Shown here: positions 1-64,000 of the stretch, in pieces
Numbering within the stretch: the stretch's first letter is position 1
How the letters are laid out: the number at the start of each line of letters is the position of its first letter
IMG/VR virus record: IMGVR_UViG_3300018080_000099
Span: 1 to 64,000 of that record
DNA length: 64,000 nucleotides
Source: a virus
Strand: one strand, 5' to 3'
Program-made: the position numbers and the translations under genes
The notes under the pieces: model-generated
Told to the model about the DNA's origin: nothing
Seen by the model: only the letters and a program-made list of their open reading frames with translations
Databases searched by the model: none

Positions 1-1
1 C

Positions 2-433
2 GTAGGACAGTGGGTTAAGGAAAGAAATCCACATTGTTTCTACACTTACGGCTCACATATCGAACCAATACAGAAAATCATCGAAGCTGTCAAGAAGGTA
101 GCCAAGGGTTACAACCTTGACGATTCTACTGCTGATGTCAAGTACGAGGACGGTTCCATCAAAGAAGGAAACCCAGTCGGAAAGATTAAGTGGACAAAGA
201 TGGTTCAGGAAGATGACTTGACATCCGAGGACAAGGCAAACACGAAGATGGATAAGAATGAAGAAGTCTTTGATGTCTACGAAGAGCCACAGGATATTAA
301 AACTGACAAGGCTCACATGTCCGGAACAAGCAAGTCCGACAAGCTTGATAAGAACGAAGGTTCTTATGATGTCAAAGAGGACTTTGCCAAGTTCAAGGCT
401 GAGAAGCTCAATGAGTCTGATAAGGAGGAATAA
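2..433 (+). CDS. hypothetical protein, 5' end outside window (open frame from window start, stop at 431-433)
   Basis: Frame-2 ORF with no stop from nt 2, acidic/Lys-rich C-terminus; ATG of next gene overlaps stop (TAATG). Confidence 0.45.
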   Translation, partial: VGQWVKERNPHCFYTYGSHIEPIQKIIEAVKKVAKGYNLDDSTADVKYEDGSIKEGNPVGKIKWTKMVQEDDLTSEDKANTKMDKNEEVFDVYEEPQDIKTDKAHMSGTSKSDKLDKNEGSYDVKEDFAKFKAEKLNESDKEE

Positions 434-1011
434 TGGGAATTCTCGACAACTTAGATAGATTCATGGTCGAGGACATGGACGTAATGGAAGTCATGAGGCA
501 GCTGAATCCTAAAAAGAAAAAGATGCTTGACGATATTACTAAGAAAAAGATTGCCAATGTCCATAGACCTGAAATGTGGGAAGTTGCCAAGCTCTCTGAT
601 GAGGAAGTTGACTTCCTGAAGAACTTGCAACTCCTGTATTCCGATGTGGAAGAAATCAGCTGGCTCAATAAGATTGTTGATAAGATTAAGCACACCCGAA
701 AAAGAGAACGAGAAATGGAGCCTGCTTTTGCAAGAGAGCCTGCCCTCAATCCTTTTGAAAGCTACAAGGCTTATTTGGAGTCCAAAGAGATTCCACAAAA
801 CATGGTAGCCGATTACGAGAAGCGCGCTAAAGCCGAAAGAGATGCCGGTGGAAGTGTAGAGATTGATGAAAGACTTCCAACCGTTGCTGTAACAATGAGT
901 GATGGTTCGGAATATTTCTTTCAGGAAACAGAAGCTTCAGAACTTTTGGACCAAGTTCCAGATAACATGTCACCAGAGGATTTTATCCTAGCTTATGCAC
1001 AGGGATGGTAA
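433..1011 (+). CDS. hypothetical protein (192 aa)
   Basis: ORF track; start overlaps upstream stop; coding-like composition. Confidence 0.55.
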   Translation: MGILDNLDRFMVEDMDVMEVMRQLNPKKKKMLDDITKKKIANVHRPEMWEVAKLSDEEVDFLKNLQLLYSDVEEISWLNKIVDKIKHTRKREREMEPAFAREPALNPFESYKAYLESKEIPQNMVADYEKRAKAERDAGGSVEIDERLPTVAVTMSDGSEYFFQETEASELLDQVPDNMSPEDFILAYAQGW

Positions 1012-1013
1012 CA

Positions 1014-1184
1014 ATGGGAATACTTGAAAGCATTGGTAAACTTATGGGCGAATCACAGGCATACTTTTGTAATACCTGTGGACAAAGAGCGGAACACGAA
1101 GAAATCGAAGAAAACCCAAGAATGAAGTGTTCCAACTGTGGAGACTCTGACTGGGTTAGCGAAAACGAATACGAAGAAAGATGA
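1014..1184 (+). CDS. small zinc-ribbon protein (56 aa; CxxC...CxxC)
   Basis: ATG 3 nt after upstream stop; MGILESIGK...CNTCG...CSNCG; overlaps next ATG. Confidence 0.4.
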   Translation: MGILESIGKLMGESQAYFCNTCGQRAEHEEIEENPRMKCSNCGDSDWVSENEYEER

Positions 1185-1396
1185 ACTTCAAAGACCATTA
1201 CTTCACTGAAAAGAAGAAGAAAAAGAAAAAGAAGTCATCGGCAACCAGAAGGTTTTCGATGGCTTCTTATTTTAACTCCAAGAAGTACGACAAGGGAGTT
1301 CACGGAACTCTTGACGTCGACCCCGGTGCTAACATAAGTGCCGGTGGAAACGGTGGTGCTGTTGGAGGCAATGGTGGCGGAGGCAACGGAGGATAA
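1181..1396 (+). CDS. small Lys/Gly-rich protein (poly-K then GGNGG repeats)
   Basis: ORF track; low-complexity, uncertain. Confidence 0.3.
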   Translation: MNFKDHYFTEKKKKKKKKSSATRRFSMASYFNSKKYDKGVHGTLDVDPGANISAGGNGGAVGGNGGGGNGG

Positions 1397-1420
1397 ATAC
1401 AGGCAACCAAGGAGGTTGTC

Positions 1421-1708
1421 ATGTATCGTTGTCAGTTCTGCGAATTTGAAACTAATGAACGAAGTTTAATCCACAAACATCATATCATACCTAAAGAGCT
1501 ACAAGGCTCCAACAAAGAAACAAATCGTGTCTATGTATGTGCTAACTGTCATGGACTAATCTACATTCCTGAAAGTCAATCAGGTCCGCATTCTATTCAG
1601 AAAGAAAACTCCATCATCATTAAGGGCTGGTTGTCATCTACCTCAGGCAGAGTTCTCCACTATTCTAACGGAGCTGAGGAAGATTATTTACTTGATAAAA
1701 ACCCTTGA
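1421..1708 (+). CDS. HNH-type endonuclease-like zinc-binding protein (95 aa)
   Basis: CQFC...HKHHIIPKE...N...CANCH motif pattern (HNH: H-H-N-H plus Cys pairs); RBS AAGGAGG upstream. Confidence 0.5.
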   Translation: MYRCQFCEFETNERSLIHKHHIIPKELQGSNKETNRVYVCANCHGLIYIPESQSGPHSIQKENSIIIKGWLSSTSGRVLHYSNGAEEDYLLDKNP

Positions 1709-1733
1709 CATTCCCTTGTGCAGATGTTATATT
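1705..1733 (+). promoter_or_regulatory. sigma70-type promoter TTGACA-17-TATATT (copy 1 of identical 37-bp element)
   Basis: aaaacccttgacattcccttgtgcagatgttatattat; identical copy at 1974-2002. Confidence 0.6.
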
Positions 1734-1761
1734 ATTATTGAACATTTGATAAGGAGAGGAT

Positions 1762-1968
1762 ATGTTGACAAAGAAGAAGATGGAACTTATTGCTGAGAAG
1801 ATTGAGCAACAGTTTGAAGTTGTTCAAGAAAATGCCATAAATGAATTGGTAGAAGATGGTCACCTTCACGCATCCGATGTTGATGGTGAATTGGTTAATT
1901 TTAAAGATATGATGTGTGAGTATCTTCAAGAGTTGATGTGGGAGAGAGTTCAAAAAGAATCTGAATAA
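1762..1968 (+). CDS. hypothetical acidic protein (68 aa)
   Basis: ORF track; RBS AGGAGAGGA; flanked by duplicated promoter. Confidence 0.5.
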   Translation: MLTKKKMELIAEKIEQQFEVVQENAINELVEDGHLHASDVDGELVNFKDMMCEYLQELMWERVQKESE

Positions 1969-1973
1969 AAACC

Positions 1974-2002
1974 TTGACATTCCCTTGTGCAGATGTTATA
2001 TT
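1974..2002 (+). promoter_or_regulatory. sigma70-type promoter TTGACA-17-TATATT (copy 2)
   Basis: identical to 1705-1733 element; precedes ligA RBS GAAAGGAG. Confidence 0.6.
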
Positions 2003-2045
2003 ATGGTATTGGTACTGAATACAGTACCTTTGAAAGGAGCCATAC

Positions 2046-3995
2046 ATGTCGGACAGAGAACCGTCAATGCCTTATGAGGATATGAAGCGCACCCTCATTC
2101 GTGCATGTGATTCGTACTACAACAAGTCTTTCTCTGAGATGTCAGACAAAGACTTCGATGCGCTGAAAGATGAGTTCAGGTATCATTGGCCTGACGACCC
2201 CTTCTTGAAAACCATCGGTGCTCCGCCTCCCGAAGTCTCGGAATGGGAAAAGACGAAGCACGCAATCCCCATGTATTCCTGCAACAAGGTGAACACTCCC
2301 GATGAACTGGAAGAGTGGGCGACTGGCAACGGTGGTGCCGATGCTGAGTTGATGACTTCAGAGAAGCTCGATGGTATCAGCATTGACATTCCGTACATGG
2401 AAGGAAACATCACCCATGCCATTACCCGCGGTGATGGTGAGATTGGCGAGAACATCCTGAGCAATGCCGTGAGGTTTCAGGGTGTCAAGCAGACTCTTCC
2501 CATCAAGTACTCTGGCAGTGTGCGTGGTGAAGTGATGATGAAGAAGTCTGACCTCAAGGCTGTGAATCTCATTTGTGAGGAGCGCGGCATCCATCCTTAC
2601 CAGAATGTAAGGAACGCGGCATCCGGCATCGCCCGAAATCAGGACGGAACATTCTCGGAATATCTGTTCGTGCAGTTCTACTATGCTTCGGGTGACTTCA
2701 AGACCAAGAAAGAGATGTTTGAATTCATTGAGAATACTCTTGGCTTGCCGACATCCCGACACTTCCACGGCAATCTTGAAACGGCTAAGGTTGTTTACAA
2801 TGAGTATGAGCAATCTATCAGAGCCAGTTTGGACCACGAGATTGATGGCTTGGTTGTGGAGTTCGACAATCTTGCCTTGCAAGAACAGCTTGGCATGAAG
2901 AACGAGAATCTTCGTGGACAGATTGCCTTCAAGTTTACAAGTGAGAAAGTCCAAACCAAAGTTGTCGGTGTGGATTGGCAACTTGGAACTCAGGGCAGAC
3001 TCACTCCTGTTCTGCATATGGAAGCAGTTGCTCTCGCGGGAGTCACTGTCAGAAAAGCTTCAGTCCACAATCTGCAAATCTTCTATGAGTTCAATTTCCA
3101 CGAAGGCGATACCATTTTGGTTGAAAGAGCCAACGATGTTATCCCTCAGGTGGTCAAGAATCTCAGCAACCATCCCGGACAGGAGAGAGGACAGAAGCTT
3201 ACTGTTCCGACTGAATGTCCTGTATGTGGTTCGCGCCCTGAGTTCACCGACAAGTTCCTGATGTGTGTCAATCCCGATTGTGCCGGTGGTAAGCTTGGAA
3301 GCCTTATCAAATGGGTGAAGAAGCTCGACCTCAAAGGCATTGGTGGAAGCACATTGGAGAGGCTTTACAATTCTGGGTATGTCCAAACCCCGGCAGACCT
3401 GTACAAGCTCAGGCCCGAAATGATATGCGAGATGGAAGGCTTCGGTCGTAGCTCTGCCAACAAAATCATAGACACTCTGAATGCCAAGAAGGAGCTTACC
3501 CTTGTTGAGTTCATTGGTGGATTGAACATGGTTGGATTTGGCAGGGGAACGGCAAAGAAGTTGATTAAGGGTGGTTATGATACGGTGGACAAGATAATCA
3601 ATGCTGGGATAGCTCAGATAGCTGAGGTAGGTGGTATCGGAGTTGTCACAGCCCAAAGCATACATTCTGGTTTGAAGAAAAAGGCAGACGTTATAGAGCA
3701 GTTGTTTGCCAATGGCATTACAATCAAGGAGGCGGTAAAGATGGGTTCAAAGGGTTCTACTCACCCACTCTCAGGCAAGTCTGTGGTGTTCACGGGCAAG
3801 TTGAGTCTGGTGAGAAAAGAAGCACAAGCAATGGTAGAATCAGTGGGTGGAAGTTGTCCTTCGTCAATCAGTCAGGACACCGACTACCTCGTGATTGCTG
3901 ACCCGACATCAACTTCTTCTAAGGCTCAGAAGGCCCGCAAGTGGGGCATCAATCTGATTGGAGAAGCTGAGTTCTTGGCAATGATGGGCAAGTAA
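2046..3995 (+). CDS. ligA: NAD+-dependent DNA ligase LigA (649 aa)
   Basis: KxDG adenylation motif (EKLDGISI), OB fold, Cys4 Zn finger (CPVCGS...CVNPDC), HhH repeats, C-terminal BRCT (KSVVFTGKL...). Confidence 0.9.
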   Translation: MSDREPSMPYEDMKRTLIRACDSYYNKSFSEMSDKDFDALKDEFRYHWPDDPFLKTIGAPPPEVSEWEKTKHAIPMYSCNKVNTPDELEEWATGNGGADAELMTSEKLDGISIDIPYMEGNITHAITRGDGEIGENILSNAVRFQGVKQTLPIKYSGSVRGEVMMKKSDLKAVNLICEERGIHPYQNVRNAASGIARNQDGTFSEYLFVQFYYASGDFKTKKEMFEFIENTLGLPTSRHFHGNLETAKVVYNEYEQSIRASLDHEIDGLVVEFDNLALQEQLGMKNENLRGQIAFKFTSEKVQTKVVGVDWQLGTQGRLTPVLHMEAVALAGVTVRKASVHNLQIFYEFNFHEGDTILVERANDVIPQVVKNLSNHPGQERGQKLTVPTECPVCGSRPEFTDKFLMCVNPDCAGGKLGSLIKWVKKLDLKGIGGSTLERLYNSGYVQTPADLYKLRPEMICEMEGFGRSSANKIIDTLNAKKELTLVEFIGGLNMVGFGRGTAKKLIKGGYDTVDKIINAGIAQIAEVGGIGVVTAQSIHSGLKKKADVIEQLFANGITIKEAVKMGSKGSTHPLSGKSVVFTGKLSLVRKEAQAMVESVGGSCPSSISQDTDYLVIADPTSTSSKAQKARKWGINLIGEAEFLAMMGK

Positions 3996-4040
3996 GTTCA
4001 GGCTCTCCTTGATATAAATACTTGTATCAAGGAGGGTGTT

Positions 4041-4250
4041 ATGGACTTACATCTCTGGTTACTTATCTACTTATCAGGAGCCGGTGCGACTGCACTGTTC
4101 TTCTGTATTGCTTATTTGTACTACTGGTACAATGAAAGTATCCGCTTTACCTTCAAGGACTTCTTGGGAGTCGTAGCTGGAACAGTATTGTGGCCCGGCT
4201 TCTGGGTCATATGGATTGCAAGCAAGGTAGGAGATTGGTTGACTTCATGA
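4041..4250 (+). CDS. small membrane protein (2 TM)
   Basis: hydrophobic helices; RBS AAGGAGGG. Confidence 0.45.
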   Translation: MDLHLWLLIYLSGAGATALFFCIAYLYYWYNESIRFTFKDFLGVVAGTVLWPGFWVIWIASKVGDWLTS

Positions 4251-4573
4251 TTACTGAAATTCAGAAAGTTGAACAAATCCCTCAAGAGGGATTGGTTGTC
4301 GTGGTGGTGTTAGTCGGCAACCGCGCTCCTTGTGTCAAGTACCTTAACTACTTCCGCCAAGCAATGGGTATCTTGGAAGACCCCAAAAAAAATCCAGCTA
4401 ACGCAAAGTACTTCACCCTTACATGGAACAATGAAGTCAAGACGGCATTGAACCTTCACGGAATGCCAACTACTATTGTATATAAGGACGGCGAAGAAAA
4501 GAAACGCTTCGTTGGACACTTTTGGAGCCAGTTTGAAATAGCTCAGTTCATTGGGGAAGGATTCGCCAAATAG
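4248..4573 (+). CDS. thioredoxin-fold protein (monothiol-like, 108 aa)
   Basis: ATGA overlap with upstream stop; ...VVLVGNRAPCVKY... and cis-Pro-like GMPTTIVYKDGEE pattern typical of thioredoxin fold. Confidence 0.4.
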
Positions 4574-4619
4574 ACATCAAATCTCCTTCGTATAAATATC
4601 AGAAACGAAGGAGGTTTGT

Positions 4620-5009
4620 ATGGAGTTACCTGAAAGTATTAGGCCTGAGTTCTACGAGAAGCATAAGTATCTTTTCGAACTCATGCATGTTGAACGCCCA
4701 CACTATCCTATTCGATGGGGCTACGAGGTTGGTAAAGGATGGATTCCTATTATTGAGAAGTTCATTGAGAAGCTTGACGAAATAGACACTGACAACGTTG
4801 TTCGGATATTTCAGATTAAGGAGAAGTTCGGAACGCTTAGACTATATCTTGAGCACTCTACAAAAGAAGCTGAAAGACTTGTAGATGCCTATGAAACAAT
4901 GGCGAACTTCGTCTGTGAAGAATGCGGAGCGCCCGGCGAATATCGTGGAGGTTTGAGTTGGGTTCAAACACTTTGTGACGATTGCTATGAAAAAGCAAGA
5001 AACAAATGA
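4620..5009 (+). CDS. hypothetical protein with C-terminal CxxC...CxxC
   Basis: ORF track; RBS GAAGGAGG. Confidence 0.5.
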   Translation: MELPESIRPEFYEKHKYLFELMHVERPHYPIRWGYEVGKGWIPIIEKFIEKLDEIDTDNVVRIFQIKEKFGTLRLYLEHSTKEAERLVDAYETMANFVCEECGAPGEYRGGLSWVQTLCDDCYEKARNK

Positions 5010-5373
5010 GTGTAAGCGTTGTGGGAAATGCTGTATCACTGTCGCAATCCCTATTGAGTTCGAGTACGTCGCCGACCCAAGGACAGTAGACAATATCAAG
5101 TGGATGCTGTCACACCCCAATATCAGTCTAGCTAGAGACAATCATGGCAAGTGGGCTGTCATTGTCCACGACAAGTGCATTCACTACAACCACGTTTTTG
5201 CTGAGTGTGCTATCTATGAAGACCGCTTCCAGATATGTATGGAGCATGACCCTAATCGCTGTTTGTCAAGTGGTAAAGCAACAGATGGTGTAGTCTTTGA
5301 CACGCCTGATGAGTTCCTGAACTGGCTTGACAACCCGTGGAGAAAAGATGAATCGGAAGGAAACGAAGAATAG
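4975..5373 (+). CDS. hypothetical Cys-rich protein (CKRCGKCC)
   Basis: ORF track; start uncertain (4975 or 4987). Confidence 0.4.
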   Translation: MTIAMKKQETNECKRCGKCCITVAIPIEFEYVADPRTVDNIKWMLSHPNISLARDNHGKWAVIVHDKCIHYNHVFAECAIYEDRFQICMEHDPNRCLSSGKATDGVVFDTPDEFLNWLDNPWRKDESEGNEE

Positions 5374-5608
5374 ATTTGTTGAGCTAACCAAAGAGTTGCT
5401 TACAATTCAGGAGTCCCTCCCACCTAGTGACTTTCTCAGAAGTCGGATTAAAGTTCTCACGCAAGGTATCGAAAATGAATCCCTTGACTATGAAAAGGGG
5501 ATGACATATATTTTGGTTAATGCAAAGAAAGCCAAGCGCCCACAAAGCATTGCAGTATGGGCTAAGGTAATTAAGGCATTCAAGAGTTACTTTGAAGATA
5601 CCAAATAA
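5348..5608 (+). CDS. hypothetical protein (86 aa)
   Basis: in-frame ATG with RBS GGAGAAAAG inside ORF 5327..5608. Confidence 0.4.
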   Translation: MNRKETKNRFVELTKELLTIQESLPPSDFLRSRIKVLTQGIENESLDYEKGMTYILVNAKKAKRPQSIAVWAKVIKAFKSYFEDTK

Positions 5609-5636
5609 CCCTCTTATCAGTTGAAAGGAGTTCATC

Positions 5637-6161
5637 ATGAACGTCACTGAGAAGCGTGCCACTGTGACTGAATTGGTCCAGCGTGTGACTGCATCCAACA
5701 AGAACTACGCGAAGTACAGCAATCCAAAGGTAGAATGGAATGCTGAACCCGAAGCCCCACAGCAGCCAGAAATTGAGCTGTCGCCCAAGGCAAAGAAGAT
5801 TCAGAAGTTCATCAATAGTAGCGAAAGGCCTTTTGGATGTTACACCAACGATGTCCTGAAACTTATGGCATTTATCACCGATGAGCCCCTTCATAAGGGT
5901 GTTACACCGGAAAGGTCCGCATTGGAAGAGTGGGATGTTGAGGATGTTGGCCCGAAGCTTTTCTCGGCAGTCCTGTTCTGTGACTACGATGATGGTCCTC
6001 AGCATGTCCAAATCATTGTCCAGAAGTCTAGTGGCGAATACTACGACCAAGACGGAGAAGAACTGGGAGAGATGTATCGGTATGCTACTCCTGAGGAAAT
6101 CGCACAGTGCATCAAAAGGATGTCCGCCAGCGACCTCGAACAATTCGACTTCTTGTTCTAA
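5637..6161 (+). CDS. hypothetical protein, paralog family A (VT-SNK-Y-KYS ... YATxEEI ... F(D/E)FLF)
   Basis: shares N- and C-terminal motifs with 6176..6679 and 7087..7569. Confidence 0.55.
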   Translation: MNVTEKRATVTELVQRVTASNKNYAKYSNPKVEWNAEPEAPQQPEIELSPKAKKIQKFINSSERPFGCYTNDVLKLMAFITDEPLHKGVTPERSALEEWDVEDVGPKLFSAVLFCDYDDGPQHVQIIVQKSSGEYYDQDGEELGEMYRYATPEEIAQCIKRMSASDLEQFDFLF

Positions 6162-6175
6162 GAAAGGCGCGTATT

Positions 6176-6679
6176 ATGAACATGACAGAAAAACGCAAAG
6201 CCGTTGCCGACTTTGTTAAGAAGGTAACGCGCTCCAACAAAGAGTACAAGAAGTACAGTAAGGCTCAGCTACAACAGGAAGAGGTTTTCGAAAAACTCTC
6301 TCCCAAGGCTAAGGAAGTCCAGCAGTATCTGAGCGAAGGCGAACCTTTCGGATGTCACAATTCCAAAGTCGCTAAGCTGATTTCAAAGGTCATGGGTGAA
6401 AATATTATTATCTCGAACCCTGATGAGTACGTTGGGTATGATTTTGGAAAACTGGATTATTGGCCCAAGTTGTACTCAGCCATTGTTATTCCATGTCACG
6501 GTGCCGGTTCGATTGTGACAAACTTTACCGTCTACTGGCAGGATGGTGAACTTCACGATGAAGAAGGTGAAGAATGTCTCTCCATGCTTCGGTATGCCAC
6601 GGATGAAGAAATCGACGCCGCCTGTAAAAAACTGACTAACAAAACCATCGAGGAGTGCTTCGACTTCTTGATTGACTGA
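6176..6679 (+). CDS. hypothetical protein, paralog family A
   Basis: MNMTEKRKAVADFVKKVTRSNKEYKKYS...LRYATDEEI...CFDFLID; start chosen at ATG with RBS. Confidence 0.55.
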   Translation: MNMTEKRKAVADFVKKVTRSNKEYKKYSKAQLQQEEVFEKLSPKAKEVQQYLSEGEPFGCHNSKVAKLISKVMGENIIISNPDEYVGYDFGKLDYWPKLYSAIVIPCHGAGSIVTNFTVYWQDGELHDEEGEECLSMLRYATDEEIDAACKKLTNKTIEECFDFLID

Positions 6680-6690
6680 AAGGAACCATA

Positions 6691-7074
6691 ATGAAAAAGT
6701 TTATCGGGATTGCTTTTGTAGCAATCATGCTGCTGTCCGTGGGATGTGCCCGGCTCATGGATGGATTTAAAGCCAAGGGCGGAATCATCACATCCCACTA
6801 CGCACCTTATATTGTAATCAGTCAGTCCGGCGGACTTATCATGGATGTGTACAAGCTTCGTAGAGCAATTGTACAAAGTCCTTCATACTCTGATGGTTGG
6901 TTGTTTGTGACTGATGATGGTACTCCTATCTTTGTCGGAGGCGATGTTAAAACACTCAGACTCAAATCAGCATCCGGCGAACTGTGGGATAAGTACCACG
7001 AATACCACATGGAGTTCGAGTCGATGACGTATCGTGAACTTTATCATCCACAGGGCAACGTGGTTGTGCCGTAG
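6691..7074 (+). CDS. predicted lipoprotein (signal peptide + lipobox LSVGC)
   Basis: MKKFIGIAFVAIMLLSVGC; RBS AAAGGAACC. Confidence 0.5.
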   Translation: MKKFIGIAFVAIMLLSVGCARLMDGFKAKGGIITSHYAPYIVISQSGGLIMDVYKLRRAIVQSPSYSDGWLFVTDDGTPIFVGGDVKTLRLKSASGELWDKYHEYHMEFESMTYRELYHPQGNVVVP

Positions 7075-7086
7075 GAGGGCAAGAAT

Positions 7087-7569
7087 ATGGATAAGGAAAA
7101 AGTCATTGCCTTCGTCACGAAAGCTACGCACTCCAACAAGAACTATGCGGAGTACTCTCTAAAGGACAAACCCCAGCCGGTCGACGAAGTTGGAAAATCA
7201 GTTGAACAGACACGGAGAGGACAAAAGATTCAGAAGATTCTTGACAAGTCGAAATATGAGTACTTCGATGAAATGGTTGAAATCTTTGGAATTCTGTGTG
7301 ATAGTAAGCTCGTCAACACCACGCAGGCCGAGGACGAAGATGATGACGAATTTTATGACATCGACGCAGCAAATCCTAAGAAGTATTCTGCTATCCTCGA
7401 TGATGACAACGATTTGGTAATAATTACCGAAAATAAGCACGGTAGTTACTATGCTGGGGATTGCGAAATTTGTGGCTTTAAAAGATATGCTACAGACGAA
7501 GAAATCCGTCAAATGATTGATAAAAATGATAATGATGAGCTGGATGAATTCGAATTTCTTTTCTATTAA
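7087..7569 (+). CDS. hypothetical protein, paralog family A
   Basis: MDKEKVIAFVTKATHSNKNYAEYS...KRYATDEEI...EFEFLFY. Confidence 0.55.
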   Translation: MDKEKVIAFVTKATHSNKNYAEYSLKDKPQPVDEVGKSVEQTRRGQKIQKILDKSKYEYFDEMVEIFGILCDSKLVNTTQAEDEDDDEFYDIDAANPKKYSAILDDDNDLVIITENKHGSYYAGDCEICGFKRYATDEEIRQMIDKNDNDELDEFEFLFY

Positions 7570-7586
7570 CTACATGGAGGAAGCCT

Positions 7587-8156
7587 ATGAAAATCTTTGT
7601 TGACGTGGACACACAGGGAGACTTCGTCAATCCTGACGGAGCACTTGCAGTGCCAAATGCCGAAACCATCCGGCCCATTCTCGCCAACCTGACAAAGCTG
7701 GCGAAGGACCAAGACATTCCCATCATCAAAACGATGGACGAGCATGATGGTTCGGAACCTGAAATGTCGTGCAATGGTGGCCCTTTCCCTCTCCACTGTA
7801 TGGAAGGTACCGAGGGACAGGCGAGCATCATCGAAACCGGAACCAAGAAGGCAAAGATATTCACCAAGAAGTGTTACAATGTCTTTGACGAGAAGCTTGG
7901 GAATCCGTACATTGCCAACTGGCTCAGGGATAACAAAGTCACGGAAGCATGGGTGTACGGACTTGTCGGTAACATCTGTGTGGAAGCGGCAGTCATGGGC
8001 TTGGTAGGACATGGCATTAAGACTTTCGTCTTTGAGAATGCTGTGGTATGGATGGACTTGGATGAAGGCATCTTCGTGAAGGGGCCTGACAATAAGGAAC
8101 AGTCTGTTGCCAGAATGAGAAAGGCAGGCGCAATCTTCGCACAAGCGAGACTATAA
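7587..8156 (+). CDS. pncA: nicotinamidase / isochorismatase-family hydrolase (PncA-like)
   Basis: VDxQxDF N-terminal motif (KIFVDVDTQGDFV), conserved Lys and catalytic Cys context (GLVGNICVEAAV). Confidence 0.7.
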   Translation: MKIFVDVDTQGDFVNPDGALAVPNAETIRPILANLTKLAKDQDIPIIKTMDEHDGSEPEMSCNGGPFPLHCMEGTEGQASIIETGTKKAKIFTKKCYNVFDEKLGNPYIANWLRDNKVTEAWVYGLVGNICVEAAVMGLVGHGIKTFVFENAVVWMDLDEGIFVKGPDNKEQSVARMRKAGAIFAQARL

Positions 8157-8166
8157 AGGACGAATA

Positions 8167-9006
8167 ATGGAAATCGACGGTAAGGTAGTAGCGGAACGTG
8201 CCCGTGAGATACTGAAGGAGTACGTTAAAGAAAGCGGGATTCGCAGTCTCGTCATTGGAGTTTCAGGTGGAGTGGATTCGGCAGTGTGTTGTGCATTGGC
8301 TTATCCAGTTTGCATAGAGCTTGGCATCCCTCTCTTGGGAATCAGCATCCCGATTGACTCCAATAAGCAGGACGAAATCCAAAGAGCCAAGCTTGTTGGT
8401 GAGTCACTCTGTACTAAGTTCCAAGAGATTGACAAGACGGCAATGTATAAGCTGACTTTGGGCGACATTGCAGACAGAGACAAAACAATCCTTGCCGACA
8501 ACCACGCAGCTAGAGTACGTCGAGGGAACATCAAAGCCCGAATGCGAATGATAGAGCTGTACGACGCGGCTCAAGCCACGGGCGGTATGGTTCTGTCAAC
8601 TGACAACCTGACGGAGTACTTGTTAGGCTTCTGGACTCTCCACGGCGATGTGGGCGACTTCGGAATGATTCAAGAACTGTGGAAGATGGAAGTCTATCAA
8701 CTCGCTACATACCTTGCCAAGGAATCTGAAGCATCTAATCCCGTTGGAACCTCAGCAATGGTGAGATGTGCTCAGGCAACCCCGACTGACGGACTGGGTG
8801 TGAGTGAAAGCGACCTTGAACAACTCGGTGCCGAAAGCTACGAGAAGGTCGACGACATTCTGAACTTCCATACCATCATCGGTTACAGGATGCCTGAAAA
8901 GGAAAATTGTCCTGTCATCCAAAGGCACAAAGCATCACGCTACAAAAGAGACAACCCGTTCAACATTAAGCGTAGTATGCTTTTGGATGAGGAGGACGAT
9001 GAATGA
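8167..9006 (+). CDS. nadE: NH3-dependent NAD+ synthetase NadE
   Basis: PP-loop SGGVDS (GVSGGVDSAV), NAD synthetase signature regions; ATGA overlap with next gene. Confidence 0.8.
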   Translation: MEIDGKVVAERAREILKEYVKESGIRSLVIGVSGGVDSAVCCALAYPVCIELGIPLLGISIPIDSNKQDEIQRAKLVGESLCTKFQEIDKTAMYKLTLGDIADRDKTILADNHAARVRRGNIKARMRMIELYDAAQATGGMVLSTDNLTEYLLGFWTLHGDVGDFGMIQELWKMEVYQLATYLAKESEASNPVGTSAMVRCAQATPTDGLGVSESDLEQLGAESYEKVDDILNFHTIIGYRMPEKENCPVIQRHKASRYKRDNPFNIKRSMLLDEEDDE

Positions 9007-9653
9007 AACTAGGTATCTTCGGTGGAGCATTTGACCCTCCACACAAAGTCCACTGGGGAATTGTCAATCAGCTCTTGGACAATAAGCATCTTGACAAAAT
9101 CATTGTGATGCCATCTTTCCAGAAGATGGGTAAGGACACATGGGCTACTCCTGAGCAACGGTTAGACATGTGCCATAAATGCTTTGCTGAGTTTACTCCT
9201 GAAGTCATTGTCAGTGATTGGGAAATCCGTAACCAAACCGAAGGACATGCTCTCGAAACTTACCGGCACGTCGTGGAAGATGAAAAAGTCAAGGCAATTT
9301 TCAATGCTACCGAGGAACCAGATGTTTACTTCATTATTGGTGGTGACTGTGCTAGAAACATTGAGAAGTGGTGGCACTACGATGAACTCAAGCACGAAAT
9401 GATGTTTTGTGTTTTTGACAGGCCGAATCACACAGTAACCAATATTACTCCCGGCAGAGGATGTATTCACATTCCATACTACAACAGCAAAGTCTATGAT
9501 GATGTTTCATCTTCCAAAGTCCGATACCAGCTTGCTCGTGGTTTGGATTCAAGCTTTGAAGCAAATACTCATCCCGCTGTCCGAAAGTACATTCGGGATA
9601 ACAACCTTTATCGTCAGCCTGAGCTAGGCGAGGCTAAGTACTTAAGAGGATAA
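9003..9653 (+). CDS. nadD: nicotinate/nicotinamide mononucleotide adenylyltransferase (NadD/NMNAT family)
   Basis: cytidylyltransferase (H/T)xGH motif GGAFDPPHKVH; size ~216 aa. Confidence 0.7.
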   Translation: MKLGIFGGAFDPPHKVHWGIVNQLLDNKHLDKIIVMPSFQKMGKDTWATPEQRLDMCHKCFAEFTPEVIVSDWEIRNQTEGHALETYRHVVEDEKVKAIFNATEEPDVYFIIGGDCARNIEKWWHYDELKHEMMFCVFDRPNHTVTNITPGRGCIHIPYYNSKVYDDVSSSKVRYQLARGLDSSFEANTHPAVRKYIRDNNLYRQPELGEAKYLRG

Positions 9654-9657
9654 TACT

Positions 9658-18505: not shown

Positions 18506-18685
18506 ATGACAAGGAACGAAATACCATTCCTTAAAGTTATAGTTAATGAAACAAGTGCTTCAGTCCGGTTAGATGGTGAGGAATTGTTTAATACAACTGG
18601 AACAGCAAACAATGTTGAAACTGCATTGGTATCATACTTAAGTGGAATGTATACCGGATATGTTAAGGGAAAGGAAAGTCAGTGA
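18506..18685 (+). CDS. hypothetical small protein (start uncertain: ORF ATG at 18476 abuts the -10)
   Basis: ORF 18476..18685; first ATG lies 1 nt after TATATT so internal ATG 18506 preferred. Confidence 0.3.
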   Translation: MTRNEIPFLKVIVNETSASVRLDGEELFNTTGTANNVETALVSYLSGMYTGYVKGKESQ

Positions 18686-18864
18686 GAGGAAAAGCAGCTA
18701 AGCAGGCAAGACAAGAAGTCGCGCTTGGAAACCTTCGGAAACACAAAGCTAAGGCAGATAAGAAACTTGCCGGAGCTAAGGACGAGAAAGAGAAGTCCAT
18801 GTGGGAGAAGGAAGTCAAGCGCATTGATGGGGAAATCCAAATCCTCGAAGCAAGGACCAAATGA
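18682..18864 (+). CDS. basic small protein
   Basis: ATGA overlap. Confidence 0.45.
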   Translation: MRGKAAKQARQEVALGNLRKHKAKADKKLAGAKDEKEKSMWEKEVKRIDGEIQILEARTK

Positions 18865-19130
18865 TAGATGGGGTACCTAATCCTAGACATGAGCGAAAGA
18901 AGCGAGTTGACACAATACGGCATATAAATATAATGCACGTTTGCTGTTGTTGTGGCAGGGAGCTTGATACGCACTGGGATATGGCAGACAAACTTGACGG
19001 CCGATGGATGGCACTGGAAGTTGACTTCAGTGAAATCTTCGGCTCGTTTGTAGCAGACCCCAAACGCATACTTTGTAACTGGTGCTTCGGCACTGGCGAG
19101 TGGAAGAAGAAAGGGATAAAGCTACGATGA
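18861..19130 (+). CDS. zinc-finger small protein (CCCCGREL...CNWCFGTGEW)
   Basis: ATGA overlap; Cys clusters. Confidence 0.5.
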   Translation: MIDGVPNPRHERKKRVDTIRHINIMHVCCCCGRELDTHWDMADKLDGRWMALEVDFSEIFGSFVADPKRILCNWCFGTGEWKKKGIKLR

Positions 19131-19381
19131 AACGATACGATGAACCTTCCTACATGCGCGCCGACCCTTATCCTATTCAATCCACAAGGCTCAGTGAAAC
19201 CCTGAAGGACAGGAAAATACGTGCCGAAAGAGAAAGCCGGGAGAATCTTGAAGCTCACCGGGAACTGATAAACTATGCCGAAGAGGTAAAAGCTAAGTTC
19301 AGAGAAGAACGTGGCAAAGCACCGAAGGCAAATGCTACAGTCGATTGGAAGAAACCTTTCATTCCGACTATTGAGGAATAA
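19127..19381 (+). CDS. hypothetical protein
   Basis: ATGA overlap with upstream stop (ORF 19082..19381 trimmed). Confidence 0.45.
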   Translation: MKRYDEPSYMRADPYPIQSTRLSETLKDRKIRAERESRENLEAHRELINYAEEVKAKFREERGKAPKANATVDWKKPFIPTIEE

Positions 19382-20013
19382 TGGAATTCAATACTTACAC
19401 AGACTTGTTCTTCAAAGAGGGACGCTTTGAAGCTCATGAACAGTGGATGAAGGACAACCTTATCTTTGAAGCTGTGATGGGCTCTCAAGCATATGGACTA
19501 GCTACGCCAGAATCCGATGTTGACGTTGTGGCTCTGGTGATGAACAAGGAAGAGCATCTGTGGCCTCAGAGGTATGGGTATGTGGTGGGTTTCGACACCA
19601 TCCCCAACTTCGAGTCCAAAGAGATAAAGGGCAAAGAGAAACGTATCTACTTGCCCGATGGAAGGGACGTTGAAGGCGAGTGGAACAGCTTAGTCAGATT
19701 CTTCTATCTGGCTGGGTTGAAAGGCTCACCGAATCTGATTGAGATTCTTTTCGTCAGGCGTCCGATGATTAAGTTCGGCCACAAGATTGCATGGAACCTG
19801 ATTGACAATAAGCACAAGTTCCTCTCCATGAGGACGTTCCATGCCTTCAAGGGCTATGCTTTCCAGCAAGTTGCTCGTATTAGAAGAGCTGTTGAACGAA
19901 ATGAACAAAATTATCGTCAAGCAGAAAGACTTGAGAAATCTTTGAATTTGGATAGAAGTTATCATATTGACGAAATAAAAGAAGAAATGGAAAAACGTGG
20001 ATTAAAAATATAA
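19381..20013 (+). CDS. predicted nucleotidyltransferase (Pol-beta superfamily)
   Basis: GS-x9-DxD motif: VMGSQAYGLATPESDVDVV; 3' end AT-rich. Confidence 0.45.
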   Translation: MEFNTYTDLFFKEGRFEAHEQWMKDNLIFEAVMGSQAYGLATPESDVDVVALVMNKEEHLWPQRYGYVVGFDTIPNFESKEIKGKEKRIYLPDGRDVEGEWNSLVRFFYLAGLKGSPNLIEILFVRRPMIKFGHKIAWNLIDNKHKFLSMRTFHAFKGYAFQQVARIRRAVERNEQNYRQAERLEKSLNLDRSYHIDEIKEEMEKRGLKI

Positions 20014-20112
20014 ATACTCATAGGATGATTTGGGACAGAGGGTAGCTCCCTTTTCCAACCACGAAGGATTACCAAACATCTCTAACTAATAACCTTACGT
20101 GGGAGGTATCTT

Positions 20113-20766
20113 ATGAGTATTCATATTATCTACAAGACTTATTGTATTCCAACACAAAAGTATTATGTTGGACAACATAAACAAGAAACACAAGAGTTTG
20201 ATGGATATTTAGGTTCTGGTTTAAAAATTAAAAGAGCAATTAAGAAGTATGGAAAAGAGAACTTTTTTCGTGAAACTCTTGAAGTTTGTTCAGAAGATGT
20301 TGTTGACGAAAGAGAAATATTTTGGATTGATAAATTAAGTGCAACAGATATTGGTTATAATATAGATGTTGGTGGTTCTGGTGGTAATAACATTGTTTGG
20401 ACTGAAGAAAAAAGAAAAGAACATTCTTTGATACGCAAAGGAAAATTTTTAGGAGAAGACAATTCTAACTTCGGTAATAAGTGGACAGATAAACAAAAGC
20501 AACTTATTAGTCGGTTGAATAAGGGTAGAAAGCAATCCCAAGAGACGATTGATAAAAGAGTTACTAAGAATAAAGGAAAGAAGAGAAGTCAAAAGTTTGT
20601 TATAGAAAACATTGAGCGAATGAAAAAACTAAAAGAAAATAATCCAGACATATTTAGTTCTGGTAAAGATACTGTTTGGATGAACAATGGAAAAGTTACT
20701 AAAAGAGTAAGAATAAAAGAAGTCGAACAATTTGAAATGAAAGGTTTTATAAAAGGAAGATTATGA
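20113..20766 (+). CDS. GIY-YIG homing endonuclease (I-TevI-like catalytic domain + C-terminal DNA-binding repeats)
   Basis: IYKTYCIPTQKYYVGQ...YLGSG...R...E..W..L...GYNI; gene is AT-rich relative to surroundings. Confidence 0.75.
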   Translation: MSIHIIYKTYCIPTQKYYVGQHKQETQEFDGYLGSGLKIKRAIKKYGKENFFRETLEVCSEDVVDEREIFWIDKLSATDIGYNIDVGGSGGNNIVWTEEKRKEHSLIRKGKFLGEDNSNFGNKWTDKQKQLISRLNKGRKQSQETIDKRVTKNKGKKRSQKFVIENIERMKKLKENNPDIFSSGKDTVWMNNGKVTKRVRIKEVEQFEMKGFIKGRL

Positions 20767-21251
20767 AAAAGTTGAAAGATTTGACAAATGAAGAATTAGA
20801 AAGATACTACAACCATAAGTCATATGATACTAAAATGGCTTATCATCCATTGAGATTGCTTGACCAGTTGAACCAACTCCTTGACGAAGGCACCATTGAC
20901 CTGATGAACAACAATCAGGAATGTAAAGCCATGCGTAAGGGCGAGTGGGGAGACTGGAAGAAGTTCGAAAGAGTCATGGGCGAAAGACTTGAAGCAATTG
21001 AGAAGAAAGCTCTGACTCAGAATGCCATCTCTCCAAAGCCACGGCTAGGTGAGCTGAAGCAATTGCTTGCCGATAGCATTGAGGAATGGTACGGCTCTGA
21101 AGCTGGGATGCAGAAACAAGCTACAGAATATGTTTCTGTGAACCAGCTGTGGGAGAAGTTTGAAGCTCTTGAACGCAAGATGGATGTCAAACTTATCCAG
21201 CAAACTTGGGACCGTCTTGACAGAATCGAATCCCTACTAAAGGAGATGTGA
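20763..21251 (+). CDS. hypothetical protein
   Basis: ATGA overlap. Confidence 0.5.
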   Translation: MKKLKDLTNEELERYYNHKSYDTKMAYHPLRLLDQLNQLLDEGTIDLMNNNQECKAMRKGEWGDWKKFERVMGERLEAIEKKALTQNAISPKPRLGELKQLLADSIEEWYGSEAGMQKQATEYVSVNQLWEKFEALERKMDVKLIQQTWDRLDRIESLLKEM

Positions 21252-21252
21252 G

Positions 21253-21555
21253 ATGCCTGAAGGTAGTCTATCGTTTAAGGATGGTAGTAAGATTTCGCAC
21301 ACCGAGACCAACCCTCAGAAGTGCCCTATCGCTTACGTCGAAGGGTACTGTAACATAGGGAGTCAGTCATTGAACGGGATGTACAACATCTGGTTTAAGC
21401 CATGTCTCTTTGATGAAAAGATGATATGTCGCTGTGTGGATGACCCTGAGGCTTGCATTGACCAGATACGCCAGAAGATTGGCGACCCTGTTACAGTGCG
21501 CCGAATGAAGAACCATGAGAAGAAAATGGGCTTACATAGAAGGGAGGCAGAATGA
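21253..21555 (+). CDS. hypothetical Cys-containing protein
   Basis: ORF track. Confidence 0.5.
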   Translation: MPEGSLSFKDGSKISHTETNPQKCPIAYVEGYCNIGSQSLNGMYNIWFKPCLFDEKMICRCVDDPEACIDQIRQKIGDPVTVRRMKNHEKKMGLHRREAE

Positions 21556-21848
21556 GTAAGGTTTCAAAGAAAAGAGCCGCCGAGAAGCGCAGGCAACAAA
21601 AGTTCGCCAAAAAACAGGCGAAGAAAGCTCTTTACGAATCATACGCGAATCAGGGTGTCAACAAGAAGTCTAAGCGATTTCAGAAAAAGGGAAAGAAGAA
21701 GTTGGTGTCCGGCATTGACCATCCACTTGGGCCTTGTGGAAATCCCGGATGTATCAAGTGCTTTGGCATTAACTTCGAACCATTCCTGAGAAAGGGCATT
21801 CCTTTCCGGATGCCTCAATGGATGTACCTCAGGTGGAAAGCTGCCTGA
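21552..21848 (+). CDS. basic protein (Lys/Arg-rich N-terminus, C-terminal Cys pair)
   Basis: ATGA overlap. Confidence 0.45.
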   Translation: MSKVSKKRAAEKRRQQKFAKKQAKKALYESYANQGVNKKSKRFQKKGKKKLVSGIDHPLGPCGNPGCIKCFGINFEPFLRKGIPFRMPQWMYLRWKAA

Positions 21849-21882
21849 AGCTTATCGAATAAGTTTTTACCACAATAGCTTA

Positions 21883-21912
21883 TTGACATCCAATCCTCCA
21901 ACGTATTATATT
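21883..21912 (+). promoter_or_regulatory. sigma70-type promoter
   Basis: tattgacatccaatcctccaacgtattatatt. Confidence 0.45.
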
Positions 21913-21953
21913 ATTGGGGAAACCTAATATGAGATTCGTTGGAGGATTTTTTA

Positions 21954-23461
21954 TGTCGATTAATGTCCCATCAACGGGAGACAGCTTACATCCTAATAGT
22001 GCTGAAAAGACTTTGGTAGGACAGGTTATCGCCGACCTTGGTGGGGCTCTGTTTGCTACCGAATCAATTGATAAAGTCTTTGACTTCGCCGCTAAGGGAT
22101 TCCCGAATAGCAAGTTCTATCAGAAGCTCATTAAGATTGCTAGAGGAACTGCGCCTGTTATCATCACAGGACACAAGATTTATTCCTCAGCTAAGCGGTT
22201 CCAAGAAATGCAGAAGCTGAAGTATGCAAGGCAGAAAAAGTCTTTCCGCCTTCTTCAGCTGATGGAGCAACAGGACGCGGACGAATACGACCTTGATTAC
22301 TACGAGTTCAATGTAGGCAAGGAAGTAATCAAATGGTTCCTCTCTCGTCCAAAGACTGATAAGTTCAAGATAGTTGACTTCTACGACTCCGAGTTCGAGT
22401 CCACTACAATCAAGTCTCTCGACCAAGGTGAATACTACATTTACATTGAATACGACAAACACAAGTTCATGTGCGACTTGGACCTAACAGTCATCAATGA
22501 AAACGTCCTTGTTTCATCTTGTATCATTCACACGACTGCAAGGTGGAAAAAAGTAAACGAACTGAAGTCCATTGTGTTCGGGGAGTTTATCAATAGCTTT
22601 GATACTGATAACAATGTTATCATTCATGAATCCCGTGGGCTTAGCAGTCGTCCAAGAATGGACATTGGGTATGAGGTTTCCCAGTTCAATGTCAAAGCAT
22701 TCAAAAGTGAGATTGAGAAGGCTATCAATAAGCTGAAGAAACGGGGCTACATTATAGTAGGCCCGCCGGGAGTCGGGAAGTCCACGGTTGTTGTGAAGAT
22801 GGAATCGGAACTTGTGAAGGTTCCTATCATCTACATTTCGTCAAGTGGTTCGGCCTTCCGTGAGGATGTTGCTAACACATTCAAGTTCCTGAGGTCCATC
22901 AGTCCATGCGTAGCTGTGTTTGAAGATTTGGATTCGTATGAACTGACAAATAAGCAGGACAGAATCTTTGGTGAGTTCATTGAGCAAATGGATTCCTTGA
23001 AGCATCAGGAGTGTGTTATTATCATTGCGACTGTCAATGAGCCTGAGAACATCCACGGTTCACTTATCAATCGTCGTGGAAGGTTCGATAAGATTTTCTT
23101 TGTAGACTTCCCGAAGTCCGAGAAGGAAATCATGTGTGTCATGAAGAACAAGTATGCGAAGGAGATTAAGAAAGAGTTCCCCTTCAAAAAGCTGGACGAT
23201 AAATTCATTGAAAGCATCATTAAAAACCGACTGAGTCATGCTGACATCTGTGAGCTTATTGACCACCTTATCATCAATGACATTGAGATAACTGAGGAAA
23301 CGCTGTGGGATAGTTTGAGGGTATTGCTTGAGACACAGCAGGCAATTGCCAAGTGTGAAGCATACGATGATGGCCCCTCCAATGATGAAGAGGAAGATTG
23401 GACGGATGCTGTTGGTTGTGCTCAAAGTACTCTACAAGCAATCAGAAAGGTGAGAGGATAA
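21954..23461 (+). CDS. AAA+ ATPase
   Basis: Walker A GPPGVGKST, Walker B CVAVFEDLD; start 21954 (RBS GGAGGA) or 21930. Confidence 0.6.
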
Positions 23462-23462
23462 C

Positions 23463-23765
23463 ATGTGGATTTTCGGAATGTACTTGACGGGTTTGATATT
23501 GCACATTGTCATTGCCATTTGGATGTGGGGAGCTAAGCTCAGGAACCCGGATGACAAGGATTTGCAGGACTCCGAAGTTGAAACTATCCTAGTCATTGGA
23601 ATCTTTTGGCCCTTTGTCTACGGACTTGTTTTGCTGGGGCTTATTGTTTCATTTGCGACTGTGAGTTTGAAGTATTGCGTGATAAACTTTGGAAGGTCCA
23701 AAGAACAGCATACATCCTTTAAGGACGTTGCTCACGATTCAATGATAGGAGATATAATAAAGTAA
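23463..23765 (+). CDS. membrane protein (3 TM)
   Basis: hydrophobic helices. Confidence 0.45.
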   Translation: MWIFGMYLTGLILHIVIAIWMWGAKLRNPDDKDLQDSEVETILVIGIFWPFVYGLVLLGLIVSFATVSLKYCVINFGRSKEQHTSFKDVAHDSMIGDIIK

Positions 23766-24259
23766 TGGCACTCATCATCACGGCACCCAAAGAAGTCTAC
23801 TCAATTGAGAACACCAAGAACACGAAGCTGTTTTTGGCAGGAGGGGTTACGAATTGTCCTGACTGGCAGACGGCGGTTTGTAAGGAGCTACGTGGAGTTG
23901 ATGGACTGACAATCTACAACCCACGGCGCAAGACATTCAAGGACACTCCACAAGAGGCAGAGAAACAGATAGTGTGGGAATACAACCACCTTGCGGATGC
24001 CGACATTCTTGCGTTCTGGTTCTCTCATGGTTCTCTGAATCCCATTACTCTCTATGAGTTGGGAAGGTGGGGAAACTCAGCTAAGAAACAATTAATCATC
24101 GGGATTGACCCGAAGTACCAACGCAGGCAGGATGTCATTGTACAGACGATACTTGCAAGGGATGACTTCAATGCGGAGTCTGATTTCTCTGATGAGCTGT
24201 CTGCTTTTTGTAAACAAGTGTGCGTTACAGTACGCAACCGAATGTGGTGGAGCATATAA
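23765..24259 (+). CDS. nucleoside 2-deoxyribosyltransferase-like (Rcl/DNPH1 / PF05014-like) protein
   Basis: KLFLAGG...PDW......IYNP...W...L..ADILAFWFSHGSLNPITLYELGRW pattern typical of this fold. Confidence 0.4.
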   Translation: MALIITAPKEVYSIENTKNTKLFLAGGVTNCPDWQTAVCKELRGVDGLTIYNPRRKTFKDTPQEAEKQIVWEYNHLADADILAFWFSHGSLNPITLYELGRWGNSAKKQLIIGIDPKYQRRQDVIVQTILARDDFNAESDFSDELSAFCKQVCVTVRNRMWWSI

Positions 24260-24268
24260 GGAGGAGTC

Positions 24269-24475
24269 ATGAGAGTAGGACAAGAAGTATTCATTGTTGG
24301 TGGAACCGATGACGACTACGAAGGACACATCTACAAGTCCGAAGAAGAAATCATGAAGGCTTTGAGTATTGAGAATGTCATGGAACTCGACCACATCATG
24401 AAGGTTCAAATCGTTAGCTTCCACAAGATTGTAACGAGGACTCCAGTCCTTGAGGAGATAGAGGAAGATGGGTGA
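24269..24475 (+). CDS. hypothetical small protein
   Basis: RBS AAGGAGGAG. Confidence 0.4.
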   Translation: MRVGQEVFIVGGTDDDYEGHIYKSEEEIMKALSIENVMELDHIMKVQIVSFHKIVTRTPVLEEIEEDG

Positions 24476-25139
24476 AACACATCCGAGCTACGGCCAAATA
24501 GGATTCAGTAGAACATCCTCCAGTGGCAACCGAAGGCTTTACGGAACTTCCATAAACCATCGGAACACAATCCGGCTGGAGATTAAGGAGTCCGAAGTCA
24601 GACGCGACCTCAATCGGTATTGGTACTTTGCTCCTAAGACCATCATTGAAGTCGAGATGTCACAGAACCAGTTTGCTGAATTGGTTAGCTCATTCAACAT
24701 GGGCGACGGCGTCCCTTGTACAATCACAAGAAGGGACGGGGAACTGGTTGACCCTCCGCCATGTGAGAATGTTCGTGATGTGCTGGAGAATGAGTTCCAA
24801 GATGACATCGACAGAAACTTGGCAAGAACCATCGAGCTTATTGAAAAGGCCGAGGAAATGCTGAGTCAGAAGAAAGCAATCACCAAGGCTCAGATGCATG
24901 ACCTTGAGGAAATACTATTCCACCTGAAACAGGACCTTCAGTCCAATCTGAAGTTCGTTATGCAGAGCTTCAACAAACAGGTGAATAAATCCGTAACCGA
25001 GGCTAAGGGAGAGATTGAAGCCTTTGTAGAAACGAAGGTGCGCTCATATGGCATTGAGCATTTGAAGAAGGATGCTCAGGTTTCCCTGCCCGATGAAATG
25101 ACTAAGGAGTTACCAGATGGACAAGACAATCACCTTTGA
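24468..25139 (+). CDS. hypothetical protein
   Basis: ORF track. Confidence 0.5.
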   Translation: MGETHPSYGQIGFSRTSSSGNRRLYGTSINHRNTIRLEIKESEVRRDLNRYWYFAPKTIIEVEMSQNQFAELVSSFNMGDGVPCTITRRDGELVDPPPCENVRDVLENEFQDDIDRNLARTIELIEKAEEMLSQKKAITKAQMHDLEEILFHLKQDLQSNLKFVMQSFNKQVNKSVTEAKGEIEAFVETKVRSYGIEHLKKDAQVSLPDEMTKELPDGQDNHL

Positions 25140-25557
25140 ATTGGATATGACTGACAATGAGCACGCATTTTTCTATGATGACTTAATTTCATTTAAAGGT
25201 GTGAGTAAGGTTGCTCTTGGTTGTCAGGGTGACTTCCGTGAAGAGTTTGATGAATTCCCGTCTACTTCTACTGGTATGGGTGGAACCTTAAGTTATAGAG
25301 TTACAGCAGACGAAGAAGTCATTAAAACATTTGAGGAAAAGCTTAAAGAAGGTTATAAAATAGTTTATAAGGAAATATGTTATAATATAGGGGCGAGATT
25401 AAAATCAAAAAATATGTTCCCGCCAACTCAAAGAAGAGTTCAATTTTCATATTCTGGTAAAAATGCTAAAAAGATTTGTGAGTGGATGTATGAAGGTTCA
25501 AATAAAGAAATAAGAATGGAAAGAAAGTATAAAAAGTTTAAGGAGTATTTTAAATGA
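25117..25557 (+). CDS. hypothetical protein (AT-rich gene)
   Basis: RBS AAGGAG; low GC 3' half. Confidence 0.45.
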   Translation: MDKTITFELDMTDNEHAFFYDDLISFKGVSKVALGCQGDFREEFDEFPSTSTGMGGTLSYRVTADEEVIKTFEEKLKEGYKIVYKEICYNIGARLKSKNMFPPTQRRVQFSYSGKNAKKICEWMYEGSNKEIRMERKYKKFKEYFK

Positions 25558-26330
25558 AAAAGCAATCATCACTTGGAACAAGATGTAAAACTTATGAAAA
25601 AGCAACAGAGATTTATTTGACAAGAAGGACTCCTGTCATTATTCGTCTTGACGGTGTTGCTTTTCACACATTGACAAAAGGTATGAACCGTCCGTTCGAT
25701 GATGATTTGATTGAATGTATGACTAAAACAACTCAATCCCTTGTCAAAAATATTGAGGGTTGTGAGTTCGGTTATACGCAATCAGATGAAATAACTTTGC
25801 TATTAACAGATTATAAAAAGTTAGAAACTCAGGCTTGGTTTGATTATCGTAAAAGCAAAATAGAAAGCGTGGCGGCTTCAATGGCAACGGCATATTTCAA
25901 TCACGAGTTTATGGCTAAGTTCCCTGAAAGGTATGATAGGAAGCCAGCATTCTTTGATGCTCGCGCTTTTAATGTTCCAAGAGAAGATGTTGTAAACGTG
26001 GTTATCTGGCGCCAACAAGACTGTACTCGTAACTCGATTCAGATGGTTGGACAAGCCAACTTCTCACACAAACAACTCCACGGTAAGTCCTGTGATGCAA
26101 TTCAGGAAATGCTTTGGCAGGAACACAACATCAACTGGAATGATACTGAGACTCACAAGAAGCGTGGCACATGTGTTTACAAAACTACTCGCTTCGTTCC
26201 ATTGAGTCAGGGCCTGTCTGCTGTAGGAATGTCACAAAGAACTGAATACACGATTGACAGGGAGATTCCTATATTCACTCAGGACAGAGAGTTTGTTCAG
26301 CAATGGGTGGACGTTGAGGAGGATGAGTAA
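25554..26330 (+). CDS. tRNA-His guanylyltransferase (Thg1)-like 3'-5' nucleotidyltransferase
   Basis: VIIRLDGVAFHTLTKGMNRPFDDDL, GYTQSDEITLL, VIWRQQDCTRNS: colinear with Thg1 motifs (RxDG..FH, QSDE, WRQ.DC). Confidence 0.7.
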   Translation: MKKQSSLGTRCKTYEKATEIYLTRRTPVIIRLDGVAFHTLTKGMNRPFDDDLIECMTKTTQSLVKNIEGCEFGYTQSDEITLLLTDYKKLETQAWFDYRKSKIESVAASMATAYFNHEFMAKFPERYDRKPAFFDARAFNVPREDVVNVVIWRQQDCTRNSIQMVGQANFSHKQLHGKSCDAIQEMLWQEHNINWNDTETHKKRGTCVYKTTRFVPLSQGLSAVGMSQRTEYTIDREIPIFTQDREFVQQWVDVEEDE

Positions 26331-26332
26331 GC

Positions 26333-26599
26333 ATGTTTAGAGATATTGAAGCTTGGGAAGCTTGGATGGAAAGCTATAGAGAACAAGAAAGAATAAGATG
26401 TCCTCATTGTAACTTTGATGCTTCTTTTGATGGGAATGGTTTTGAAATGTGTGAAGCTGGAGTAAAAGTTTCTTACAGTGGTTATCCCGATGAAGAAGAC
26501 CAAATCATTGAATGCCCGAGTTGTGAGAAACCTTTTAAGATTCGGGAGCATGTTAGAAGGACATATGACACCTGTAAAATAGATGAGGAATTCGAATGA
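26333..26599 (+). CDS. zinc-ribbon protein (CPHC...CPSC)
   Basis: ORF track. Confidence 0.5.
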   Translation: MFRDIEAWEAWMESYREQERIRCPHCNFDASFDGNGFEMCEAGVKVSYSGYPDEEDQIIECPSCEKPFKIREHVRRTYDTCKIDEEFE

Positions 26600-26730
26600 C
26601 ACACATTGGTAGAGGACTTGCCAGCCTAGCAGTCTGTGGATTAGCTGCGTGGAGTATGCATGTCTCAGGCGGTTCAACAGGAGTCGGCTGGGGAATCTTT
26701 GGACTCTTTATCATTTGGGCTAACGTCTAA
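26596..26730 (+). CDS. small membrane peptide (44 aa)
   Basis: ATGA overlap; hydrophobic; below ORF-track cut-off. Confidence 0.3.
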   Translation: MTHIGRGLASLAVCGLAAWSMHVSGGSTGVGWGIFGLFIIWANV

Positions 26731-26741
26731 AGGAGTTATTA

Positions 26742-27028
26742 TGCAATGCCATTTCAAAGGGATTGGTCCGCCTGTTCGAGCTAAGCCGGGACTTCGTCAG
26801 CTTGCCAGAGAATTAGCAGACTACGACCATGATATTGAGGAACTAAAAGAAGGTCGAAACGAAATCATGGAGCGTATCAAGGCAATCTGCAACCACCCGG
26901 ATACTGAAAAGAAATCGCACAGTATTCCCGGTTCTTACTTAGACAGGTCTCAGTACCACGAGCAAATCGTGTGTAGTATCTGTGGTAAGGTGTTGGACGA
27001 AAAAGTCTCATACGGGAGCTTCGGATGA
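26742..27028 (+). CDS. hypothetical protein with C-terminal CxxC
   Basis: ATG with RBS AAGGAG inside ORF 26660..27028. Confidence 0.45.
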
Positions 27029-27384
27029 ACAATCACATTGACAAAGGCTACGTCACTTTCTACAATGGAATCATTTGCATCCATGACTACCAGTACTATT
27101 CGTATATGTGGCATGAGGACATCACCATTAAGACTGACGGAGATGGAATCACAGTCACGGCAACCCAAAGACAGATGGTTGACAACGAAGATATTAGAAG
27201 CTACAAAGACTACCCCGAGTCGTTTGAGGAAGTCCCTTACAAGGTGCCATACAAACTGTTTGGCTTCATTCCAATGCTCAGGTGGGCTAAGAGTCGTTGG
27301 TTGCTGAAAGCACGCAAGAAACAGACATGGCACTCAAAGACTTGGGAATTCGAGGAGAGGTTAAATGTCACTACCGATACCTGA
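27025..27384 (+). CDS. hypothetical protein
   Basis: ATGA overlap. Confidence 0.5.
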   Translation: MNNHIDKGYVTFYNGIICIHDYQYYSYMWHEDITIKTDGDGITVTATQRQMVDNEDIRSYKDYPESFEEVPYKVPYKLFGFIPMLRWAKSRWLLKARKKQTWHSKTWEFEERLNVTTDT

Positions 27385-27535
27385 AGAATATGATGCCACA
27401 TGGGTAATCGTGCTAAAGATAGTGATTACTGTTGTAACACTTGTCATTGTGGCTGTTACGTCCATCGGTGAAGGTTTCAAGATACTTCAACGCCGAAAGC
27501 GGAGAGGGCCCTCAATGGGCTTCAATAAGGAATAG
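27365..27535 (+). CDS. small membrane peptide (56 aa)
   Basis: single TM helix then basic tail; below cut-off. Confidence 0.3.
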   Translation: MSLPIPEEYDATWVIVLKIVITVVTLVIVAVTSIGEGFKILQRRKRRGPSMGFNKE

Positions 27536-27537
27536 AC

Positions 27538-28017
27538 ATGGGAATAGGTCCATTTAGTCATTGGTTGAGCGAAAGCTCTGCACCATCCAAACCGATTGGT
27601 GCTCCGTCATCCGGCCCAATTAGGCCGGGTAAGGTAACTCAGCTGGGCCATGCTGACTTTCACCCATACGTCACTCCAACCGATTATAAGGAGATAGTTG
27701 CGAGGATTGAGAAGGTAGAGAAGATTAATGAGCGGAACCCAAGAGCCGACAGGTACCATATTGAAAAGTCCCTGCAAGTCGGTACTGCACTCATCTTATA
27801 CATATCATATCCTAACTGTACGAACTATGAAGGCAGGAAGGTTCTTGTCTATAAGGATATGACGCTTGACAGATTGATGGTGCTTAACCACCAGCTTATC
27901 GACCCTCATTTCTCTGACAGCCCAAAGTTCATCTCTCCCATTGCTAGGTTCGTGCCAACCGACGAAGGAGTCAGGTTAGCAATTGAATTAGCAGAGCTTC
28001 TGTCAAGAGACTATTGA
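27538..28017 (+). CDS. hypothetical protein
   Basis: ORF track. Confidence 0.5.
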   Translation: MGIGPFSHWLSESSAPSKPIGAPSSGPIRPGKVTQLGHADFHPYVTPTDYKEIVARIEKVEKINERNPRADRYHIEKSLQVGTALILYISYPNCTNYEGRKVLVYKDMTLDRLMVLNHQLIDPHFSDSPKFISPIARFVPTDEGVRLAIELAELLSRDY

Positions 28018-28043
28018 CATCCCCGTTTGGAAAATGTTATTAT
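28014..28043 (+). promoter_or_regulatory. sigma70-type promoter
   Basis: tattgacatccccgtttggaaaatgttattat. Confidence 0.4.
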
Positions 28044-28107
28044 AAATAATATGGAATACTATTCAGGTTAGTATTCAGGTAAAATTATACACGGGAGCAG
28101 TTAGGAA

Positions 28108-28314
28108 ATGAGTAAGACTTTCCGAGATTACTACGAGAAGGAAAACTGGGGAAAGGGACAACGCGGCAAAAGTCACAAACAGAAAAGAAAGACAGCAAAA
28201 GAATATCTAAGGCAGATGGAAGAAGAGGATGACTACAACCTTGGATATGGCGACAACGGATATGAAGACCCATACTGGGATGATATAGATAGTAAGTTCA
28301 GCGAACTTGATTAG
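28108..28314 (+). CDS. small acidic/basic protein
   Basis: RBS AGGAAATG region; ORF track. Confidence 0.45.
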   Translation: MSKTFRDYYEKENWGKGQRGKSHKQKRKTAKEYLRQMEEEDDYNLGYGDNGYEDPYWDDIDSKFSELD

Positions 28315-28343
28315 ATTTTGAATACAGTTTATCGGAGGTTGAA

Positions 28344-29678
28344 ATGGCTACTTCACTTGAAGGAGTGGAAGCAGTACTTGAAGGCGTATTAGAACTGAGT
28401 ATTTCCCGATGGGATAAAATACTTACAGTTACTCCAATAGAACAGGCACTTATGGCTGTGGGAATCCACGGCATAGGTAAGTCCGAGTTCTTTACCAAAT
28501 GGCATGAAGACCACGGCTTTGCCGTCATCACCTTGTTCTTAGGACAGATGGCAGACGCCGGTGATGTCATTGGCCTACCTGACAGAACCGAAGTAGAATT
28601 CCGATACAAGGGACAAGTCCTCAAGCAGAAGATAACTGAGTTCTGTCCTCCCAAGTGGTGGCCCAGAGATGAAGATGTCAAACTTCTTCTATTCTTAGAC
28701 GAGTTCAACCGTGGGAAGCAGGAAGTCTATCAATGCATACAAGACATGACGTTGAACAGAAAACTCAACGGATTGGAACTCCCTGCCCAAACACGCATCA
28801 TTGCAGCTCAGAATCCCCTTGACGATAAGTACGGCTACCAAGTCACCGAGATTGACCCAGCTCTGTGGGACCGATTCAATGTCTATGGCTTCTCGCCTGA
28901 AGCAAAAGAATGGATTCACTGGGCGATGGACAATAAGGTTCACAGACATATCATTGGCTTCCTCACTAAGAATACAGTAGAGCTTGACCCGCCTGCAAAC
29001 GGCAAGATGGGTGTGGTATATCCTTCAAGACGCTCATGGGTACGGCTCAGCAACATCCTGAAAAACCATCCACAGATTCTTGGAGAAGATGAGCTTATCC
29101 TTCTTCGGGAACTGGCGGAAGGTATCGTTGGTTCAGCCGCAACATCTAAGCTTTTCACATTCCTCAAAGAGAACTTCAAGGGACTCAATCCCGGTAGAGT
29201 TGTCACGAACTGGAATGAAGAAGTAGAAGAAATCGTCAAGCAGATGGACAACCAATCCAAGCTTGCATTCAATGCTGAGTTGGCAATCCACCTTGAAGAA
29301 AACGAGAAAGACTACTTCGACATTGCAGGAGCTAAGCAGAAAGAGAAGTACGCATACAATATATACCAGTATCTCAAAACGGTGCCGAGGGAAATCATGG
29401 CTGACTTCTACGATTACGTTGGTGATGCTACTACCGAGCGCAAGAAGGGTTGGCCATCGAAACTGCTTGATTGTAACATTCAGGGATTGGTACATGACTT
29501 CATTGACGTTTATCATGGCGATGATAGCAAGATGAGTGCAGAGCCAACTATAAATCCTGAGGAGCATTTCAGCGAACCGGGCATTGATTTGGAAAAGGAC
29601 GATTCTCCTTTCCCTCCGTCTGATAACCCAGACCCGTTCGACGACCCTGATATTCAGGGGCTCCTTGGGGATTCATAA
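28344..29678 (+). CDS. AAA_5-family ATPase (MoxR/CobS-like)
   Basis: Walker A GIHGIGKS, Walker B LLFLDEFNR, sensor IIAAQNP. Confidence 0.65.
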   Translation: MATSLEGVEAVLEGVLELSISRWDKILTVTPIEQALMAVGIHGIGKSEFFTKWHEDHGFAVITLFLGQMADAGDVIGLPDRTEVEFRYKGQVLKQKITEFCPPKWWPRDEDVKLLLFLDEFNRGKQEVYQCIQDMTLNRKLNGLELPAQTRIIAAQNPLDDKYGYQVTEIDPALWDRFNVYGFSPEAKEWIHWAMDNKVHRHIIGFLTKNTVELDPPANGKMGVVYPSRRSWVRLSNILKNHPQILGEDELILLRELAEGIVGSAATSKLFTFLKENFKGLNPGRVVTNWNEEVEEIVKQMDNQSKLAFNAELAIHLEENEKDYFDIAGAKQKEKYAYNIYQYLKTVPREIMADFYDYVGDATTERKKGWPSKLLDCNIQGLVHDFIDVYHGDDSKMSAEPTINPEEHFSEPGIDLEKDDSPFPPSDNPDPFDDPDIQGLLGDS

Positions 29679-30976
29679 TGGCTGACTTTGCGGAAGCTCA
29701 AAACAAAATCAACAAAGTTATCTGGGGGCTGTGGCAATCCGATGGAGTAATGTTCGGTGCTCTCAGTATGCTTGACAAGATTCCAGACCCACGACAGGAC
29801 ACGATGGGTTTGGATTTGTCAAGCAGAACGCCTACACTAAGATACAATCCTAACTTTGTCAACAAGATTTCTCAGGAAAGACTTGAGCTTGTCCTTGTCA
29901 TTGAAGGCTTCCGAACTCTCCTGAGACATGCCACAACAAGACTGAAAGACCCCGCACAAATCTCTGCGCTGTCATCTTCGCTTGCCATTAACCAGTTGAT
30001 GAACGATGACTTAGAGAAGTTACTTCAAGGTATTGATGAAGTGACTCCTGCCCCTGAGCGGTTTGGACTTGAATCAAACCAAGCTTTTGAGGAGTATTAT
30101 CGTGGGCTGATGGACAAGCTGGCTAAGACAAATGCCATGATAGCTCAAATCTGGGGCTCAATGAATCAGGAAGAAAAGCAGGAGATGATGCAGAATGCCT
30201 TTGACAAATATCAGCAAATGATGGATGAGCGAGACCAAAATGCTGACGAGGACGGTTATCAGCAGTACGATGATGAAGGCAAAGCTCTAAAGGACTACAT
30301 GGACCCGAATGGCACAGGTAATGATGGATGGTCTAAGAATGACTTGTTTGATGCTTCTGTCAAGAACTTTGTCAACAAGATGAAGCGCAGAACAGACCAA
30401 TGGGGAAAATACACAGGAAAGGCAAAGGCAACCATTTCAGCTGCATTGGAACCAAAGATTTCTGCTAAGGACATTCTGAGAAAGTTCTCATGTTCAGTCT
30501 TGACAGGTAAGACAGAAACTTCCCGAATGAAAGTAAACCGGCGTTGGGATATTGAAAGGCCGGGTTATCGTAGAATCTATAAGCCCAAAGTCATCTTTGC
30601 CATTGACAGTTCAGGTTCAATGGATGATGAGGACTTGGCATATGGGTTTGCTGTTGTCAATCGGACGCTTTTCTATGCTGAGATTATCTTTGTGGAGTTC
30701 GATACTGAGATAAAGATAATTGAAAAGAGCTTCAAAAAGGCAAAGAAAGAGTTTGCAGTTCATGGCAGGGGAGGCACCGACTTTGAGCAGATTATGAATT
30801 TATCTGATGAGTTGGACGTAGACGGAACTATTGTGTATACAGATGGATGTGCGGGACCTCCTCACCAGCCGAGGGGCAAGGTGTTGTGGCTCTTACATGC
30901 AAAAGGTGCTAAGCCGCCAGTTGGCTGGGGAATGCGTGCTCACCTTGACAGATTTGAGGATGGACGGATATGGTAA
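29678..30976 (+). CDS. von Willebrand factor A (VWA) domain protein (CobT-like partner of AAA ATPase)
   Basis: MIDAS DxSxS (VIFAIDSSGSMDDE), TDG motif (VYTDGCAG); ATGA-type adjacency to ATPase. Confidence 0.65.
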   Translation: MADFAEAQNKINKVIWGLWQSDGVMFGALSMLDKIPDPRQDTMGLDLSSRTPTLRYNPNFVNKISQERLELVLVIEGFRTLLRHATTRLKDPAQISALSSSLAINQLMNDDLEKLLQGIDEVTPAPERFGLESNQAFEEYYRGLMDKLAKTNAMIAQIWGSMNQEEKQEMMQNAFDKYQQMMDERDQNADEDGYQQYDDEGKALKDYMDPNGTGNDGWSKNDLFDASVKNFVNKMKRRTDQWGKYTGKAKATISAALEPKISAKDILRKFSCSVLTGKTETSRMKVNRRWDIERPGYRRIYKPKVIFAIDSSGSMDDEDLAYGFAVVNRTLFYAEIIFVEFDTEIKIIEKSFKKAKKEFAVHGRGGTDFEQIMNLSDELDVDGTIVYTDGCAGPPHQPRGKVLWLLHAKGAKPPVGWGMRAHLDRFEDGRIW

Positions 30977-31170
30977 AGAAATTTAAGGACTTGCCTATCG
31001 GGTACATCTTTGAAGCATATGGGGATGAAATCTCCAACTACGACTATCCGAAGGATTGTATCTTCGTCAAGACTGAAGAAGGCGTTGCCACAGAAATTGA
31101 CGATAATGGTAAACTTGGACAGCATAACCTTGTTGAAGATTCGTATGAAGTCTGGGTGAATACGGGATAA
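30970..31170 (+). CDS. hypothetical small protein
   Basis: ORF track. Confidence 0.4.
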   Translation: MVKKFKDLPIGYIFEAYGDEISNYDYPKDCIFVKTEEGVATEIDDNGKLGQHNLVEDSYEVWVNTG

Positions 31171-31221
31171 ATACTTATTGAGGAGTTACAATGGTGTAAC
31201 CATCAATCTTAGGAGGGAGCT

Positions 31222-31497
31222 ATGGATAAGAGACATGCTTATCTGTTTGTTAAGTTCCTTGAAACTGAGATGAAAAAGATTGATGAGGACAAGTTCTTTG
31301 AAGGGCTTCGTATCAGTGCCGACCCCGGCCAATCTTTCATTGTGGACTGGATTAATCGCAATGCTAAGAATTGGCGTGAGGAGTGGGAGTCATCCTGTTG
31401 CCAGCACTGTGTGTTCTGGAAAGTTTGTGGGCATCGAGTCCTTCAGAAGTGTAAAGAATTCAAATTAGACCCAAAGGAGCAAGACAACGATGGCTAA
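31222..31497 (+). CDS. hypothetical Cys-containing protein
   Basis: RBS GGAGGGAG. Confidence 0.45.
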   Translation: MDKRHAYLFVKFLETEMKKIDEDKFFEGLRISADPGQSFIVDWINRNAKNWREEWESSCCQHCVFWKVCGHRVLQKCKEFKLDPKEQDNDG

Positions 31498-32368
31498 GAA
31501 AATACTGGTATTAAGCGGCGGCGGCGTTAAAGGATGTATTCAAATACAGGTACTCAAGAAGTTAGAAGAAGAATTGGGACCTCTACATGAACACTACGAC
31601 TTGATTTGTGGAAGCTCAGTCGGTGCCATTAATGCCGGTATCATTGCTTCAGGTAAAGTCACCATGAAACATCTCGTTGACATTTATCCTGACATGCTCG
31701 AAAGAACCTTTGAGAAAAGAGGAATTCGTATTCCTCGTTACGATAGAAAGAAATTCATCAAAATCTGGGCTGACCTTGTTGGTATGATGAAGATGAAAGA
31801 AAGCAAAACAAAGCTTCAAATTACTTCACTCAATCTCTGCGACAAACGAAATCACTTCTTTAAGTCATGGACTAAAGATGGTGAGCAGTATCTTGTCAGC
31901 GAGATTGTCAAATCCTTTGCGGCTCCGTTCTACTTCGGTACCTTGAAGGATGCAAAGAACAAATGCGTATGGATGGACGGCGGTATGGGAATCGCTAACA
32001 TTCCGATTCTCTATGCGCTTGTTGAGTCCGATATGCTTTGGCCAACCGAGGATAAGGTAGACTACGACATCATTGGCTGTGGGTTTGTCAACAACGACAT
32101 TCCTTATCGCAAGGCTAAAAGGTACAGAGTCTTTAGACAACTCGGACAATACTTCAATTTGGATGATGGTGGGCTTGCCCGCGAACAGGTTCGTCAGGAA
32201 CAAATTGGTATGATTACTCAGCTTGCCAAAGTCAACGCGGCTCTTGACTTCAGGTACTGGGACATTCAGATTCCAAAGAAGATGGACGGACTGGACAAGA
32301 TTAAGTATATCCCTTACTATTATGATTATGGCAAAGAGATGGCTAAGAAGCCTTTACTTATAAGTTAG
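31490..32368 (+). CDS. patatin-like phospholipase
   Basis: oxyanion GGGVKG, nucleophile elbow GSSVG, catalytic DGG (WMDGGMG). Confidence 0.7.
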   Translation: MAKKILVLSGGGVKGCIQIQVLKKLEEELGPLHEHYDLICGSSVGAINAGIIASGKVTMKHLVDIYPDMLERTFEKRGIRIPRYDRKKFIKIWADLVGMMKMKESKTKLQITSLNLCDKRNHFFKSWTKDGEQYLVSEIVKSFAAPFYFGTLKDAKNKCVWMDGGMGIANIPILYALVESDMLWPTEDKVDYDIIGCGFVNNDIPYRKAKRYRVFRQLGQYFNLDDGGLAREQVRQEQIGMITQLAKVNAALDFRYWDIQIPKKMDGLDKIKYIPYYYDYGKEMAKKPLLIS

Positions 32369-32384
32369 CACAACTCATTCCCTA

Positions 32385-32413
32385 TTGACAAGAAACCTGA
32401 CATAATTTATTTT
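32385..32413 (+). promoter_or_regulatory. sigma70-type promoter (weaker -10 TATTTT)
   Basis: tattgacaagaaacctgacataatttatttt. Confidence 0.35.
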
Positions 32414-32436
32414 TATGTGATAGGTTAGGAGAGTTC

Positions 32437-32820
32437 ATGATAGAGATTCCACGGCGGAAAAAGAATGAGAAACTTGTGCAGAAGCCTTGCCAGTTCCCCG
32501 GTTGTGATAAAGAATTCATGGGAACTGGCAAGTCAAAGTACTGCCACGAACATCGTGCGCGCAAGTATCGAAAGATTATAGATGCCGACAAAGAGATTCG
32601 TAAAAAAGCTGAAGAGGATGCTAAGAATCCAAACCAGCGCATCGAACACAACTACACCCAGACACATGTAATCCTTATGGATTGCAAATTGGAAGGCTGT
32701 GGCCAGACGTTTGAAATAAAGATTCTGCCTCACACTTACGTTTATCCGAAGTATTGTCCGGAGCACAGGAATGAGTTCAAAAGAAAAAACTTCCTACGCC
32801 AACAAGAACGTCAAATGTAA
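32437..32820 (+). CDS. zinc-finger protein (CQFPGC...CHEH; CKLEGC...CPEH)
   Basis: RBS TAGGAGAG. Confidence 0.5.
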   Translation: MIEIPRRKKNEKLVQKPCQFPGCDKEFMGTGKSKYCHEHRARKYRKIIDADKEIRKKAEEDAKNPNQRIEHNYTQTHVILMDCKLEGCGQTFEIKILPHTYVYPKYCPEHRNEFKRKNFLRQQERQM

Positions 32821-33118
32821 GTTGAAGCAGTGTCTGAATAATGAGAAGGGAACATGTCATTTGAGCTTCCCGTTTGCCAAACGACTCACGGCAAACTCAA
32901 TACACTGTGTATTCTACGATGATGACTTTGAGAAAAGCTGGGAAGAATACAAAGCTCAGGGAGGGACGCAAGGTGCCTTGAGGCGAATGAGGGGCCGAAG
33001 GTCTACTAAAGAACTCAAGGAAATCAAGAAGGCAAAAAGAAAGCTACGTTCCGACAAAGGACAACCAAGACAAAGCAAAAAGAAAAAAGGTGAAACTACA
33101 CTAGGAGAATTGATGTGA
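32771..33118 (+). CDS. basic protein (Lys/Arg-rich C-terminus)
   Basis: ORF track; start uncertain. Confidence 0.35.
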   Translation: MSSKEKTSYANKNVKCKLKQCLNNEKGTCHLSFPFAKRLTANSIHCVFYDDDFEKSWEEYKAQGGTQGALRRMRGRRSTKELKEIKKAKRKLRSDKGQPRQSKKKKGETTLGELM

Positions 33119-33279
33119 TAAGTCAACTGTGGAAAGAATCACTAGCAATTGGTTTCGGTATCGCGCTGGCAATCTTTAGTGTGTACTGTTTCTGCTGGTG
33201 GGCTGTCATAAAGATTCAAAAGGCTTGGGAGCATCACAAGAATCCGTGGAAAGACTTGGAGGACTGCTTAAGCAAATAG
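33115..33279 (+). CDS. small membrane peptide (GTG start, 54 aa)
   Basis: RBS AGGAGAA + GTG overlapping upstream stop; one TM helix. Confidence 0.3.
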   Translation: MISQLWKESLAIGFGIALAIFSVYCFCWWAVIKIQKAWEHHKNPWKDLEDCLSK

Positions 33280-33287
33280 GAGGGCGT

Positions 33288-33611
33288 ATGTACTTTGTCA
33301 GGACATATAAGAGTGGTGGAGAGGACTGGGACCCCAGACAAAAGATATGGGCTGAGTTCCATTGTGCTTTGTGTGATGAGGATTCCGACATTGATGTAAC
33401 CAGAGTCATGGACACTTTCCAGTTCGACAGAGAACGCAAGTGCCCTCACTGCGGTTGCCTTGATGCCGATGATAGAGAGAAGAACCTGAAGGCTCAGCTT
33501 GAAAAGCTCACACATGACAAGAGCAAAATTGAAGTTGAAATTGAAAAGATTGAGAGGGAACTAAATGACTGCACAACAAACCAAAAGACTTCGTGCGAAT
33601 CTGAGAGATAA
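33288..33611 (+). CDS. zinc-ribbon/coiled-coil protein
   Basis: ATG with RBS AGGAGGG inside ORF 33198..33611; CALCDED...CPHCGC. Confidence 0.45.
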   Translation: MYFVRTYKSGGEDWDPRQKIWAEFHCALCDEDSDIDVTRVMDTFQFDRERKCPHCGCLDADDREKNLKAQLEKLTHDKSKIEVEIEKIERELNDCTTNQKTSCESER

Positions 33612-34020
33612 GTTTGACGCTAAGTCTCACGAAAGACTTGTCATTAAGAAATACTTTATCCCAAGTCGTTACAAGACTAGAAACCTTCAAACTATTTTTA
33701 AAGACATTGATGACCCTGATGACTTCTTGTTTCATATGACTAATCTTGTAAAGGAAGCTAAGAAGCTTGGTGCTACAATTCTTTTGAGGAAGCGTGGAAG
33801 TCTTGGTGGATGGCAAACTGATATTGCTGATAACGGGATGTGCTTTGTTAAAACGCGTATGGAAAATGACGAAGAGTTTGAATCACGCATGGACATTGAG
33901 CGCGAGTCCTTTGTACAAAGAGAAGAACGTAAAATTCGTGAGAAGCAACGAGACTTTGACAGAGGTAACGCACTTTCCAAACTGACACTAAAGGAAAGGA
34001 AACTACTTGGAGTTCGTTGA
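33565..34020 (+). CDS. hypothetical protein
   Basis: ORF track. Confidence 0.45.
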   Translation: MTAQQTKRLRANLRDKFDAKSHERLVIKKYFIPSRYKTRNLQTIFKDIDDPDDFLFHMTNLVKEAKKLGATILLRKRGSLGGWQTDIADNGMCFVKTRMENDEEFESRMDIERESFVQREERKIREKQRDFDRGNALSKLTLKERKLLGVR

Positions 34021-34373
34021 TGAAGCTGATAATTAATCGCGGAGTTAGCCAGAAAGACATCTACCAAGTTTCATTCGGTCCTGACTATGACATTTTGATT
34101 TTTGATTATAGCTTCCCGATGAATGTAGTCGATACGAAGGTCATGAAGGACATCGACTACATCGTTACCAACTCTCCCGATTTGGTATTCTGTGTCACTC
34201 ACATCAAACACCCGGTGCTTCGCAAGGAGTACCACACACCGAATGAGCAACCATTCTTTGGACGTTGCGATTCGGTCTACAAAAGTCAGCTAAGAAATTA
34301 TTTTGCCATCCGTCTAAGACATCGACGCCAGCCCGTAGAAGTAATTGACTTCGGTCAGAGACTTTTCCATTGA
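34017..34373 (+). CDS. hypothetical protein
   Basis: ATGA overlap. Confidence 0.45.
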   Translation: MMKLIINRGVSQKDIYQVSFGPDYDILIFDYSFPMNVVDTKVMKDIDYIVTNSPDLVFCVTHIKHPVLRKEYHTPNEQPFFGRCDSVYKSQLRNYFAIRLRHRRQPVEVIDFGQRLFH

Positions 34374-34429
34374 CTCTATATTATTAATATGTTATTTTTC
34401 TAATGTAAAACCCTTTAGAAAGTTCGGAC

Positions 34430-34648
34430 ATGAGGAATAAGTTACTGCCGTGGTGGTACGGCATCATAGGAATAATTTTGGGTATTGGCACATTGGTACT
34501 GAGCATCTGTAGCTTCGTGCATTTGGCAGGATGGTGCTCAGAGTCATGTAGCTTCAACGCCGCCGTATGGTTGTGGCCTCTTTATGTTGGCACTTTCATA
34601 TCTAACTTGCTATTGATGATATTTGCGACGGACTGGGGCGGATGGTGA
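34430..34648 (+). CDS. small membrane protein (2 TM)
   Basis: hydrophobic helices. Confidence 0.45.
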   Translation: MRNKLLPWWYGIIGIILGIGTLVLSICSFVHLAGWCSESCSFNAAVWLWPLYVGTFISNLLLMIFATDWGGW

Positions 34649-35130
34649 AAACGCTTAAGAAAGTTATCAGTGGGGGCCAAAGGGGAGCCGACCAAGGGGG
34701 CCTAGCCGCAGCTCATGACATGGGGCTTGAGACCGGTGGCTGGGCTCCTTTGGGATGGATTACCCTCAATGGTGCAATGCCCTCATTGGAAACACTCGGG
34801 CTTCACCAACACAACTCTCCGAAGTATCCTCCACGGACTTATGCAAATGTCAAGGACTCTGACGGTACAATCCGGTTGGCGTATGACTTCAATTCATCCG
34901 GTGAGAGATGTACCTTCAAGGCTATCAGCTATTATGAGAAGCCATATTTCGATGTAGACTTGAATGATACTCCATTCGTCTTTGATGTGACGGACTGGAT
35001 TGACAAACACGAAATCGTTGTACTTAACGTAGCAGGAAACGCAGGAGCTACCAAAGCTCAAGGTTCAAAGATATTCTCCGAAGTACGGGACTATCTTAAC
35101 TGTATCTTCCGTGCTTATAAAGGAGAATAA
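34642..35130 (+). CDS. SLOG-fold protein of the putative MoCo-carrier / YpsA-like family (PF12694-like)
   Basis: ISGGQRGADQGGLAAAHDMGLETGGWAP and RTYANVKDSDGTIRLAY match GGQTGVD..A...A...G...GGW.P ... RT..NV.DSDAT motifs. Confidence 0.5.
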   Translation: MVKTLKKVISGGQRGADQGGLAAAHDMGLETGGWAPLGWITLNGAMPSLETLGLHQHNSPKYPPRTYANVKDSDGTIRLAYDFNSSGERCTFKAISYYEKPYFDVDLNDTPFVFDVTDWIDKHEIVVLNVAGNAGATKAQGSKIFSEVRDYLNCIFRAYKGE

Positions 35131-35309
35131 TGCCAAAGTACAAAATAGAAGTTACGGCTGAAGTTACCTCGTCACATGAATTACTTGTCGAGGCTGATAA
35201 CGAAGAAGAAGCACGCGAGTATGCTTACTATAACTATTCTGAAGTAGAGGGAACCGACTTCAGTAATAACATTGAAATAAATTCATGTGAGGAGATTACA
35301 GATGGCTGA
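35130..35309 (+). CDS. small acidic protein (59 aa)
   Basis: RBS AAAGGAGAATA; ATG overlaps upstream stop. Confidence 0.3.
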   Translation: MPKYKIEVTAEVTSSHELLVEADNEEEAREYAYYNYSEVEGTDFSNNIEINSCEEITDG

Positions 35310-35613
35310 AGAAGAAAAGAAGGAAATGACTCAAGAAGAACAAATGGCTGAGATGCAGAAGCAGGCTGAGCAGTACAAGAAGGAGTGGGAAGCCTTCATA
35401 AAGAAGCTTGAGGCATCGCCCGATGAGCCATGTACAAACAGTGATTTGCTGTTCTTCATCCAAGCTATCATGTCAGACATGCAAGGGATGGCTCAGTTGG
35501 TAGGACAGAACTCCCACAACCTTCAAGCTGTAATGGGAATCATCCGCCAGATTAGCGGAGCCGGTGGAGCACCGATTGGTAAGAAAACTCAGGGAGGAAT
35601 TATCCTGCCATGA
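35302..35613 (+). CDS. hypothetical protein
   Basis: ATG with RBS GAGGAG inside ORF 35287..35613. Confidence 0.45.
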   Translation: MAEEEKKEMTQEEQMAEMQKQAEQYKKEWEAFIKKLEASPDEPCTNSDLLFFIQAIMSDMQGMAQLVGQNSHNLQAVMGIIRQISGAGGAPIGKKTQGGIILP

Positions 35614-36434
35614 TGGATGTTAAAAAAGCATTAGAACTGGATGACATTTACGTTCTCAAACAAGAGGCTCAGGAACGAATGAATCTCATTCAGAATATGG
35701 TGGGAAGCCTTTACCCTTCAATTCTTTGGGAAGAAGTGACATCTATCAATTATAGAATAAAGAGGTTGGAAATGGACTACAAATTCAGTCTTGACTTTTG
35801 GGAACCAGACCACTACAAGAACTTCGAGAAGATTAAAAAGGACTTGGTGTGGCCTGACAAGCCCAAGTTCCTTGAAGTAGGAACATACGAAGGCAGAACA
35901 GCAACATGGTTGCTTGACAACATGCCGAACATTCACCTTACCATGTTGGACCCCGATGTGCCTGAGAACTTCCATCACAACATGAAGGAACACTTGACAT
36001 CTGGTAGAGCTACGTGGATAAAGCAATATTCATTCGTAGAGCTTCCTGCCATGATGACAACGGGAGTAAGGTTCGACCTTATCTATCTTGACGGCGACCA
36101 CAACGCACCGGGCTTGCTTGAAGATGCTACAATGGCATGGAGACTGCTGAACAAGAACGGCATCCTTCTCTTTGACGATTACCTCATGGAAATCAGGGAC
36201 CCGTGGTTCTATATCATGCACAAAGAGTTCGATACTTACAAACCGTTCGGGTTGACCTTCCACCATCCAAAAGAAGCAATCGACGCCTTCCTTACAATAT
36301 ATAAGGGGCAGTACGAAGTTTACATTGACAATTACCAAATAGGACTTCGCAAGATATGTGAGATAGGTGGGAAGAACTTAGACCACGGTGACGAAGAACT
36401 CCAGACGCTTGCACTCCAACAGGAGAGCAAATGA
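35610..36434 (+). CDS. class I SAM-dependent methyltransferase (O-MTase family 3 / Methyltransf_24-like)
   Basis: LEVGTYEGRTATWLL (motif I), IYLDGDH...W.LL..GILLFDDY. Confidence 0.55.
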   Translation: MMDVKKALELDDIYVLKQEAQERMNLIQNMVGSLYPSILWEEVTSINYRIKRLEMDYKFSLDFWEPDHYKNFEKIKKDLVWPDKPKFLEVGTYEGRTATWLLDNMPNIHLTMLDPDVPENFHHNMKEHLTSGRATWIKQYSFVELPAMMTTGVRFDLIYLDGDHNAPGLLEDATMAWRLLNKNGILLFDDYLMEIRDPWFYIMHKEFDTYKPFGLTFHHPKEAIDAFLTIYKGQYEVYIDNYQIGLRKICEIGGKNLDHGDEELQTLALQQESK

Positions 36435-36646
36435 AATCGTGTATGAGAAATCTGAAGCCCGATACCAAATGGGCCAAGAAGATTCTCCAAACTTATATAG
36501 ATGGCGAAGCGTGTCATGCTGACATTGATTATCATGATACCACTGCTGAAGAAGTCGCCCATATGGTTCGGGCTGGGTTCCGAGTAAGCTTAAGCTACAA
36601 CGGAATGTTATGGATGTACCGAGTCAGCTGGAACAAGGAGGAATAA
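36431..36646 (+). CDS. hypothetical small protein
   Basis: ATGA overlap. Confidence 0.4.
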   Translation: MKSCMRNLKPDTKWAKKILQTYIDGEACHADIDYHDTTAEEVAHMVRAGFRVSLSYNGMLWMYRVSWNKEE

Positions 36647-37042
36647 ATGGACAAATTACAGGAGCTGTTAGATAAACAAACAGGTCTGATTGAGGAATCA
36701 GAGGAGCTAAAAACCAAGGGGCAAAGGCTTGGCGGCGAACTTGACATTGTGAACAATCAGATTGCGGAACTGAAGAAGACCCGTGATGCTGATGCATACA
36801 AGTTCGTCCTCACACACATGCCCGACATTTTAGAGAAGATAGCTCCAAAGCATAAAATTCCCCCAGACAGAGATGTGAGTCTCGCAGTAAGTGGTGATTC
36901 GAATGTGAAGGCAAAAGTGCCTTGGACAGATGATAAGGATTGTTCGGACGCAAATCCGTTTAATGTGTCGGTATGCCCTCGGTGTGCTCTGCTTCACTTC
37001 AAGTCAATCCTTGATAGAAACCTAGCGGACTACTTCGCTTAA
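36647..37042 (+). CDS. coiled-coil protein with C-terminal CxxC
   Basis: RBS AAGGAGG. Confidence 0.5.
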   Translation: MDKLQELLDKQTGLIEESEELKTKGQRLGGELDIVNNQIAELKKTRDADAYKFVLTHMPDILEKIAPKHKIPPDRDVSLAVSGDSNVKAKVPWTDDKDCSDANPFNVSVCPRCALLHFKSILDRNLADYFA

Positions 37043-37088
37043 GTAAGGAGGGGCTGAATGTTTAATCGAGTTAAGTACGGGGAGGCAG

Positions 37089-37739
37089 ATGGCGAAAGCA
37101 AGGAATAATATCGTAGTAGAGGTCGACTCTCCGATAGAAGAAACTTGCGCTGCCATGATGCTGATAAAGAAGTTAGGACAAAAGAATGAGTTGCCGTTTG
37201 ACTTGTCAATTGCCTATGACTTTGATTATGACGGTGAGGGCGTGTACTATCCGACTACAAGGCGACAACGTAATCGGATATTCATAAACCCTTTCAGGTG
37301 TCGGAAACAGGAAGAGACCATACGCAACAACGGGGAAGAACCGTTCTGTCCCGGCTATACCGCGGACCTAACGCTGTTCGGGGTGACTCTTCATGAGTTC
37401 AGCCATTTCCTTACTTGGAGAATCTTTCCAAGAATGATGGATGACTTCAAGAGGACTTTCCCAAGGCAACGACTATATCTGAATGATTACTGCAATAACG
37501 AGTATTACGATGAGCTTGCAGAAATTCTTACGCTCTACATTACCAACCCATTCCTTCTGAAGCTTATATCGAAGGAGCATTGGGAATTCTGTCGGAGCTA
37601 TTTCAAATCCCCTGTCGCATGTACTAAGCAGAAGTTCGAGCATATCTATCAAGGCTATCCGATACATGTGAAGGAACACTTGCGAGAGAAGTGGGGAATC
37701 ATCTATAACATTTGTACTGAGGAGTTTGAGAGAATATGA
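37089..37739 (+). CDS. putative zinc metallopeptidase-like protein (HExxH: LHEFSHFLTW), paralog of 39902..40537
   Basis: HExxH motif and shared ~215-aa architecture with VHEYCHFLQW protein. Confidence 0.45.
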   Translation: MAKARNNIVVEVDSPIEETCAAMMLIKKLGQKNELPFDLSIAYDFDYDGEGVYYPTTRRQRNRIFINPFRCRKQEETIRNNGEEPFCPGYTADLTLFGVTLHEFSHFLTWRIFPRMMDDFKRTFPRQRLYLNDYCNNEYYDELAEILTLYITNPFLLKLISKEHWEFCRSYFKSPVACTKQKFEHIYQGYPIHVKEHLREKWGIIYNICTEEFERI

Positions 37740-37981
37740 ACGACATGAACGGTGTAGTATACGACCAAAACGGAAAAAAGGTAGAGGAACCGGACTGGGA
37801 CTTGGAAATCAAAATACGTGTCAACACCAAGACGAGTGCGACTTCATATCACTTCCTTGACAGAGATGGAAACCATATAGCTAACGAGAACAATCAGGTG
37901 CCACCAAACATCGTCCACCAAGCTGTACTCGTTATGAATAGCTTGATTGGATATATCCTTCGTGGGATGAGGCCGGGATAA
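37736..37981 (+). CDS. hypothetical small protein
   Basis: ATGA overlap. Confidence 0.4.
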   Translation: MNDMNGVVYDQNGKKVEEPDWDLEIKIRVNTKTSATSYHFLDRDGNHIANENNQVPPNIVHQAVLVMNSLIGYILRGMRPG

Positions 37982-38370
37982 TGGAAATCGAAGAGTTCTT
38001 CGAGAAGAAAGAGTTGGATGAATCCCCAATGGCGGATTGCGTCATCCCTCGGATGCCGTGGCACGAGGTAACTATCACCCCAGAATCGCCTCTATTCAAG
38101 TTGATGCAAGGGGTTCTTGAAAAGGTAGAAGTCGGGCAGGAATCCATAACTGTTCAAACCATAAATAAAGACAGGTCGGACAAAGTAGGTGTGCTTGTCA
38201 AAGATACCTACAAGTTCGTCTTTGAGTGGCAGAGTGACAATCAGCACTCTGTCCAAGTCTTTAAGAAGGGAGAGGACAGTTATGCAACAGCAGAAGGGGT
38301 TCGACAGGCTGACAGGTCAATTCGACGAGAGGAAAATCCCGTCAGTAGTACCGGGCGAGTGCGAGCCTGA
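37981..38370 (+). CDS. hypothetical protein
   Basis: ORF track; 3' end overlaps next gene. Confidence 0.4.
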   Translation: MEIEEFFEKKELDESPMADCVIPRMPWHEVTITPESPLFKLMQGVLEKVEVGQESITVQTINKDRSDKVGVLVKDTYKFVFEWQSDNQHSVQVFKKGEDSYATAEGVRQADRSIRREENPVSSTGRVRA

Positions 38371-38578
38371 CTACAGCCATGTCAAGAAATGTGAGAAGTG
38401 TGGAAGCTTAAACATTTCATTTGACAGCAATACTTACTTACACATCTGTCGTGAATGCCAGCATAAATCAGCTACAGCCAACAAGATTGATTTTCAGAAA
38501 CTAGCTCAGAAGATGCAGGCAGATGAAGCCAAGCAAATTGAAGAAGGTTTGAAGCGGGGCGAGACATATGGATTCTAA
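38282..38578 (+). CDS. zinc-ribbon protein (CEKCGS...CRECQH)
   Basis: ATG with RBS AAGGGAGAGG inside ORF 38189..38578. Confidence 0.4.
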   Translation: MQQQKGFDRLTGQFDERKIPSVVPGECEPDYSHVKKCEKCGSLNISFDSNTYLHICRECQHKSATANKIDFQKLAQKMQADEAKQIEEGLKRGETYGF

Positions 38579-38852
38579 CTTACCGACCGTCACTCCACGA
38601 CGTCGTTGGTTTTCTACTGCAATACTTTACCAAACAAGCGCAGGCAATCAACACCCAGCCTACGTGGTACAAATTGTTGATGAGTCATACAAAGAGATTT
38701 ATAAGGAAACCTTGACGGTTGTTGAGTATGCAATGTTCGAGCAACTCATAAAAGATAACAAGTATGCGTTGCTTTACAAAAACCACCCCAAGCTATCTAA
38801 GGCAGCTTTCGCTAAAATTGATTGGGTCGGTGACTTCGAGTACAGTCAGTAA
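38568..38852 (+). CDS. hypothetical protein
   Basis: ORF track. Confidence 0.4.
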   Translation: MDSNLPTVTPRRRWFSTAILYQTSAGNQHPAYVVQIVDESYKEIYKETLTVVEYAMFEQLIKDNKYALLYKNHPKLSKAAFAKIDWVGDFEYSQ

Positions 38853-38965
38853 TGCTGACTTATTGGTTGACACCCGTACGGCGGCATGTTATTTTAAAGA
38901 TAGAGAGGAACACCCGTTTAGATTTCATTTTTCCTTTTACACCTTTTCAGGAGAGGAGTGCATTA

Positions 38966-39843
38966 TGACGGAAGAGCAGAAAGTTCCGGAGCAGGAAAAC
39001 ACGACTACCGCTCTGGCAATCCCCATTGCTGACTTTCGTCATCCGCTCATGAGGGAAGTAGTGGACAAAGATTATGTCCAGAGAGCCCAGCATGAGTTGG
39101 AAATTGACGAAAGACTGGGGCTGAAGAATCAGGCCGAAAAGACGGCGAAGGAGTTGATGGCAAACGACATTGACGAGCTTACCAATTCCCGCGACTTCTA
39201 CGAAGTGGACAAGCAAGCCATTGGCAAGCTGTTCGGTCTGAAGGATTTGAAAGCCCGCTGTGTGGGCCACAACATCAGTGAGTCGGTGACAAACACTTGC
39301 AAAGCTCTGGTTTTGCCTCTTTGCATCAGCGCACTGGCAGTTGGGCTTATCGTAGGCGGAATCAAGACAGCGATGGTTGCGGCGGCGGCTAACAGTATCT
39401 GGTGGGGTATGGGTGCCACAGGTATTTTTATCGGCGCTATCGGTGCAATCATCGGAGCAGGCTGGGCCTTCTTTAACAAGGTGGACTTCCGGTACACTTT
39501 CATTGATGTCAACCTTGACATCCAGAAGCTGGAAGAAACAGACATCAGAATCCCTTACGGTGCAAAGCTCAAGACAGATGAAGCAAGGGAAACTGGTATC
39601 TTCGACGGCTTCGCAATCATTACGCCGAAGTTCACACAGCAGAAGAGGGAACTGACTTCTCAGCAGATGCGTGACGCAATCCGTGAAAGGTTTGCACCCA
39701 AGTTCAGTTTCGACCCGGCGATTGTCGGAATCACCCGTGACAACCGGATGTTCATGGTTGTGTACTGGGACATCGAAAATGACAGGGAGAAAGTCATCAC
39801 CGACATAGAGAAGTTCAAGAAGTTTAAACTGAAGAATCACTAA
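38966..39843 (+). CDS. membrane protein (Gly/Ala-rich TM helices)
   Basis: ATG with RBS AGGAGAGGAG inside ORF 38764..39843. Confidence 0.5.
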
Positions 39844-39856
39844 GTAGCACAAAAAG

Positions 39857-39891
39857 GGCGGAGTGGTCTGAAGAGTACTCCGCCCTTTTTC
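39857..39891 (+). terminator. rho-independent terminator
   Basis: GGGCGGAGU...ACUCCGCCC + U5. Confidence 0.7.
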
Positions 39892-39901
39892 ATGGAGCAC
39901 T

Positions 39902-40537
39902 ATGACAGAAAACGATTACCGATTCATTGGACACGCTGTTACTAGATGTACTTCCAAGCGTATCACCGTGACATTCTCACGGAAGTCACAGGTCGAAGCT
40001 CTCGACCCCGGCAAAGTCCCCTTCAAATGTGCAGGGTACTTTGATGAAGATAAGAAGTTGCGAGAACTTGCGGTAGGGTGTGCCAAGGCGCAGAGAGATT
40101 GGTTCCCTATCTTTGTCCACGAATATTGTCACTTCCTACAGTGGGTCGAAAAGAATCCACTGTACTTCGCAGTGATTGATGATAAAGAGATGGGCGACGC
40201 TCTTTGGAACTTTATCAACCGTAAAGAGCTTAAGACTCCAAAGAGCCTCGTAGTTGAATCCGCACGAGCATGGCAAGCATTGGAACTAGATTGTGAGAAG
40301 AAGGCTGTTGAACTGATAGAAGAGTTCGACCTGTCGATTGATGTGGCGGACTACATTCAAAGCGCTAACATCTACATCCTGTTCTATTCCATACTTCCCA
40401 AGACGGGAGATTGGTACACCACACCACCGTATGAAATAGACAAGATAGTTTCGACAATGCCAGAACATTTCCTCGATGACTATATCAGAATGCCCGATGG
40501 GTTTGAAGAGTTGATTATGGCAAACTGTTATGGTTAA
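39902..40537 (+). CDS. putative zinc metallopeptidase-like protein (HExxH: VHEYCHFLQW), paralog of 37089..37739
   Basis: HExxH motif; last gene of + arm. Confidence 0.45.
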   Translation: MTENDYRFIGHAVTRCTSKRITVTFSRKSQVEALDPGKVPFKCAGYFDEDKKLRELAVGCAKAQRDWFPIFVHEYCHFLQWVEKNPLYFAVIDDKEMGDALWNFINRKELKTPKSLVVESARAWQALELDCEKKAVELIEEFDLSIDVADYIQSANIYILFYSILPKTGDWYTTPPYEIDKIVSTMPEHFLDDYIRMPDGFEELIMANCYG

Positions 40538-40564
40538 TCTGGAAGGGTGAAAAGGGGGGAATTG

Positions 40565-40590
40565 GGGAGCTATGCACGGCTCCCCTTTTC
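40565..40590. terminator. bidirectional terminator between convergent + and - arms
   Basis: GGGGAGCUAUGCACGGCUCCCC flanked by A-run (left) and U-run (right). Confidence 0.6.
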
Positions 40591-40872
40591 TTCGTCCTGC
40601 AGTTCAGTAATCTCAGTAGCATCTATCGCATACTGAGCTATGCGAGCAACCTCCGGATGATGTCTGTCCTTCAAACGAAGGATGGTTTCCTTCCGGTCCC
40701 GAAGAACTTTGACGGCTAACTCAAGCTCCTCATCCTTATTAAAGATGATGCGCTTCTTGAAGTTGGTGCGGTTCTTGTTGACAAGCAGCTGGATGACTCC
40801 ACCATTCATTCCATGAAAGAGTAAGCGCCATCCTAACTTGCCACGCTCTGAGGCTTTTGGTATCTCACTCAT
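40570..40872 (-). CDS. hypothetical protein (last gene of - operon)
   Basis: ORF track. Confidence 0.45.
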   Translation of the reverse strand: MSEIPKASERGKLGWRLLFHGMNGGVIQLLVNKNRTNFKKRIIFNKDEELELAVKVLRDRKETILRLKDRHHPEVARIAQYAIDATEITELQDEEKGSRA

Positions 40873-41198
40873 AGTGTGATGTGACTCCTGTCAACAAGTT
40901 CAAAGCCCAGAGGGTTTGAATCCTTCCGCTGAATGATTTCATTGGCGGCATACCGAATAGACAGCTTCTTGTGCTTCAGAAAGAGTATCGCCTTCTTCTT
41001 TCCGAGGTCATTGTCCTTGTTGCGGAACATTTCCTTCATGTCCTCGAACAAATCAATGTTCTTTCGCACAACTTCTGTCCATCCACCGAACTTATCTGCC
41101 GTTTCCTCCTCCTGATATGCAATCTCAAAGGCATTGGCATAGATACGGTAGATAGTCGGCTTACCTTTTGGTCCCATCTCCATGTGAACTCCTTTCAT
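40869..41198 (-). CDS. small protein, family B (…ILFLKHKK…IRYAANEII)
   Basis: shares LL(Y/F)(R/L)KH...CY/IRY motif with 41161, 41434, 41680 ORFs. Confidence 0.45.
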   Translation of the reverse strand: MKGVHMEMGPKGKPTIYRIYANAFEIAYQEEETADKFGGWTEVVRKNIDLFEDMKEMFRNKDNDLGKKKAILFLKHKKLSIRYAANEIIQRKDSNPLGFELVDRSHITL

Positions 41199-41427
41199 TC
41201 ATGATGGTGTAACATAAGTCCTTAACAATCTTGCTTTCGTGTTTCCGATACAGCAATGATGTGGCTCTATCGCCTTGAAACAACTTCTTGAACACGTCAA
41301 CCTCTTGTGCTGACACCCAGACTTCCTGATGAGCTTCATCCATTGTCCAGATTTCAGCTAGCAGGCAGTTACCATACCACCGGCTTTCATCCATTTTACA
41401 GAAGTACTTTCCAAGCTTCGCTACCAC
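41161..41427 (-). CDS. small protein, family B (…TSLLYRKHESKIVKDLCYTI)
   Basis: paralog motif. Confidence 0.45.
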   Translation of the reverse strand: MVAKLGKYFCKMDESRWYGNCLLAEIWTMDEAHQEVWVSAQEVDVFKKLFQGDRATSLLYRKHESKIVKDLCYTIMNERSSHGDGTKR

Positions 41428-41433
41428 AACAGT

Positions 41434-41664
41434 CTACTTTCCATCAAGGATTCTGTAACACAGCTCCTTGATTACATTGTGCTTGTGCTTTCTATACAGT
41501 AAGGCAGTTGTCTTATCACCTTTCAGCAACATCTCAACAGCCATAACATCTTCATTGTCAATCGGGAACTCAGCAGGCAAACTCATTGCTGACGACCACC
41601 GTTCAATGCCGGTGTAGTCATCCTTCTTGACAATCCGATAGTATGGAATACCTTGTTCACTCAT
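41434..41664 (-). CDS. small protein, family B (…TALLYRKHKHNVIKELCYRI)
   Basis: paralog motif. Confidence 0.5.
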   Translation of the reverse strand: MSEQGIPYYRIVKKDDYTGIERWSSAMSLPAEFPIDNEDVMAVEMLLKGDKTTALLYRKHKHNVIKELCYRILDGK

Positions 41665-41679
41665 AATAAAAATACATCA

Positions 41680-42084
41680 TCACAAAGGAAAAATCAATCC
41701 ATTAAGGTTAGGGAGCTTCTCTAAGTCAGTACGTTCTCCGTGTGTCACCATGAAGTCCTCTTTGTCAATCACTTTATAGCAGGCCCAGCGAAGTGGTTTA
41801 ATGTCACTCCTTCTATATAGTAAGGCTGTTTTGGGATTCCGATTGACAATGACATCAACGGCATCCGAGTACAACTTCCGAGAGTGTACATTGAACCTGA
41901 GGAGTGAGCCTTCGTAAATCCAGTCCTCTTCTTCGCGGAGGTCTGGATATTGGAGCATTGTCAGCCGATAGACAACGATTAACTCTTCCTTCTCAACGTA
42001 GTCAAAAGAATACGTTTCCACACATTCCTTGTATCTAAAGGCTGGTGACATATGCTTTTGTGACCTTCTATGATTAGTTGACAT
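41680..42084 (-). CDS. small protein, family B (…TALLYRRSDIKPLRWACYKVI)
   Basis: paralog motif; start may be internal (42051). Confidence 0.45.
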   Translation of the reverse strand: MSTNHRRSQKHMSPAFRYKECVETYSFDYVEKEELIVVYRLTMLQYPDLREEEDWIYEGSLLRFNVHSRKLYSDAVDVIVNRNPKTALLYRRSDIKPLRWACYKVIDKEDFMVTHGERTDLEKLPNLNGLIFPL

Positions 42085-42461
42085 AAAGATGTAACAAGCC
42101 TTTGGGTAGACTTGTCCCTAGCTTCGGTAAGCATTTCCATAGCTGTATCGGAATGTTCATCATCCCCACGAATCAGACGCTTACAAAGGATGAAGTGCGG
42201 GTCGCCCTTCTCCAAGTTCCATATGTGGTTGGCATCCTCATCATGGAACATGTAAATGTCTTTAAGTATATCACTTCCTGTGAAGAGCATCAGCTCTTCT
42301 CCGAAGTCAACAAACACGAATCTTAGTCCATACTTGCCGTTTTTGACTTCGAACTTCCGATAGTAGTACCGCCTGAATTCCTTTTCTTTGAATTTTTGGT
42401 CTCTGGTGAATCCCCTAGCAAGCTTATCAACTGCTTTCAGAGTCAACGGGTAATGCATCAA
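41979..42461 (-). CDS. hypothetical protein (160 aa)
   Basis: ORF track. Confidence 0.45.
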   Translation of the reverse strand: MMHYPLTLKAVDKLARGFTRDQKFKEKEFRRYYYRKFEVKNGKYGLRFVFVDFGEELMLFTGSDILKDIYMFHDEDANHIWNLEKGDPHFILCKRLIRGDDEHSDTAMEMLTEARDKSTQRLVTSLCQLIIEGHKSICHQPLDTRNVWKRILLTTLRRKS

Positions 42462-42471
42462 ACCTCCTCAG

Positions 42472-42762
42472 TTAAGCCATACCGCCACTAATCGCAACCC
42501 GACACGCACCACCGACCACGTAGTACAACAGGTTGGACGGCATATCTATATCCGTAACCTTCTTCATTAGCTTCTTGACTTCTCTCACATCCTCAGGCAT
42601 AATCATGATGGGTATTCGCTTTCCATCCACGATTGGTGTGTACAGCGCATTCTCTCTGTGGTATGTGAAAATAATCTTGTGCCTTCCGAACTTAAGCTTC
42701 ACAATCTCTTTCATAATCAGTAATATGTCGTGCCATCCATTCAAGCGTTTCCATCGAAACAT
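42472..42762 (-). CDS. hypothetical protein (start uncertain; ORF extends to 42837)
   Basis: ORF track 42472..42837 overlaps neighbour; internal Met MFRW chosen. Confidence 0.35.
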   Translation of the reverse strand: MFRWKRLNGWHDILLIMKEIVKLKFGRHKIIFTYHRENALYTPIVDGKRIPIMIMPEDVREVKKLMKKVTDIDMPSNLLYYVVGGACRVAISGGMA

Positions 42763-42979
42763 AGGAGTCAGCACTTCTTTGGAACTCAGCCCGAAGCTTC
42801 CTCGCATGTGCATCAGTGAGAAGATTGATAGCATCATTTAAGTTTTCCTCGGTTTGGTCCACAGTCCATCTTTGCCAAGTTCCGTTGTTGAAGATAGTAA
42901 GTATCTCCCAGATTGGCTTTGGCTGAGCCATATCTAATTTGTGGATGGTAGCTTTCTGAATGTACCAAATGTAGTTCAT
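42692..42979 (-). CDS. small protein, divergent family C member
   Basis: ORF track; W-rich. Confidence 0.4.
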   Translation of the reverse strand: MNYIWYIQKATIHKLDMAQPKPIWEILTIFNNGTWQRWTVDQTEENLNDAINLLTDAHARKLRAEFQRSADSYVSMETLEWMARHITDYERDCEA

Positions 42980-43236
42980 CCTTCCGAATCGTCCTCAAGC
43001 TTCCAAATACTCACCATGAGCAAATCCATTTGGTCTTCGTCTGAAAGCTTGTCCAAGTTGAATGTCTTATCGCTATTTATCTTTCGAGCAAATAAGACAT
43101 CCGTAAGTATCTCAACGAGATACGGCATCATTGGAAGGCTGACTTCGGATATGGGGAATTGTTTCAGCTTGAATTCGTCCATGAGCACGAATTCGTAACT
43201 CTGCCATGCAGTCCTGCGAAACGTCCACCTGAGCAT
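42976..43236 (-). CDS. small protein, family C (MLRW…)
   Basis: N-terminal M-x-R-W motif. Confidence 0.5.
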   Translation of the reverse strand: MLRWTFRRTAWQSYEFVLMDEFKLKQFPISEVSLPMMPYLVEILTDVLFARKINSDKTFNLDKLSDEDQMDLLMVSIWKLEDDSEG

Positions 43237-43274
43237 ACCATCTACCTATATTATACATTATTGACTGCCGAAAG

Positions 43275-43676
43275 TCAATTCTTGAACTGTTCAATGATAT
43301 TATCAACCCTGTCCTCTGACGAAGTCGACTCTTCATCTTCCTCGATGAGGGACTCAGCAACTTCTTCCACAATCGTCTTAGGCTCAGGAAGGATGGGCTC
43401 TATGGTGTAAACGCTGTCGCCCGAGCCAGCATAATTTAAGGCCTTGACAGCTTCTTCCAATTGGTCCATCGACGACCATATCCAGCCCTTCCAATAATCT
43501 GAAGTAATATGAATGAGGCTTGGATTGTCCTTAGGGTCATTGGATTGTCTGGCTCCTTTGATGCTATCAAAAGGCATCATTATCCATCTTTCCTGCTGTC
43601 CTTCAACGTGGTTGTTGGGATGCACAAACTCCCTAAACCTTATGAACTTCATTGTGGGTTTCATGTAGTTCATCAT
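43275..43676 (-). CDS. hypothetical acidic protein (133 aa)
   Basis: ORF track. Confidence 0.5.
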   Translation of the reverse strand: MMNYMKPTMKFIRFREFVHPNNHVEGQQERWIMMPFDSIKGARQSNDPKDNPSLIHITSDYWKGWIWSSMDQLEEAVKALNYAGSGDSVYTIEPILPEPKTIVEEVAESLIEEDEESTSSEDRVDNIIEQFKN

Positions 43677-43704
43677 TCCTCCTAGTCTTTGAACTGTTCA
43701 GGCA

Positions 43705-44040
43705 TCATCCCTCCCCGAACTTCTTGACAACATCCCCGACAGCATCAACGACTTGGTCGACTACCTGTCCTACTGTCGGCGTCGCAGGCTCTACTCTGTC
43801 ATCCTCATTAAGGACTTGAGGTTCTGGTTCTGGCTCAGCTTTCTGAGGCATCTTGTCAATACAATCCTGACAAATATGAAAGTCATCCTCATCATCCCAG
43901 CCACAATCAATAATGGCTAGAATTGCTTTAGTTACTCCATCGAATTGAATACGCTTACAATCCCCGAAGTTCACGTATTCTCTACCACATACATTACAAA
44001 TAACCTTCCTATCAACACTCATCTTCATATCCTCCTTCAT
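43705..44040 (-). CDS. zinc-finger protein (CNVCG…C…CQDC) with acidic PEPEPEP tail
   Basis: ORF track. Confidence 0.5.
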   Translation of the reverse strand: MKEDMKMSVDRKVICNVCGREYVNFGDCKRIQFDGVTKAILAIIDCGWDDEDDFHICQDCIDKMPQKAEPEPEPQVLNEDDRVEPATPTVGQVVDQVVDAVGDVVKKFGEG

Positions 44041-44245
44041 AGCTTAGTGAGCTCCAGACAAACTCGCCTAAGTCACTCAACGAATATTTCCAATGCTCAT
44101 AAGCTACCATTGCATCTGTCAATAGTTCAAGGACTTTATTATCATCCCGACAAATTGTATATGTTTGCTTATAGCAGCCTACCTCTTCTACTTCAACAGT
44201 CCATACATTTGTTCCTGTATGATGCTGTGCTTTCCATCTAATCAT
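44012..44245 (-). CDS. small protein, family C (MIRWKAQHH…)
   Basis: internal Met matching family N-terminus chosen over ORF-track start 44287. Confidence 0.4.
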   Translation of the reverse strand: MIRWKAQHHTGTNVWTVEVEEVGCYKQTYTICRDDNKVLELLTDAMVAYEHWKYSLSDLGEFVWSSLSYEGGYEDEC

Positions 44246-44495
44246 TCGGTCCCTCAAAGTCGTCTTGCATACGACTCCATACTTCATCTATAACTTCGTA
44301 GCTTATCCATCCCTTTTCTGGGTTGTCAAAGATGGACTTCAAAGCCCACGCATCCGACATCAACAAATGTAGTATGATGGCTTCTTTTTCTGTCAGTAGG
44401 AATCCAGCACCCTTTCTATCCAGTATCAAAGTCCACATCGGGGCCTGATTACTCTCCTGCCCCATTTGCATTTTGCTAAGCTCCCACTGTACCAT
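44238..44495 (-). CDS. small protein, family C (MVQWELSK…)
   Basis: family motif. Confidence 0.45.
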   Translation of the reverse strand: MVQWELSKMQMGQESNQAPMWTLILDRKGAGFLLTEKEAIILHLLMSDAWALKSIFDNPEKGWISYEVIDEVWSRMQDDFEGPND

Positions 44496-44784
44496 CCCAG
44501 TACCATTCCATTTTCTCTATCATTTCGAGCTTGCGTATCATCACAGTCCACAACAATCTTCGTATATCAGTTGTGTCTATTATGTCTACCTCGCTATACA
44601 TCTTGTGGTAGTCGGTGATGCCCGCTATGACCTCTTCTACCGATACCTCGTTGGTGTTAAATCCAACCTTGAACTTCCCATCCAGATACAATCCCCATTC
44701 CCAAGTCATATTGATTGAAAAAGGATTGCTACTGATAATTGTTTCCTGAACCTTTGCTTGACGCTTTATTTCCCACCTAATCAT
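44476..44784 (-). CDS. small protein, family C (MIRWEIKRQ…)
   Basis: family motif. Confidence 0.45.
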   Translation of the reverse strand: MIRWEIKRQAKVQETIISSNPFSINMTWEWGLYLDGKFKVGFNTNEVSVEEVIAGITDYHKMYSEVDIIDTTDIRRLLWTVMIRKLEMIEKMEWYWDGTVGA

Positions 44785-45034
44785 CCTTACCCTCTATGTA
44801 ACCGACAAATTCATCCCAGTCCTTAAACTTTTGCTGCATAAGGACTTCTAATCGCTCAAGATGCCTCTTAGACTCCATCATGTCGGTCATACAGGATAAA
44901 ACAAGCCTCATGTCCACTTCTGTAAGGACATTCTTCTCATTAGGCTTGTTCACTGTCCATTTAACCAAAATATATGGTTCCTTCCCTAAAGTCAATAAGT
45001 CTCTGAAGTTAAGAAGCTTAAGTATCGCTCTCAC
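44777..45034 (-). CDS. small protein, family C (…LVKWTVNKP…WDEFVGYIEGKDD)
   Basis: family motif with N-extension. Confidence 0.45.
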   Translation of the reverse strand: MRAILKLLNFRDLLTLGKEPYILVKWTVNKPNEKNVLTEVDMRLVLSCMTDMMESKRHLERLEVLMQQKFKDWDEFVGYIEGKDD

Positions 45035-45251
45035 TATCTATATAGTCCAAATACTCCTCAAAGGTGAAAATCCCGCCTATTTTGTAGTAAGCCCAATTTG
45101 ACGCTCGCCAATAAAGCTCACCCTGACGATTCTTAGCCGGAAGGAGCATCATGCCACCTTTGAACATTTCCTTAGCTTCAAGGACATCCGTAAATGTCCA
45201 AACGGCTATCTGAGCCTTCTTGCCGCGCTTACTGCGTTTCCACTTAAGCAT
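45018..45251 (-). CDS. small protein, family C (MLKWKRSK…FEEYLDYIDSESD)
   Basis: family motif. Confidence 0.5.
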   Translation of the reverse strand: MLKWKRSKRGKKAQIAVWTFTDVLEAKEMFKGGMMLLPAKNRQGELYWRASNWAYYKIGGIFTFEEYLDYIDSESDT

Positions 45252-45471
45252 TGAACTTCTTATCTTTCTCTATGTCGTTAAGGTACTGATTCCACTTCCT
45301 TTTCGTTTTAGCCAATCCCCACTCAGGTAACATCCGCCAGACAATCTCCTTAGCCCTCATTAAGTCACACATGGCATCACGGACTTCCTCAGGCTTTAAA
45401 GGAATAGGCTTTTTGGAATCTTCGCTTATCCGATAGGTGGTGCTTGCCTTGTCAATGTACCAGAAAGTCAT
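45244..45471 (-). CDS. small protein, family C variant (MTFWYIDK…WNQYLNDIEKD)
   Basis: family motif. Confidence 0.45.
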   Translation of the reverse strand: MTFWYIDKASTTYRISEDSKKPIPLKPEEVRDAMCDLMRAKEIVWRMLPEWGLAKTKRKWNQYLNDIEKDKKFNA

Positions 45472-45689
45472 AAGCCATCCTCAACCATGTCCAAGAACTC
45501 TTCCCATATGTAAAATGGCCTAGTACGCCAGCACGGACCAATAGGAGGATTTGGGTACCAGTACCTTATGTATACTGGCCCATTAGTCTCCATAGCTTCC
45601 TTGACTTTTAGTACATCCGTACAGTGTTCCAACTGTGCGTCATCTTTCAGATGATAATAAATCCGTTTCTTAATACTCCATTTCCACAT
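45468..45689 (-). CDS. small protein, family C (MWKWSIKK…WEEFLDMVEDGL)
   Basis: family motif. Confidence 0.5.
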   Translation of the reverse strand: MWKWSIKKRIYYHLKDDAQLEHCTDVLKVKEAMETNGPVYIRYWYPNPPIGPCWRTRPFYIWEEFLDMVEDGL

Positions 45690-45910
45690 TAGTCATCCTC
45701 CACCCAGTCCAACCACTCATGAAAGGAATAGAACTTCTTCCATATCTTTCCTGTCCTTAAAAAGTCACTACCATCAAAGATAATGTAGAAGCCCATCTTC
45801 TCTATGTCAAGCTCTATCTCCTTCTTCATTTCCAATATGTCAATGTACTTCGCAGGCAAGACCACAAGCCTACCAATCTCTACCTTTTTATCCTGATGCC
45901 ATATCCACAT
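45689..45910 (-). CDS. small protein, family C (MWIWHQDKK…FHEWLDWVEDD)
   Basis: family motif. Confidence 0.5.
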   Translation of the reverse strand: MWIWHQDKKVEIGRLVVLPAKYIDILEMKKEIELDIEKMGFYIIFDGSDFLRTGKIWKKFYSFHEWLDWVEDD

Positions 45911-45913
45911 GAT

Positions 45914-46105
45914 TTATCCGAACTTAATGGTGTACGGCTCCCTGTCCTCATCTGATTCTACCTTGTCAAGCCACTCTTCCCATGCAGTATCAAAGTCCTC
46001 ATTCTGTACTACACTATACGCACGAATGAGCTTCTTAACTTCAAGCAAATCAATCCAATACCTGATTCTATGTCTGAATGTTTTATCCTGAATCCATCGC
46101 ATCAT
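45914..46105 (-). CDS. small protein, family C (MMRWIQDK…WEEWLDKVESDED)
   Basis: start reassigned to MMRW (ATGA overlap with upstream membrane ORF stop) instead of ORF-track 46141. Confidence 0.45.
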   Translation of the reverse strand: MMRWIQDKTFRHRIRYWIDLLEVKKLIRAYSVVQNEDFDTAWEEWLDKVESDEDREPYTIKFG

Positions 46106-46278
46106 AACATGCTTCCATATCTCCAGCTGTTCAATAAGCACGCTACAAAGAATAAGGAGATGTAACCAAAGACAACCAAGGCTATTAACCCTAAGGCTAT
46201 CAATCCCTTAACCAATAACCAGACTCCAGCAACTCCCGAAGCCAACCATATTCCCCAGACTATAAGCCAAAATGTCAT
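46102..46278 (-). CDS. small membrane protein (58 aa, 2 TM: MTFWLIVWGIWLASGVAGVWLLVKGLIALGLIALVVFGYISLFFVACLL…)
   Basis: not in ORF track (<60 aa); fills gap between paralogs with ATGA overlaps at both ends. Confidence 0.35.
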   Translation of the reverse strand: MTFWLIVWGIWLASGVAGVWLLVKGLIALGLIALVVFGYISLFFVACLLNSWRYGSML

Positions 46279-46484
46279 TCTCCGAACTCCAATAGGTATA
46301 AGTACACTTCTAGTCCGACATACCCGAGACCACTAACATACATCATTTCCTTACCATCCCTCGTACTCCTACATTTGGGAGCCGAGCTGTTAAGAAACTC
46401 TATGGCTTTCAGCACATCCGTCCTGCGCTCTACCCTGACTCTATCCATCCCATCATCAGTCTTACGAACTGTCCACCTAATCAT
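46275..46484 (-). CDS. small protein, family C (MIRWTVRK…)
   Basis: family motif. Confidence 0.45.
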   Translation of the reverse strand: MIRWTVRKTDDGMDRVRVERRTDVLKAIEFLNSSAPKCRSTRDGKEMMYVSGLGYVGLEVYLYLLEFGE

Positions 46485-46704
46485 TGTGTTCCTTTATCCA
46501 AATGTCAAGCTGTTCCCAATTGTCAACCTCTTCTAAGAAGTCAAGATACTCCTCAAAGGTACAACGCATGGTTATATGATTCAGTCCACGCATACCAAGC
46601 TGTACTTTCAGGCCGTTCTCTATATGCTTCTTCATCTCAAGCACATCCATGCATCGGCCCCAGTACACTTCATCCTTCGGTATGCCAGTCCACTTCCACA
46701 TCAT
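46477..46704 (-). CDS. small protein, family C (MMWKWTGIPK…FEEYLDFLEEVDN)
   Basis: family motif. Confidence 0.5.
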   Translation of the reverse strand: MMWKWTGIPKDEVYWGRCMDVLEMKKHIENGLKVQLGMRGLNHITMRCTFEEYLDFLEEVDNWEQLDIWIKEHND

Positions 46705-46904
46705 TCATCCTGACTTTCTATCCAGTCAAGGAAATCATCAAACGTATGAAACGTTAAGCCAATGTATTCTCCGACCCAAAATCCACTGAATTCACGATTG
46801 GATAGAATCCTCTCAGCCTCATGCTTACATTCCCACAAGTCAAGCCGATACTTAAGAGCATTATCAGCACCAGCACTCTTTTTATGTACAGTCCACTTCC
46901 ACAT
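46701..46904 (-). CDS. small protein, family C (MWKWTVHKK…FDDFLDWIESQDE)
   Basis: family motif. Confidence 0.5.
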   Translation of the reverse strand: MWKWTVHKKSAGADNALKYRLDLWECKHEAERILSNREFSGFWVGEYIGLTFHTFDDFLDWIESQDE

Positions 46905-46906
46905 AA

Positions 46907-47128
46907 TTAATCCTGATTTTCTATAAAGTCAAGGTAGTCATTAAACCTTTTACTAAGAGGCAAATCCGTCCTTGATTGGAATGTCATCCAGTGTTGCCCG
47001 AATCGCCTCCATACCTTAACTGGACGTCCAGACATTATTGCTTTCTTCATCTCCAATACATCAGTACATTGCTCTAGGGTAGCATAGTTCTCAACCCCTG
47101 CTGTCGTAATCACTTGCCACTTCCACAT
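46907..47128 (-). CDS. small protein, family C (MWKWQVITT…FNDYLDFIENQD)
   Basis: family motif. Confidence 0.5.
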   Translation of the reverse strand: MWKWQVITTAGVENYATLEQCTDVLEMKKAIMSGRPVKVWRRFGQHWMTFQSRTDLPLSKRFNDYLDFIENQD

Positions 47129-47334
47129 TACTTATCCATACCTTCTATCCACGTTAAAAAGACATCCCACTGCTTATCATTGAGATTGCTTATCTCCCTG
47201 ACTTTAAGTAAATCCCCACCAGCTCGAAACAACCAATCATTCACATCCCAACCGCGCTCCTTATTTACTCCCACGGTATTCCATATGATTGCCTCTAAAC
47301 TGTTGGCATCCTTATACTTAAACCATTTCCACAT
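47128..47334 (-). CDS. small protein, family C (MWKWFKYKD…WDVFLTWIEGMDK)
   Basis: family motif. Confidence 0.5.
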   Translation of the reverse strand: MWKWFKYKDANSLEAIIWNTVGVNKERGWDVNDWLFRAGGDLLKVREISNLNDKQWDVFLTWIEGMDK

Positions 47335-47353
47335 AATTCATCCACACATGTAC

Positions 47354-47551
47354 TTAAAACTTAATGCCAAAGTCATCAGCAGTTTCTATAAAGTCAAGGT
47401 ATTGGTCGAATGTCCAATCCAAGGTTTCAATCACGCTAGCAGTATCAGCTCCCAGCCTAATAGCATTCCCGGCCTCAATCCATTCCTTCATCTTCAGGAC
47501 ATCCGTACAGACATCCTTCGACTCAGCACTCAATCCTTTCCAAATCCACAT
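47354..47551 (-). CDS. small protein, family C (MWIWKGLS…FDQYLDFIETADD)
   Basis: family motif. Confidence 0.5.
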   Translation of the reverse strand: MWIWKGLSAESKDVCTDVLKMKEWIEAGNAIRLGADTASVIETLDWTFDQYLDFIETADDFGIKF

Positions 47552-47553
47552 AA

Positions 47554-47781
47554 TTACTCCTCATCCGGGTCAAAGGTTTCTATATAGTCAAGGAAAGCTT
47601 CCCAAGTATAAAAAGTCTTTCCCCTTATGTCACTAAACCAAAAGCACTTAAACAAATCATACTGCCCATCATCATCTGCTAAGGCAAAATAAACCACATC
47701 CCTTAACTTTAATAAGTCCGTCCGTATCCAAATGTTATTAGCAACATTAGAACTTTCCTTGTTAACTACCCATTGCCACAT
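47554..47781 (-). CDS. small protein, family C (MWQWVVNK…WEAFLDYIETFD)
   Basis: family motif. Confidence 0.5.
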   Translation of the reverse strand: MWQWVVNKESSNVANNIWIRTDLLKLRDVVYFALADDDGQYDLFKCFWFSDIRGKTFYTWEAFLDYIETFDPDEE

Positions 47782-47987
47782 TAACTTATCCTTATCTGTA
47801 CTATATTAGTGTTAGCAAAATCAATAGAATCCTCTAACCAATTCAAATAAAACTCAAACGAACGAAACGTTGCCCTTCCATTACTATAACAAAATGTTAC
47901 CTCACCATACTCCTCAATAAAAGACTTCATCTTAAGCACATCTAAATAAAGCTCTAAATCAACCTTATTCGTTCTCCATGTATGCAT
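47781..47987 (-). CDS. small protein, family C (MHTWRTNK…FEFYLNWLEDS)
   Basis: ATG start chosen (ORF track used upstream TTG at 48014). Confidence 0.45.
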   Translation of the reverse strand: MHTWRTNKVDLELYLDVLKMKSFIEEYGEVTFCYSNGRATFRSFEFYLNWLEDSIDFANTNIVQIRIS

Positions 47988-47989
47988 AT

Positions 47990-48118
47990 CTATCCCTCCA
48001 ACCAATTTAACCAATGCTCAAACGAATTAAAATAAGGCTCATACTTAGGATTCCGCGTCACCATATCCTTATCAAATAACTCCTTGACTTCTAAAACATC
48101 ACCATGACTAAGCATCAT
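47990..48118 (-). pseudogene. possible truncated/degenerate family C paralog (…MMLSHGDVLEVKELF…YFNSFEHWLNWLEG) lacking normal N-terminus
   Basis: C-terminal family motif in frame; upstream in-frame TGA removes MWKW-type start; only 42 codons from first ATG. Confidence 0.25.
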
Positions 48119-48201
48119 ATACACAACAGCATTGTTATGTCCGGTTCCGTCTATGTTTAGCTCCGCTGCATATTTTCATTCCCATTTTGCGCCGCCTATA
48201 A

Positions 48202-49065
48202 TTAAATGTTTTTGCGCAAAGCGGGGCGTTTTAGCGCATGGATGCGCTCTTCAGCTATCCGGCAGTATTTTTCTTCCTTCTCAATTCCTATGTAGTTCCG
48301 TCCAGTATTGATACAAGCGATTGCAGTTGTGCCAGAGCCGATGCAATTGTCAAGAACAGTGTTGCAGGTGGTTGAGTATGTTTCTATTAAATATTCTATC
48401 AATGGCAGCGGTTTTTGCGTAGGGTGAAAGTTTACATCGGTGCCTTTTTTGTATACTTTGTTTTTTGCAGTGTTTATTGTAACGGAAAATGGAACTATAG
48501 AAAACGGGTTGCGCGTACCATCGTCAGGCAGTCTCGTCTTCCGCATAGGAGAGTAAACATTATTTCCGGCAATCTCAAATTTATCAAAAGTCTTTCTCTT
48601 TGTCAAAAAAGCGTTATCATCCACCACTACTTTTCTTGGATTAAAAACTTTTATGGGGTTTTTCGAAAACACTGCTATGTTCTCGTGTATTTTCATGTGC
48701 TTGTTTCCAAATCCATTACCAGCCCTGTTTTTAAGCCAAACCAATTCTTCGCGAAACCAATCTACCTTTGATGTCACTAAGCTGGAGAAAAACGGTTGCG
48801 AGCCAAATAGAACAATTGGCCCATCAGTCAGCCTTTCGTATTGTTCCCACAGCGAAGCGAAAGAAATAACGGTGTCCCACTTGCAAGCGGTTTTTCCATA
48901 CGGCAAATCGCACAGAATCATGTCCACGCTTTTATCCGGTATCAACGGCATTATTTCAAGACAATCCCCGCAGATTATTGTATTTGTTTTCGGCACAGGA
49001 CGTGCCGCCTTATCCGCGCCTATAACTTCAGAGTTTTTCATATTTCTCCTAACGTTCTCACGCAC
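48202..49065 (-). CDS. DNA N6-adenine/N4-cytosine methyltransferase (beta-class, PF01555-like)
   Basis: motif IV-like SVDMILCDLPYG near N-terminus, motif I DNCIGSGTTAIAC...NYIGIE near C-terminus; first gene of - operon. Confidence 0.65.
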   Translation of the reverse strand: MRENVRRNMKNSEVIGADKAARPVPKTNTIICGDCLEIMPLIPDKSVDMILCDLPYGKTACKWDTVISFASLWEQYERLTDGPIVLFGSQPFFSSLVTSKVDWFREELVWLKNRAGNGFGNKHMKIHENIAVFSKNPIKVFNPRKVVVDDNAFLTKRKTFDKFEIAGNNVYSPMRKTRLPDDGTRNPFSIVPFSVTINTAKNKVYKKGTDVNFHPTQKPLPLIEYLIETYSTTCNTVLDNCIGSGTTAIACINTGRNYIGIEKEEKYCRIAEERIHALKRPALRKNI

Positions 49066-49391
49066 TCGCCTGCTGTTTGTGCTTACAAAGATGATGTTTA
49101 AAGGTATATGAACACGCCATTTCTAAGCATCGCATACCACTCTTTGCACAAATGGCAGGCTGCGTGTGTTGTGCGATGTGCGGTTAGCTTTCCTCTTGTC
49201 CTGCCGCCGCCTCTTCGTCAGTTAATTCTCGATACTCCAGTTTTACATTAATCTCACCGTGAATATCCAAATCATCCCAAAGGTGCTCCATCACCTCACA
49301 AGCATATTCAAGTGCCGTATTTTCCCAGTTTTTACCATCTCGCTCTGAAAATATGCACGTATGAACTGTTTTTGTGTGGAGTTACAATCAT

Positions 49392-49427
49392 TCCTTTCAT
49401 ATTTTTCCCTCCTTTCATATTTTTCCC
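49392..49427. repeat. tandem direct repeat 2 x 18 bp (CCTTTCATATTTTTCCCT)
   Basis: exact duplication read directly. Confidence 0.8.
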
Positions 49428-49539
49428 TTCTTTCGGCGGCCTATAAATTCAGAATTTGCCATATTGCACCTAACGGTTTGGCGCATTACGAAGTGCCCTC
49501 GATACAGTCGCAATCGTAGCACCCATGCTTATCATGTGC

Positions 49540-50200
49540 CTGACACTCCTGCCCTGTTCCTAACGTTTCTGTTTCCATATCCATATCTCCTTTCCGAATC
49601 CATATTCTACATCCGAATCCTGATTCCATATCCACGAATGAGTTATCCACACGTTATCCACACTAAGTGATTGACACTTAAGAAACTTATCCACGCTTAC
49701 CCACAACTACCCACTCTATTAAAAATACCCCCGGTAGCCTCTCCCGCGACAGAGAAAAGTCTCCAAAACTGACTCCAAAAGACTCCAAGACTGACTTTAT
49801 ATAACAGTTTTCAGGGACGCTTTTATAAAACTACTTAGTCACTTCTTCCCTTTACAAATAATAATACTAACTTTCCGAGTCTGCTTTCAGTATCCACATC
49901 CACTTTCCGAATCCGAATGCTTAATCCTAACTCTTTATCCGAGTAAGTCTTTCAGACTTAGTCCATATCCATATTCCGAATCCTGATTTAGTTTCTGGAC
50001 TCCTTATCCGAGTCCTGATTCCGAGTAAGTCTTTCAGACTTAGTCCACATCTGCTTTCCGAATCCATATCCTGATTCTGAATCCATATCTGCTTTCCACA
50101 TCCGAACAAGTCCTTCGTGGGACTTAATCCATTTTCCGAATCTGGATTCTATATCCTTATCTGCCATTAGTTTTCCGCTTGGTTGACTAAAGGGAATGAT
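49540..50200. other. putative replication-origin-like non-coding region: 3 DnaA boxes (49643-49651, 49654-49662 TTATCCACA; 49687-49695 TTATCCACG), 12-bp palindromes GAATC(N2)GATTC (49614, 49978, 50010, 50138; GATTCTGAATC 50073), 28-bp direct repeat TCCGAGTAAGTCTTTCAGACTTAGTCCA x2 (49938-49965, 50021-50048)
   Basis: sequence motifs read directly; located between divergent transcription arms. Confidence 0.5.
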
Positions 50201-50371
50201 GTTCAGGTATCTTGCGATTACATAAGTTCCTGCCAGAGCCATCTCAGCTTTTTGTTTGACTTGTAGTAGACTGAACTGTAAGTATATGGTATTGCCGAGT
50301 ATACCTACAAGTAGTATGATTACTACTATCCGGAACATGTGTTCTTTACAAAAGCTAATAAGCTTTTTCAT
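49988..50371 (-). CDS. possible small membrane protein (N-terminal TM helix); ORF runs into repeat region, extent uncertain
   Basis: ORF track; RBS AAGGAAGG; upstream TTGACA-18-TATCAT. Confidence 0.3.
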   Translation of the reverse strand: MKKLISFCKEHMFRIVVIILLVGILGNTIYLQFSLLQVKQKAEMALAGTYVIARYLNIIPFSQPSGKLMADKDIESRFGKWIKSHEGLVRMWKADMDSESGYGFGKQMWTKSERLTRNQDSDKESRN

Positions 50372-50567
50372 ATAGCCTTCCTTACTTAAGGGAATTAGAT
50401 GTTCTACATTATGATACTATATGGGAGAGTGTCTTGTCAATAAAGCTACCTTATATCAATGTAGCATAAGTTTTTTAAGGAAACCTCGGGGTCTGGTGGT
50501 TGACATATCAGAATACCGTAAGTTGGCATGGTATTTGAAGTGAGCAATAATCGTGCCAAGGGATTCA

Positions 50568-50644
50568 TTTAATCGGTTAAACTAGAGACCAAGCTCCCCT
50601 TTGGTTCCCCGTGAGTCTCTTTCGTGACCCAAAGATGTTTCAGT
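50568..50644 (-). ncRNA. candidate small non-coding transcript from consensus - strand promoter (50651-50680), contains GGGGAACC / TTTAACCGATTAAA element
   Basis: promoter TTGACA-18-TATATT on - strand with no downstream ORF/ATG; conserved segment shared with 51064-51170 locus. Confidence 0.25.
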
Positions 50645-50733
50645 ACTAATAATATACAACATGGCAATGGGTTTGTCAATAGGAAAGTTGAACTTTCTGG
50701 TTAACCGCTTAACTAGATTTTTAAAAATAGAGC

Positions 50734-50762
50734 TTGACAATTCAGTACCGGGAATGTATATT
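50734..50762 (+). promoter_or_regulatory. consensus promoter TTGACA-17-TATATT + conserved leader CTGTACACTCAACAAAGGAGATGG
   Basis: gcttgacaattcagtaccgggaatgtatattat. Confidence 0.6.
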
Positions 50763-50791
50763 ATCTGTACACTCAACAAAGGAGATGGAGA

Positions 50792-51073
50792 ATGGGAAGC
50801 TTCAAAGAGGAATGGACCGAGGCGATGGAATGGTGGCAGGGACTGGGCGAGATGCCTAACATGTTTTATGGTGGCATGTTTGATGTAACTGCCAAGGTAC
50901 GTGAGATTGCTTCACGGCGACTCCAGTTGAGGCTGGCGGGCACTGGAGAGGGTATTGGTACATCGGATGTCAACCATGAGGTATTCAGCATTTACCGGGA
51001 GTACAAGGCTTCTGAGGCACCAAGTGTCCTTAGCTTTCTTGTTAGCATAAATGCGGAGTTAGAGGGGATTTAG
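50792..51073 (+). CDS. hypothetical protein (93 aa)
   Basis: ORF track; RBS AAAGGAGATGGAG. Confidence 0.55.
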   Translation: MGSFKEEWTEAMEWWQGLGEMPNMFYGGMFDVTAKVREIASRRLQLRLAGTGEGIGTSDVNHEVFSIYREYKASEAPSVLSFLVSINAELEGI

Positions 51074-51086
51074 CATCCCCTTTTTT
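51064..51086. terminator. rho-independent terminator (GGGGAUUUAGCAUCCCC + U6)
   Basis: stem-loop + T-run. Confidence 0.65.
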
Positions 51087-51170
51087 AAGTGTTTATTTAA
51101 CCGCTTAAATTGGAGGCCAGGTGGGGCCTTGGCTCCCCGGGGTCCCGTTCGGTTCCCAAGATGTTTCAGT
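51087..51170 (-). ncRNA. candidate small non-coding transcript from - strand promoter (51177-51205); contains GGGAACCGAACGGGACC and ATTTAACCGCTTAAAT
   Basis: consensus - strand promoter, no ORF, ends at bidirectional terminator. Confidence 0.25.
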
Positions 51171-51261
51171 ACATATAATATACATTACTGAACAGGTTTT
51201 GTCAAGCTCTTTTTTAATTTATTTTTACTTAATCGCTTAAATAAAAAAGTGTTAATTGCTA

Positions 51262-51290
51262 TTGACTTTTAAGTGAGCGTGATGTATATT
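51262..51290 (+). promoter_or_regulatory. consensus promoter TTGACT-17-TATATT driving leaderless mRNA
   Basis: tattgacttttaagtgagcgtgatgtatatt; ATG 7 nt after -10. Confidence 0.55.
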
Positions 51291-51296
51291 ATTGTC

Positions 51297-51458
51297 ATGG
51301 AAAAGAAAAGGTTTGAATTCGTAGACAGAACCGAAGCCAAGAGCGGCGAGGAAGCCAAGGCCAAGTATCCGTGGGCGACTACATGGGGCAAGGCTGTTGG
51401 TGGCTGGATGGTGTTCGAGAGCCAAGCCGACTTGGAGGAATGGAGGAGGAGCGGATGA
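51297..51458 (+). CDS. small protein (53 aa), probable leaderless start
   Basis: ATG 51297 lies ~7 nt downstream of -10; ORF track 51273 start is inside the promoter. Confidence 0.45.
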   Translation: MEKKRFEFVDRTEAKSGEEAKAKYPWATTWGKAVGGWMVFESQADLEEWRRSG

Positions 51459-51823
51459 GGTACAAGGATATGAAGGAGCGGTTCGGAGCCCATGCTCTGG
51501 CGGATGTAGACGTGAATCCGATGCGTGTTGTGGAGCATCAGCATTTCTCGAGTCCGTCAAGCCATGACTACCGGGGCGACGCCATTGATGAGTGTGTCCG
51601 GGAGAAGCTGGATTTTGCGTCCACCTGTAACGTGGTGTTTGAGATGGCGAAGCGGTATGTCAAGGTGAGCTGTCCGAAGTGCCGTCGCAACATGGAGAAC
51701 CGCGGCGGAGGCGGCAGTGGTACTGCAATCACCATTGATTACCACTGCAAGCATTGTGACATAGCCTTTGAGCTGTCGATGCAGTCGGATGGTATGTTCG
51801 TGTCGTTCCCTGAGAATGAATAA
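51455..51823 (+). CDS. zinc-finger protein (CPKC…CKHC)
   Basis: ATGA overlap, RBS GGAGGAG inside ORF 51371..51823. Confidence 0.5.
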   Translation: MRYKDMKERFGAHALADVDVNPMRVVEHQHFSSPSSHDYRGDAIDECVREKLDFASTCNVVFEMAKRYVKVSCPKCRRNMENRGGGGSGTAITIDYHCKHCDIAFELSMQSDGMFVSFPENE

Positions 51824-51901
51824 TGGGATGGAGCCGTTAAAACAACGGCTCTTTCCTTTAGTCTGAGCTTAACCGCTTAAATAAAAAAGCGCAAAAAGAC
51901 C

Positions 51902-51930
51902 TTGACATTTCAGTGCGGGTGATGTATATT
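51902..51930 (+). promoter_or_regulatory. consensus promoter + conserved leader
   Basis: ccttgacatttcagtgcgggtgatgtatattattggggtacttaacaaaaggagatgg; TTAACCGCTTAAAT 25 bp upstream. Confidence 0.6.
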
Positions 51931-51960
51931 ATTGGGGTACTTAACAAAAGGAGATGGTAC

Positions 51961-52395
51961 ATGAACATCACCCTCAAGAGTCTGAAGGTGTGCGAGTGGA
52001 ATTCAGAAGAAACCACTTGTTTCACAGCCACGATGTATGTGGACGGACAGAGAGTGTGCAAGGTTTCGAACGAAGGGCATGGTGGACCGAACATGTACAT
52101 GCCCGTGTACAATGAGTCTTTGTTGAAGAAGGCTCAGGATTTTGTTGGTGCGATTCCTTGCAAGGGATATTCTTTCAACCATGATTTGGATACGTGGTTG
52201 GGAGATGTCATGGAGAAGATGGAAGAGGAGAAGCAACTCAAGAGGTGGTGTCGCACCAAGATTGTTGCGAGAACCAAAGATGGCAAGAAGGGTTCTTATC
52301 TGGTGTGGAAGGGACAGTTCACACCGCAGGCGAAGGAAATCCTGCTCAAGAAGAATCCTGACATAGTGGAATTTGTCAACGAGAGATTCCTCTAA
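51961..52395 (+). CDS. hypothetical protein (144 aa)
   Basis: ATG after RBS AAAGGAGATGG inside ORF 51913..52395. Confidence 0.55.
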   Translation: MNITLKSLKVCEWNSEETTCFTATMYVDGQRVCKVSNEGHGGPNMYMPVYNESLLKKAQDFVGAIPCKGYSFNHDLDTWLGDVMEKMEEEKQLKRWCRTKIVARTKDGKKGSYLVWKGQFTPQAKEILLKKNPDIVEFVNERFL

Positions 52396-52513
52396 GACAT
52401 TATCCCTCGGCGGTTATAGTCGAGTTCATGGGTGCTGGGGAGTGCCCTTCGAACTATGGCTGCTCCGCCGGGGGATTCTTTTACGCTCTGTTTAAAATAC
52501 AGCTGGAATATTT

Positions 52514-52545
52514 GGGGCAAAGAGAAAGGGAGCCCGGAGGCTCCC
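52514..52545 (-). terminator. terminator for - strand 3-gene operon (GGGAGCCUCCGGGCUCCC + U-rich)
   Basis: stem-loop with U-rich tail on - strand. Confidence 0.55.
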
Positions 52546-52562
52546 ACCCTGCTCAAGGGTAA

Positions 52563-52814
52563 TTAGTCTAGTGGTTCGAGGTTGATGTCGTTTTGTCCCA
52601 TGACACCGTGAGCCAATTTGAATTCGAAGCTCAGGGCATGGAGATATTCGAGGATGCCGTCTTGCATGGCGGTAAGGCAGTCGACGGCATTTTGACAGCC
52701 GGGCTTACGCTCTTCTGTCTGTGCCAGTTCGTGGTACTTTTTGAACGCCTCAGCAGACTCGATGATGATAGTCGCTTTGTTGTTCAGTGTGTGTTGGATT
52801 TCGTCCTGCTTCAT
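52563..52814 (-). CDS. hypothetical protein (83 aa)
   Basis: internal ATG with RBS AAGGAGG inside ORF 52563..52850. Confidence 0.5.
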   Translation of the reverse strand: MKQDEIQHTLNNKATIIIESAEAFKKYHELAQTEERKPGCQNAVDCLTAMQDGILEYLHALSFEFKLAHGVMGQNDINLEPLD

Positions 52815-52831
52815 GAAGCCTCCTTGACAAC

Positions 52832-53035
52832 TTAGAACCAGCTGTCGCACACAAGGCAGTGGGATTGATTGTCAACCCTGAATGCCTTAATGTTGAATCG
52901 TACGTTGTCCCAGAAGCCCGGCTCGTCCTTTTTGTGGCAGTCCACAAGTTCGTGGGCTCCGCAGTGAGGACAAATCAGACAGCCGCAGGGCGTATCTGAT
53001 TCAACGACAACGATTTTGACTTGAGGTTCCGGCAT
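52832..53035 (-). CDS. zinc-ribbon protein (CGCLICPHCG…C…CLVC)
   Basis: ORF track. Confidence 0.5.
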   Translation of the reverse strand: MPEPQVKIVVVESDTPCGCLICPHCGAHELVDCHKKDEPGFWDNVRFNIKAFRVDNQSHCLVCDSWF

Positions 53036-53107
53036 GTCATCTCCTTGTGATATGGTAAAAGTTCCCCTGTAATATACAACAGGGGAACTTAAATGTCAAG
53101 CGATTTC

Positions 53108-53503
53108 TTACAGATTGTTCAGGGCATTCGTTACAGCTGGCACAACCGTCTTCCAGAATTCGTCGGCAACAATCAGGGCGCAGTGGTAATCGGGAGCCAA
53201 GTCCTCTTCTGTCAAGAGGTCGGGAACCATCCGTGATTCGATACCGCATTCGATGATTCGTTTCATGATTGCCTTTGCTGATTCCACGGCAACTTCGCAT
53301 TCGGCATCGAACGGAACATTCAGGGTTCCGCCACGGTTGATGTCATCATGCCACATCTGCTTGTTGGTTTCGTAATGCTGATTGACAAAATCGGAAAAGG
53401 ACAACTGCTCTTCCATCTCGTCGTTCCATGCATTGTGGGCTTCGTGGAGGTTGTTCATACCGAACTCGTCCATCCAGTCCACCATGTTTGGGAAGTCTGA
53501 CAT
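53108..53503 (-). CDS. hypothetical acidic protein (131 aa)
   Basis: RBS AACAAGGAGATGG downstream of - strand consensus promoter. Confidence 0.55.
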   Translation of the reverse strand: MSDFPNMVDWMDEFGMNNLHEAHNAWNDEMEEQLSFSDFVNQHYETNKQMWHDDINRGGTLNVPFDAECEVAVESAKAIMKRIIECGIESRMVPDLLTEEDLAPDYHCALIVADEFWKTVVPAVTNALNNL

Positions 53504-53530
53504 ACCATCTCCTTGTTAAGGTACACACAT

Positions 53531-53559
53531 AATATACATCATGTGCGCTGAAAAGTCAA
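53531..53559 (-). promoter_or_regulatory. consensus promoter on - strand (TTGACT-17-TATATT)
   Basis: revcomp ccttgacttttcagcgcacatgatgtatattatgtgtgtaccttaacaaggagatgg. Confidence 0.55.
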
Positions 53560-53716
53560 GGATTATTTTACGATTGTAGAAACCGTTTGTCTTTGTTGAA
53601 CTTCAGATGGTTGGCTTCGGCTTCTGTCAGCCCGATGAATTCATTTGAGCTGAAAGAGATTTCGTCTGGGTAATACGAGAACAGCAAACACATCCCCCAA
53701 AAAAACTAAAATATCG

Positions 53717-53745
53717 CTTGACAAATCAGTCTCCTTGTTGTATAT
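53717..53745 (+). promoter_or_regulatory. consensus promoter
   Basis: cgcttgacaaatcagtctccttgttgtatatt. Confidence 0.55.
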
Positions 53746-53773
53746 TACTGTCAAAAGAAAGGAGACATGAAAA

Positions 53774-53968
53774 ATGTCAGCCATTATTTCGTTTGCAACA
53801 ACTTCCATTCTGGGTGTGATACTCGCCATTGTGGTTGGTATCATAGCTCTATTGGTGTTGTTCGGACTCGCCAAGTTCGCATGGGCTTTGATGTCCGACT
53901 TCGCCGGATTGATTGTTGCTTTTATCATCGTTGGCATAATTCTTGCTGTGACGGTATTCATTATATGA
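53774..53968 (+). CDS. small membrane protein (64 aa, 2-3 TM)
   Basis: ORF track; RBS AAAGGAGAC. Confidence 0.45.
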   Translation: MSAIISFATTSILGVILAIVVGIIALLVLFGLAKFAWALMSDFAGLIVAFIIVGIILAVTVFII

Positions 53969-54363
53969 GTGGCGACACATTCAAGATTGATGGCAACGTA
54001 GTTGTCTGTACATCCGCGTCGGGCAGTGTATATCAGCTGACTGAGAACTCCTGCACATGCAAGGGGTTCTCATTCCGGCGCAACTGTAGGCACCTGAAAC
54101 AAGCCACAGAGTCCGGTATCTTCAAACGATTGAAGAAAGGGTTCTCTGCTTTGCACTCACCTTATAAGGGTAGCTTCAGACGTTCCCCTTATATTATGAA
54201 GGAGAGAATCAAGGCTGTTCGTGCATACCTTGAGAAGAACGGGTTTAATAACCCATCTGGCAATATGTTACACGAAGTCGAGAAGATTGTAACACCTGAG
54301 ACTCAGCCCGGCACGGTTCTTGCTTTAGCAAAAAAAATCGAGAAAAGTGAAAAAAAGGGTTGA
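53965..54363 (+). CDS. SWIM zinc-finger protein (CTCKGFSFRRNCRH)
   Basis: ATGA overlap; CxCxnCxH motif; ORF 53767..54363 N-terminal part is out-of-frame readthrough of membrane gene. Confidence 0.45.
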   Translation: MSGDTFKIDGNVVVCTSASGSVYQLTENSCTCKGFSFRRNCRHLKQATESGIFKRLKKGFSALHSPYKGSFRRSPYIMKERIKAVRAYLEKNGFNNPSGNMLHEVEKIVTPETQPGTVLALAKKIEKSEKKG

Positions 54364-54388
54364 CAACGAGACTGAAATGAAGTATATT
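54360..54388 (+). promoter_or_regulatory. consensus promoter
   Basis: gttgacaacgagactgaaatgaagtatatt. Confidence 0.5.
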
Positions 54389-54450
54389 ATTACCATGAGA
54401 TTAAGAAACACCGATACAAACCCTTTTCACCTAACAGAAAGGAGCCACTC

Positions 54451-54624
54451 ATGAAGGCTCACAAAGTTGGCGCAATCAAGTACCGTTCACGTTCAGCCGC
54501 CGCGGTGGCGCTGGCAAAGCGGACGAACCTCAGCAACACCGAGATTGCCAAGAAGGTTGGCATGACTCCTCAGACGGTGTGTGCGGCTCTTCGCCGGGAG
54601 ATGCTCAAGGGTTACAACGACTAA
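54451..54624 (+). CDS. small HTH protein, family D (K.H..RSRS.AA…TEIAKKVGMTPQTV)
   Basis: RBS AAAGGAGCC; paralog of 54814, 57892 N-termini. Confidence 0.45.
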   Translation: MKAHKVGAIKYRSRSAAAVALAKRTNLSNTEIAKKVGMTPQTVCAALRREMLKGYND

Positions 54625-54745
54625 TCCATCTCCTCTCCTGAAAAGATGGGTGTCCGGAAACGGGCACCTGTCTTTTTATTTCCCCCGTAATGTCTTGTCA
54701 GATAAGAGTCTATCCTGTCCGACATGAAAAAATAGCATTTAGGGG

Positions 54746-54774
54746 TTGACAAACTACTTTTTTTGATGTATACT
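54746..54774 (+). promoter_or_regulatory. sigma70-type promoter TTGACA-17-TATACT
   Basis: ggttgacaaactactttttttgatgtatact. Confidence 0.5.
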
Positions 54775-54813
54775 ATAAGGGTAGTTTGTTTAACTTTTCG
54801 AAAGGAGCCTCTT

Positions 54814-54981
54814 ATGAAGTCTTTCGACTACAGAGGCAAGAAGCACCGCAGCCGTTCACAGGCGGCGATGCAGATGCTCAAGCGGACGAAGCGCAGCCAG
54901 AGCGAAATCGCGCGCATCGTGGGCATCACTCCCCAGACTGTGAACGCAACCAAACGTATCCATAACCTCCGGGTAGCATAG
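54814..54981 (+). CDS. small HTH protein, family D (…RSRSQAA…SEIARIVGITPQTV)
   Basis: RBS AAAGGAGCC; inside ORF 54763..54981. Confidence 0.5.
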   Translation: MKSFDYRGKKHRSRSQAAMQMLKRTKRSQSEIARIVGITPQTVNATKRIHNLRVA

Positions 54982-54988
54982 GAGGTAA

Positions 54989-55016
54989 GGGCCGGCTTGG
55001 TGCCCGGCCCTTTTTT
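54989..55016. terminator. terminator (GGGCCGGCUUGGUGCCCGGCCC + U6)
   Basis: stem-loop + T-run. Confidence 0.65.
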
Positions 55017-55077
55017 ACGCCCACCAGTTTAACCGCTTAAATAAAAGACCGAGCTGTCCGTTCACTGGCCTAACCAC
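55017..55077 (-). ncRNA. candidate small non-coding transcript from - strand promoter (55084-55112); contains GTGAACGGACAGCTCGGTC + TTTAAGCGGTTAAA
   Basis: consensus promoter without ORF; conserved element family. Confidence 0.25.
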
Positions 55078-55130
55078 ACTTATAATATACTAAAAAGGAG
55101 CTGACTTGTCAACCCCTTTTTAGCATTTTT

Positions 55131-55367
55131 TTATACAGACTGGATTTCAAACGAGCCGGGTCCGTTGCCCTCGTCATCCCTCAGAAGCCATAGCACTTTT
55201 TTGTTTTCGCTCCTGTCCTTCAGGATGATACCATAGTGCTGTTCTTCTGTCGGGTCTGAGGTTGCATCATACGTGAAGCCGCATACTATGAAACCACGTA
55301 GAGGCTTCAGTTTGTTGATGTAGAACCGGGTTTGTTTGGATGGCTTTACCTCTTCCTCATTTGACAT
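55131..55367 (-). CDS. hypothetical protein (78 aa)
   Basis: RBS AAAGGAGGAG; - strand consensus promoter 55395-55423. Confidence 0.5.
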   Translation of the reverse strand: MSNEEEVKPSKQTRFYINKLKPLRGFIVCGFTYDATSDPTEEQHYGIILKDRSENKKVLWLLRDDEGNGPGSFEIQSV

Positions 55368-55394
55368 GCTCCTCCTTTAAGGTTTGTTGATACC

Positions 55395-55423
55395 AATATA
55401 ACTCATTCGAGAGGACTTGTCAA
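55395..55423 (-). promoter_or_regulatory. consensus promoter on - strand, back-to-back with + promoter 55448-55476
   Basis: revcomp gcttgacaagtcctctcgaatgagttatatt. Confidence 0.55.
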
Positions 55424-55447
55424 GCACAAATTATTTTTATTTTCCTA

Positions 55448-55476
55448 TTGACACTTGAGCTGAAATGAATTATATT
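55448..55476 (+). promoter_or_regulatory. consensus promoter
   Basis: tattgacacttgagctgaaatgaattatatt. Confidence 0.55.
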
Positions 55477-55499
55477 TAAGGTATCAAAGGAGATGAGGA

Positions 55500-56174
55500 A
55501 TGAACAAGTCCCAACAAGTCAGAGAATGGTTTGATACCGGCGTCATCGACATGAGCCCTGATAAGAAGTTGTGGGCTGCTACCAAGCTCGGCATGACGAT
55601 ACAGACGGTTCACGCAGCTCTGGTGAGACACACCAAGACGAACAACCCCACACAGCCAACAGTCCCCTCCCACACCGACTATGACATTAAGAATGTCATC
55701 AAAGGTAAGGTTGAGGATTGCCTTCAGATGGCAAGACAGGCAGGCTACCGTACCCCTTCAATTATAGATGTCAGATGGGACTTGAGGGGCAAAACCGCAG
55801 GGCAAGCATGTCACAGATTCACGGGTTCATACATCAGAGTCAACATGGTTCTAGCTCGGGAGAATCGGGAACACTACATTGCACAGACGGTTCCCCACGA
55901 GGTAGCACACATCATCGACCACTACCACAACGGTAGAAGCAGTGGACATGGACGCCCTTGGAAGCGAATCATGGAGCTTGCCTTCAGACGGCCGGCTGAC
56001 AGATGCCACTCTTACGACACCACCAACGCACGGGTTCGGACGTTGAGAAGATACCAATATGTATGTGACTGTGCCACCCCACACAACATCACGAGCATCA
56101 AACACAGAAGAATCCAGCTCGAAGGTGCCCGGTATATATGTAAGAGGTGCAGGGGAGTCCTGAGACTCCCCTGA
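55500..56174 (+). CDS. HTH + SprT-like zinc metallopeptidase domain protein
   Basis: N-terminal KLGMTIQTVHAAL (HTH, family D-like); HEVAHIIDH HExxH; C-terminal Cys pairs (YVCDC…CKRC) as in SprT family. Confidence 0.55.
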   Translation: MNKSQQVREWFDTGVIDMSPDKKLWAATKLGMTIQTVHAALVRHTKTNNPTQPTVPSHTDYDIKNVIKGKVEDCLQMARQAGYRTPSIIDVRWDLRGKTAGQACHRFTGSYIRVNMVLARENREHYIAQTVPHEVAHIIDHYHNGRSSGHGRPWKRIMELAFRRPADRCHSYDTTNARVRTLRRYQYVCDCATPHNITSIKHRRIQLEGARYICKRCRGVLRLP

Positions 56175-56192
56175 AAAAAGATAAAAAAGAGC

Positions 56193-56221
56193 TTGACAAC
56201 TCAGCGACAATGATGTATATT
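56193..56221 (+). promoter_or_regulatory. consensus promoter
   Basis: gcttgacaactcagcgacaatgatgtatatt. Confidence 0.55.
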
Positions 56222-56246
56222 ATTTGACATGAAAGGAGAAGAACCA

Positions 56247-56531
56247 ATGTCAAACGCCCTCACCACCCAACTCAGGCAGAGCGGAGCCGCCGTTGCGGTT
56301 CACCCTGACACCGACCGTTACAAGAATCGGTTCGATGTTCGCTCAGGAAGTTCCAACCGTGTCTACCGTATCAGCTACGACGCTGCCCCCGGTGCCGGTT
56401 ACTGGGTATGTTCATGCCCCGGCTGTATCAGGCATGGCGACTGCAAGCACCTTCGGGCTGTCGGACTGCAGGGACGGAAGTACGGACGAGTGTCACTCGA
56501 AGCCTCCATCAAGAGAGCACTCAATGGCTAA
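56247..56531 (+). CDS. SWIM zinc-finger protein (CSCPGCIRHGDCKH)
   Basis: RBS GAAAGGAGAAG; CxCxnCxH. Confidence 0.5.
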   Translation: MSNALTTQLRQSGAAVAVHPDTDRYKNRFDVRSGSSNRVYRISYDAAPGAGYWVCSCPGCIRHGDCKHLRAVGLQGRKYGRVSLEASIKRALNG

Positions 56532-56838
56532 GAAGCGCCAGTCGGTATTCGACCCCGACTATGCTCCCTACGGGACCTACAAAGGTCCCAAGGGGAGCCC
56601 TGACGAATGGAAGCAAGCCTTCCGTGAGATGTTTGGTTCGGTGGAGGAAGCTCAGGAAGCTCTGGGTAAGGACCACCCGCTTAACATCCTCGGATTGAAT
56701 CTTGGAGCTACGATAGAGCAAATCAAGGCGGCGTTCCGCAAGATGGCTCTGAAGTTCCATCCTGACAAAAACAAAGACCCGGAAGCTCCTTCGATGTTCC
56801 GGAAAATCTGTGCGGCATACAAAGTGCTCATGGGCTGA
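56527..56838 (+). CDS. J-domain (DnaJ-like) protein
   Basis: HPD tripeptide in KMALKFHPDKNKDPEA…KICAAYKVL; helix II/III pattern of J domain. Confidence 0.65.
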   Translation, partial: AKKRQSVFDPDYAPYGTYKGPKGSPDEWKQAFREMFGSVEEAQEALGKDHPLNILGLNLGATIEQIKAAFRKMALKFHPDKNKDPEAPSMFRKICAAYKVLMG

Positions 56839-56847
56839 AAAAAGTCC

Positions 56848-56876
56848 TTGACAAATCAGGTCGCGTGTTGTATATT
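56848..56876 (+). promoter_or_regulatory. consensus promoter
   Basis: ccttgacaaatcaggtcgcgtgttgtatatt. Confidence 0.55.
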
Positions 56877-56922
56877 AAGGGTGTTGAAGGAGGCACCCTT
56901 AACCACTCAAAGGAGTAGAGAG

Positions 56923-57285
56923 ATGCCACTCACGTACACGAAGGTCAACCGGCGGGAGGAAGTCAGCCGGGAGGAAGTCGAGCTGAAGCCATACGACCAC
57001 TGGGGAATGTTCACCAGTGCTGGCAACCGGAGACTCCGGACGCTGGCTCAGCAGCTGCTTGACAAGATGGAAAAGGAGACTGACCACCTTGCCCGCCAGC
57101 AGCTCATCGTCTGGTACCTGAAGAAGATTAACAAGGTATCCAGCTTCGAGACGTACAGCGAAGCCAGCGACACGGCAGTCCGCGAATACATCTGGGACTT
57201 CATAGTCAAGGTGTGTGGCTGTGTGGACATCAGTACCGGCACGGCTGACGACCTGTGGGAAAAGTACTACAGGCCGGAGTACTAG
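56923..57285 (+). CDS. hypothetical protein (120 aa)
   Basis: RBS CAAAGGAG; inside ORF 56848..57285. Confidence 0.5.
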   Translation: MPLTYTKVNRREEVSREEVELKPYDHWGMFTSAGNRRLRTLAQQLLDKMEKETDHLARQQLIVWYLKKINKVSSFETYSEASDTAVREYIWDFIVKVCGCVDISTGTADDLWEKYYRPEY

Positions 57286-57344
57286 GAAGTGACAGAAGTC
57301 AGGTAAGTCCGACTGAGCTAGAAAGAGAAAGTCGGACTTCCCTC

Positions 57345-57373
57345 TTGACATCCAACCTCAAAGGAGTTATATT
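57345..57373 (+). promoter_or_regulatory. consensus promoter (leaderless mRNA; AAGGAG lies in spacer)
   Basis: cttgacatccaacctcaaaggagttatatt; ATG 7 nt downstream. Confidence 0.5.
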
Positions 57374-57379
57374 TTAGAC

Positions 57380-57892
57380 ATGGAACAAAAGTACATCTCA
57401 CTTGCGAATGATATGTTGACGTTTGCCAAGACATTGTTAGAACGTGATGGCGGACTTCAGCCTGTCGTGTTCATTCTCAAGGAGGGCTTTGCACCAGCTG
57501 TCGAGCAACTTGAGATTGTTGATGAAGCTCAGAAGGAGCAGATGTTTGTAGCTCTCGGATGTGCAGCGGCAAAATCCGACATCGACGCTTTACTCTTTAT
57601 CAATGAGGGGTGGCTCCGCCGGGTGGATGCCAGCCAGCTCGACAAGGATGACTTTCAATATGAGAGTCCATCCATGTACCCGGAGTCAATGAGGGAAGAA
57701 TGTATCGTAGCTACCTTGATTGACTTTAAGGAATCAAAGGGCTATTCCTCATTCACTATCTTTACAAGGGAGAATGGGTTTAAGTTCAAGGATTCGGACG
57801 GGTTTGATGAAGCCAAAGGAATGACAACGGAAGTTACGTTGAATGCATATAACCAAGCATCCGCTTTACTATCTCAACAGAAGGAGGACTAA
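57380..57892 (+). CDS. hypothetical protein (170 aa)
   Basis: ORF track. Confidence 0.5.
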   Translation: MEQKYISLANDMLTFAKTLLERDGGLQPVVFILKEGFAPAVEQLEIVDEAQKEQMFVALGCAAAKSDIDALLFINEGWLRRVDASQLDKDDFQYESPSMYPESMREECIVATLIDFKESKGYSSFTIFTRENGFKFKDSDGFDEAKGMTTEVTLNAYNQASALLSQQKED

Positions 57893-58398
57893 TGTCCAAG
57901 CAGTCGTTCACCCATGAAGGAACTGAGTATGGCTCACGTTCCGAAGCCGCACGGGCTCTGCTTTCGCAGACCAACCCGGAGACCAAAAAGCCGTACACCT
58001 GTTCGGAAGTCGCCAAGATTGTCGGGATGACTCCGCAGACCGTGTACACCCAGACGGACGAGGGCAAAGCGAAAGTCGCTGCTCGTCGTGCCAAGTACCG
58101 CGCCATCAACCTCGCCAAGACCGGCAAGTACACGCAGGCAATGATTTGCGACCGTACGAAGCTCGAAGCCGGTGTCATGCGGAAGCTCCTGACAGAAGCC
58201 AACATCACCTGTCCGACCGCCAAGGAACTCGCTCAGTCTCAGAAGGAAGCGGAAGAGGCGAAGGCGAAGGAAGCCGAAGCAAAGAAGGCTGAAAAGGCGA
58301 AGGCAAAGGAAGAAGTAGCTCCCGCCGCGGCAGAAAAGAACACCAGCAAGGGCAAGGGGAACTCCCGGAAGGCAAAGTCCAAAGCTGACAAAAAGTAA
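57892..58398 (+). CDS. HTH protein, family D N-terminus + histone H1-like KAKEAEAKK tail
   Basis: YGSRSEAARALL…SEVAKIVGMTPQTVY; C-terminal Lys/Ala/Glu repeats. Confidence 0.5.
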   Translation: MSKQSFTHEGTEYGSRSEAARALLSQTNPETKKPYTCSEVAKIVGMTPQTVYTQTDEGKAKVAARRAKYRAINLAKTGKYTQAMICDRTKLEAGVMRKLLTEANITCPTAKELAQSQKEAEEAKAKEAEAKKAEKAKAKEEVAPAAAEKNTSKGKGNSRKAKSKADKK

Positions 58399-58433
58399 GC
58401 CAACTCCCTGACTGAGTGGCAGGGTGGAAGGGA

Positions 58434-58471
58434 CCGCCGCAACCTCTGATTCAAGTTGCGGCGGTTTTTTT
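58434..58471 (+). terminator. rho-independent terminator (CCGCCGCAAC…GUUGCGGCGG + U7)
   Basis: stem-loop + T-run. Confidence 0.7.
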
Positions 58472-58480
58472 ATTTTTCCC

Positions 58481-58509
58481 TTGACATTCCAGCTGGAATG
58501 AATTATATT
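58481..58509 (+). promoter_or_regulatory. consensus promoter upstream of ORF-less conserved element
   Basis: cccttgacattccagctggaatgaattatatt. Confidence 0.5.
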
Positions 58510-58515
58510 TTAAAT

Positions 58516-58566
58516 AACCTCAGGGGTGGGAACGGCGACCGAGCACTCCAGTTTAAGCGCTTAACC
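58516..58566 (+). ncRNA. candidate small non-coding transcript: AAUAACCUCAGGGGUGGGAACGGCGACCGAGCACUCCAGUUUAAGCGCUUAAC
   Basis: promoter with no ATG/ORF; same conserved element as - strand loci at 60057-60151, 63212-63272, 61665-61724. Confidence 0.3.
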
Positions 58567-58584
58567 AAATACCTGAAAAAGAGC

Positions 58585-58613
58585 TTGACATCTCAGCTCG
58601 AATGAATTATATT
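58585..58613 (+). promoter_or_regulatory. consensus promoter + conserved leader
   Basis: gcttgacatctcagctcgaatgaattatattatctgtacattcaaaggagatg. Confidence 0.6.
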
Positions 58614-58637
58614 ATCTGTACATTCAAAGGAGATGAC

Positions 58638-59045
58638 ATGGCAATCACAAAGGATTTTCTCGGAGCAGGCAAGGCAATCTTCACGGTTGCGAATCCTCAC
58701 GGGAAACACTATACCTTCAAGATTCGTAAGAAGAAGGATATGCCCTACTTCGTTTCCCTGCTCACTGGTCCCGACAACTATGCTAACTATACCTACCTTG
58801 GTATATACATCCCTGCACATGCCGAAGTGCGGCTGAGCACCAAGAGCCGGTACAATGCAGAGTCCCTGCCTGTCAAGGTGGTTCGATGGGCTATTAAGAT
58901 GATACACGAGGGCAAAGAGTTGCCTGAGGGATATAGCATCCGGCACGAGGGCAAATGTGCTCGGTGTGGGCGGCGACTCACTGACCCGGTATCAATCGAA
59001 CGTGGTTTCGGTCCTGAGTGCTGGAGACGTTCTGTCAATAGCTAG
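58638..59045 (+). CDS. hypothetical protein with C-terminal CxRCGRRLTDPVSIERGFGPEC zinc motif
   Basis: RBS CAAAGGAGATG; inside ORF 58602..59045. Confidence 0.5.
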   Translation: MAITKDFLGAGKAIFTVANPHGKHYTFKIRKKKDMPYFVSLLTGPDNYANYTYLGIYIPAHAEVRLSTKSRYNAESLPVKVVRWAIKMIHEGKELPEGYSIRHEGKCARCGRRLTDPVSIERGFGPECWRRSVNS

Positions 59046-59064
59046 AAAAAAGTGAAAATAACTA

Positions 59065-59093
59065 TTGACAAACCAGCTGGAATGGTGTATATT
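59065..59093 (+). promoter_or_regulatory. consensus promoter
   Basis: tattgacaaaccagctggaatggtgtatatt. Confidence 0.55.
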
Positions 59094-59146
59094 ATTACCA
59101 TGATTGAAAGATGTTCAACCTTACCACTCAAAGAAAGGGGCCTCGT

Positions 59147-60013
59147 ATGATGGCTTCAAAGCTGAAAGTCTCGAATGCCAAGAGCATCGAGGAAGTTCTT
59201 GAGTCCACCGGGATGAACTGGGATGCGGAGTCGCACCCTCTCGTTACCGGCGGCGGACTGGATGTGCCGAACTTCAAGGCGATGGTGCGGAGTGACAATT
59301 CACATGTCCTCGGCGTTGTCGGTTCGAAGTATCAGCCTGTCCAGAATTCACTCGCCTTCGGTTTCATGGACACCCTTGTTCAGAAGCACGATGCCGAATA
59401 CGAGAATGTCTACAGCCTGAAGGGCGGCGCGTATGTGATTGTTCAGGCTCGCATCCATCACGACTTCGAAGCCCGGCGCGGTGACAGGATTGCTTCCTAC
59501 ATCACCATGCTGAATTCCTTCGATGGCACTACCTCTTTCAAGGTGTACTTCACCCCTATCCGCCTGTTCTGCACCAATCAGCTCGGTGCCTCATGGCGGA
59601 AGAAGGCACAGTCCATCACGGTTCGCCACTCGGTGAATGCGAAAGAGAATGCCGAAGAGGGTTTCCGGGTTCTCTGCTCGGCTCAGGAATACTTCGAACA
59701 GTTTCAGGAGAAGGCACGCGTGCTTGCTCAGAAGGCAGTCGACCAGAAGATGGTTGACAAATTCCTGAAGGAAGTTCTCGGTGAAGCCGAATCAACCCAG
59801 AAGAAGAACCAGCATGAGAAGGTGACGGAACTGTTCCAGCACGGCAAGGGCAACAAGGGCGAAACGATGTGGGACTTGTACAATGGCGTGACGGAGTATG
59901 TCGACCACCACGGCACGAAGGACGACGACAAGCGCCTTGCCTCGGCTCTCATGGGACACGGGCTCAACCTGAAGGACAAGGCTTGGAATGCGGCTCTTGC
60001 CCTGACAAACTAG
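59147..60013 (+). CDS. DUF932-like (TIGR03299 phage/plasmid-like) protein
   Basis: VSNAKSIEEVLESTGMNWD…AMVRSDNSHVLGVVGSKYQPVQN…MLNSFDGTTSFKVYFTPIRLFCTNQL resembles DUF932 conserved core; RBS AAAGAAAGGGG. Confidence 0.45.
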   Translation: MMASKLKVSNAKSIEEVLESTGMNWDAESHPLVTGGGLDVPNFKAMVRSDNSHVLGVVGSKYQPVQNSLAFGFMDTLVQKHDAEYENVYSLKGGAYVIVQARIHHDFEARRGDRIASYITMLNSFDGTTSFKVYFTPIRLFCTNQLGASWRKKAQSITVRHSVNAKENAEEGFRVLCSAQEYFEQFQEKARVLAQKAVDQKMVDKFLKEVLGEAESTQKKNQHEKVTELFQHGKGNKGETMWDLYNGVTEYVDHHGTKDDDKRLASALMGHGLNLKDKAWNAALALTN

Positions 60014-60056
60014 AACTCCTGACAAAGGGGAGGGGCAACCCTCCCCTCCACTTAAC

Positions 60057-60090
60057 AAAAGAGAACCGGGAATTCCCAGTTCTCTTTTTT
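60057..60090. terminator. bidirectional terminator (GAGAACCGGGAAUUCCCAGUUCUC flanked by A4/U6)
   Basis: stem-loop with T-run on both strands; second hairpin GGGGAGGGGCAACCCUCCCCUCC at 60027-60049. Confidence 0.65.
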
Positions 60091-60151
60091 GTCAGCCCCA
60101 GTTTAACCGCTTAAATTTTCGTGCTACCTCGCCGTTCCCACCCCTAAGGTT
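60091..60151 (-). ncRNA. candidate small non-coding transcript from - strand promoter (60158-60186): AAUAACCUUAGGGGUGGGAACGGCGAGGUAGCACGAAAAUUUAAGCGGUUAAACUGGGG then terminator
   Basis: consensus promoter, no ORF, ends at bidirectional terminator. Confidence 0.3.
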
Positions 60152-60211
60152 ATTTAAAATATAATACATGGCGAAGCAAAAGTCAATAGGAAAAATAAAT
60201 AAAATTAGCTA

Positions 60212-60240
60212 TTGACAATGGAGCTGAAATGTATTATATT
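60212..60240 (+). promoter_or_regulatory. consensus promoter (leaderless), divergent from - promoter 60158-60186
   Basis: ctattgacaatggagctgaaatgtattatatt. Confidence 0.55.
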
Positions 60241-60246
60241 ATTACC

Positions 60247-60459
60247 ATGATGATAAAATCAAAATACACAGGCAAAATGATAAAGGGTTCAGTCTCATTC
60301 TGGTATGGCTCACGGCTCATTGGAGAGGCAGTCGTATACGATGGTGAGGGAGTCCCTGAGGCATTCGAGAGAGAACGTAGGTACTGCGAGTATTTCAACA
60401 GGGAGGCACTGCCTTACCTGTTCCGGTACACCAATGCAATCAAACACGGATGGGAATAA
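60247..60459 (+). CDS. small protein (70 aa), probable leaderless start
   Basis: ATG 7 nt after -10; ORF track start 60229 lies in promoter. Confidence 0.45.
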   Translation: MMIKSKYTGKMIKGSVSFWYGSRLIGEAVVYDGEGVPEAFERERRYCEYFNREALPYLFRYTNAIKHGWE

Positions 60460-60570
60460 TGGCACGTAAAGGCAACGGAAACAAACCAGCTACAAAGGAA
60501 TGGGCTAAGCATCTTCGCAAGGCAGGCAAGCGGGATGCCAACAAGCGGCAGAGAAAAGCCAACAAAAGCC

Positions 60571-60599
60571 TTGACAATTAGTCCTGAATGTTGTATATT
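60571..60599 (+). promoter_or_regulatory. consensus promoter
   Basis: ccttgacaattagtcctgaatgttgtatatt. Confidence 0.55.
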
Positions 60600-60621
60600 A
60601 CCTGTAACAACAGGAGATGAT

Positions 60622-60798
60622 ATGAACCAGAACATAACTCAAGCCAAAGCCCAGCGGCTCCAAGACATCGCCAGTGCGAAGGCTTCGCACGAGCGGCAGG
60701 CACGCAGGGAGCAGCGGCGTATCAACCACGAGGATGTCAAGTTCCTTCAGGCGGCATTGGAGGCACCGGACGTCGAAACCTTTCTGAGGATAGTATGA
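60622..60798 (+). CDS. small protein (58 aa)
   Basis: RBS CAGGAGATG; inside ORF 60535..60798. Confidence 0.4.
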   Translation: MNQNITQAKAQRLQDIASAKASHERQARREQRRINHEDVKFLQAALEAPDVETFLRIV

Positions 60799-61067
60799 AC
60801 ATCAAATCAATCGAGTACCGCACTGTCGAAGTTCCCGAAGTGACGAAAGTCAAGTTCAGGAAGTTCCCGGAAGGCGACGTCATCGCCCTGTTCCCTGAGG
60901 AGGAAGCAGACCTGCGAGGCAACTGCATGTCCTACATGTGCATAGGACAGCACGGAGCAGCCAGCCCTGAGTTGATTGAGGAATTGACTCCTGCAACTCC
61001 AGCAGAATACAAGGCAATCAAAGAGGAACTGGAGCGCATCGGTTATCACCTTAGCGTGGAGCAATAA
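60795..61067 (+). CDS. hypothetical protein (90 aa)
   Basis: ATGA overlap. Confidence 0.5.
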   Translation: MNIKSIEYRTVEVPEVTKVKFRKFPEGDVIALFPEEEADLRGNCMSYMCIGQHGAASPELIEELTPATPAEYKAIKEELERIGYHLSVEQ

Positions 61068-61318
61068 TGACTTACGGAAAGATACTTGAAATCGAGGACT
61101 ACCTCGAACTGGACTGCAGGCTGTTCGTTAACGGTATCAGCGGGAAGCCAGCTCACAGCGACTCCTACATGACTGTACTGGAATACTCCCGGCTAGGTGA
61201 AGTCGACAAGTCAAGGTTCAGCCAGCAGGAGTGGCTGGAAGCCTGCGAGCACTGGCTATCCAATGTCAACTGCGGGCCGGCCCTGAAACTCTTTGCCAAG
61301 TGGTTCAAAAGAAAATAA
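61067..61318 (+). CDS. hypothetical protein (83 aa)
   Basis: TAATG overlap. Confidence 0.5.
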   Translation: MTYGKILEIEDYLELDCRLFVNGISGKPAHSDSYMTVLEYSRLGEVDKSRFSQQEWLEACEHWLSNVNCGPALKLFAKWFKRK

Positions 61319-61326
61319 AATAAGCC

Positions 61327-61355
61327 TTGACAACTCAGCCAGAATAAGGTATATT
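61327..61355 (+). promoter_or_regulatory. consensus promoter (leaderless)
   Basis: ccttgacaactcagccagaataaggtatatt. Confidence 0.55.
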
Positions 61356-61361
61356 ATTGGT

Positions 61362-61496
61362 ATGAAACAAGTAACCTTCAAAGAAATCAACGGGAGAAAG
61401 GTTCCCAAGTTCCGGGGCGGCAGGGTAACGGTTCGCTTCCGGGATAAGACAAAGTACTCCCGTAAACTCAAACACAAAGGAGTGCAGGATGGATAA
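61362..61496 (+). CDS. small basic protein (44 aa), leaderless
   Basis: ATG 7 nt after -10; in frame with ORF 61293..61496. Confidence 0.35.
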   Translation: MKQVTFKEINGRKVPKFRGGRVTVRFRDKTKYSRKLKHKGVQDG

Positions 61497-61650
61497 CCTG
61501 TTTGACGTTGACATGACAGAACTGAAGGACAACTCCCTTGCCGAAATCTTTCAATCAGACGGCGAGGACGGCAGCTGGGACGAGGACGGACGCTGGGATG
61601 ATGATGACTGGCTGGAACAGCAGGCGGCACTTTCCGCTGGGGACTATTAG
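61489..61650 (+). CDS. small acidic protein (53 aa; DGEDGSWDEDGRWDDDDW)
   Basis: ATG overlapping upstream stop; below cut-off. Confidence 0.35.
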   Translation: MDNLFDVDMTELKDNSLAEIFQSDGEDGSWDEDGRWDDDDWLEQQAALSAGDY

Positions 61651-61664
61651 TCCCCAGTTTTTTT
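61639..61664. terminator. terminator (GGGGACUAUUAGUCCCC + U7)
   Basis: stem-loop + T-run. Confidence 0.65.
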
Positions 61665-61724
61665 ACCCCTCAGTTTAAGCGCTTAAATAAATGACCGAGC
61701 TTGCCGTTCCCACCTCCCTCGGTT
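61665..61724 (-). ncRNA. candidate small non-coding transcript from - strand promoter (61731-61759): …UAACCGAGGGAGGUGGGAACGGCAAGCUCGGUCAUUUAUUUAAGCGCUUAAACUG
   Basis: consensus promoter, no ORF, conserved element. Confidence 0.3.
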
Positions 61725-61783
61725 AATTTAAATATACTTCATTTCAGCTCAAATGTCAATAGTTATTTTCATTTATTTTTCGC

Positions 61784-61812
61784 TTGACTTTTGAGCTGAA
61801 ATGTATTATATT
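61784..61812 (+). promoter_or_regulatory. consensus promoter + conserved leader
   Basis: cgcttgacttttgagctgaaatgtattatatttaagtacattcaacaaaaggagat. Confidence 0.55.
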
Positions 61813-61839
61813 TAAGTACATTCAACAAAAGGAGATAAC

Positions 61840-62091
61840 ATGGCGACTAAAAAATACAAGTGGTATGCTGCTGTTCGTTTTAAGCTGAGCAACCGTATAG
61901 GTTCACCCACTGCTATTTTTGTATGGGATAAGTTTAAAAACAAATGGATACACACATGTATGGCTACTCCTAAACCTCTTGCCTATACAACTGCTCGTCG
62001 TAAATGTATTGAAAGGAAGAAACTTGATAAACAGGTAAAAGGCTGGATTGTTATTCGCGAGGATGAATATGCAAGAAACGGGTTTAATTAA
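61840..62091 (+). CDS. hypothetical protein (83 aa)
   Basis: ORF track. Confidence 0.5.
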   Translation: MATKKYKWYAAVRFKLSNRIGSPTAIFVWDKFKNKWIHTCMATPKPLAYTTARRKCIERKKLDKQVKGWIVIREDEYARNGFN

Positions 62092-62099
62092 AAAAGCCC

Positions 62100-62128
62100 T
62101 TGACTTTTCAGTTCAAATGATGTATATT
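62100..62128 (+). promoter_or_regulatory. consensus promoter
   Basis: cccttgacttttcagttcaaatgatgtatatt. Confidence 0.55.
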
Positions 62129-62152
62129 ATTGGTATCAGAAAAGGAGGCAAG

Positions 62153-62737
62153 ATGGAATACAAAGGCTACACCATTGACATTGAGCAGGACTACTCTGCT
62201 GAGGACCCCCGCGACTGGGACAATCTCGGTACAATGATATGCTTCCACAAGCGCTATCAGTTGGGCGACAAGGGGCATGGAGTTGATACTAGCGATTATT
62301 CAGGCTGGGCTGAGATGGAAGCAGAACTTCGCAAAGAATATGCCGTTGTCCTTCCCCTGTACCTTTACGACCACAGCGGCATAACCATGAAGGTAACTCC
62401 CTTCTTTTGCCCTTGGGATTCCGGGCAAGTCGGCTATATCGTGGTAAGTCGCGAGACTATCCTGAAAGAGTATGGCGGCAGTCGCTTGACAAGTCAGAAA
62501 CTTGAGAAGGCGAAGTCGGTGCTCATTGGGGAAGTCGAGACTTACGACATGTACCTCTGCGGCGAAGTCTACAGTTACATGGTACCGGGACTGGCAGAGG
62601 AGGATGATAACTACGACTACATGTGCAGTGGCTACTACGGGCATGAGGAAGCAGTCAAGGCGGCAAAGGAAGTTATCGACTCATACATAGCCGCAAAGGA
62701 AAAGAACTGCGGCGTACAGCAGGAATTGGCTGTATGA
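62153..62737 (+). CDS. hypothetical protein (194 aa)
   Basis: RBS AAAAGGAGGCAAG; inside ORF 62048..62737. Confidence 0.55.
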   Translation: MEYKGYTIDIEQDYSAEDPRDWDNLGTMICFHKRYQLGDKGHGVDTSDYSGWAEMEAELRKEYAVVLPLYLYDHSGITMKVTPFFCPWDSGQVGYIVVSRETILKEYGGSRLTSQKLEKAKSVLIGEVETYDMYLCGEVYSYMVPGLAEEDDNYDYMCSGYYGHEEAVKAAKEVIDSYIAAKEKNCGVQQELAV

Positions 62738-62877
62738 AATTCTATTTCAAGTCCGAAGCCAGCCTTATTGGCGTAGCCCAGTTTGTTGAAGCGGATAGCA
62801 AGTCGGAAGCCGCTGAACACTTGGCTGACGTATACGGAATCACAAAGCAGGAAGCCACCGAACTATTGGAGGATTGA
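62734..62877 (+). CDS. small protein (47 aa)
   Basis: ATGA overlap; below cut-off. Confidence 0.35.
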   Translation: MKFYFKSEASLIGVAQFVEADSKSEAAEHLADVYGITKQEATELLED

Positions 62878-62943
62878 CAAATGATTGACGCTATCGGAAC
62901 TCTAACGGCTTTTGCACTCCTGTACTTTATTTTCAAATAAGCC

Positions 62944-62972
62944 TTGACAAGTCAGCTCCAATGATGTATATT
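62944..62972 (+). promoter_or_regulatory. consensus promoter + conserved leader
   Basis: gccttgacaagtcagctccaatgatgtatattattggcgtacttaacaaaggagccgagatgg. Confidence 0.6.
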
Positions 62973-62999
62973 ATTGGCGTACTTAACAAAGGAGCCGAG

Positions 63000-63182
63000 A
63001 TGGACCAAGAGATTCGCCAGCAGTTCCAGACCCTTGCCTGCCGACTTTCCCCTGAGAACCTTCACTGCGACGGGGAGATAAGCCACGCACAGGCGATGAA
63101 AAAGTACCGTGCCATCATGCGCGAATGGCGCCAGCTGGAAAAGAAGGTCGGACGCAAGGTTGACGAGTCCGAAGTCTGGTAA
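63000..63182 (+). CDS. small protein (60 aa)
   Basis: inside ORF 62961..63182; RBS AAAGGAGCC. Confidence 0.5.
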   Translation: MDQEIRQQFQTLACRLSPENLHCDGEISHAQAMKKYRAIMREWRQLEKKVGRKVDESEVW

Positions 63183-63188
63183 GTTCAA

Positions 63189-63211
63189 GGGGAGGCAACT
63201 CCCCTTTTTTT
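63189..63211. terminator. terminator (GGGGAGGCAACUCCCC + U7)
   Basis: stem-loop + T-run. Confidence 0.7.
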
Positions 63212-63272
63212 AAGCCCCCCAGTTTAACCGCTTAAATTTCTTTGCTACCTGTCCGTTCCCACCCGTGAGGTT
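63212..63272 (-). ncRNA. candidate small non-coding transcript from - strand promoter (63279-63307): AAUAACCUCACGGGUGGGAACGGACAGGUAGCAAAGAAAUUUAAGCGGUUAAACUGGGGGG
   Basis: consensus promoter, no ORF, conserved element. Confidence 0.3.
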
Positions 63273-63332
63273 ATTAAAAATATACTACATGCCGGCCGAA
63301 ATGTCAAGCTCTAATTTATTTTTATTTTCCTA

Positions 63333-63361
63333 TTGACAATTCAGCCAGCATGTATTATATT
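63333..63361 (+). promoter_or_regulatory. consensus promoter + conserved leader
   Basis: ctattgacaattcagccagcatgtattatattattggtacattcaacgaggagatacgatgg. Confidence 0.55.
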
Positions 63362-63387
63362 ATTGGTACATTCAACGAGGAGATACG

Positions 63388-63630
63388 ATGGACACTGCAA
63401 CCGAAGTCAAGAACGTATATGTGCCGATAGACAATCCTACCGATGACAGCGGCAAGCGCTGGCTGATATTCAGGTACGGCGAGGAAGATAAGAACCCGTG
63501 GCAGTGGCCCAAGGTCATGACGTTCGGCGGCAGGCTGTACAAGTGGATGTCATGGAACTCCGATACCTACCGGGTGAACTATAAGGAGATAAGCGAGACG
63601 GAAGTCGCTACAGTATACCGGCGAAAATAA
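63388..63630 (+). CDS. hypothetical protein (80 aa)
   Basis: ORF track. Confidence 0.5.
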   Translation: MDTATEVKNVYVPIDNPTDDSGKRWLIFRYGEEDKNPWQWPKVMTFGGRLYKWMSWNSDTYRVNYKEISETEVATVYRRK

Positions 63631-63643
63631 GTTCACTTTTCCC

Positions 63644-63672
63644 TTGACAACTCAGCTCGAATGATGTATATT
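63644..63672 (+). promoter_or_regulatory. consensus promoter + conserved leader
   Basis: cccttgacaactcagctcgaatgatgtatattatctgtacattcaacaaaggagatgcaagatg. Confidence 0.6.
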
Positions 63673-63701
63673 ATCTGTACATTCAACAAAGGAGATGCAA
63701 G

Positions 63702-63899
63702 ATGATGGGAGCAAGCTACAATACCAAGAAGGAACTTAAGGCGGCAGTCGGACAGCCTCTCAAGTATGTCGAGACTTCCATGTTCGGTCCTGAGTACAAA
63801 GCCAACGGTAACTTCTGCGTCGTCGGTCCTTCACCCTACCAGCGCAAGTGGTATGCCGAAGTCACCATGAAGGACGGCAAGATTGCCAAGGTAAAGTAA
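63702..63899 (+). CDS. hypothetical protein (65 aa)
   Basis: ORF track. Confidence 0.5.
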   Translation: MMGASYNTKKELKAAVGQPLKYVETSMFGPEYKANGNFCVVGPSPYQRKWYAEVTMKDGKIAKVK

Positions 63900-63917
63900 A
63901 TCCAAGTCCACATAAAA

Positions 63918-63946
63918 AGTCTGGGAAAACCTCCCAGACTTTTTTA
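63918..63946 (+). terminator. rho-independent terminator (AGUCUGGGAAAACCUCCCAGACU + U6)
   Basis: stem-loop + T-run. Confidence 0.65.
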
Positions 63947-64000
63947 CGTCCACGTCCTGAAAAAGTATCCACATCCATATAAAAAGTCTGGAGTCCAGCT

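Follow-up and report, generated by a model that had tools for sequence, protein, structure and literature searches.

The window analysed here, a 64-kb stretch of an uncultivated phage-like genome of ~264 kb, is studded with closely similar bipartite promoters of the sigma70/sigmaA type. We consider it probable (roughly 0.78, judged from sequence features) that these sites are read by the RNA polymerase holoenzyme of the host, and that each belongs to a standard cassette for high-output expression. Because the window showed no virion genes, the designation as a phage rests on PHROG hits, on homologues among huge phages and IMG/VR records, and on the ~264-kb size.

On both strands of the window, TTGACA-N16-18-TATATT has 30 exact matches, whereas 100 dinucleotide shuffles give an expectation of 0.03 and never more than 1. 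The spacing is 17 bp at 29 of the 30 sites (18 bp at 21883), and 24 of them lie within 50651-63672. Relaxing one base per hexamer (TTGAC[AT] / TATA[ATC]T) gives 39 sites, adding clear copies at 51262, 53559(-), 54746, 60186(-), 61784 and 62100, and doubtful ones at 5484, 18907 and 43278(-). About 36 of the 39 are judged credible, and 30 of these are packed into 13 kb (50.65-63.67 kb; Table 1). The motif scan that the first-pass annotation had proposed, run here on the 64-kb window, thus bears out its claim of a near-identical promoter used at least 30 times; the near-perfect TTGACA ascribed to its named sites fails at 61784, which reads TTGACT.

At 30 of the 39 sites, what comes next in the correct orientation is either a start codon preceded at 3-12 nt by an SD or an ATG no more than 2 nt from the predicted +1; this counts 58481, whose gene lies 122 nt off beyond an A-type element and the next promoter. 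The sites sit in intergenic gaps of the source annotation's independent gene calls, the genes behind them are mostly small and mostly unannotated, and terminator-like hairpins occur 3' of several transcription units. Divergent pairs are common among the copies, their -35 elements lying 24-25 bp apart. The 13-kb promoter-dense region adjoins a strand-switch.

Table 1. Promoter copies, non-coding elements, palindromes and doubtful matches in the window.
Feature	Position	Strand	Context
Promoter copy	1705-1733	+	68-aa ORF 1762-1968 behind; 22-nt leader, AAGGAG
Promoter copy	1974-2002	+	NAD-dependent DNA ligase 2046-3995 behind; 33 bp identical to 1705 copy
Promoter copy	13277-13305	+	3' of strong terminator hairpin; 301-aa gene 13323-14228 behind
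Promoter copy	17039-17067	+	Canonical leader ATTGGTACATTCAAAAGGAG; ORF from 17094
Promoter copy	18447-18475	+	ATG abuts -10
Promoter copy	21883-21912	+	Sole 18-bp spacer; AAA ATPase gene (end 23461) behind; relative L015 has a syntenic promoter
Weaker variant TTGACA-18-TATCAT	50411-50440	-	Faces leftward gene block (start 50371)
Promoter copy	50651-50679	-	B-type non-coding element behind
Promoter copy	50734-50762	+	Canonical leader; 93-aa ORF 50792-51073
Promoter copy	51177-51205	-	B-type non-coding element behind
Promoter copy (TTGACT)	51262-51290	+	ATG 51297 (53 codons) at predicted +1; candidate leaderless start
Promoter copy	51902-51930	+	Canonical leader; 144-aa ORF from 51961
Promoter copy	53071-53099	-	67-aa ORF, start 53035
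Promoter copy (TTGACT)	53531-53559	-	Canonical leader; 131-aa ORF, start 53503
Promoter copy	53718-53746	+	Gene start 53767/53774
Promoter copy	54360-54388	+	Second leader type ATTACCATGA.., 56 nt; 57-aa ORF 54451-54624
Promoter variant (TATACT)	54746-54774	+	55-aa ORF 54814-54981
Promoter copy	55084-55112	-	A-type non-coding element behind
Promoter copy	55395-55423	-	78-aa ORF, start 55367; divergent partner of 55448
Promoter copy	55448-55476	+	SprT-like protein 55500-56174
Promoter copy	56193-56221	+	Offset-7 ATG shares the frame of SD-led ATG 56247; DnaJ-domain gene 56524-56838 in same operon
Promoter copy	56848-56876	+	ORF 56923-57285
Promoter copy	57345-57373	+	ATG 57380 at predicted +1; 170 aa, Ea47-like
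Promoter copy	58481-58509	+	A-type element behind; tandem with 58585; spacer contains perfect 16-bp palindrome CATTCCAGCTGGAATG
Promoter copy	58585-58613	+	Canonical leader; DUF6011 protein 58638-59045
Promoter copy	59065-59093	+	Second leader type, 47 nt; DUF932 protein 59147-60013
Promoter copy (TTGACT)	60158-60186	-	A-type element behind; divergent partner of 60212
Promoter copy	60212-60240	+	ATG 60247 at predicted +1, 70 codons
Promoter copy	60571-60599	+	ORFs 60622-61318
Promoter copy	61327-61355	+	ATG 61362 at predicted +1, 44 codons; source annotation calls same ATG
Promoter copy	61731-61759	-	A-type element behind; 91% inverted repeat of 61784 copy, 24 bp away
Promoter copy (TTGACT)	61784-61812	+	Canonical leader; 83-aa ORF 61840-62091
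Promoter copy (TTGACT)	62100-62128	+	194-aa ORF 62153-62737 (phrog_6186)
Promoter copy	62944-62972	+	Canonical leader; 60-aa ORF 63000-63182
Promoter copy	63279-63307	-	A-type element behind; divergent partner of 63333
Promoter copy	63333-63361	+	Canonical leader; 80-aa ORF 63388-63630
Promoter copy	63644-63672	+	Canonical leader; 65-aa ORF 63702-63899
B-type element	50562-50650	-	ACUGAAAC.., hairpin 1, GGGGAAC helix, palindrome
B-type element	51090-51176	-	Behind promoter 51177-51205
A-type element	55022-55083	-	GTGAACGG .. TTTAAGCGGTTAAA
A-type element	58510-58571	+	Own palindrome 58552-58565, 33 bp 5' of next -35
A-type element	60096-60157	-	Hairpin with U-tract directly after
A-type element	61668-61730	-	Behind promoter 61731-61759
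A-type element	63217-63278	-	Behind promoter 63279-63307
Palindrome GTTAACCGCTTAAC	50700-50713	.	Midway between divergent promoters 50679(-) and 50734(+)
Palindrome	51228-51241	.	Between divergent promoters 51205(-) and 51262(+)
Palindrome	51868-51881	.	34 bp 5' of -35 of promoter 51902
Doubtful match	5484-5512	+	TTGACT..TATATT within coding sequence, without family-type flanks
Doubtful match	18907-18934	+	Spacer of 16 bp and TATAAT; not followed by a gene start
Doubtful match	43250-43278	-	TTGACT-17-TATAAT within leftward small-gene block

In the flanks, A-rich tracts lie 5-10 and 14-19 nt 5' of the -35, and in 21 of 29 copies the base just before the -35 is C. Spacers in the window have the consensus ..TCAGCT..AATG..G, the -10 is extended to TATATTAT, and the 7th base after it is a purine at 27/29. 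Typically there follows either an A/C-rich leader of 17-24 nt with AAGGAG or an ATG that coincides exactly with the predicted +1. The conserved leader reported earlier survives in a looser form: its exact 21-mer has only two matches at up to three mismatches, because the copies vary by small indels and begin TG or GG, but ..GTAC(A)TTCAAC(A)AAGGAG.. is present at all 8 of the leader sites then named, and the gapped motif GTAC-N2-5-AAC-N1-5-GGAG has 9 matches where 0.31 would be expected, 7 of these behind promoters. A second leader type starts with ATTACCATGA (56 nt at the 54360 copy, 47 nt at 59065); the ATTACCATGA starts at 54395 and 59100 were rejected as leaderless genes, since they open ORFs of only 19 and 16 codons and belong to this leader type. 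The two copies said to be identical over 37 bp do flank ORF 1762-1968, but the exact identity of 1705 and 1974 extends over 33 bp (CCTTGACATTCCCTTGTGCAGATGTTATATTAT), with 93% over 43 nt after a 1-nt shift.

At 51297, 57380, 60247 and 61362, which open ORFs of 53, 170, 70 and 44 codons, respectively, the A of the ATG is the 7th nucleotide after the -10. Across the window phage and related phages, 18 of 123 promoters place an ATG at offset 6 after the -10, compared with 1 and 2 at offsets 5 and 7 and none at offsets 10-12; for 12 of these 18, the ORF so opened is 35 codons or longer. This sharp peak supports the prediction of leaderless starts. For the four sites originally proposed, both the ATG at the predicted +1 and the clade-wide peak speak in favour, with the exception that 57380 has AAGGAG 13 nt upstream, within the promoter spacer.

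The same TTGACA-17-TATATT architecture is conserved in related metagenomic phages, whose proteins are 35-69% identical to those of the window phage. Their arrays can be as dense as that of the window: L160 has 35 sites in 13.2 kb, L138/L151 has 24 in a 15.5-kb contig and L117/147/148 has 21, while L013 and L015 have 5 each, one before the syntenic AAA ATPase gene. For the spacers, identity amounts to 0.44-0.67 inside one genome and to 0.29-0.42 across genomes. Because each genome has its own spacer consensus (TCAGCT..AATG in the window, TGAAAT in L160, CCATGATG in L138 and TTCTGGCTTTCC in L117), the extended identity is lineage-specific and not required by the polymerase. The extended identity described by the first-pass annotation therefore holds within the window genome, but its spacer part is not common to the related phages.

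We propose that each cassette would comprise, in order, an UP-element-like A-tract, cTTGACA, a 17-bp spacer, TATATTAT and a purine start 7 nt on, ending in a leader that is short, unstructured and A/C-rich and carries AAGGAG 5-7 nt before the ATG, or else in an ATG at +1. With ~30 cassettes in ~13 kb, each gene or mini-operon could be transcribed independently. Transcription would start immediately upon DNA entry, and by analogy we infer an early or host-takeover/accessory region. The similarity beyond the hexamers would not be imposed by the polymerase, and may be maintained within each genome by duplication, gene conversion or a lineage-specific factor.

The host type suggested earlier, with a classical sigma70 and 16S anti-SD, is consistent with the sigma70/sigmaA features and with strong SD use: a core SD precedes 74% of called genes of at least 60 aa (a value inflated because start choice itself used the SD) versus 14% of all ATGs. 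The DnaA boxes cited in its favour are unenriched overall in the window (22 versus 16.6 expected), with one tight cluster at 49643-49705. The argument against Bacteroidetes-type promoters is upheld, as the Bacteroidota-type motif is not enriched in the window (TAnnTTTG, 46 versus 39.7 expected; bipartite form, 2 versus 0.63).

Seven promoter copies in the window, overlooked in the earlier annotation, have no ORF behind them and are followed instead by a conserved non-coding element of 60-90 nt, built of a GGGGAAC core and then the palindrome TTTAAGCGSTTAAA. The element is also present in related phages, and its longer form has a hairpin backed by covariation; among curated RNA families in Rfam it has no match.

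These seven copies count against reading by the host polymerase, as do the -10 elements, almost always TATATT and not TATAAT in all four genomes, and the genome-specific spacer conservation, which could point to an additional phage-specific reader. Such a component, either a sigma70-family factor or a repressor or activator acting on the spacer or through TTTAAGCGSTTAAA upstream of four -35 elements, would make the array a co-regulated regulon, switched on or off together. The spacer consensus, kept within each genome and different among related ones, would fit this, and in the window it shows partial dyad symmetry about AGCT (0.44 complementary versus ~0.25 at other centres), with a perfect 16-bp palindrome at 58485-58500; its half-sites, however, do not covary beyond column composition (3.49 versus 3.56 pairs in shuffles). 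TTTAAGCGSTTAAA is over-represented, found in 10 places in 13 kb (19 strand-matches versus 0.89 expected), and lies a fixed 33-34 bp 5' of the -35 at 50734, 51262, 51902 and 58585, centred near -62, but it is near only a minority of the promoters. The cluster encodes HTH-like and zinc-ribbon proteins (weak hits), whereas no sigma factor or RNA polymerase gene was found among the 40 window proteins scanned; the analysis covered 64 kb plus 20 kb of flanks of the 264-kb contig. The hexamers are the universal housekeeping consensus, so a special sigma is unnecessary, and we regard a phage-specific component as unlikely.

Compatible with reading by the host polymerase, and different from it solely in what maintains the identity of the copies, is the idea that the repeats are mainly mobile or recombinogenic cassettes, as proposed for the PeSLs discussed below. 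Promoter activity would be real, and copy identity a by-product of duplication, gene conversion and cassette exchange that shuffle small genes. Similarity is higher within than between genomes even before homologous genes (58585 and L160 8034 before a DUF6011 gene; 54360 and L151 2975 before a 57-aa gene), the 1705 and 1974 copies have 33 bp in common, 60212 matches L005:11092 without a mismatch over at least 44 bp, composite 159-nt repeat units join an element to a divergent promoter pair, and PeSLs offer a precedent (PMC2839356, PMC4122927). Yet over 45-60 nt the identity of most copies is only 60-85%, their exact runs being short, three other assemblies of the window phage show zero differences over 2-14 kb and no promoter-bounded indel, and the upstream stem-loop that is part of the PeSL definition accompanies only some copies; we hold this idea as tentative, with odds of somewhat under even. 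It is very improbable that the sites are not promoters at all, and instead another dispersed repeat (a MITE, or a site for protein binding, packaging or partition) resembling the sigma70 consensus. Dispersal, extended similarity and frequent inverted pairs would suit such a repeat, but the peaks of conservation coincide exactly with the two hexamers, 17 bp apart, the spacer differs from genome to genome, and orientation and SD/ATG distance are consistent at ~30 sites.

The same promoter before many, mostly small genes is a known phage strategy, and the closest analogue appears to be the PeSL (promoter-early stem-loop) cassette of T4-like phages (Arbiol et al. 2010, PMC2839356; Comeau et al. 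2014, PMC4122927). PeSLs are strong sigma70 promoters by experiment (PMC2839356), and the role in recombination and shuffling proposed for them (PMC2839356, PMC4122927) is the one that the first-pass annotation suggested here. Both families comprise dozens of sigma70-consensus copies per genome, alike beyond the hexamers, AT-rich upstream and followed by an SD and start codon, concentrated in plastic regions before small genes with no known function. In the window, in contrast, the stem-loop is not constant, divergent pairs with the 24-25 bp separation described above are common, some copies drive the conserved non-coding element and an ATG at +1 is frequent; neither a relationship of this phage to T4-like phages nor recombination and mini-circles were observed.

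Other large virulent phages with early promoters for the host polymerase include T5 and SPO1, the latter in its host-takeover module. Those of T4 are likewise read by the host enzyme (PMC2988021). Like such promoters, the window copies have a -35 and -10 close to consensus and an A/T-rich enhancement upstream, cluster before small (putatively early) genes and share additional positions conserved within a phage, but differ in a -10 of TATATT(AT), not TATAAT, and their time class is assigned by analogy only. For the B-type transcripts the predicted 5' start is ACUGAAAC/U, similar to an 8-nt 5' handle of a crRNA. Phage RNA anti-CRISPRs and solitary repeat units (Camara-Wilpert et al. 2023, PMC10651486) are similarly short phage-encoded RNAs with their own promoters and a hairpin before a conserved tail, here ..GGGGAAC. 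Hairpin 1 of the window elements differs from these in varying between copies within one genome, and the likeness is a lead, not a finding. For the candidate leaderless genes, the mRNA of lambda cI transcribed from PRM is a leaderless counterpart, its start codon likewise standing at the transcription start (predicted, here) without an SD. Unlike in lambda, an ATG at the predicted +1 recurs at 18 of 123 promoters across this phage clade, beside very strong SD-led genes.

The promoter family is genuine and far from a chance pattern. A motif scan of the window for TTGACA-N16-18-TATATT returned 30 sites where 0.03 were expected, in agreement with the at least 30 uses counted by the first-pass annotation; the spacer is 17 bp long in 29 of these sites and 18 bp in one. 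Allowing one relaxed base per hexamer gave 39 sites in the window, and 36 were taken as family members, those at 5484, 18907 and 43278 being doubtful. Of the 36 credible copies, 30 are packed into roughly 13 kb of small genes (50,651-63,672), an average of about one every 430 bp. To the right, the cluster continues for about 2.3 kb outside the window before it stops, and no family sites occur in the 10 kb to the left of the window. Copies are 60-85% identical to one another. A promoter pair described earlier as identical over 37 bp (1705 and 1974) is near-identical, with an exact match of 33 bp.

The sequence of the sites is that of sigma70/sigmaA promoters. The -35 hexamer is TTGACA in 30 sites and TTGACT in additional copies, the -10 TATATT matches TATAAT at five of six positions with A2 and T6 invariant, and the spacer keeps to 17 +/- 1 bp. 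Aligned sites have A-tracts at 5-10 and 14-19 nt 5' of the -35, as in UP elements, a C directly 5' of the -35, a spacer consensus of ..TCAGCT..AATG..G in the window and a -10 extended to TATATTAT; the seventh base after the -10 is a purine in 27 of 29 sites. Together with the ATG peak at that position (see below), this purine points indirectly to a predicted transcription start 6-8 nt after the -10. Recognition of -35 and -10 hexamers 17 bp apart, with an A-tract 5' of them, characterises housekeeping-sigma holoenzymes, not single-subunit or phiKZ/AR9-type phage polymerases. Because the sites show this pattern, they are read here as putative host-polymerase promoters. No sigma factor or RNA polymerase subunit was found among the 40 larger ORFs scanned in the window.

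In the source's own annotation, the promoter sites fall between the called genes. A start codon is the next correctly oriented feature at 30 of the 39 sites of the relaxed scan; it was counted if a Shine-Dalgarno (SD) sequence lay 3-12 nt upstream or if it fell within 2 nt of the predicted +1. Where an SD is present, it is mostly AAGGAG, 5-7 nt from the start. For 58481, the gene assigned by the script is 122 nt away, behind an A-type element (see below) and the next promoter. Terminator-like hairpins end several of the putative transcription units. Nameable products of the cluster are SprT-like, DnaJ-domain, DUF6011, DUF932 and Ea47-like proteins; in a Pfam scan of 10 larger cluster genes, three had no match at E <= 0.01 and four others had sub-threshold matches only. 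The most likely explanation of the family is a set of early-gene cassettes of host-sigma70 type, carried by a clade of uncultivated jumbo phages. The host polymerase would read the sites as promoters, and 50.6-66 kb, by analogy with T4, T5 and SPO1, would be an early or accessory region with almost all of its small genes transcribed as separate units. The promoters thus read provide a ready map of transcription units in the accessory region of an uncultivated jumbo phage.

The conserved leader proposed in the first-pass annotation is present with small indels at all eight sites claimed for it, although the literal 21-mer has only two matches. A gapped leader motif occurs nine times against 0.31 expected, and the typical leader is 17-24 nt long, A/C-rich and unstructured. 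A second leader type of about 50 nt starts with ATTACCATGA and is found at 54360, 59065 and, in the sequence beyond the window (L005), at 11092; at 60212 the same opening runs directly into a 70-codon ORF. Leaders of this second type, starting ATTACCATGAT(GAT)TGAAAGA, occupy 54389-54450, 59094-59146 and 60241-60250 of the window and 11121-11170 of L005. Their +1 ATG opens an ORF of just 19 or 16 codons in two copies (54395 and 59100, respectively) and of at least 70 codons in the other two, and the sequence could encode a leader peptide or act as an RNA element.

At each of the four sites proposed to be leaderless (51297, 57380, 60247 and 61362), the ATG does start at the seventh nucleotide after the -10. 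Of 123 distinct promoters pooled from the window and its relatives, 18 place an ATG on the predicted +1, at an offset of exactly 6 nt from the -10; the neighbouring offsets hold one case (5 nt), two cases (7 nt) and none (10-12 nt), and a second, broad peak at 22-32 nt corresponds to SD-led genes. Twelve of the 18 ATGs open ORFs of at least 35 codons. This offset peak supports leaderless initiation at the predicted start sites of the four candidates. Three points limit this support. At 57380 an AAGGAG also occurs 13 nt upstream, within the promoter spacer; the +1 ATGs at 54395 and 59100 open only the short ORFs mentioned above; and some relatives, several in number, have an SD-led ATG a few codons further on that shares the reading frame of the +1 ATG. 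The sharp peak offers a clean natural data set with which to study leaderless initiation in phages.

Homologues of the nicotinate phosphoribosyltransferase (NAPRTase; 68-69% identity) led to two syntenic contigs with a GC content of about 35% (L013 and L015). In each of them, TTGACA-17-TATAWT occurs five times at gene starts, including once before the orthologous AAA ATPase. A metagenome scan with the non-coding element described below recovered early-region contigs of more relatives, whose early proteins are 35-67% identical to those of the window (see table for their promoter sites). The DUF932 protein, used as query in the first metagenome scan, found no relatives, and a promoter plus GTAC pattern gave 92 single, unrelated matches in IMG/VR. 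Three other assemblies contain identical fragments, so no strain variation was seen.

What the genomes have in common is limited to the hexamers, with the -10 in its TATATT(AT) form, and an A-rich stretch upstream. The spacer consensus is specific to each genome, with mean spacer identities of 0.44-0.67 within and 0.29-0.42 between genomes, and homologous genes bear the spacer type of their own genome, as in a DUF6011 gene (58585 in the window and 8034 in the relative L160) and a gene for a 57-aa protein (54360 in the window and 2975 in L151). The extended identity noted earlier among the window copies is therefore present but confined to its own genome, and it is not a polymerase requirement. 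Its cause is either a lineage-specific reader or homogenisation within the genome through duplication or gene conversion. A dyad operator in the spacer was given low weight, because the symmetry exists at the consensus level only and half-sites do not covary. Such genome-specific signatures make the concerted evolution of regulatory DNA directly testable.

Most promoters precede genes, but seven copies in the window and one just beyond it precede conserved non-coding sequence, and the source annotation likewise calls no gene in these gaps. The elements are of two types. The A-type (five copies, about 55 nt) reads ..GG(U)GGGAACGG.. and, after about 20 nt, UUUAAGCGSUUAAAC. The B-type (about 85 nt) consists of a 5' ACUGAAACAUCU, a hairpin, GGGGAAC, a second helix and the A-type palindrome. 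Most elements are driven by the leftward partner of a divergent promoter pair, the -35 hexamers of which are 24-25 bp apart, and the predicted transcripts head toward the terminator of the converging gene.

Non-coding elements and upstream palindromes in the window and adjoining sequence (L005), and promoter sites in early-region contigs of related metagenomic phages
Feature	Sequence	Position	Strand	Remark
A-type element	window	55083-55022	-	
A-type element	window	58510-58571	+	
A-type element	window	60157-60096	-	
A-type element	window	61730-61668	-	
A-type element	window	63278-63217	-	
B-type element	window	50650-50562	-	
B-type element	window	51176-51090	-	
B-type element	L005	10954-10870	-	third copy
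Palindrome upstream of rightward promoter	window	50700-50713		centre ~-62
Palindrome upstream of rightward promoter	window	51228-51241		centre ~-62
Palindrome upstream of rightward promoter	window	51868-51881		centre ~-62
Palindrome upstream of rightward promoter	window	58552-58565		centre ~-62
Promoter sites	L160			35 in 13.2 kb searched
Promoter sites	L138/L151 (one contig)			24 in 15.5 kb searched
Promoter sites	L117/L147/L148			21 in 12.6 kb searched

The elements are kept in relatives (L160, L138, L151, L117 and L146-L148), for a total of 28 distinct copies. Searched against Rfam 15, the elements of the window and relatives had no match at the gathering score or at E <= 1; the only Rfam matches are sub-threshold, to SorX (54958-55015, E 0.089) and to CsrC in L160. 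The CsrC-like match (246-506, minus strand) scores 27 bits with an E value of 1.6e-4, against a gathering score of 61, and may reflect merely GGA-rich sequence. A strict element pattern found nothing in IMG/VR, and a loose one found three matches, all chance and coding. In 185,579 bacterial and archaeal genomes there were 26 matches, all attributable to chance and none beside a promoter, and thus no host or prophage lead.

B-type structure was tested on eight related sequences from three genomes with 500 shuffles. The first hairpin has compensatory changes at four of five pairs, 93% paired cells against 84% in shuffles (0/500 as high) and a covariation score of 0.377 against 0.204 (0/500), and slid controls fall far below it. 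In the second helix, which pairs GGGGAACYA with UGGUCUUY, GU/GC exchanges occur and one pair is compensatory. Coming from only eight related sequences, this is moderate but not conclusive evidence that the B-type is an RNA with a covarying hairpin. A structured RNA was rejected for the A-type, which has no consensus fold; a helix proposed by hand is 79% paired but does not covary, and the B-type model finds A-types weakly (E 0.02-0.8). What is conserved in the A-type may therefore be the sequence itself, of RNA or of DNA. The terminal palindrome, TTTAAGCGSTTAAA, is 14 bp long and occurs at 10 places in the window (19 strand-matches against 0.89 expected). It stands alone 33-34 bp 5' of the -35 at 50734, 51262 and 51902, has a double role at 58585 and is exactly midway between divergent promoters in two cases, which suggests a site for a dimeric DNA-binding protein.

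Several functions could be considered for these sequences. The element is a candidate regulatory or decoy small RNA, and its hairpin, GGGGAAC tail and ACUGAAAC 5' end may recall crRNA features; compare the RNA anti-CRISPRs or solitary repeat units (PMC10651486), which resemble the CRISPR repeat of the host in sequence and structure. Antisense or interference transcription into the converging gene is another candidate, and the palindrome is a candidate protein roadblock or operator. A broader reading, to which we give about two chances in five, is that the promoter array would be just the visible part of an undescribed, clade-specific early-region architecture of bidirectional promoter cassettes, concerted in-genome spacers and a new family of 60-90-nt non-coding RNAs with a possible regulatory or counter-defence role. 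The putative RNAs would number at least eight copies in this phage and occur in three or more other metagenomic phage genomes; each would carry a 5' hairpin that varies and covaries, a GGGGAAC(GG) core that does not vary, and the terminal palindrome. Either the RNAs or the palindrome could serve regulation or counter-defence, for example as a decoy of a host RNA-guided or RNA-binding system or as a roadblock or operator that sets transcript ends. If the element is a real RNA, it represents a new multi-copy phage RNA family amid likely counter-defence genes.

The promoters also constrain the host. The first-pass annotation argued for a classical housekeeping sigma and anti-SD and against Bacteroidetes-type promoters. 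In line with the latter point, neither the Bacteroidota -7 motif nor the bipartite version of it is enriched over chance. Promoter type and SD use fit the former, although the identity of the host is not given thereby. An SD motif precedes 74% of called genes against 14% of all ATGs, the 74% being biased upward because start choice used the SD. The combination of a housekeeping-sigma consensus with SD-dependent translation contrasts with the very AT-rich huge phages (L001-L003, GC 24-36%) that have a related vault-like protein, in which we found no consensus sigma70 promoters and no elements. Since these relatives lack the elements, the idea of connecting the small RNAs with the vault-protein homologue was dropped. 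NAPRTase homologues were rejected as a guide to the host, their named matches being scattered across phyla. Canonical DnaA boxes, also cited for the host type, form one cluster at 49643-49705 but are not enriched overall (22 against 16.6). The cluster (plus strand) comprises two perfect TTATCCACA boxes 11 bp apart and two one-mismatch boxes within 63 bp, and adjoins an imperfectly repeated TCCGAATCC/TCCATATC tract and a strand switch; this stretch, with 49580-50100, could be an origin-like region.

An exact-protein look-up placed the window on the ENA metagenome contig ERZ27256796:k141_2651556 (263,805 bp). Genes run rightward to about 40.5 kb, a leftward small-gene block extends to about 50.4 kb, and small genes, mostly rightward, follow from 50.6 kb on. 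Phage-like content includes an NAD-dependent DNA ligase (2046-3995), NAD-salvage enzymes, a DNA methylase and many PHROG families, with HNH and GIY-YIG nucleases in the flank. The source is probably a jumbo phage, though this is not proven, the window having no virion gene. A 998-aa protein at 10224-13220 (plus strand) has a major-vault-protein shoulder, a Vault_3 repeat and SPFH-like regions; within the phage collection, relatives occur only in three 'uncultured phage' genomes of 462-735 kb (about 44% identity), and others are on two IMG/VR contigs. An NAD-related set (7587-10239, 14415-14927 and 15511-16683; L005 14459-15019) comprises isochorismatase/nicotinamidase-like, NAD synthase, NMNAT-like, Nudix, NADAR and NAPRTase proteins, with a PnuC-like transporter just outside the window, and may recall phage NAD+ reconstitution as counter-defence (bioRxiv 10.1101/2024.02.11.579819). 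A MoxR-type AAA ATPase with a DUF2201 VWA/metallopeptidase partner, a patatin-like phospholipase, a cpYpsA SLOG protein and a nucleoside 2-deoxyribosyltransferase-like protein (28344-30976, 31490-32368, 34642-35130 and 23765-24259) have possible counter-defence or nucleotide-modification functions. The window has no tRNA genes; despite this, RNA-repair or tRNA-related enzymes occur at 19381-20013, 25554-26330 and L009 6001-8393, namely an RlaP-like nucleotidyltransferase, a Thg1-like protein and a CCA-adding/poly(A) polymerase family member split by a GIY-YIG gene. At 44000-48000 (minus strand) about 20 tandem, tightly packed genes encode proteins of 60-80 aa, several of them paralogous, with direct repeats of 203-224-bp period and strongly negative GC skew; this block contains no family-type promoters.

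The closest described system is the promoter-early stem-loop (PeSL) cassette of T4-like phages. PeSLs occur in about 50 copies per genome, consist of a sigma70-consensus promoter with AT-rich upstream sequence, a stem-loop and a downstream SD, are concentrated before ORFans in hyperplastic regions and were shown by experiment to be very strong promoters (PMC2839356); they have been proposed as agents of modular shuffling (PMC2839356; PMC4122927). By that definition (PMC2839356), the window copies share the sigma70-like promoter, the AT-rich upstream region and the downstream SD/ATG, and 30 of about 36 are found within 13 kb of small genes, where seven of the 10 larger ones scanned lack a solid Pfam match. 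Unlike PeSLs, they do not reside in a T4-like (Tevenvirinae-type) genome: no GenBank phage matches the window at the nucleotide level, and its protein relatives are on uncultured huge-phage and IMG/VR contigs. The stem-loop does not seem to be a constant part. Clear hairpins lie upstream of 13277, 51902, 56193, 57345 and 58481, the spacer of the last being palindromic, and the mean upstream folding energy of -12.9 kcal/mol is no better than the -14.7 of random sequence. The recombination proposed for PeSLs involves indels, swaps and mini-circles; here no such event was observed among mutually identical assemblies and copies of 60-85% identity. PeSL-style promoter cassettes thus exist outside T4-like phages, and what goes beyond the known kind is the genome-specific spacers, the sharp +1 ATG peak and, above all, the promoter-driven non-coding element with its palindrome.

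Follow-up and report, generated by a model that had tools for sequence, protein, structure and literature searches.

A Thg1-like protein gene in an uncultured jumbo phage and its candidate role in tRNA 5'-end repair

Does a phage locus that resembles the gene for tRNA-His guanylyltransferase encode a genuine member of that enzyme family, and if so, what would a phage gain from it? These questions are raised by a gene in the 64,000-nucleotide stretch of viral DNA analyzed here (the window), in which a first-pass annotation had recognized three motifs of Thg1-like proteins (TLPs). The features that bear on the identity of the gene are as follows:

25554..26330, + strand: TLP gene, an uninterrupted ORF of 258 aa, from ATG at 25554 to TAA at 26330
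25540..25545, + strand: Shine-Dalgarno sequence AAGGAG, read from the sequence, 8 nt before the TLP start codon
25650-25652 and 25785-25790, + strand: codons of the catalytic carboxylates D33 and D78/E79, respectively, mapped onto BtTLP

The start codon of the gene overlaps the stop of the preceding ORF in an ATGA at 25554-25557. The Pfam search that had been suggested as a check of the family assignment upheld it: PF04446 (Thg1) matched at 113.3 bits against a gathering cutoff of 29.2 (E=9.6e-33, profile positions 3-130 of 130). The protein also matched the PHROG family phrog_4717, "tRNA-His guanylyltransferase", over residues 4-255 (E=9.7e-93), and its best solved structure in the PDB was 4kgk, which is BtTLP, the TLP of Bacillus thuringiensis (E=1.3e-66, query 5-253 versus chain 2-238). 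The match to PF14413 (Thg1C) was slightly below the Pfam cutoff (24.3 versus 26.3 bits); both BtTLP and phrog_4717 aligned with the whole of the C-terminal half of the protein. A search of NCBIfam with the TLP gave no match. All three motifs are present and colinear (R31-L-D33-G-x-x-F37-H38, Q76-S77-D78-E79 and W152-R153-Q-Q-D-C). Judged from the sequence, the motif, profile and structure matches far exceed chance, and the phage gene at 25554-26330 is a genuine gene for a Thg1-like 3'-5' RNA polymerase, whose product is apparently active.

Mapping of the protein onto BtTLP and 119 homologs revealed an intact active site. The catalytic carboxylates D33, D78 and E79, on whose conservation the earlier reading hung, are invariant in 121 of 121 aligned sequences and are equivalent to D29/D76/E77 of hTHG1 and D30/D75/E76 of BtTLP. 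Residues predicted to bind the NTP and the 5' end are E15, R31, H38, T41, R46, D49, S77, K102, R137 and R153. Fourteen of the 16 functional positions of BtTLP that were mapped are identical in the phage TLP, and the residues matched include R28, S74, K99, R131, R147, E12, H35, T38 and M158 of BtTLP. The residues for activation and nucleotidyl transfer in BtTLP (K43, S74; R28, K99, R131; E12, R147) correspond to R46, S77, R31, K102, R137, E15 and R153. The replacement of K43, which positions ATP in BtTLP, by R46 is conservative. We had considered whether it made for an unusual active site, and this was rejected, as Arg prevails at this position in close homologs: of the 121 sequences in the alignment, 79 have Arg and 41 have Lys. 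The other difference is at R16 of BtTLP, a trans contact to the gamma-phosphate, which is Glu19 in the phage TLP, in a column that is variable among homologs.

Overall, the phage TLP and BtTLP (4kgk/4kgm; Hyde et al. 2013, PMC3701042) align over their full lengths (258 and 245 aa), with the three carboxylates matching, although their identity is only ~50%, the phage protein has a short insertion near its C-terminus (~213-228), and the BtTLP gene lies on a bacterial chromosome whereas this one is in a jumbo phage. Both proteins lack HINNLYN, the motif with which eukaryotic Thg1 reads the anticodon and whose His stacks on G36 (PMC6471195); where human THG1 reads C-H-I-N-N-L-Y-N-T, the phage TLP has C-T-R-N-S-I-Q-M-V. 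At the position of the Asn of the activation (adenylylation) step (ScThg1 N161, hTHG1 N158) the phage TLP has Met164, as BtTLP has M158. Scores pointed the same way, at 228 bits to BtTLP and 54 bits to human THG1. On its sequence, the phage protein is a bacterial-type TLP and not a bona fide tRNA-His guanylyltransferase, because the anticodon-reading motif is missing. With the eukaryotic Thg1 enzymes (human THG1 3otb, yeast, Candida) it shares the fold family, the two-metal palm site and three-step 3'-5' addition but, unlike them, it should depend on a template and not be restricted to tRNA-His.

The phage that carries this gene is uncultured and has a genome of ~264 kb. The viral origin assumed at the outset stood, as the same protein is encoded on a 263,805-bp metagenomic contig (ENA ERZ27256796:k141_2651556) whose genes match phage families. 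Contigs from three samples (ERZ27256796, ERZ27256773 and JGI 3300017991) have an identical TLP, and a related 254-kb phage has kept a 72%-identical ortholog; the closest relatives (72-73%) are all metagenomic. The contig has a relative in IMGVR_UViG_3300017917_002466. No near-identical DNA was found in a search of positions 24000-28000 against GenBank phages, and no phage record exceeds 31% identity to the ligase protein; therefore, there is no cultured relative from which annotation could be borrowed. An exact DNA pattern search of IMG/VR returned no copy of the phage. For an extension of the contig downstream, one protein had no record and another turned up only on a contig of 1.6 kb.

The first-pass annotation had implied that a TLP is a rarity in phages, and in this it was wrong. 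Homologs, at 49% identity or less to this TLP, are present in 164 GenBank phage genomes, most of them annotated as such since 2008-2013, and most TLP-bearing phages are large and tRNA-rich. Members of phrog_4717 include Bacillus phage Bc431v3 gp143 and genes of Bcp1, phage G (gp378) and Pseudomonas phage 201phi2-1 ("putative Thg1"), as well as genes in Rak2-like, Lak and Caulobacter giant phages. Like the TLP described here, they are carried by large or jumbo phages, in accessory regions that also contain genes for nucleotide and RNA metabolism; its local neighbors, a decayed LAGLIDADG remnant and a zinc-ribbon ORF, are different. Iyer et al. (2021) listed Thg1 among the RNA-end repair enzymes of jumbo phages and predicted an RNA-repair or counter-defense role (PMC7824862). 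Our literature search found no experimental work, enzymatic or genetic, on any phage TLP. As the role has already been proposed and the genes are widely annotated, the finding of the gene is sound but ordinary, and by itself it is routine annotation, in that any Pfam or PHROG pipeline would name the gene.

The surroundings of the gene have more to say on its purpose. The features involved are:

25117..25557, + strand: upstream ORF of 146 aa, overlapping the TLP start; GC3 0.279
26333..26599, + strand: zinc-ribbon ORF of 88 aa with two CxxC pairs, 2 nt past the TLP stop; GC3 0.258
19381..20013, + strand: RlaP-family (RNA-ligase-associated Pol-beta) nucleotidyltransferase of 210 aa; PF10127, 29.6 bits, cutoff 23
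21883..21912, + strand: candidate sigma-70-like promoter TTGACA-18-TATATT, 11 of 12 matches, ~40 nt upstream of an AAA-ATPase gene

With the TLP gene (GC3 0.38), the two ORFs that flank it form a block of low GC3 in a window whose mean is 0.49. The upstream ORF had no Pfam or PHROG family match, and its C-terminal 42 residues (aa 103-144, nt 25423-25548) matched the C-terminus of a LAGLIDADG protein, L061:6063-6899, in BLASTP (45% identity, E=4e-10). That protein is a LAGLIDADG_3 member (46 bits) whose gene directly precedes a TLP gene on a viral contig unrelated to this one, and the upstream ORF is probably a decayed homing-endonuclease remnant. The zinc-ribbon ORF, whose Zn-ribbon matches were all sub-threshold, adjoins the TLP gene on all three contigs with the identical TLP. 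PADLOC models matched neither the TLP nor RlaP nor the flanking ORFs, and a role for the TLP in a defense system was ruled out on that ground. The candidate promoter could drive the co-directional gene run that contains the TLP gene, a reading that is only suggestive, as scanning for promoters and terminators gave no more promoter-like sites than expected from shuffled sequence.

Farther away, the TLP is associated with genes that heal or restore RNA ends. RlaP (biochemistry in PMC12776372) lies 5.5 kb upstream and is not adjacent in this phage, and the same contig encodes, 27-31 kb upstream of the TLP, a PNK-like kinase (AAA_33) and a CCA-adding enzyme in split form. In the closest relative (L004/L005) the RlaP gene (9019-9945) and the TLP gene (10001-10825) directly abut and are followed by cREC and PTH2 genes. 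We propose that RlaP may be the 3'-end counterpart of the TLP in an RNA-end repair set. In the RNA repair toolkits described for jumbo phages (Burroughs & Aravind 2016; Iyer et al. 2021, PMC7824862) RlaP usually tracks ligases, whereas no RNA ligase (Rnl1, Rnl2 or RtcB) was found among the ORFs of the ~74 kb scanned here (window plus upstream flank) out of ~264 kb. A survey of 32 dereplicated viral TLP loci, in raw counts, gave recurrent neighbor types each in only 20-30% of lineages, among them AAA_33/KTI12 kinases (9 of 32), Metallophos phosphoesterases (8 and 7), NAD synthase (8) and RlaP (7). YqeY/GatB-like tRNA-binding domains were encoded directly upstream of the TLP in four lineages. 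Gene context, in this phage and in other viral contigs, supports RNA-end repair.

We consider it rather probable that the protein is an active TLP of the bacterial type, a templated 3'-5' RNA polymerase that would be expressed in infection and would refill the 5' ends of tRNA acceptor stems. For the phage TLP we infer enzymatic activity, a tRNA substrate and a counter-defense purpose. All tested bacterial and archaeal TLPs favor the templated repair of 5'-truncated tRNAs, with no need for a His anticodon (PMC6471195), and ATP activation by BtTLP is ~1000-fold faster with a truncated repair substrate than with full-length tRNA-His (Table 2, PMC3701042). On the biochemistry of BtTLP and MaTLP, the phage TLP is predicted to share this preference for truncated tRNAs. 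BtTLP is 75-77% identical to the TLPs of Bacillus myophages and, being so close to them, is therefore a fair proxy for the phage enzyme.

By homology to BtTLP, ATP or GTP would activate the 5'-monophosphate of a truncated tRNA at a two-Mg2+ site (D33, D78), where S77 and R46 would position the purine. The 3'-OH of an incoming NTP, selected for its Watson-Crick match to the undamaged 3' strand of the acceptor stem and held by R31, K102, R137 and E15, would then attack the activated 5' end. Each addition would leave a 5'-triphosphate that is itself activated for the following round, and rounds would continue until the stem has regained its whole length. The outcome would be that the tRNA pool of the host, plus that of the phage if it has any tRNAs, stays usable for the translation of phage proteins. 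The TLP would be one tool of a repair set in which the PNK-like kinase acts on 5'-OH ends, and RlaP and the CCA-adding enzyme act on 3' ends. The genes of this set are located in an accessory region where NAD-salvage genes and other counter-defense genes abound.

Other explanations of the gene differ in its substrate or in whether it is used at all. The database name, tRNA-His guanylyltransferase, implies a role with tRNA-His. The TLP could add or restore G-1 on phage or host tRNA-His so that histidyl-tRNA synthetase can charge it, a reading that overlaps in part with acceptor-stem repair and that we consider unlikely. Templated addition at position -1 is within the capacity of BtTLP, which also rescues yeast deleted for thg1 (PMC6471195), G-1 loss is a plausible form of 5' damage because G-1 is the most exposed 5' nucleotide, and TLP-bearing phages are mostly large and tRNA-rich; in Fusobacterium phage FNU3 one of only five tRNAs is tRNA-His. 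That tRNA, however, already has G encoded at -1, and its A73 is a base opposite which TLPs add G poorly (PMC6471195). BtTLP, moreover, has a strong preference for truncated tRNAs over full-length tRNA-His (PMC3701042, PMC6471195). Neither the window nor its upstream flank had a tRNA or known RNA in searches with ARAGORN and Rfam, and the phage TLP is without the HINNLYN motif. In bacteria, tRNA-His normally receives G-1 from its own gene. The maturation of a phage tRNA-His is not supported, and a linkage of TLP genes to tRNA-His was rejected, as none of 80 viral TLP loci had a tRNA-His within 10 kb and Staphylococcus phage PMBT8 has a TLP and no tRNA genes. The absence of tRNAs in PMBT8 also counts against 5' editing of phage tRNAs in the style of protist mitochondria, in which mismatched first pairs are removed and rebuilt. 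Of the possible physiological roles of repair-type TLPs, editing alone has been demonstrated (DdiTLP3; PMC6471195), and many TLP-bearing phages have tRNA genes, but its signature was rejected: acceptor pairs 1-3 were mismatched in only 2 of 34 distinct tRNAs encoded beside phage TLP genes or in FNU3, one of them a doubtful ARAGORN call, in a count that is not exhaustive since ARAGORN may miss badly mismatched tRNAs. We find such editing scarcely credible for these phages.

A small chance must be allowed to substrates other than tRNA, with the TLP repairing or extending, at its 5' end, some other structured RNA (rRNA, a phage transcript or a small RNA) or leaving 5'-adenylylated or guanylylated, cap-like ends. 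Such ends would protect phage RNA or alter host RNA. In vitro, TLPs are not restricted to tRNA and also use externally templated substrates, App- and Gpp-RNA intermediates build up with BtTLP, and one of the TLPs of Dictyostelium serves an essential but unidentified function (PMC6471195). The recurrence of TLPs beside genes of NAD and ADP-ribose metabolism has no apparent mechanistic tie to tRNA repair, although these genes are equally well explained as co-located counter-defense cargo (PMC7824862). There is no direct evidence of non-tRNA substrates for a bacterium or phage, and the RNA-linked neighbors (the CCA-adding enzyme, the YqeY/GatB-like domain and, in the relative, PTH2) point to tRNA. 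It is very improbable that the TLP is functionless or decaying cargo that arrived recently on a cassette associated with a homing endonuclease and that the phage does not use. The low-GC3 block, the LAGLIDADG remnant and the sporadic distribution of TLPs in phages (PMC7824862) fit such an arrival, but the ORF is complete, is preceded by a good ribosome-binding site and is translationally coupled, all of its catalytic residues are intact, and the protein is identical in three samples, with its ortholog retained in the 254-kb relative.

If the TLP does refill tRNA acceptor stems, what damages them? Host nucleases that cleave the anticodon or the acceptor stem were the source proposed at first. 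The wider idea, that of tRNA repair as counter-defense, agrees with gene context in this phage and in viral contigs and with the published prediction. The anticodon part does not hold for the TLP alone, which cannot mend anticodon-loop cuts because end-healing and a ligase are required. As for the acceptor end, the anti-phage nucleases that our search found to hit it (retron Eco2, Cas12a3 and HEPN-MNT) damage the 3' strand or the CCA tail and not the 5' strand on which a TLP acts, and the literature yielded no anti-phage nuclease that truncates tRNA 5' ends. Given that the acceptor-end nucleases found are all 3'-side, and that an enzyme for rebuilding 5' ends is widespread in phages, there is therefore either an undiscovered host attack or a housekeeping need during infection.

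We tentatively suggest, as a possibility short of being probable, that the TLP is the 5'-strand arm of a ligase-independent tRNA-end kit directed against an undescribed host defense that trims or modifies the 5' acceptor end of tRNAs. The kit, carried by large phages, would also comprise the PNK-like kinase for 5'-OH ends, and RlaP and the CCA-adding enzyme for the 3' end. Removal of G-1 of tRNA-His or of the first nucleotides of the acceptor stem would be examples of such an attack. If this were true, phage TLPs would point to an arm of tRNA-targeting immunity still to be discovered, and the natural substrates that have long been sought for bacterial TLPs, BtTLP included, would be products of phage-host conflict; the best-studied "bacterial" TLP is a close relative of phage enzymes. 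Phages that have a TLP and are free of tRNAs, such as PMBT8, would be clean systems in which to ask what the TLP is for.

The motifs on which the first-pass annotation had based a Thg1-like identification (R31-x-D33-G...F37-H38, Q76-S77-D78-E79 and W152-R153-Q-Q-D-C) were found, colinear, in an intact ORF encoding a Thg1-like protein (TLP). The start codon of this ORF overlaps the stop codon of the upstream ORF (ATGA) and the next ORF begins 2 nt past its stop, placing the gene in a tightly packed co-directional array.

25540-25545, upstream of the TLP start: ribosome-binding site AAGGAG
25554-26330, + strand: TLP ORF, 258 aa

The identification was borne out by profile and structure matches, as well as by conservation of the catalytic carboxylates. 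The Pfam Thg1 profile (PF04446) matched decisively, with 113.3 bits against a gathering cutoff of 29.2 bits (E=9.6e-33) and all 130 profile positions covered; the C-terminal Thg1C model scored 24.3 bits, slightly below its cutoff of 26.3. In PHROGs, phrog_4717 (“tRNA-His guanylyltransferase”) matched residues 4-255 (E=9.7e-93). By far the top solved structure was the Bacillus thuringiensis TLP (BtTLP, PDB 4kgk), which matched over the full length (E=1.3e-66). Weaker matches were obtained to human THG1 (1.6e-13), Candida Thg1 (3e-12) and a Methanosarcina TLP (1.9e-10).

Functional residues reported for the BtTLP structure (PMC3701042) were transferred through an alignment that contained 119 close homologs besides the query and BtTLP. 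This mapped the metal-binding carboxylates to D33 and D78, the third carboxylate to E79, and the binding residues for the incoming NTP to R31, K102 and R137; S77, E15, R153, H38, T41 and D49 were conserved as well. The sole notable substitution was at BtTLP K43, a lysine that positions ATP during the activation step (PMC3701042), which is R46 in the phage protein. As Arg outnumbers Lys at this column in the clade (79 versus 41), R46 is a trait of the clade rather than a defect. At the position of BtTLP R16, which makes a contact in trans, the phage protein has Glu; the column is variable among the homologs. The HINNLYN motif is eukaryote-specific, its histidine stacking on the tRNA-His anticodon (PMC6471195); the phage TLP has CTRNSIQMV at that position, and Met164 replaces the activation-step Asn of true Thg1, as in BtTLP. 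By this mapping, the gene product is a TLP of the bacterial type whose active site is intact and, its usual database name notwithstanding, is not a bona fide tRNA-His guanylyltransferase.

TLP genes are not new to phages: tblastn found TLP homologs in 164 GenBank phage records, the majority labeled “tRNA-His guanylyltransferase”. Among the matches listed, nearly all carriers were phages of at least 88 kb, and they included Bacillus herelleviruses, phage G, 201phi2-1, Rak2-like phages, Lak phages, Caulobacter/Brevundimonas giants and mycobacteriophages. A scan of IMG/VR designed for close relatives gave 212 confirmed loci. The Bc431v3 genome paper of 2013 singled out gp143 as an unusual gene (PMC3601020), and a 2019 review of the enzyme family nowhere mentions phages (PMC6471195). 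In the literature searched we found no experimental test of any phage TLP. Genes of this kind are known and have been annotated before, and their function has been predicted in print: the jumbo-phage survey of Iyer et al. lists Thg1 with the enzymes that repair RNA ends (PMC7824862).

The source is an uncultured jumbo phage. An identical TLP is carried by a 263,805-bp ENA metagenome contig and by two short contigs from other samples, and the nearest metagenomic relative, 72% identical, lies on a 253,664-bp JGI/IMG-VR contig; homologs in cultured phages reach at most 49%. Phage-family matches in the window include a NAD-dependent DNA ligase (at most 31% identity to any phage record), a MoxR-type ATPase paired with a DUF2201 gene, and DNA methyltransferases, among numerous small ORFs without matches. 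The DNA search gave no near match and no close cultured relative.

Maturation of phage tRNA-His cannot be the general role of these proteins. The window and its upstream flank contained no tRNA, and no tRNA-His lay 10 kb or closer to the TLP in any of 80 viral loci, of which only about one-fifth had any tRNA within that distance. Staphylococcus phage PMBT8 (88 kb) has a TLP and no tRNA genes at all. Fusobacterium phage FNU3 does have a tRNA-His among its five tRNAs, but its G-1 is already encoded, and TLPs are poor at adding G opposite its discriminator, A73. Restoration of a G-1 that had been lost would count as a particular instance of 5' repair. Mitochondrial-style 5' editing of phage tRNAs would call for mismatched acceptor stems, yet of 34 distinct tRNAs located near TLP genes of phages, only 2 had a mismatch in pairs 1-3. 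That the gene is dead cargo is argued against by the intact active site and by its conservation in different samples as well as in the related phage. As a candidate defense-system component, the TLP had no PADLOC match. ARAGORN also called a 71-nt “tRNA-???” in two human-gut viral contigs (L014 5164-5234 and L015 3809-3879). It is conserved between these two related phages and lies a few kb from the TLP gene in each; its acceptor stem pairs perfectly and its anticodon has only two bases (tg). It could represent a tRNA whose anticodon loop is unusual.

On the model of its homolog BtTLP, the phage TLP would use ATP or GTP to activate a tRNA 5'-monophosphate at a two-metal site, join an NTP chosen by pairing to the opposite (3') strand of the acceptor stem, and start each further cycle at the 5'-triphosphate just formed, until the stem was complete. 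ATP activation by BtTLP was ~thousand-fold faster on a truncated repair substrate than on full-length tRNA-His (0.91 versus ~0.0007 per min; PMC3701042), and truncated tRNAs were preferred by all tested bacterial and archaeal TLPs, irrespective of anticodon (PMC6471195). BtTLP shares 75-77% identity with TLPs from virulent myophages of the Bacillus cereus group (Hobo, BM15 and Bcp1), which makes it a reasonable biochemical proxy for the phage enzymes. Possibly, genes of this type move between Bacillus phages and hosts, and the in vitro BtTLP literature may effectively describe a phage-type enzyme. We infer the activity, substrate and purpose of the phage TLP alike.

The attack that such an enzyme would counter is a different matter. 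Repair after host anticodon nucleases, as initially proposed, does not fit, since cuts in the anticodon loop require end-healing and a ligase, not a TLP. The anti-phage systems found to attack the acceptor end act on its 3' strand or tail: retron Eco2 introduces a nick 6-7 nt upstream of CCA, and the CCA tail itself is clipped by Cas12a3 and by HEPN-MNT (PMC12916289, PMC12851939). Such damage would be work for RlaP, which adds 1-2 nucleotides onto damaged RNA 3' ends (PMC12776372), or for a CCA-adding enzyme. Both are encoded on the same contig as the TLP gene, RlaP 5.5 kb upstream of it and the latter in the flank (L089; 9.6 kb read upstream of the window start), where the genes at 4102-8393 lie 1.2-5.5 kb upstream of window position 1.

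19381-20013: RlaP-family nucleotidyltransferase (PF10127, 29.6 bits, cutoff 23)
L089 4102-4581: AAA_33/KTI12-type P-loop kinase, polynucleotide-kinase kind
L089 5022-5714: ART-PolyVal ADP-ribosyltransferase
L089 6001-6402: CCA-adding-type tRNA nucleotidyltransferase, N-terminal piece, 133 aa
L089 6455-7222: GIY-YIG endonuclease gene, between the two CCA-enzyme pieces
L089 7206-8393: CCA-adding-type tRNA nucleotidyltransferase, 395-aa piece

The two CCA-enzyme pieces are non-paralogous, and the split could reflect an intron or insertion of a free-standing homing endonuclease. In the 72% relative RlaP abuts the TLP gene; next come cREC, a fragment of a peptidyl-tRNA hydrolase (PTH2) and an R2K ATP-grasp gene. 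The ~74 kb read (window plus upstream flank) showed no RNA ligase. The literature searched describes no host weapon that shortens tRNA 5' ends, and this is the interesting remainder of the finding.

ORFs within 10 kb of the TLP were clustered for 80 IMG/VR loci plus the window, and the loci were dereplicated at 80% TLP identity to 32 lineages. The counts are raw, and the associations are qualitative.

Neighbors of viral TLP genes (lineages of 32)
AAA_33/KTI12 kinase: 9
Calcineurin-like phosphoesterase (Metallophos): 8
NAD synthase: 8
Calcineurin-like phosphoesterase (Metallophos_2): 7
RlaP, adjoining or almost so in several: 7
Nicotinamidase: 6
PemK/MazF-like: 6
NAPRTase/NAMPT: 5
SPFH/Band-7: 5
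YqeY/GatB-like tRNA-binding domain, directly upstream: 4

The same combination, RNA end-healing plus NAD salvage, recurs in the window, which has a near-complete nicotinamide-to-NAD salvage set (~7587-16683, + strand).

~7587-8156, +: nicotinamidase
8167-9006, +: NAD synthase (NadE)
9003-9653, +: NMNAT-like gene, cytidylyltransferase fold
9658-10239, +: NUDIX
10224-13220, +: vault-like protein, 998 aa (MVP shoulder PF11978, 85 bits; Vault_3 repeat; SPFH/Band-7)
14292-14927, +: NADAR
15511-16683, +: NAPRTase

The set probably reconstitutes NAD against NAD-depleting host defenses. NAD-salvage genes also rank among the commonest TLP neighbors on other viral contigs. The vault-like gene lies between NUDIX and NADAR, inside the NAD/ADP-ribose cluster. 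A Major Vault Protein domain is unusual in a phage; this protein had no PHROG match, and homologs (~44% identity) were found in only three GenBank phage records, from huge uncultured phages of 462-735 kb. SPFH/Band-7 genes also accompany TLP genes elsewhere (5 of 32 lineages); in FNU3, a “prohibitin” lies 640 bp downstream of the TLP.

The TLP gene sits in a low-GC3 block (25117-26599; upstream ORF 0.279, TLP 0.378, downstream ORF 0.258; window mean 0.492, sd 0.09, 48 genes). Of a LAGLIDADG homing endonuclease, the upstream ORF (25117-25557, + strand) retains no more than the final 42 residues: its C-terminal stretch of that length resembles the end of a LAGLIDADG_3 protein (45% identity, E=4e-10). 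The gene for that protein is intact and lies directly upstream of the TLP on an unrelated viral contig (L061 6063-6902). The remnant and the low GC3 suggest that a mobile, homing-endonuclease-associated cassette may have brought in the TLP, which would fit the sporadic distribution of TLP genes. Other genes of the window also drew our attention.

20113-20766, +: 217-aa ORF directly downstream of RlaP, GC3 0.193 (z=-3.3, window minimum)
28344-30976, +: MoxR-type AAA_5 ATPase and DUF2201 (VWA/metallopeptidase) pair, just upstream of the patatin-like gene
31490-32368, +: patatin-like phospholipase (PADLOC CBASS-type “Effector phospholipase” models, E=1e-33)
40570-48014, -: ~25 consecutive small ORFs of 54-160 aa, mostly 55-110 aa

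The 217-aa ORF had no Pfam match and may be another recent acquisition. The phospholipase is phage-encoded although it resembles CBASS-type effector models, and both it and the MoxR/DUF2201 pair are conserved in the 254-kb relative. One ORF of the small-ORF run (41982-42461) had no Pfam match, and the neighboring DNA methylase (48202-49065) had one. The run is oriented opposite to the remaining window and looks like an early-gene or host-takeover block.

Follow-up and report, generated by a model that had tools for sequence, protein, structure and literature searches.

Theta-type origins that combine iterons with DnaA boxes are found in P1 (oriR), F (oriS), pSC101, and R6K. In the basal unwinding system of bacterial oriC, a DnaA-box pair is accompanied by a GC cluster, DnaA-trios, and an AT-rich tract. 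Among the phage origins, lambda ori consists of four 19-bp repeats adjoining an AT-rich tract, is activated by transcription, and lies inside the initiator gene; T4 oriE contains short direct repeats, and at T4 oriF and oriG an R-loop transcript from a promoter provides the primer. Early-region pairs of DnaA boxes are known from only one other group of virulent phages, T5 and its relatives, where they are located not at the origin but in a 1.2-kb untranslated region of repeats and palindromes, beside the pre-early genes transcribed by the host RNA polymerase (RNAP); this injection-stop-signal (iss) region corresponds to Repeat Region 3 and IRC/IRD, and its paired boxes are 3 bp apart (Davison, bioRxiv 10.1101/866236). 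The virulent phage phi29 carries five parS sites for Spo0J, as well as Spo0A boxes, and exploits these host-protein sites for an alternative life cycle (PMC2731898).

The locus described here is a block of DnaA boxes, repeats, hairpins, and palindromes in a 64-kb window (the whole stretch of DNA analyzed, 64,000 nt) of an orphan, virulent-looking jumbo phage with a 264-kb genome. It resembles the iteron theta origins in that tandem co-oriented DnaA boxes adjoin arrays of ~19-bp direct repeats and an AT-richer patch in non-coding DNA. Unlike those origins, it has no adjacent rep gene, its repeats are contiguous and nested (6/13/19/82 nt) instead of being ~two helical turns apart, it contains extra hairpins and palindromes, it lies in a phage early region inside a transcription unit, and it shows no similarity to plasmid origins or to PLSDB plasmids. 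With the oriC basal unwinding system it shares a box pair one helical turn apart that is followed, 3' of TTATCCACA, by a GC cluster and an AT-richer patch, but it lacks a DnaA-trio run, and a stretch of ~80 nt with 10-12-nt repeats separates its GC cluster from a weak AT patch. Lambda ori and T4 oriE and oriF, in contrast, are not known to contain DnaA boxes, and the initiator gene of lambda has no counterpart here. The similarity to T5 iss includes the ~1-kb untranslated stretch with direct and inverted repeats and palindromes, the close DnaA-box pairs at two loci, and the location in the earliest, host-RNAP-transcribed region of a large virulent phage. However, the T5 pairs are found in inverted repeats ~3 kb apart inside the terminal repeat, whereas those of the present phage are 2 bp apart, in direct orientation, at loci separated by 16 kb, and the two regions have no sequence homology; besides, the function of the boxes is hypothetical in T5 itself. 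Like phi29, this virulent-looking phage has predicted sites for host chromosome or cell-cycle proteins (a perfect parS and DnaA doublets), although its parS lies outside the block, no 0A boxes are present, and the phi29 system has no DnaA sites.

Structure of the block

The features of the region, ordered from left to right, are as follows.

49184..49578, minus strand: left margin of decaying or small coding sequence, with small open reading frames (ORFs) and duplicated modules
49574..49640, plus strand: left repeat block, with TCCATA hexamers, two 19-mers, and a 21-nt variant
49643..49715, plus strand: putative DnaA-box array of five 9-mers, TTATCCACA, TTATCCACA, TTATCCACG, TTACCCACA, and CTACCCACT
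49729..49752, no strand assigned: GC-rich cluster CCCCGGTAGCCTCTCCCGCGACAG, separating the DnaA boxes from the AT-rich patch
49753..49797, plus strand: three 10-12-nt direct repeats, (A)AAAGWCTCC / GACTCCAAAA (TRF periods 10, 12, and 22), reading TTGGAGWC x3 on the minus strand
49796..49879, no strand assigned: AT-rich low-stability patch (84 nt, 70% AT), the only candidate DNA-unwinding element of the region
49873..50165, plus strand: right repeat block, ~four modules with an 82-nt period
49938..49965, no strand assigned: 28-nt exact repeat, copy 1, with the hairpin TAAGTCT-TTC-AGACTTA at 49944-49960
50020..50047, no strand assigned: 28-nt exact repeat, copy 2, with the hairpin at 50026-50042
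50108..50125, no strand assigned: third, diverged hairpin AAGTCC-TTCGTG-GGACTT, with the stem words kept and a different loop
50138..50149, no strand assigned: exact palindrome GAATCTGGATTC at the right edge of the block
50371->49988, minus strand: 127-aa ORF, first gene downstream of the leftward promoter, with a membrane helix at its N terminus
50440->50411, minus strand: predicted strong sigma-70-type leftward promoter TTGACA-N18-TATCAT, upstream of the 127-aa ORF

The three DnaA boxes reported in the initial annotation were recovered exactly as described (TTATCCACA at 49643 and 49654 and TTATCCACG at 49687), and two more DnaA-box-like 9-mers are found in register with them, TTACCCACA at 49697 and CTACCCACT at 49707. 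The five sites span 73 bp, all on the plus strand, with start-to-start distances of 11, 33, 10, and 10 nt that correspond to helical-repeat spacings; a weaker DnaA-box-like 9-mer, ATATCCACG at 49628, is out of phase with the array. The sites at 49643 and 49654 are the only two perfect DnaA boxes in the window. Boxes with ≤1 mismatch are not enriched window-wide (22 observed vs 16.6 ± 4.1 expected), and the packing of four boxes into 63 bp represents local clustering far above chance. With the box pair at 49643/49654, the triplet at 49687-49715, and the GC cluster after them, the region shows the oriC-type arrangement of box pair and GC cluster. DnaA-trios are absent, as direct reading of the sequence after the last box reveals only CTA-TTA without a 3-nt periodic run. 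For comparison, the microvirus contig L005 has (CTA)6 trios.

The region had also been described as AT-rich, which holds only mildly (GC content of 0.41 vs 0.45 for the window). The patch at 49796-49879 falls into the top 0.6% of the least-stable 60-mers, outside the 15 weakest of the window, and the scan of 60-mer duplex stability across the window found no strong unwinding element in the block. Cumulative GC skew, suggested earlier as a check, has its minimum over the 83 kb available at the left end of that sequence and not at the block, where the change is a local notch. As skew follows gene direction, this notch results from the 9-kb leftward operon, and GC skew was discarded as evidence for an origin.

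The DnaA boxes directly adjoin the left repeat block, in which the clear 19-mers are TCCATATCTCCTTTCCGAA at 49580 and TCCATATTCTACATCCGAA at 49599 and the 21-nt variant contains the exact palindrome GAATCCTGATTC (49615-49626). In each module of the right block, a TCCGAG/TCCGAA lead is combined with a hairpin, a TCCAYATCTGCTTTCCGAA-type 19-mer, and a palindrome of the GAWTC type; the 19-mers start at 49874, 49893, 49962, 50044, 50063, and 50082. Altogether, eight 19-mers match TCCAYATCTGCTTTCCGAA, all on the plus strand and four of them with ≤2 mismatches, as is typical of the direct repeats (~17-22 bp, in one orientation) in iteron origins. The core WTCCGARTM is found eight times in the right block and ten times in 49592-50142, always on the plus strand, compared with 4.4 ± 2.3 expected for the whole window. 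The nested one-strand periodicities of 6, 13, 19, and 82 nt have z scores of 4.8-7.5 (≤3.5 in controls), five of the eight tandem-repeat rows of the entire window fall in the block, and the block occurs only once within the 83 kb examined. TCC triplets number 43 in 600 nt of the plus strand (window mean, 9.8; sd, 6), and GGA triplets number 4.

The 28-nt repeat TCCGAGTAAGTCTTTCAGACTTAGTCCA is exact and present in two copies, as had been noted, except that the second copy starts at 50020, one position to the left of the reported 50021. While these copies are identical at 28 of 28 positions, the remainder of the 82-nt unit is only ~53% identical, which suggests either constraint or recent conversion. 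The claim of five GAATC-NN-GATTC palindromes could be sustained only for the copies at 49615 and 50138; those at 49978 and 50010 have one mismatch each, and the 50073 site has a different arrangement, GATTC-T-GAATC. The GANTC sites are dense (16 in 49596-50150 vs ~4.5 per kb in the window). Methylation control through GANTC, comparable to that through GATC in P1 oriR and pac, is unsupported, as the nearby methyltransferase is a generic beta-class N6A/N4C enzyme (75 bits vs the CcrM equivalog cutoff of 830) whose specificity is not assignable. Two possibilities were rejected. A CRISPR-repeat or host REP mimic is not supported, as a search of species-representative genomes (596 Gbp) matched the 19-nt hairpin core a single time, in a Hymenobacter chromosome, as expected by chance. 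A Spo0A-box array is likewise not supported: TTCCGAA, the core of the repeats, differs from TGNCGAA at a single position, but neither the block nor the promoters contain consensus boxes (TGTCGAA was observed 13 times vs 9.3 expected, with none in the block and none at promoters).

Transcriptional setting and relatives

The core of the block, 49575-49875, is non-coding in all six frames, and a coding repeat was rejected because of this and because the 82-nt period is not divisible by 3. The 127-aa ORF reaches 150 nt into the repeats, so that its last 50 codons come from the repeat block; this tail, whose codon usage over 49991-50140 is ambiguous, is probably not a genuine domain. The methyltransferase gene had been proposed as the start of the leftward unit, but the nearest strong leftward promoter is instead the one at 50440->50411, before the 127-aa ORF. 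Further leftward promoters are predicted upstream at 50679 and 51205, no minus-strand terminator is predicted downstream of these three tandem promoters, and from 50440 to the far end of the 9-kb left arm there is a single strong promoter, at 43278. The block is thus probably transcribed from the strong leftward early promoter(s) upstream of it. Immediately to its right starts a series of 27 uniform early promoters.

The left margin contains a 30-aa Cys-rich ORF (49578->49486), a 47-nt copy of the methyltransferase ribosome-binding site (RBS) and first codons (49439-49485 vs 49018-49064, 79% identical), and a frameshifted ORF, in which codon usage is strongly coding-like over the distal part (49342->49187). 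As stated in the initial annotation, an 18-nt tandem occupies 49392-49427; rather than an origin element, it is, on the minus strand (GGGAAAAATATGAAAGGA), the duplicated Shine-Dalgarno/ATG module of the frameshifted ORF. Comparison of the neighboring proteins with PHROGs, Pfam, and NCBIfam, including precomputed Pfam matches for ±10 kb and 10 kb further right, left a number of orphan proteins of unknown fold and recognized no Rep, initiator, helicase, or primase genes in the 9-kb left arm or in 24 kb rightward, nor any terminase or packaging gene nearby. The flanks carry such hallmarks of large virulent phages as a CCA-adding enzyme split by a GIY-YIG gene, an HNH gene, an NAD-salvage set, and Thg1; these genes and the lack of plasmid similarity dismiss a megaplasmid oriT or leading region.

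The phage has neither near nor distant blastn or megablast matches among 50,697 GenBank phage records. Its NAD-ligase is ≤31% identical to any phage protein, a neighboring 160-aa protein has no relative in IMG/VR, methyltransferase homologs (≤66% identity) are encoded in unrelated contexts, and a profile of the left-arm paralogs matches this phage alone. Metagenome scans with block sequences yielded no match, and a three-core pattern scan of viral contigs yielded only unrelated coding or tandem repeats. The sole other contigs are copies at ≥99.7% identity, and two independent ~264-kb contigs continue uninterrupted through the block. In a 263,805-bp contig, the block (window 49.6-50.2 kb) is at ~66.3-67.0 kb. 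A contig from a sister sample, L007, departs between 50140 and 50141, inside the right-edge palindrome, into a 173-nt tail of foreign, GATC-containing sequence; the 50371 to 50141 part of the 127-aa ORF is common to the variant P0002. A third assembly has the 30-aa ORF (49578) and apparently lacks the 127-aa ORF, so that assemblies break at the block.

DnaA doublets and a parS site outside the block

A second DnaA doublet with the identical 11-nt spacing is located ~16 kb away, in non-coding DNA at 12505-12524 of another contig of the same phage (L024). An early promoter starts ~100 nt downstream of it, and a perfect host-type parS (L024 12374-12389; window-equivalent position 65761), 16 kb to the right of the block, is 131 nt away from the doublet. 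The same doublet geometry recurs in unrelated viral contigs; in the microvirus contig, the doublet is accompanied by (CTA)n DnaA-trios and an AT-rich tract, the classical DnaA-unwinding layout. Since the doublet recurs both at a second site of the phage and in unrelated viral contigs, it appears to be a selected DnaA site and not a chance occurrence. The location of the second doublet beside a host-type parS indicates that the phage collects sites for host chromosome proteins, which permits readings other than an origin. Doublets were seen in T5-like phages, in the orphan jumbo phage described here, in a microvirus, and in some large phages with 30% GC; in three of these four lineages, T5-likes excepted, they occur together with a host-type parS. 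A general DnaA-parS coupling across viral contigs is unsupported, as the density of DnaA boxes was the same, 0.05 per kb, near and away from parS at 120 viral loci.

Candidate functions

The motifs, their phasing and uniqueness, the non-coding core, and the promoter context are established here, and we tentatively read the block as a DnaA-plus-repeat protein-assembly site whose leading interpretation is a replication origin (probability of roughly 0.35). Host DnaA would bind the phased head-to-tail array at 49643-49715, and a probably phage-encoded protein would bind the co-oriented TCCGAA/TCCAYA arrays and palindromes flanking the boxes, making this an origin of the kind found in iteron plasmids and phage-plasmids, where DnaA boxes are combined with direct repeats. 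The two proteins might jointly open the 70%-AT patch, and strong leftward early transcription through the block, producing a G-rich RNA, could help to activate or prime the origin. These four elements, DnaA binding, a repeat-binding protein, unwinding, and replication activity, we infer from the sequence. The outline architecture proposed in the initial annotation stands (phased co-oriented boxes, a GC cluster, a modest AT patch, and flanking 19-nt repeats), while the skew notch, the lack of an initiator gene, of DnaA-trios, and of a strong unwinding element, the satellite-like layout of the repeats, and the probable transcription of the block are neutral or fail to bear it out. For an origin speaks the GC cluster and then the locally least-stable patch, both located on the 3' side when the boxes are read as TTATCCACA, a polarity also seen in the microvirus contig; bacterial basal unwinding systems likewise run from boxes to GC cluster to unstable patch. 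A DnaA-dependent origin working in an episomal, carrier-state mode would be complemented by the parS site 16 kb away. Against it speak the contiguous, hierarchical (6/13/19/82) repeats, which are satellite-like and not evenly spaced iterons, as well as the strain breakpoint at the right edge and the gene debris at the left edge, which fit a recombination-prone junk region. Further points against it are the position of the T5 pairs away from the origin and the lack of similarity to plasmid origins.

The same array could instead capture host DnaA without replicating anything, in the manner of T5 iss or the phi29 host-factor sites, with the repeat and palindrome scaffold serving to tether or gate phage DNA; this is a possibility to be considered seriously, albeit not a probable one. 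Captured DnaA could act as a DNA-entry checkpoint, as a roadblock or regulator of the leftward early operon from 50440, or as part of a set of host-protein sites (DnaA at two loci and ParB at parS) that might serve in positioning, silencing, or segregating the genome or in titrating DnaA while the host is taken over. The likeness to T5, where box pairs also lie in a host-promoter early region, favors this reading, as do the position of the second doublet next to an early promoter and parS and the phi29 precedent. Furthermore, the array sits after the first gene and before ~40 others of a leftward unit nearly without internal promoters, so that bound DnaA could gate that unit. However, a role of DnaA at T5 iss is itself only hypothetical, in sequence the phage resembles neither T5 nor any other phage in GenBank, and both the absence of Spo0A boxes and the equal box density near and away from parS count against it. 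The block might also mark or adjoin a physical end of the genome, or the boundary of a long terminal repeat with early "host-takeover" genes, and function in terminase recognition, concatemer processing, or the start of DNA ejection. T7 is said, after Dunn and Studier in 1983, to carry short-repeat arrays just inside its terminal repeats, followed by early promoters. The host-RNAP early modules of T5 and SPO1 are found within long terminal repeats (bioRxiv 10.1101/866236; PMC10531801), and the 27 early promoters next to the block and the breaks in the sister and third assemblies would agree with such a terminus. Nonetheless, we consider a terminus unlikely: no terminase or packaging gene is nearby, two ~264-kb contigs cross the block, the breakpoint may equally be a true recombinant or an assembly chimera, and the DnaA-box array would be left unexplained.

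Similarly poor odds are given to a selectively neutral slippage satellite in a decaying intergenic stretch, with repeats that grew out of sequence resembling the paralog gene junctions (stop, RBS, ATG-TGG-A); at most the DnaA doublet would then be functional. The hierarchy of periods, from 6 to 13 to 19 to 82, is typical for stepwise duplication, both the left margin, with its duplicated methyltransferase start, duplicated RBS module, and frameshifted ORF, and the strain-level breakpoint at the right edge are in keeping with this reading, and the best non-training matches of the left-arm gene-junction profile in the window are four block sites, all on the minus strand. These matches are individually weak, though (E = 0.2-2.7), 0.6 kb of junk would be unusual in a phage genome, units that have otherwise diverged share an identical 28-nt hairpin module, the repeats and DnaA boxes share strict strand polarity, and the five phased members of the array exceed one tandem duplication. 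Finally, the block could function in the leftward early transcript, as a GGA-rich RNA with three hairpins that serves as a sponge for a CsrA/RsmA-like or other triplet-binding protein, affects RNA processing or stability, or signals antitermination in the 9-kb operon. The tandem promoters without a predicted terminator, the extreme one-strand enrichment of GGA (43 in 600 nt of this transcript), its folding better than shuffled sequence (z = -2.85), and the exposure of GGA in the loop of the hairpin GGACUC-GGAUAAG-GAGUCC are consistent with such an element. It is nevertheless highly improbable: the plus strand folds even more strongly (z = -4.4), which fits DNA palindromes rather than RNA-specific structure, the stems are conserved but the hairpin loops are not, and the DnaA boxes are DNA-level signals. 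GGA in the known CsrA sponges is much sparser than the 6-7-nt spacing in the block. No Rfam family reached its gathering score over the window, and at the relaxed cutoff of E ≤ 5 the only match was a spurious miRNA; with no covariance match and with both strands folding well, a known structured RNA family, such as a CsrB/RsmY-type sponge, was rejected.

A broader and more speculative proposal, which we regard as doubtful, is that unrelated phages convergently plant close DnaA-box doublets in non-coding DNA and thereby capture host chromosome-maintenance proteins. The repeat and hairpin block would then be the scaffold of a DnaA-anchoring or loading site that, without being the lytic origin, might provide an episomal "carrier" mode coupled to the host cell cycle, with replication by DnaA and segregation by ParB/parS, or else might sequester DnaA during takeover.

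Hardly any replication origins of jumbo phages have been mapped, and the question of what DnaA boxes do in virulent phages, as in T5 iss, has stood open since 1987. The present locus offers a compact fragment of ~650 bp with a strong putative DnaA-binding array in an unrelated giant phage that has a second doublet and a host-type parS nearby. If it is simply an origin, the result is a useful yet unsurprising annotation. If binding of DnaA and ParB proves true, large lytic-type phages would be able to plug into the initiation and segregation machinery of their hosts, which would have a bearing on carrier states, phage persistence, and host takeover.

The DnaA-box array and the repeat block

The block at ~49574-50165, for which the initial annotation proposed a replication origin, consists of an array of DnaA boxes set among nested repeats. 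Three boxes had been reported there, at positions that are exact; the array has five members in one orientation, with start-to-start distances of 11, 33, 10, and 10 nt, and therefore the boxes share one helical face.

49574-49640: left repeat block, adjoining the DnaA boxes
49643, + strand: DnaA box 1, TTATCCACA
49654, + strand: DnaA box 2, TTATCCACA
49687, + strand: DnaA box 3, TTATCCACG
49697, + strand: DnaA box 4, TTACCCACA
49707, + strand: DnaA box 5, CTACCCACT
49873-50165: right repeat block, approximately four 82-nt modules

Boxes with at most one mismatch are not enriched in the window as a whole (22 observed versus 16.6 ± 4.1 expected); the presence of four boxes inside 63 bp on the same strand, including the window's only two perfect copies, is far above chance. 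The boxes are separated from the right block by a GC cluster (49729-49752), three 10-12-nt repeats (49753-49797), and an AT patch (49796-49879). The AT-richness ascribed to the region is mild (GC 0.41 versus 0.45) and comes with this single patch of 84 nt, which is 70% AT and ranks in the top 0.6% of the least-stable 60-mers, outside the window's 15 weakest.

The + strand at 49570-50169 carries 43 TCC triplets (window mean 9.8, sd 6), the highest TCC density in 83 kb, and only 4 GGA triplets, and most consecutive TCC triplets in the block are 6, 7, or 13 nt apart. Autocorrelation yields significant periods of 82 nt (z=7.5), 13 nt (z=6.1), 19 nt (z=5.1), and 6 nt (z=4.8), compared with z ≤3.5 in ten coding stretches used as controls, and 5 of the 8 tandem-repeat entries for the 64-kb window fall within the block. 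The repeat unit is a 19-mer, TCCAYA-TCTGCTT-TCCGAA, found in eight copies, half of them (4/8) with no more than 2 mismatches; for its core, WTCCGARTM, the window has 13 occurrences versus 4.4 ± 2.3 expected, 10 of the 13 being in the block and all of these on the + strand. Each 82-nt module combines a hairpin, the 19-mer, and a GAWTC-type palindrome. Two of the right-block hairpins are identical (TAAGTCT-TTC-AGACTTA), and one is diverged (AAGTCC-TTCGTG-GGACTT). The two copies of the previously described 28-nt direct repeat (49938-49965 and 50020-50047) match exactly, and the 28/28 identity of the 28-nt hairpin module between two units that otherwise match at ~53% points to constraint or recent conversion. 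Of the five 12-bp palindromes originally listed, two (49615 and 50138) are exact and three are mismatched or rearranged. With a codon model derived from the phage itself, 49575-49875 scores as non-coding in all six frames; codon usage is ambiguous in the tail of a 127-aa open reading frame (ORF), which extends into the right block, but the 82-nt period is not divisible by three. Rfam family identity, CRISPR or REP mimicry, Spo0A boxes, and plasmid origin or oriT homology were all rejected for the block; a GANTC-methylation link to the adjoining methyltransferase, whose specificity is not assignable, is unsupported.

The 18-nt tandem at 49392-49427 is present, but it represents a duplicated RBS/ATG module (GGGAAAAATATGAAAGGA on the − strand) of a frameshifted small ORF, and it lies beside a 47-nt copy (49439-49485, 79%) of the RBS and initial 8 codons of the methyltransferase. 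On the strength of these two duplications, the left margin (49184-49578) is coding sequence in decay, outside any origin. The small − strand ORF upstream of the methyltransferase is frameshifted near 49335-49345, with a distal part that retains strong coding-like codon usage; gene debris on the same strand spans 49184-49485.

Transcription, GC skew, and the breakpoint at the right edge

The early promoters form a strikingly uniform family of the sigma-70 type (A-rich UP element, TTGACA, N17, TATATT) with 36 near-consensus copies in the window, 27 of which lie within 50.4-64 kb on both strands (50411-63672) and a few at 1705-28043. This promoter-rich region resembles a large, host-RNA-polymerase-dependent "host-takeover" module of the SPO1 or T5 kind; no replication genes were found among the small early genes of the right arm (at least 24 kb). 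The leftward arm comprises 9 kb and ~40 small genes, essentially devoid of internal promoters. The strong leftward promoter closest to the block is at 50440->50411, two others lie further upstream (50679 and 51205), and no − strand terminator is predicted between them and the block, which would place the block in the leader-proximal portion of a strongly transcribed early unit, with the first gene (50371->) on one side and the methyltransferase on the other. The cumulative GC skew, suggested as a check on the origin, reaches its minimum for the 83 kb at the far left end, not in the block; it falls across the leftward arm only and rises again from 50 kb, and thus reflects gene orientation and offers no independent support for an origin.

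Six early promoters, 50679(−), 51205(−), 55112(−), 61759(−), 63307(−), and 58481(+), have no ORF directly downstream. They are followed by ~50 nt with a 5' hairpin and then by a conserved near-perfect palindrome, TTTAAGCG(G/C)TTAAA. This layout, to which Rfam gives no match, could mark a family of operators or of small untranslated RNAs.

Contig L007 (2,081 bp, from a sister sample) follows the window with 100% identity from 52048 to 50141 and diverges completely at 50140/50141, within the palindrome GAATCTGGATTC at the right edge of the block. Its 173-nt tail (1909-2081) keeps the 127-aa ORF in frame with a different C-terminus, a zinc-finger CxxC...CxxCxGxG, and contains two GATC sites, versus none in 83 kb of the phage. 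A third assembly (50-200 kb) has the methyltransferase and a 30-aa ORF at 49578, apparently lacks the 127-aa ORF, and seems to stop, or to differ, somewhere from 49578 to 50371. Assemblies made independently are thus interrupted or variable at the right block; the cause could be a true recombinant, heterogeneity of the population, an artefact related to a terminus, or a chimera.

A second DnaA doublet, parS, and the phage genome

A doublet of equal geometry (AGTTATCCACA twice, 11-nt spacing, strand as in the block) lies in the 10-kb right extension of the window (L024), and 131 nt to its left is a site, TGTTCCACGTGAAACA, that perfectly matches the chromosomal ParB/Spo0J parS consensus, TGTTNCACGTGAAACA. 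No perfect parS is expected in shuffled sequences, and none is present within the block region.

L024 12505-12524 (window-equivalent 65892/65903): second DnaA doublet, within an intergenic gap of 600 nt, with an early-promoter start site ~100 nt downstream
L024 12374-12524 (window-equivalent 65761-65911): parS and second doublet, just past the window's right end
L005 3702-3919: doublet and parS with (CTA)6 DnaA-trios and an AT tract, in a 5.5-kb microvirus encoding an F-capsid protein and rolling-circle Rep
L002 7837-9060 and L003 403-1630: several doublet-parS pairs, in a large phage of ~30% GC

The same gap may also encode a terminator-bounded small transcript (~L024 12200-12345). The exact 22-nt doublet is found in five unrelated viral contigs, three of which (two independent elements) also carry a perfect or near-perfect parS. 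This recurrence supports the doublets as likely genuine, selected DnaA-binding sites. Because the relative arrangements of doublet and parS differ, their pairing looks convergent and not like one shared cassette; in 120 viral loci that carry parS, the frequency of DnaA boxes is no higher close to parS than away from it, and the pairing is limited to a small subset of viral contigs.

The window belongs to a 263,805-bp ENA metagenome contig (264,037 bp in a second assembly) of a jumbo phage of the virulent type, plasmid identity being excluded. It is an orphan lineage: no DNA match was found among GenBank phages, further copies are at least 99.7% identical, and its NAD-dependent ligase shares at most 31% identity with any phage protein. 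The proteins adjoining the block are confined to this phage's own contigs, as are ~13 tandem left-arm paralogues of 65-77 aa (MWKW...DVLEMKK...F.EYLDFIE; 44777-48124, − strand), which have no other carriers among 5.8 billion clustered proteins. GATC, the Dam/DpnII/Sau3AI-type site, is totally avoided (0 in 83,198 bases of the window and its 10-kb flanks, L022 and L024, versus ~320 expected from composition).

Other genes encode Thg1, RlaP, MoxR/VWA proteins, and a complete NAD-salvage set (NAPRTase, NAD synthase, NMNAT-like, nicotinamidase-like, NUDIX, and NADAR) that presumably counters host defences that deplete NAD. The salvage and repair genes, unusually complete, occupy window 5637-16683 and L024 14773-20243, with a PnuC-type NMN transporter and an AAA_28 (NadR-like) protein in the same region just beyond the window. 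A CCA-adding enzyme (PolyA_pol) gene is apparently interrupted by a GIY-YIG homing-endonuclease gene (L022 6001-8393, ~1.6-4 kb before the window begins), and an HNH endonuclease lies near 1420-1710. A 998-aa protein (10224-13220, + strand) combines major-vault-protein shoulder and repeat domains (PF11978, PF17795) with an SPFH/Band-7-like segment, which is unusual for a phage.

The possible replication origin and alternative readings

The interpretation that fits best is nucleoprotein assembly at the DNA level: host DnaA would sit on the box array, and another, presumed protein would occupy the co-oriented repeats and palindromes. The DNA features are largely real; the proposal of an origin is reasonable but unproven, several of the supports cited for it fail, and its probability is put at about 0.35. 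The phasing of the boxes, the order and polarity of the GC cluster and AT patch, the direct repeats on the flanks, transcription through the site, and the parS close by, with which a DnaA-dependent origin would be complemented in an episomal mode, all favor it, but the block has no initiator or replication gene nearby, no DnaA-trios, and no strong unwinding element, its repeats are nested and satellite-like, and the GC skew is uninformative. In the virulent phage phi29, host parS and Spo0A sites serve an alternative life cycle (PMC2731898). A further argument against an origin comes from T5-like phages, in which a 1.2-kb untranslated region with direct and inverted repeats, palindromes, and DnaA-box pairs 3 bp apart lies inside the host-RNAP pre-early region, away from the replication origins; its author proposed that the boxes arrest DNA injection via DnaA (bioRxiv 10.1101/866236).

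The block resembles these unexplained T5 boxes, and non-replicative capture or gating of DnaA is a possible, if doubtful, explanation. A role as a terminus or in packaging, for which the assembly breakpoints and the location of SPO1 and T5 host-takeover genes in terminal repeats (PMC10531801) speak, is improbable. It is likewise quite unlikely that the repeats are a satellite in decay that arose by slippage from gene-junction-like sequence, and it is very improbable that the GGA-rich transcript acts at the RNA level. The recurrence of the doublet also shows a phage that accumulates putative sites for host chromosome-maintenance proteins. The locus is a variant of known DnaA-box/repeat nucleoprotein regions, to which the second doublet, the parS site, and the T5 parallel add interest.
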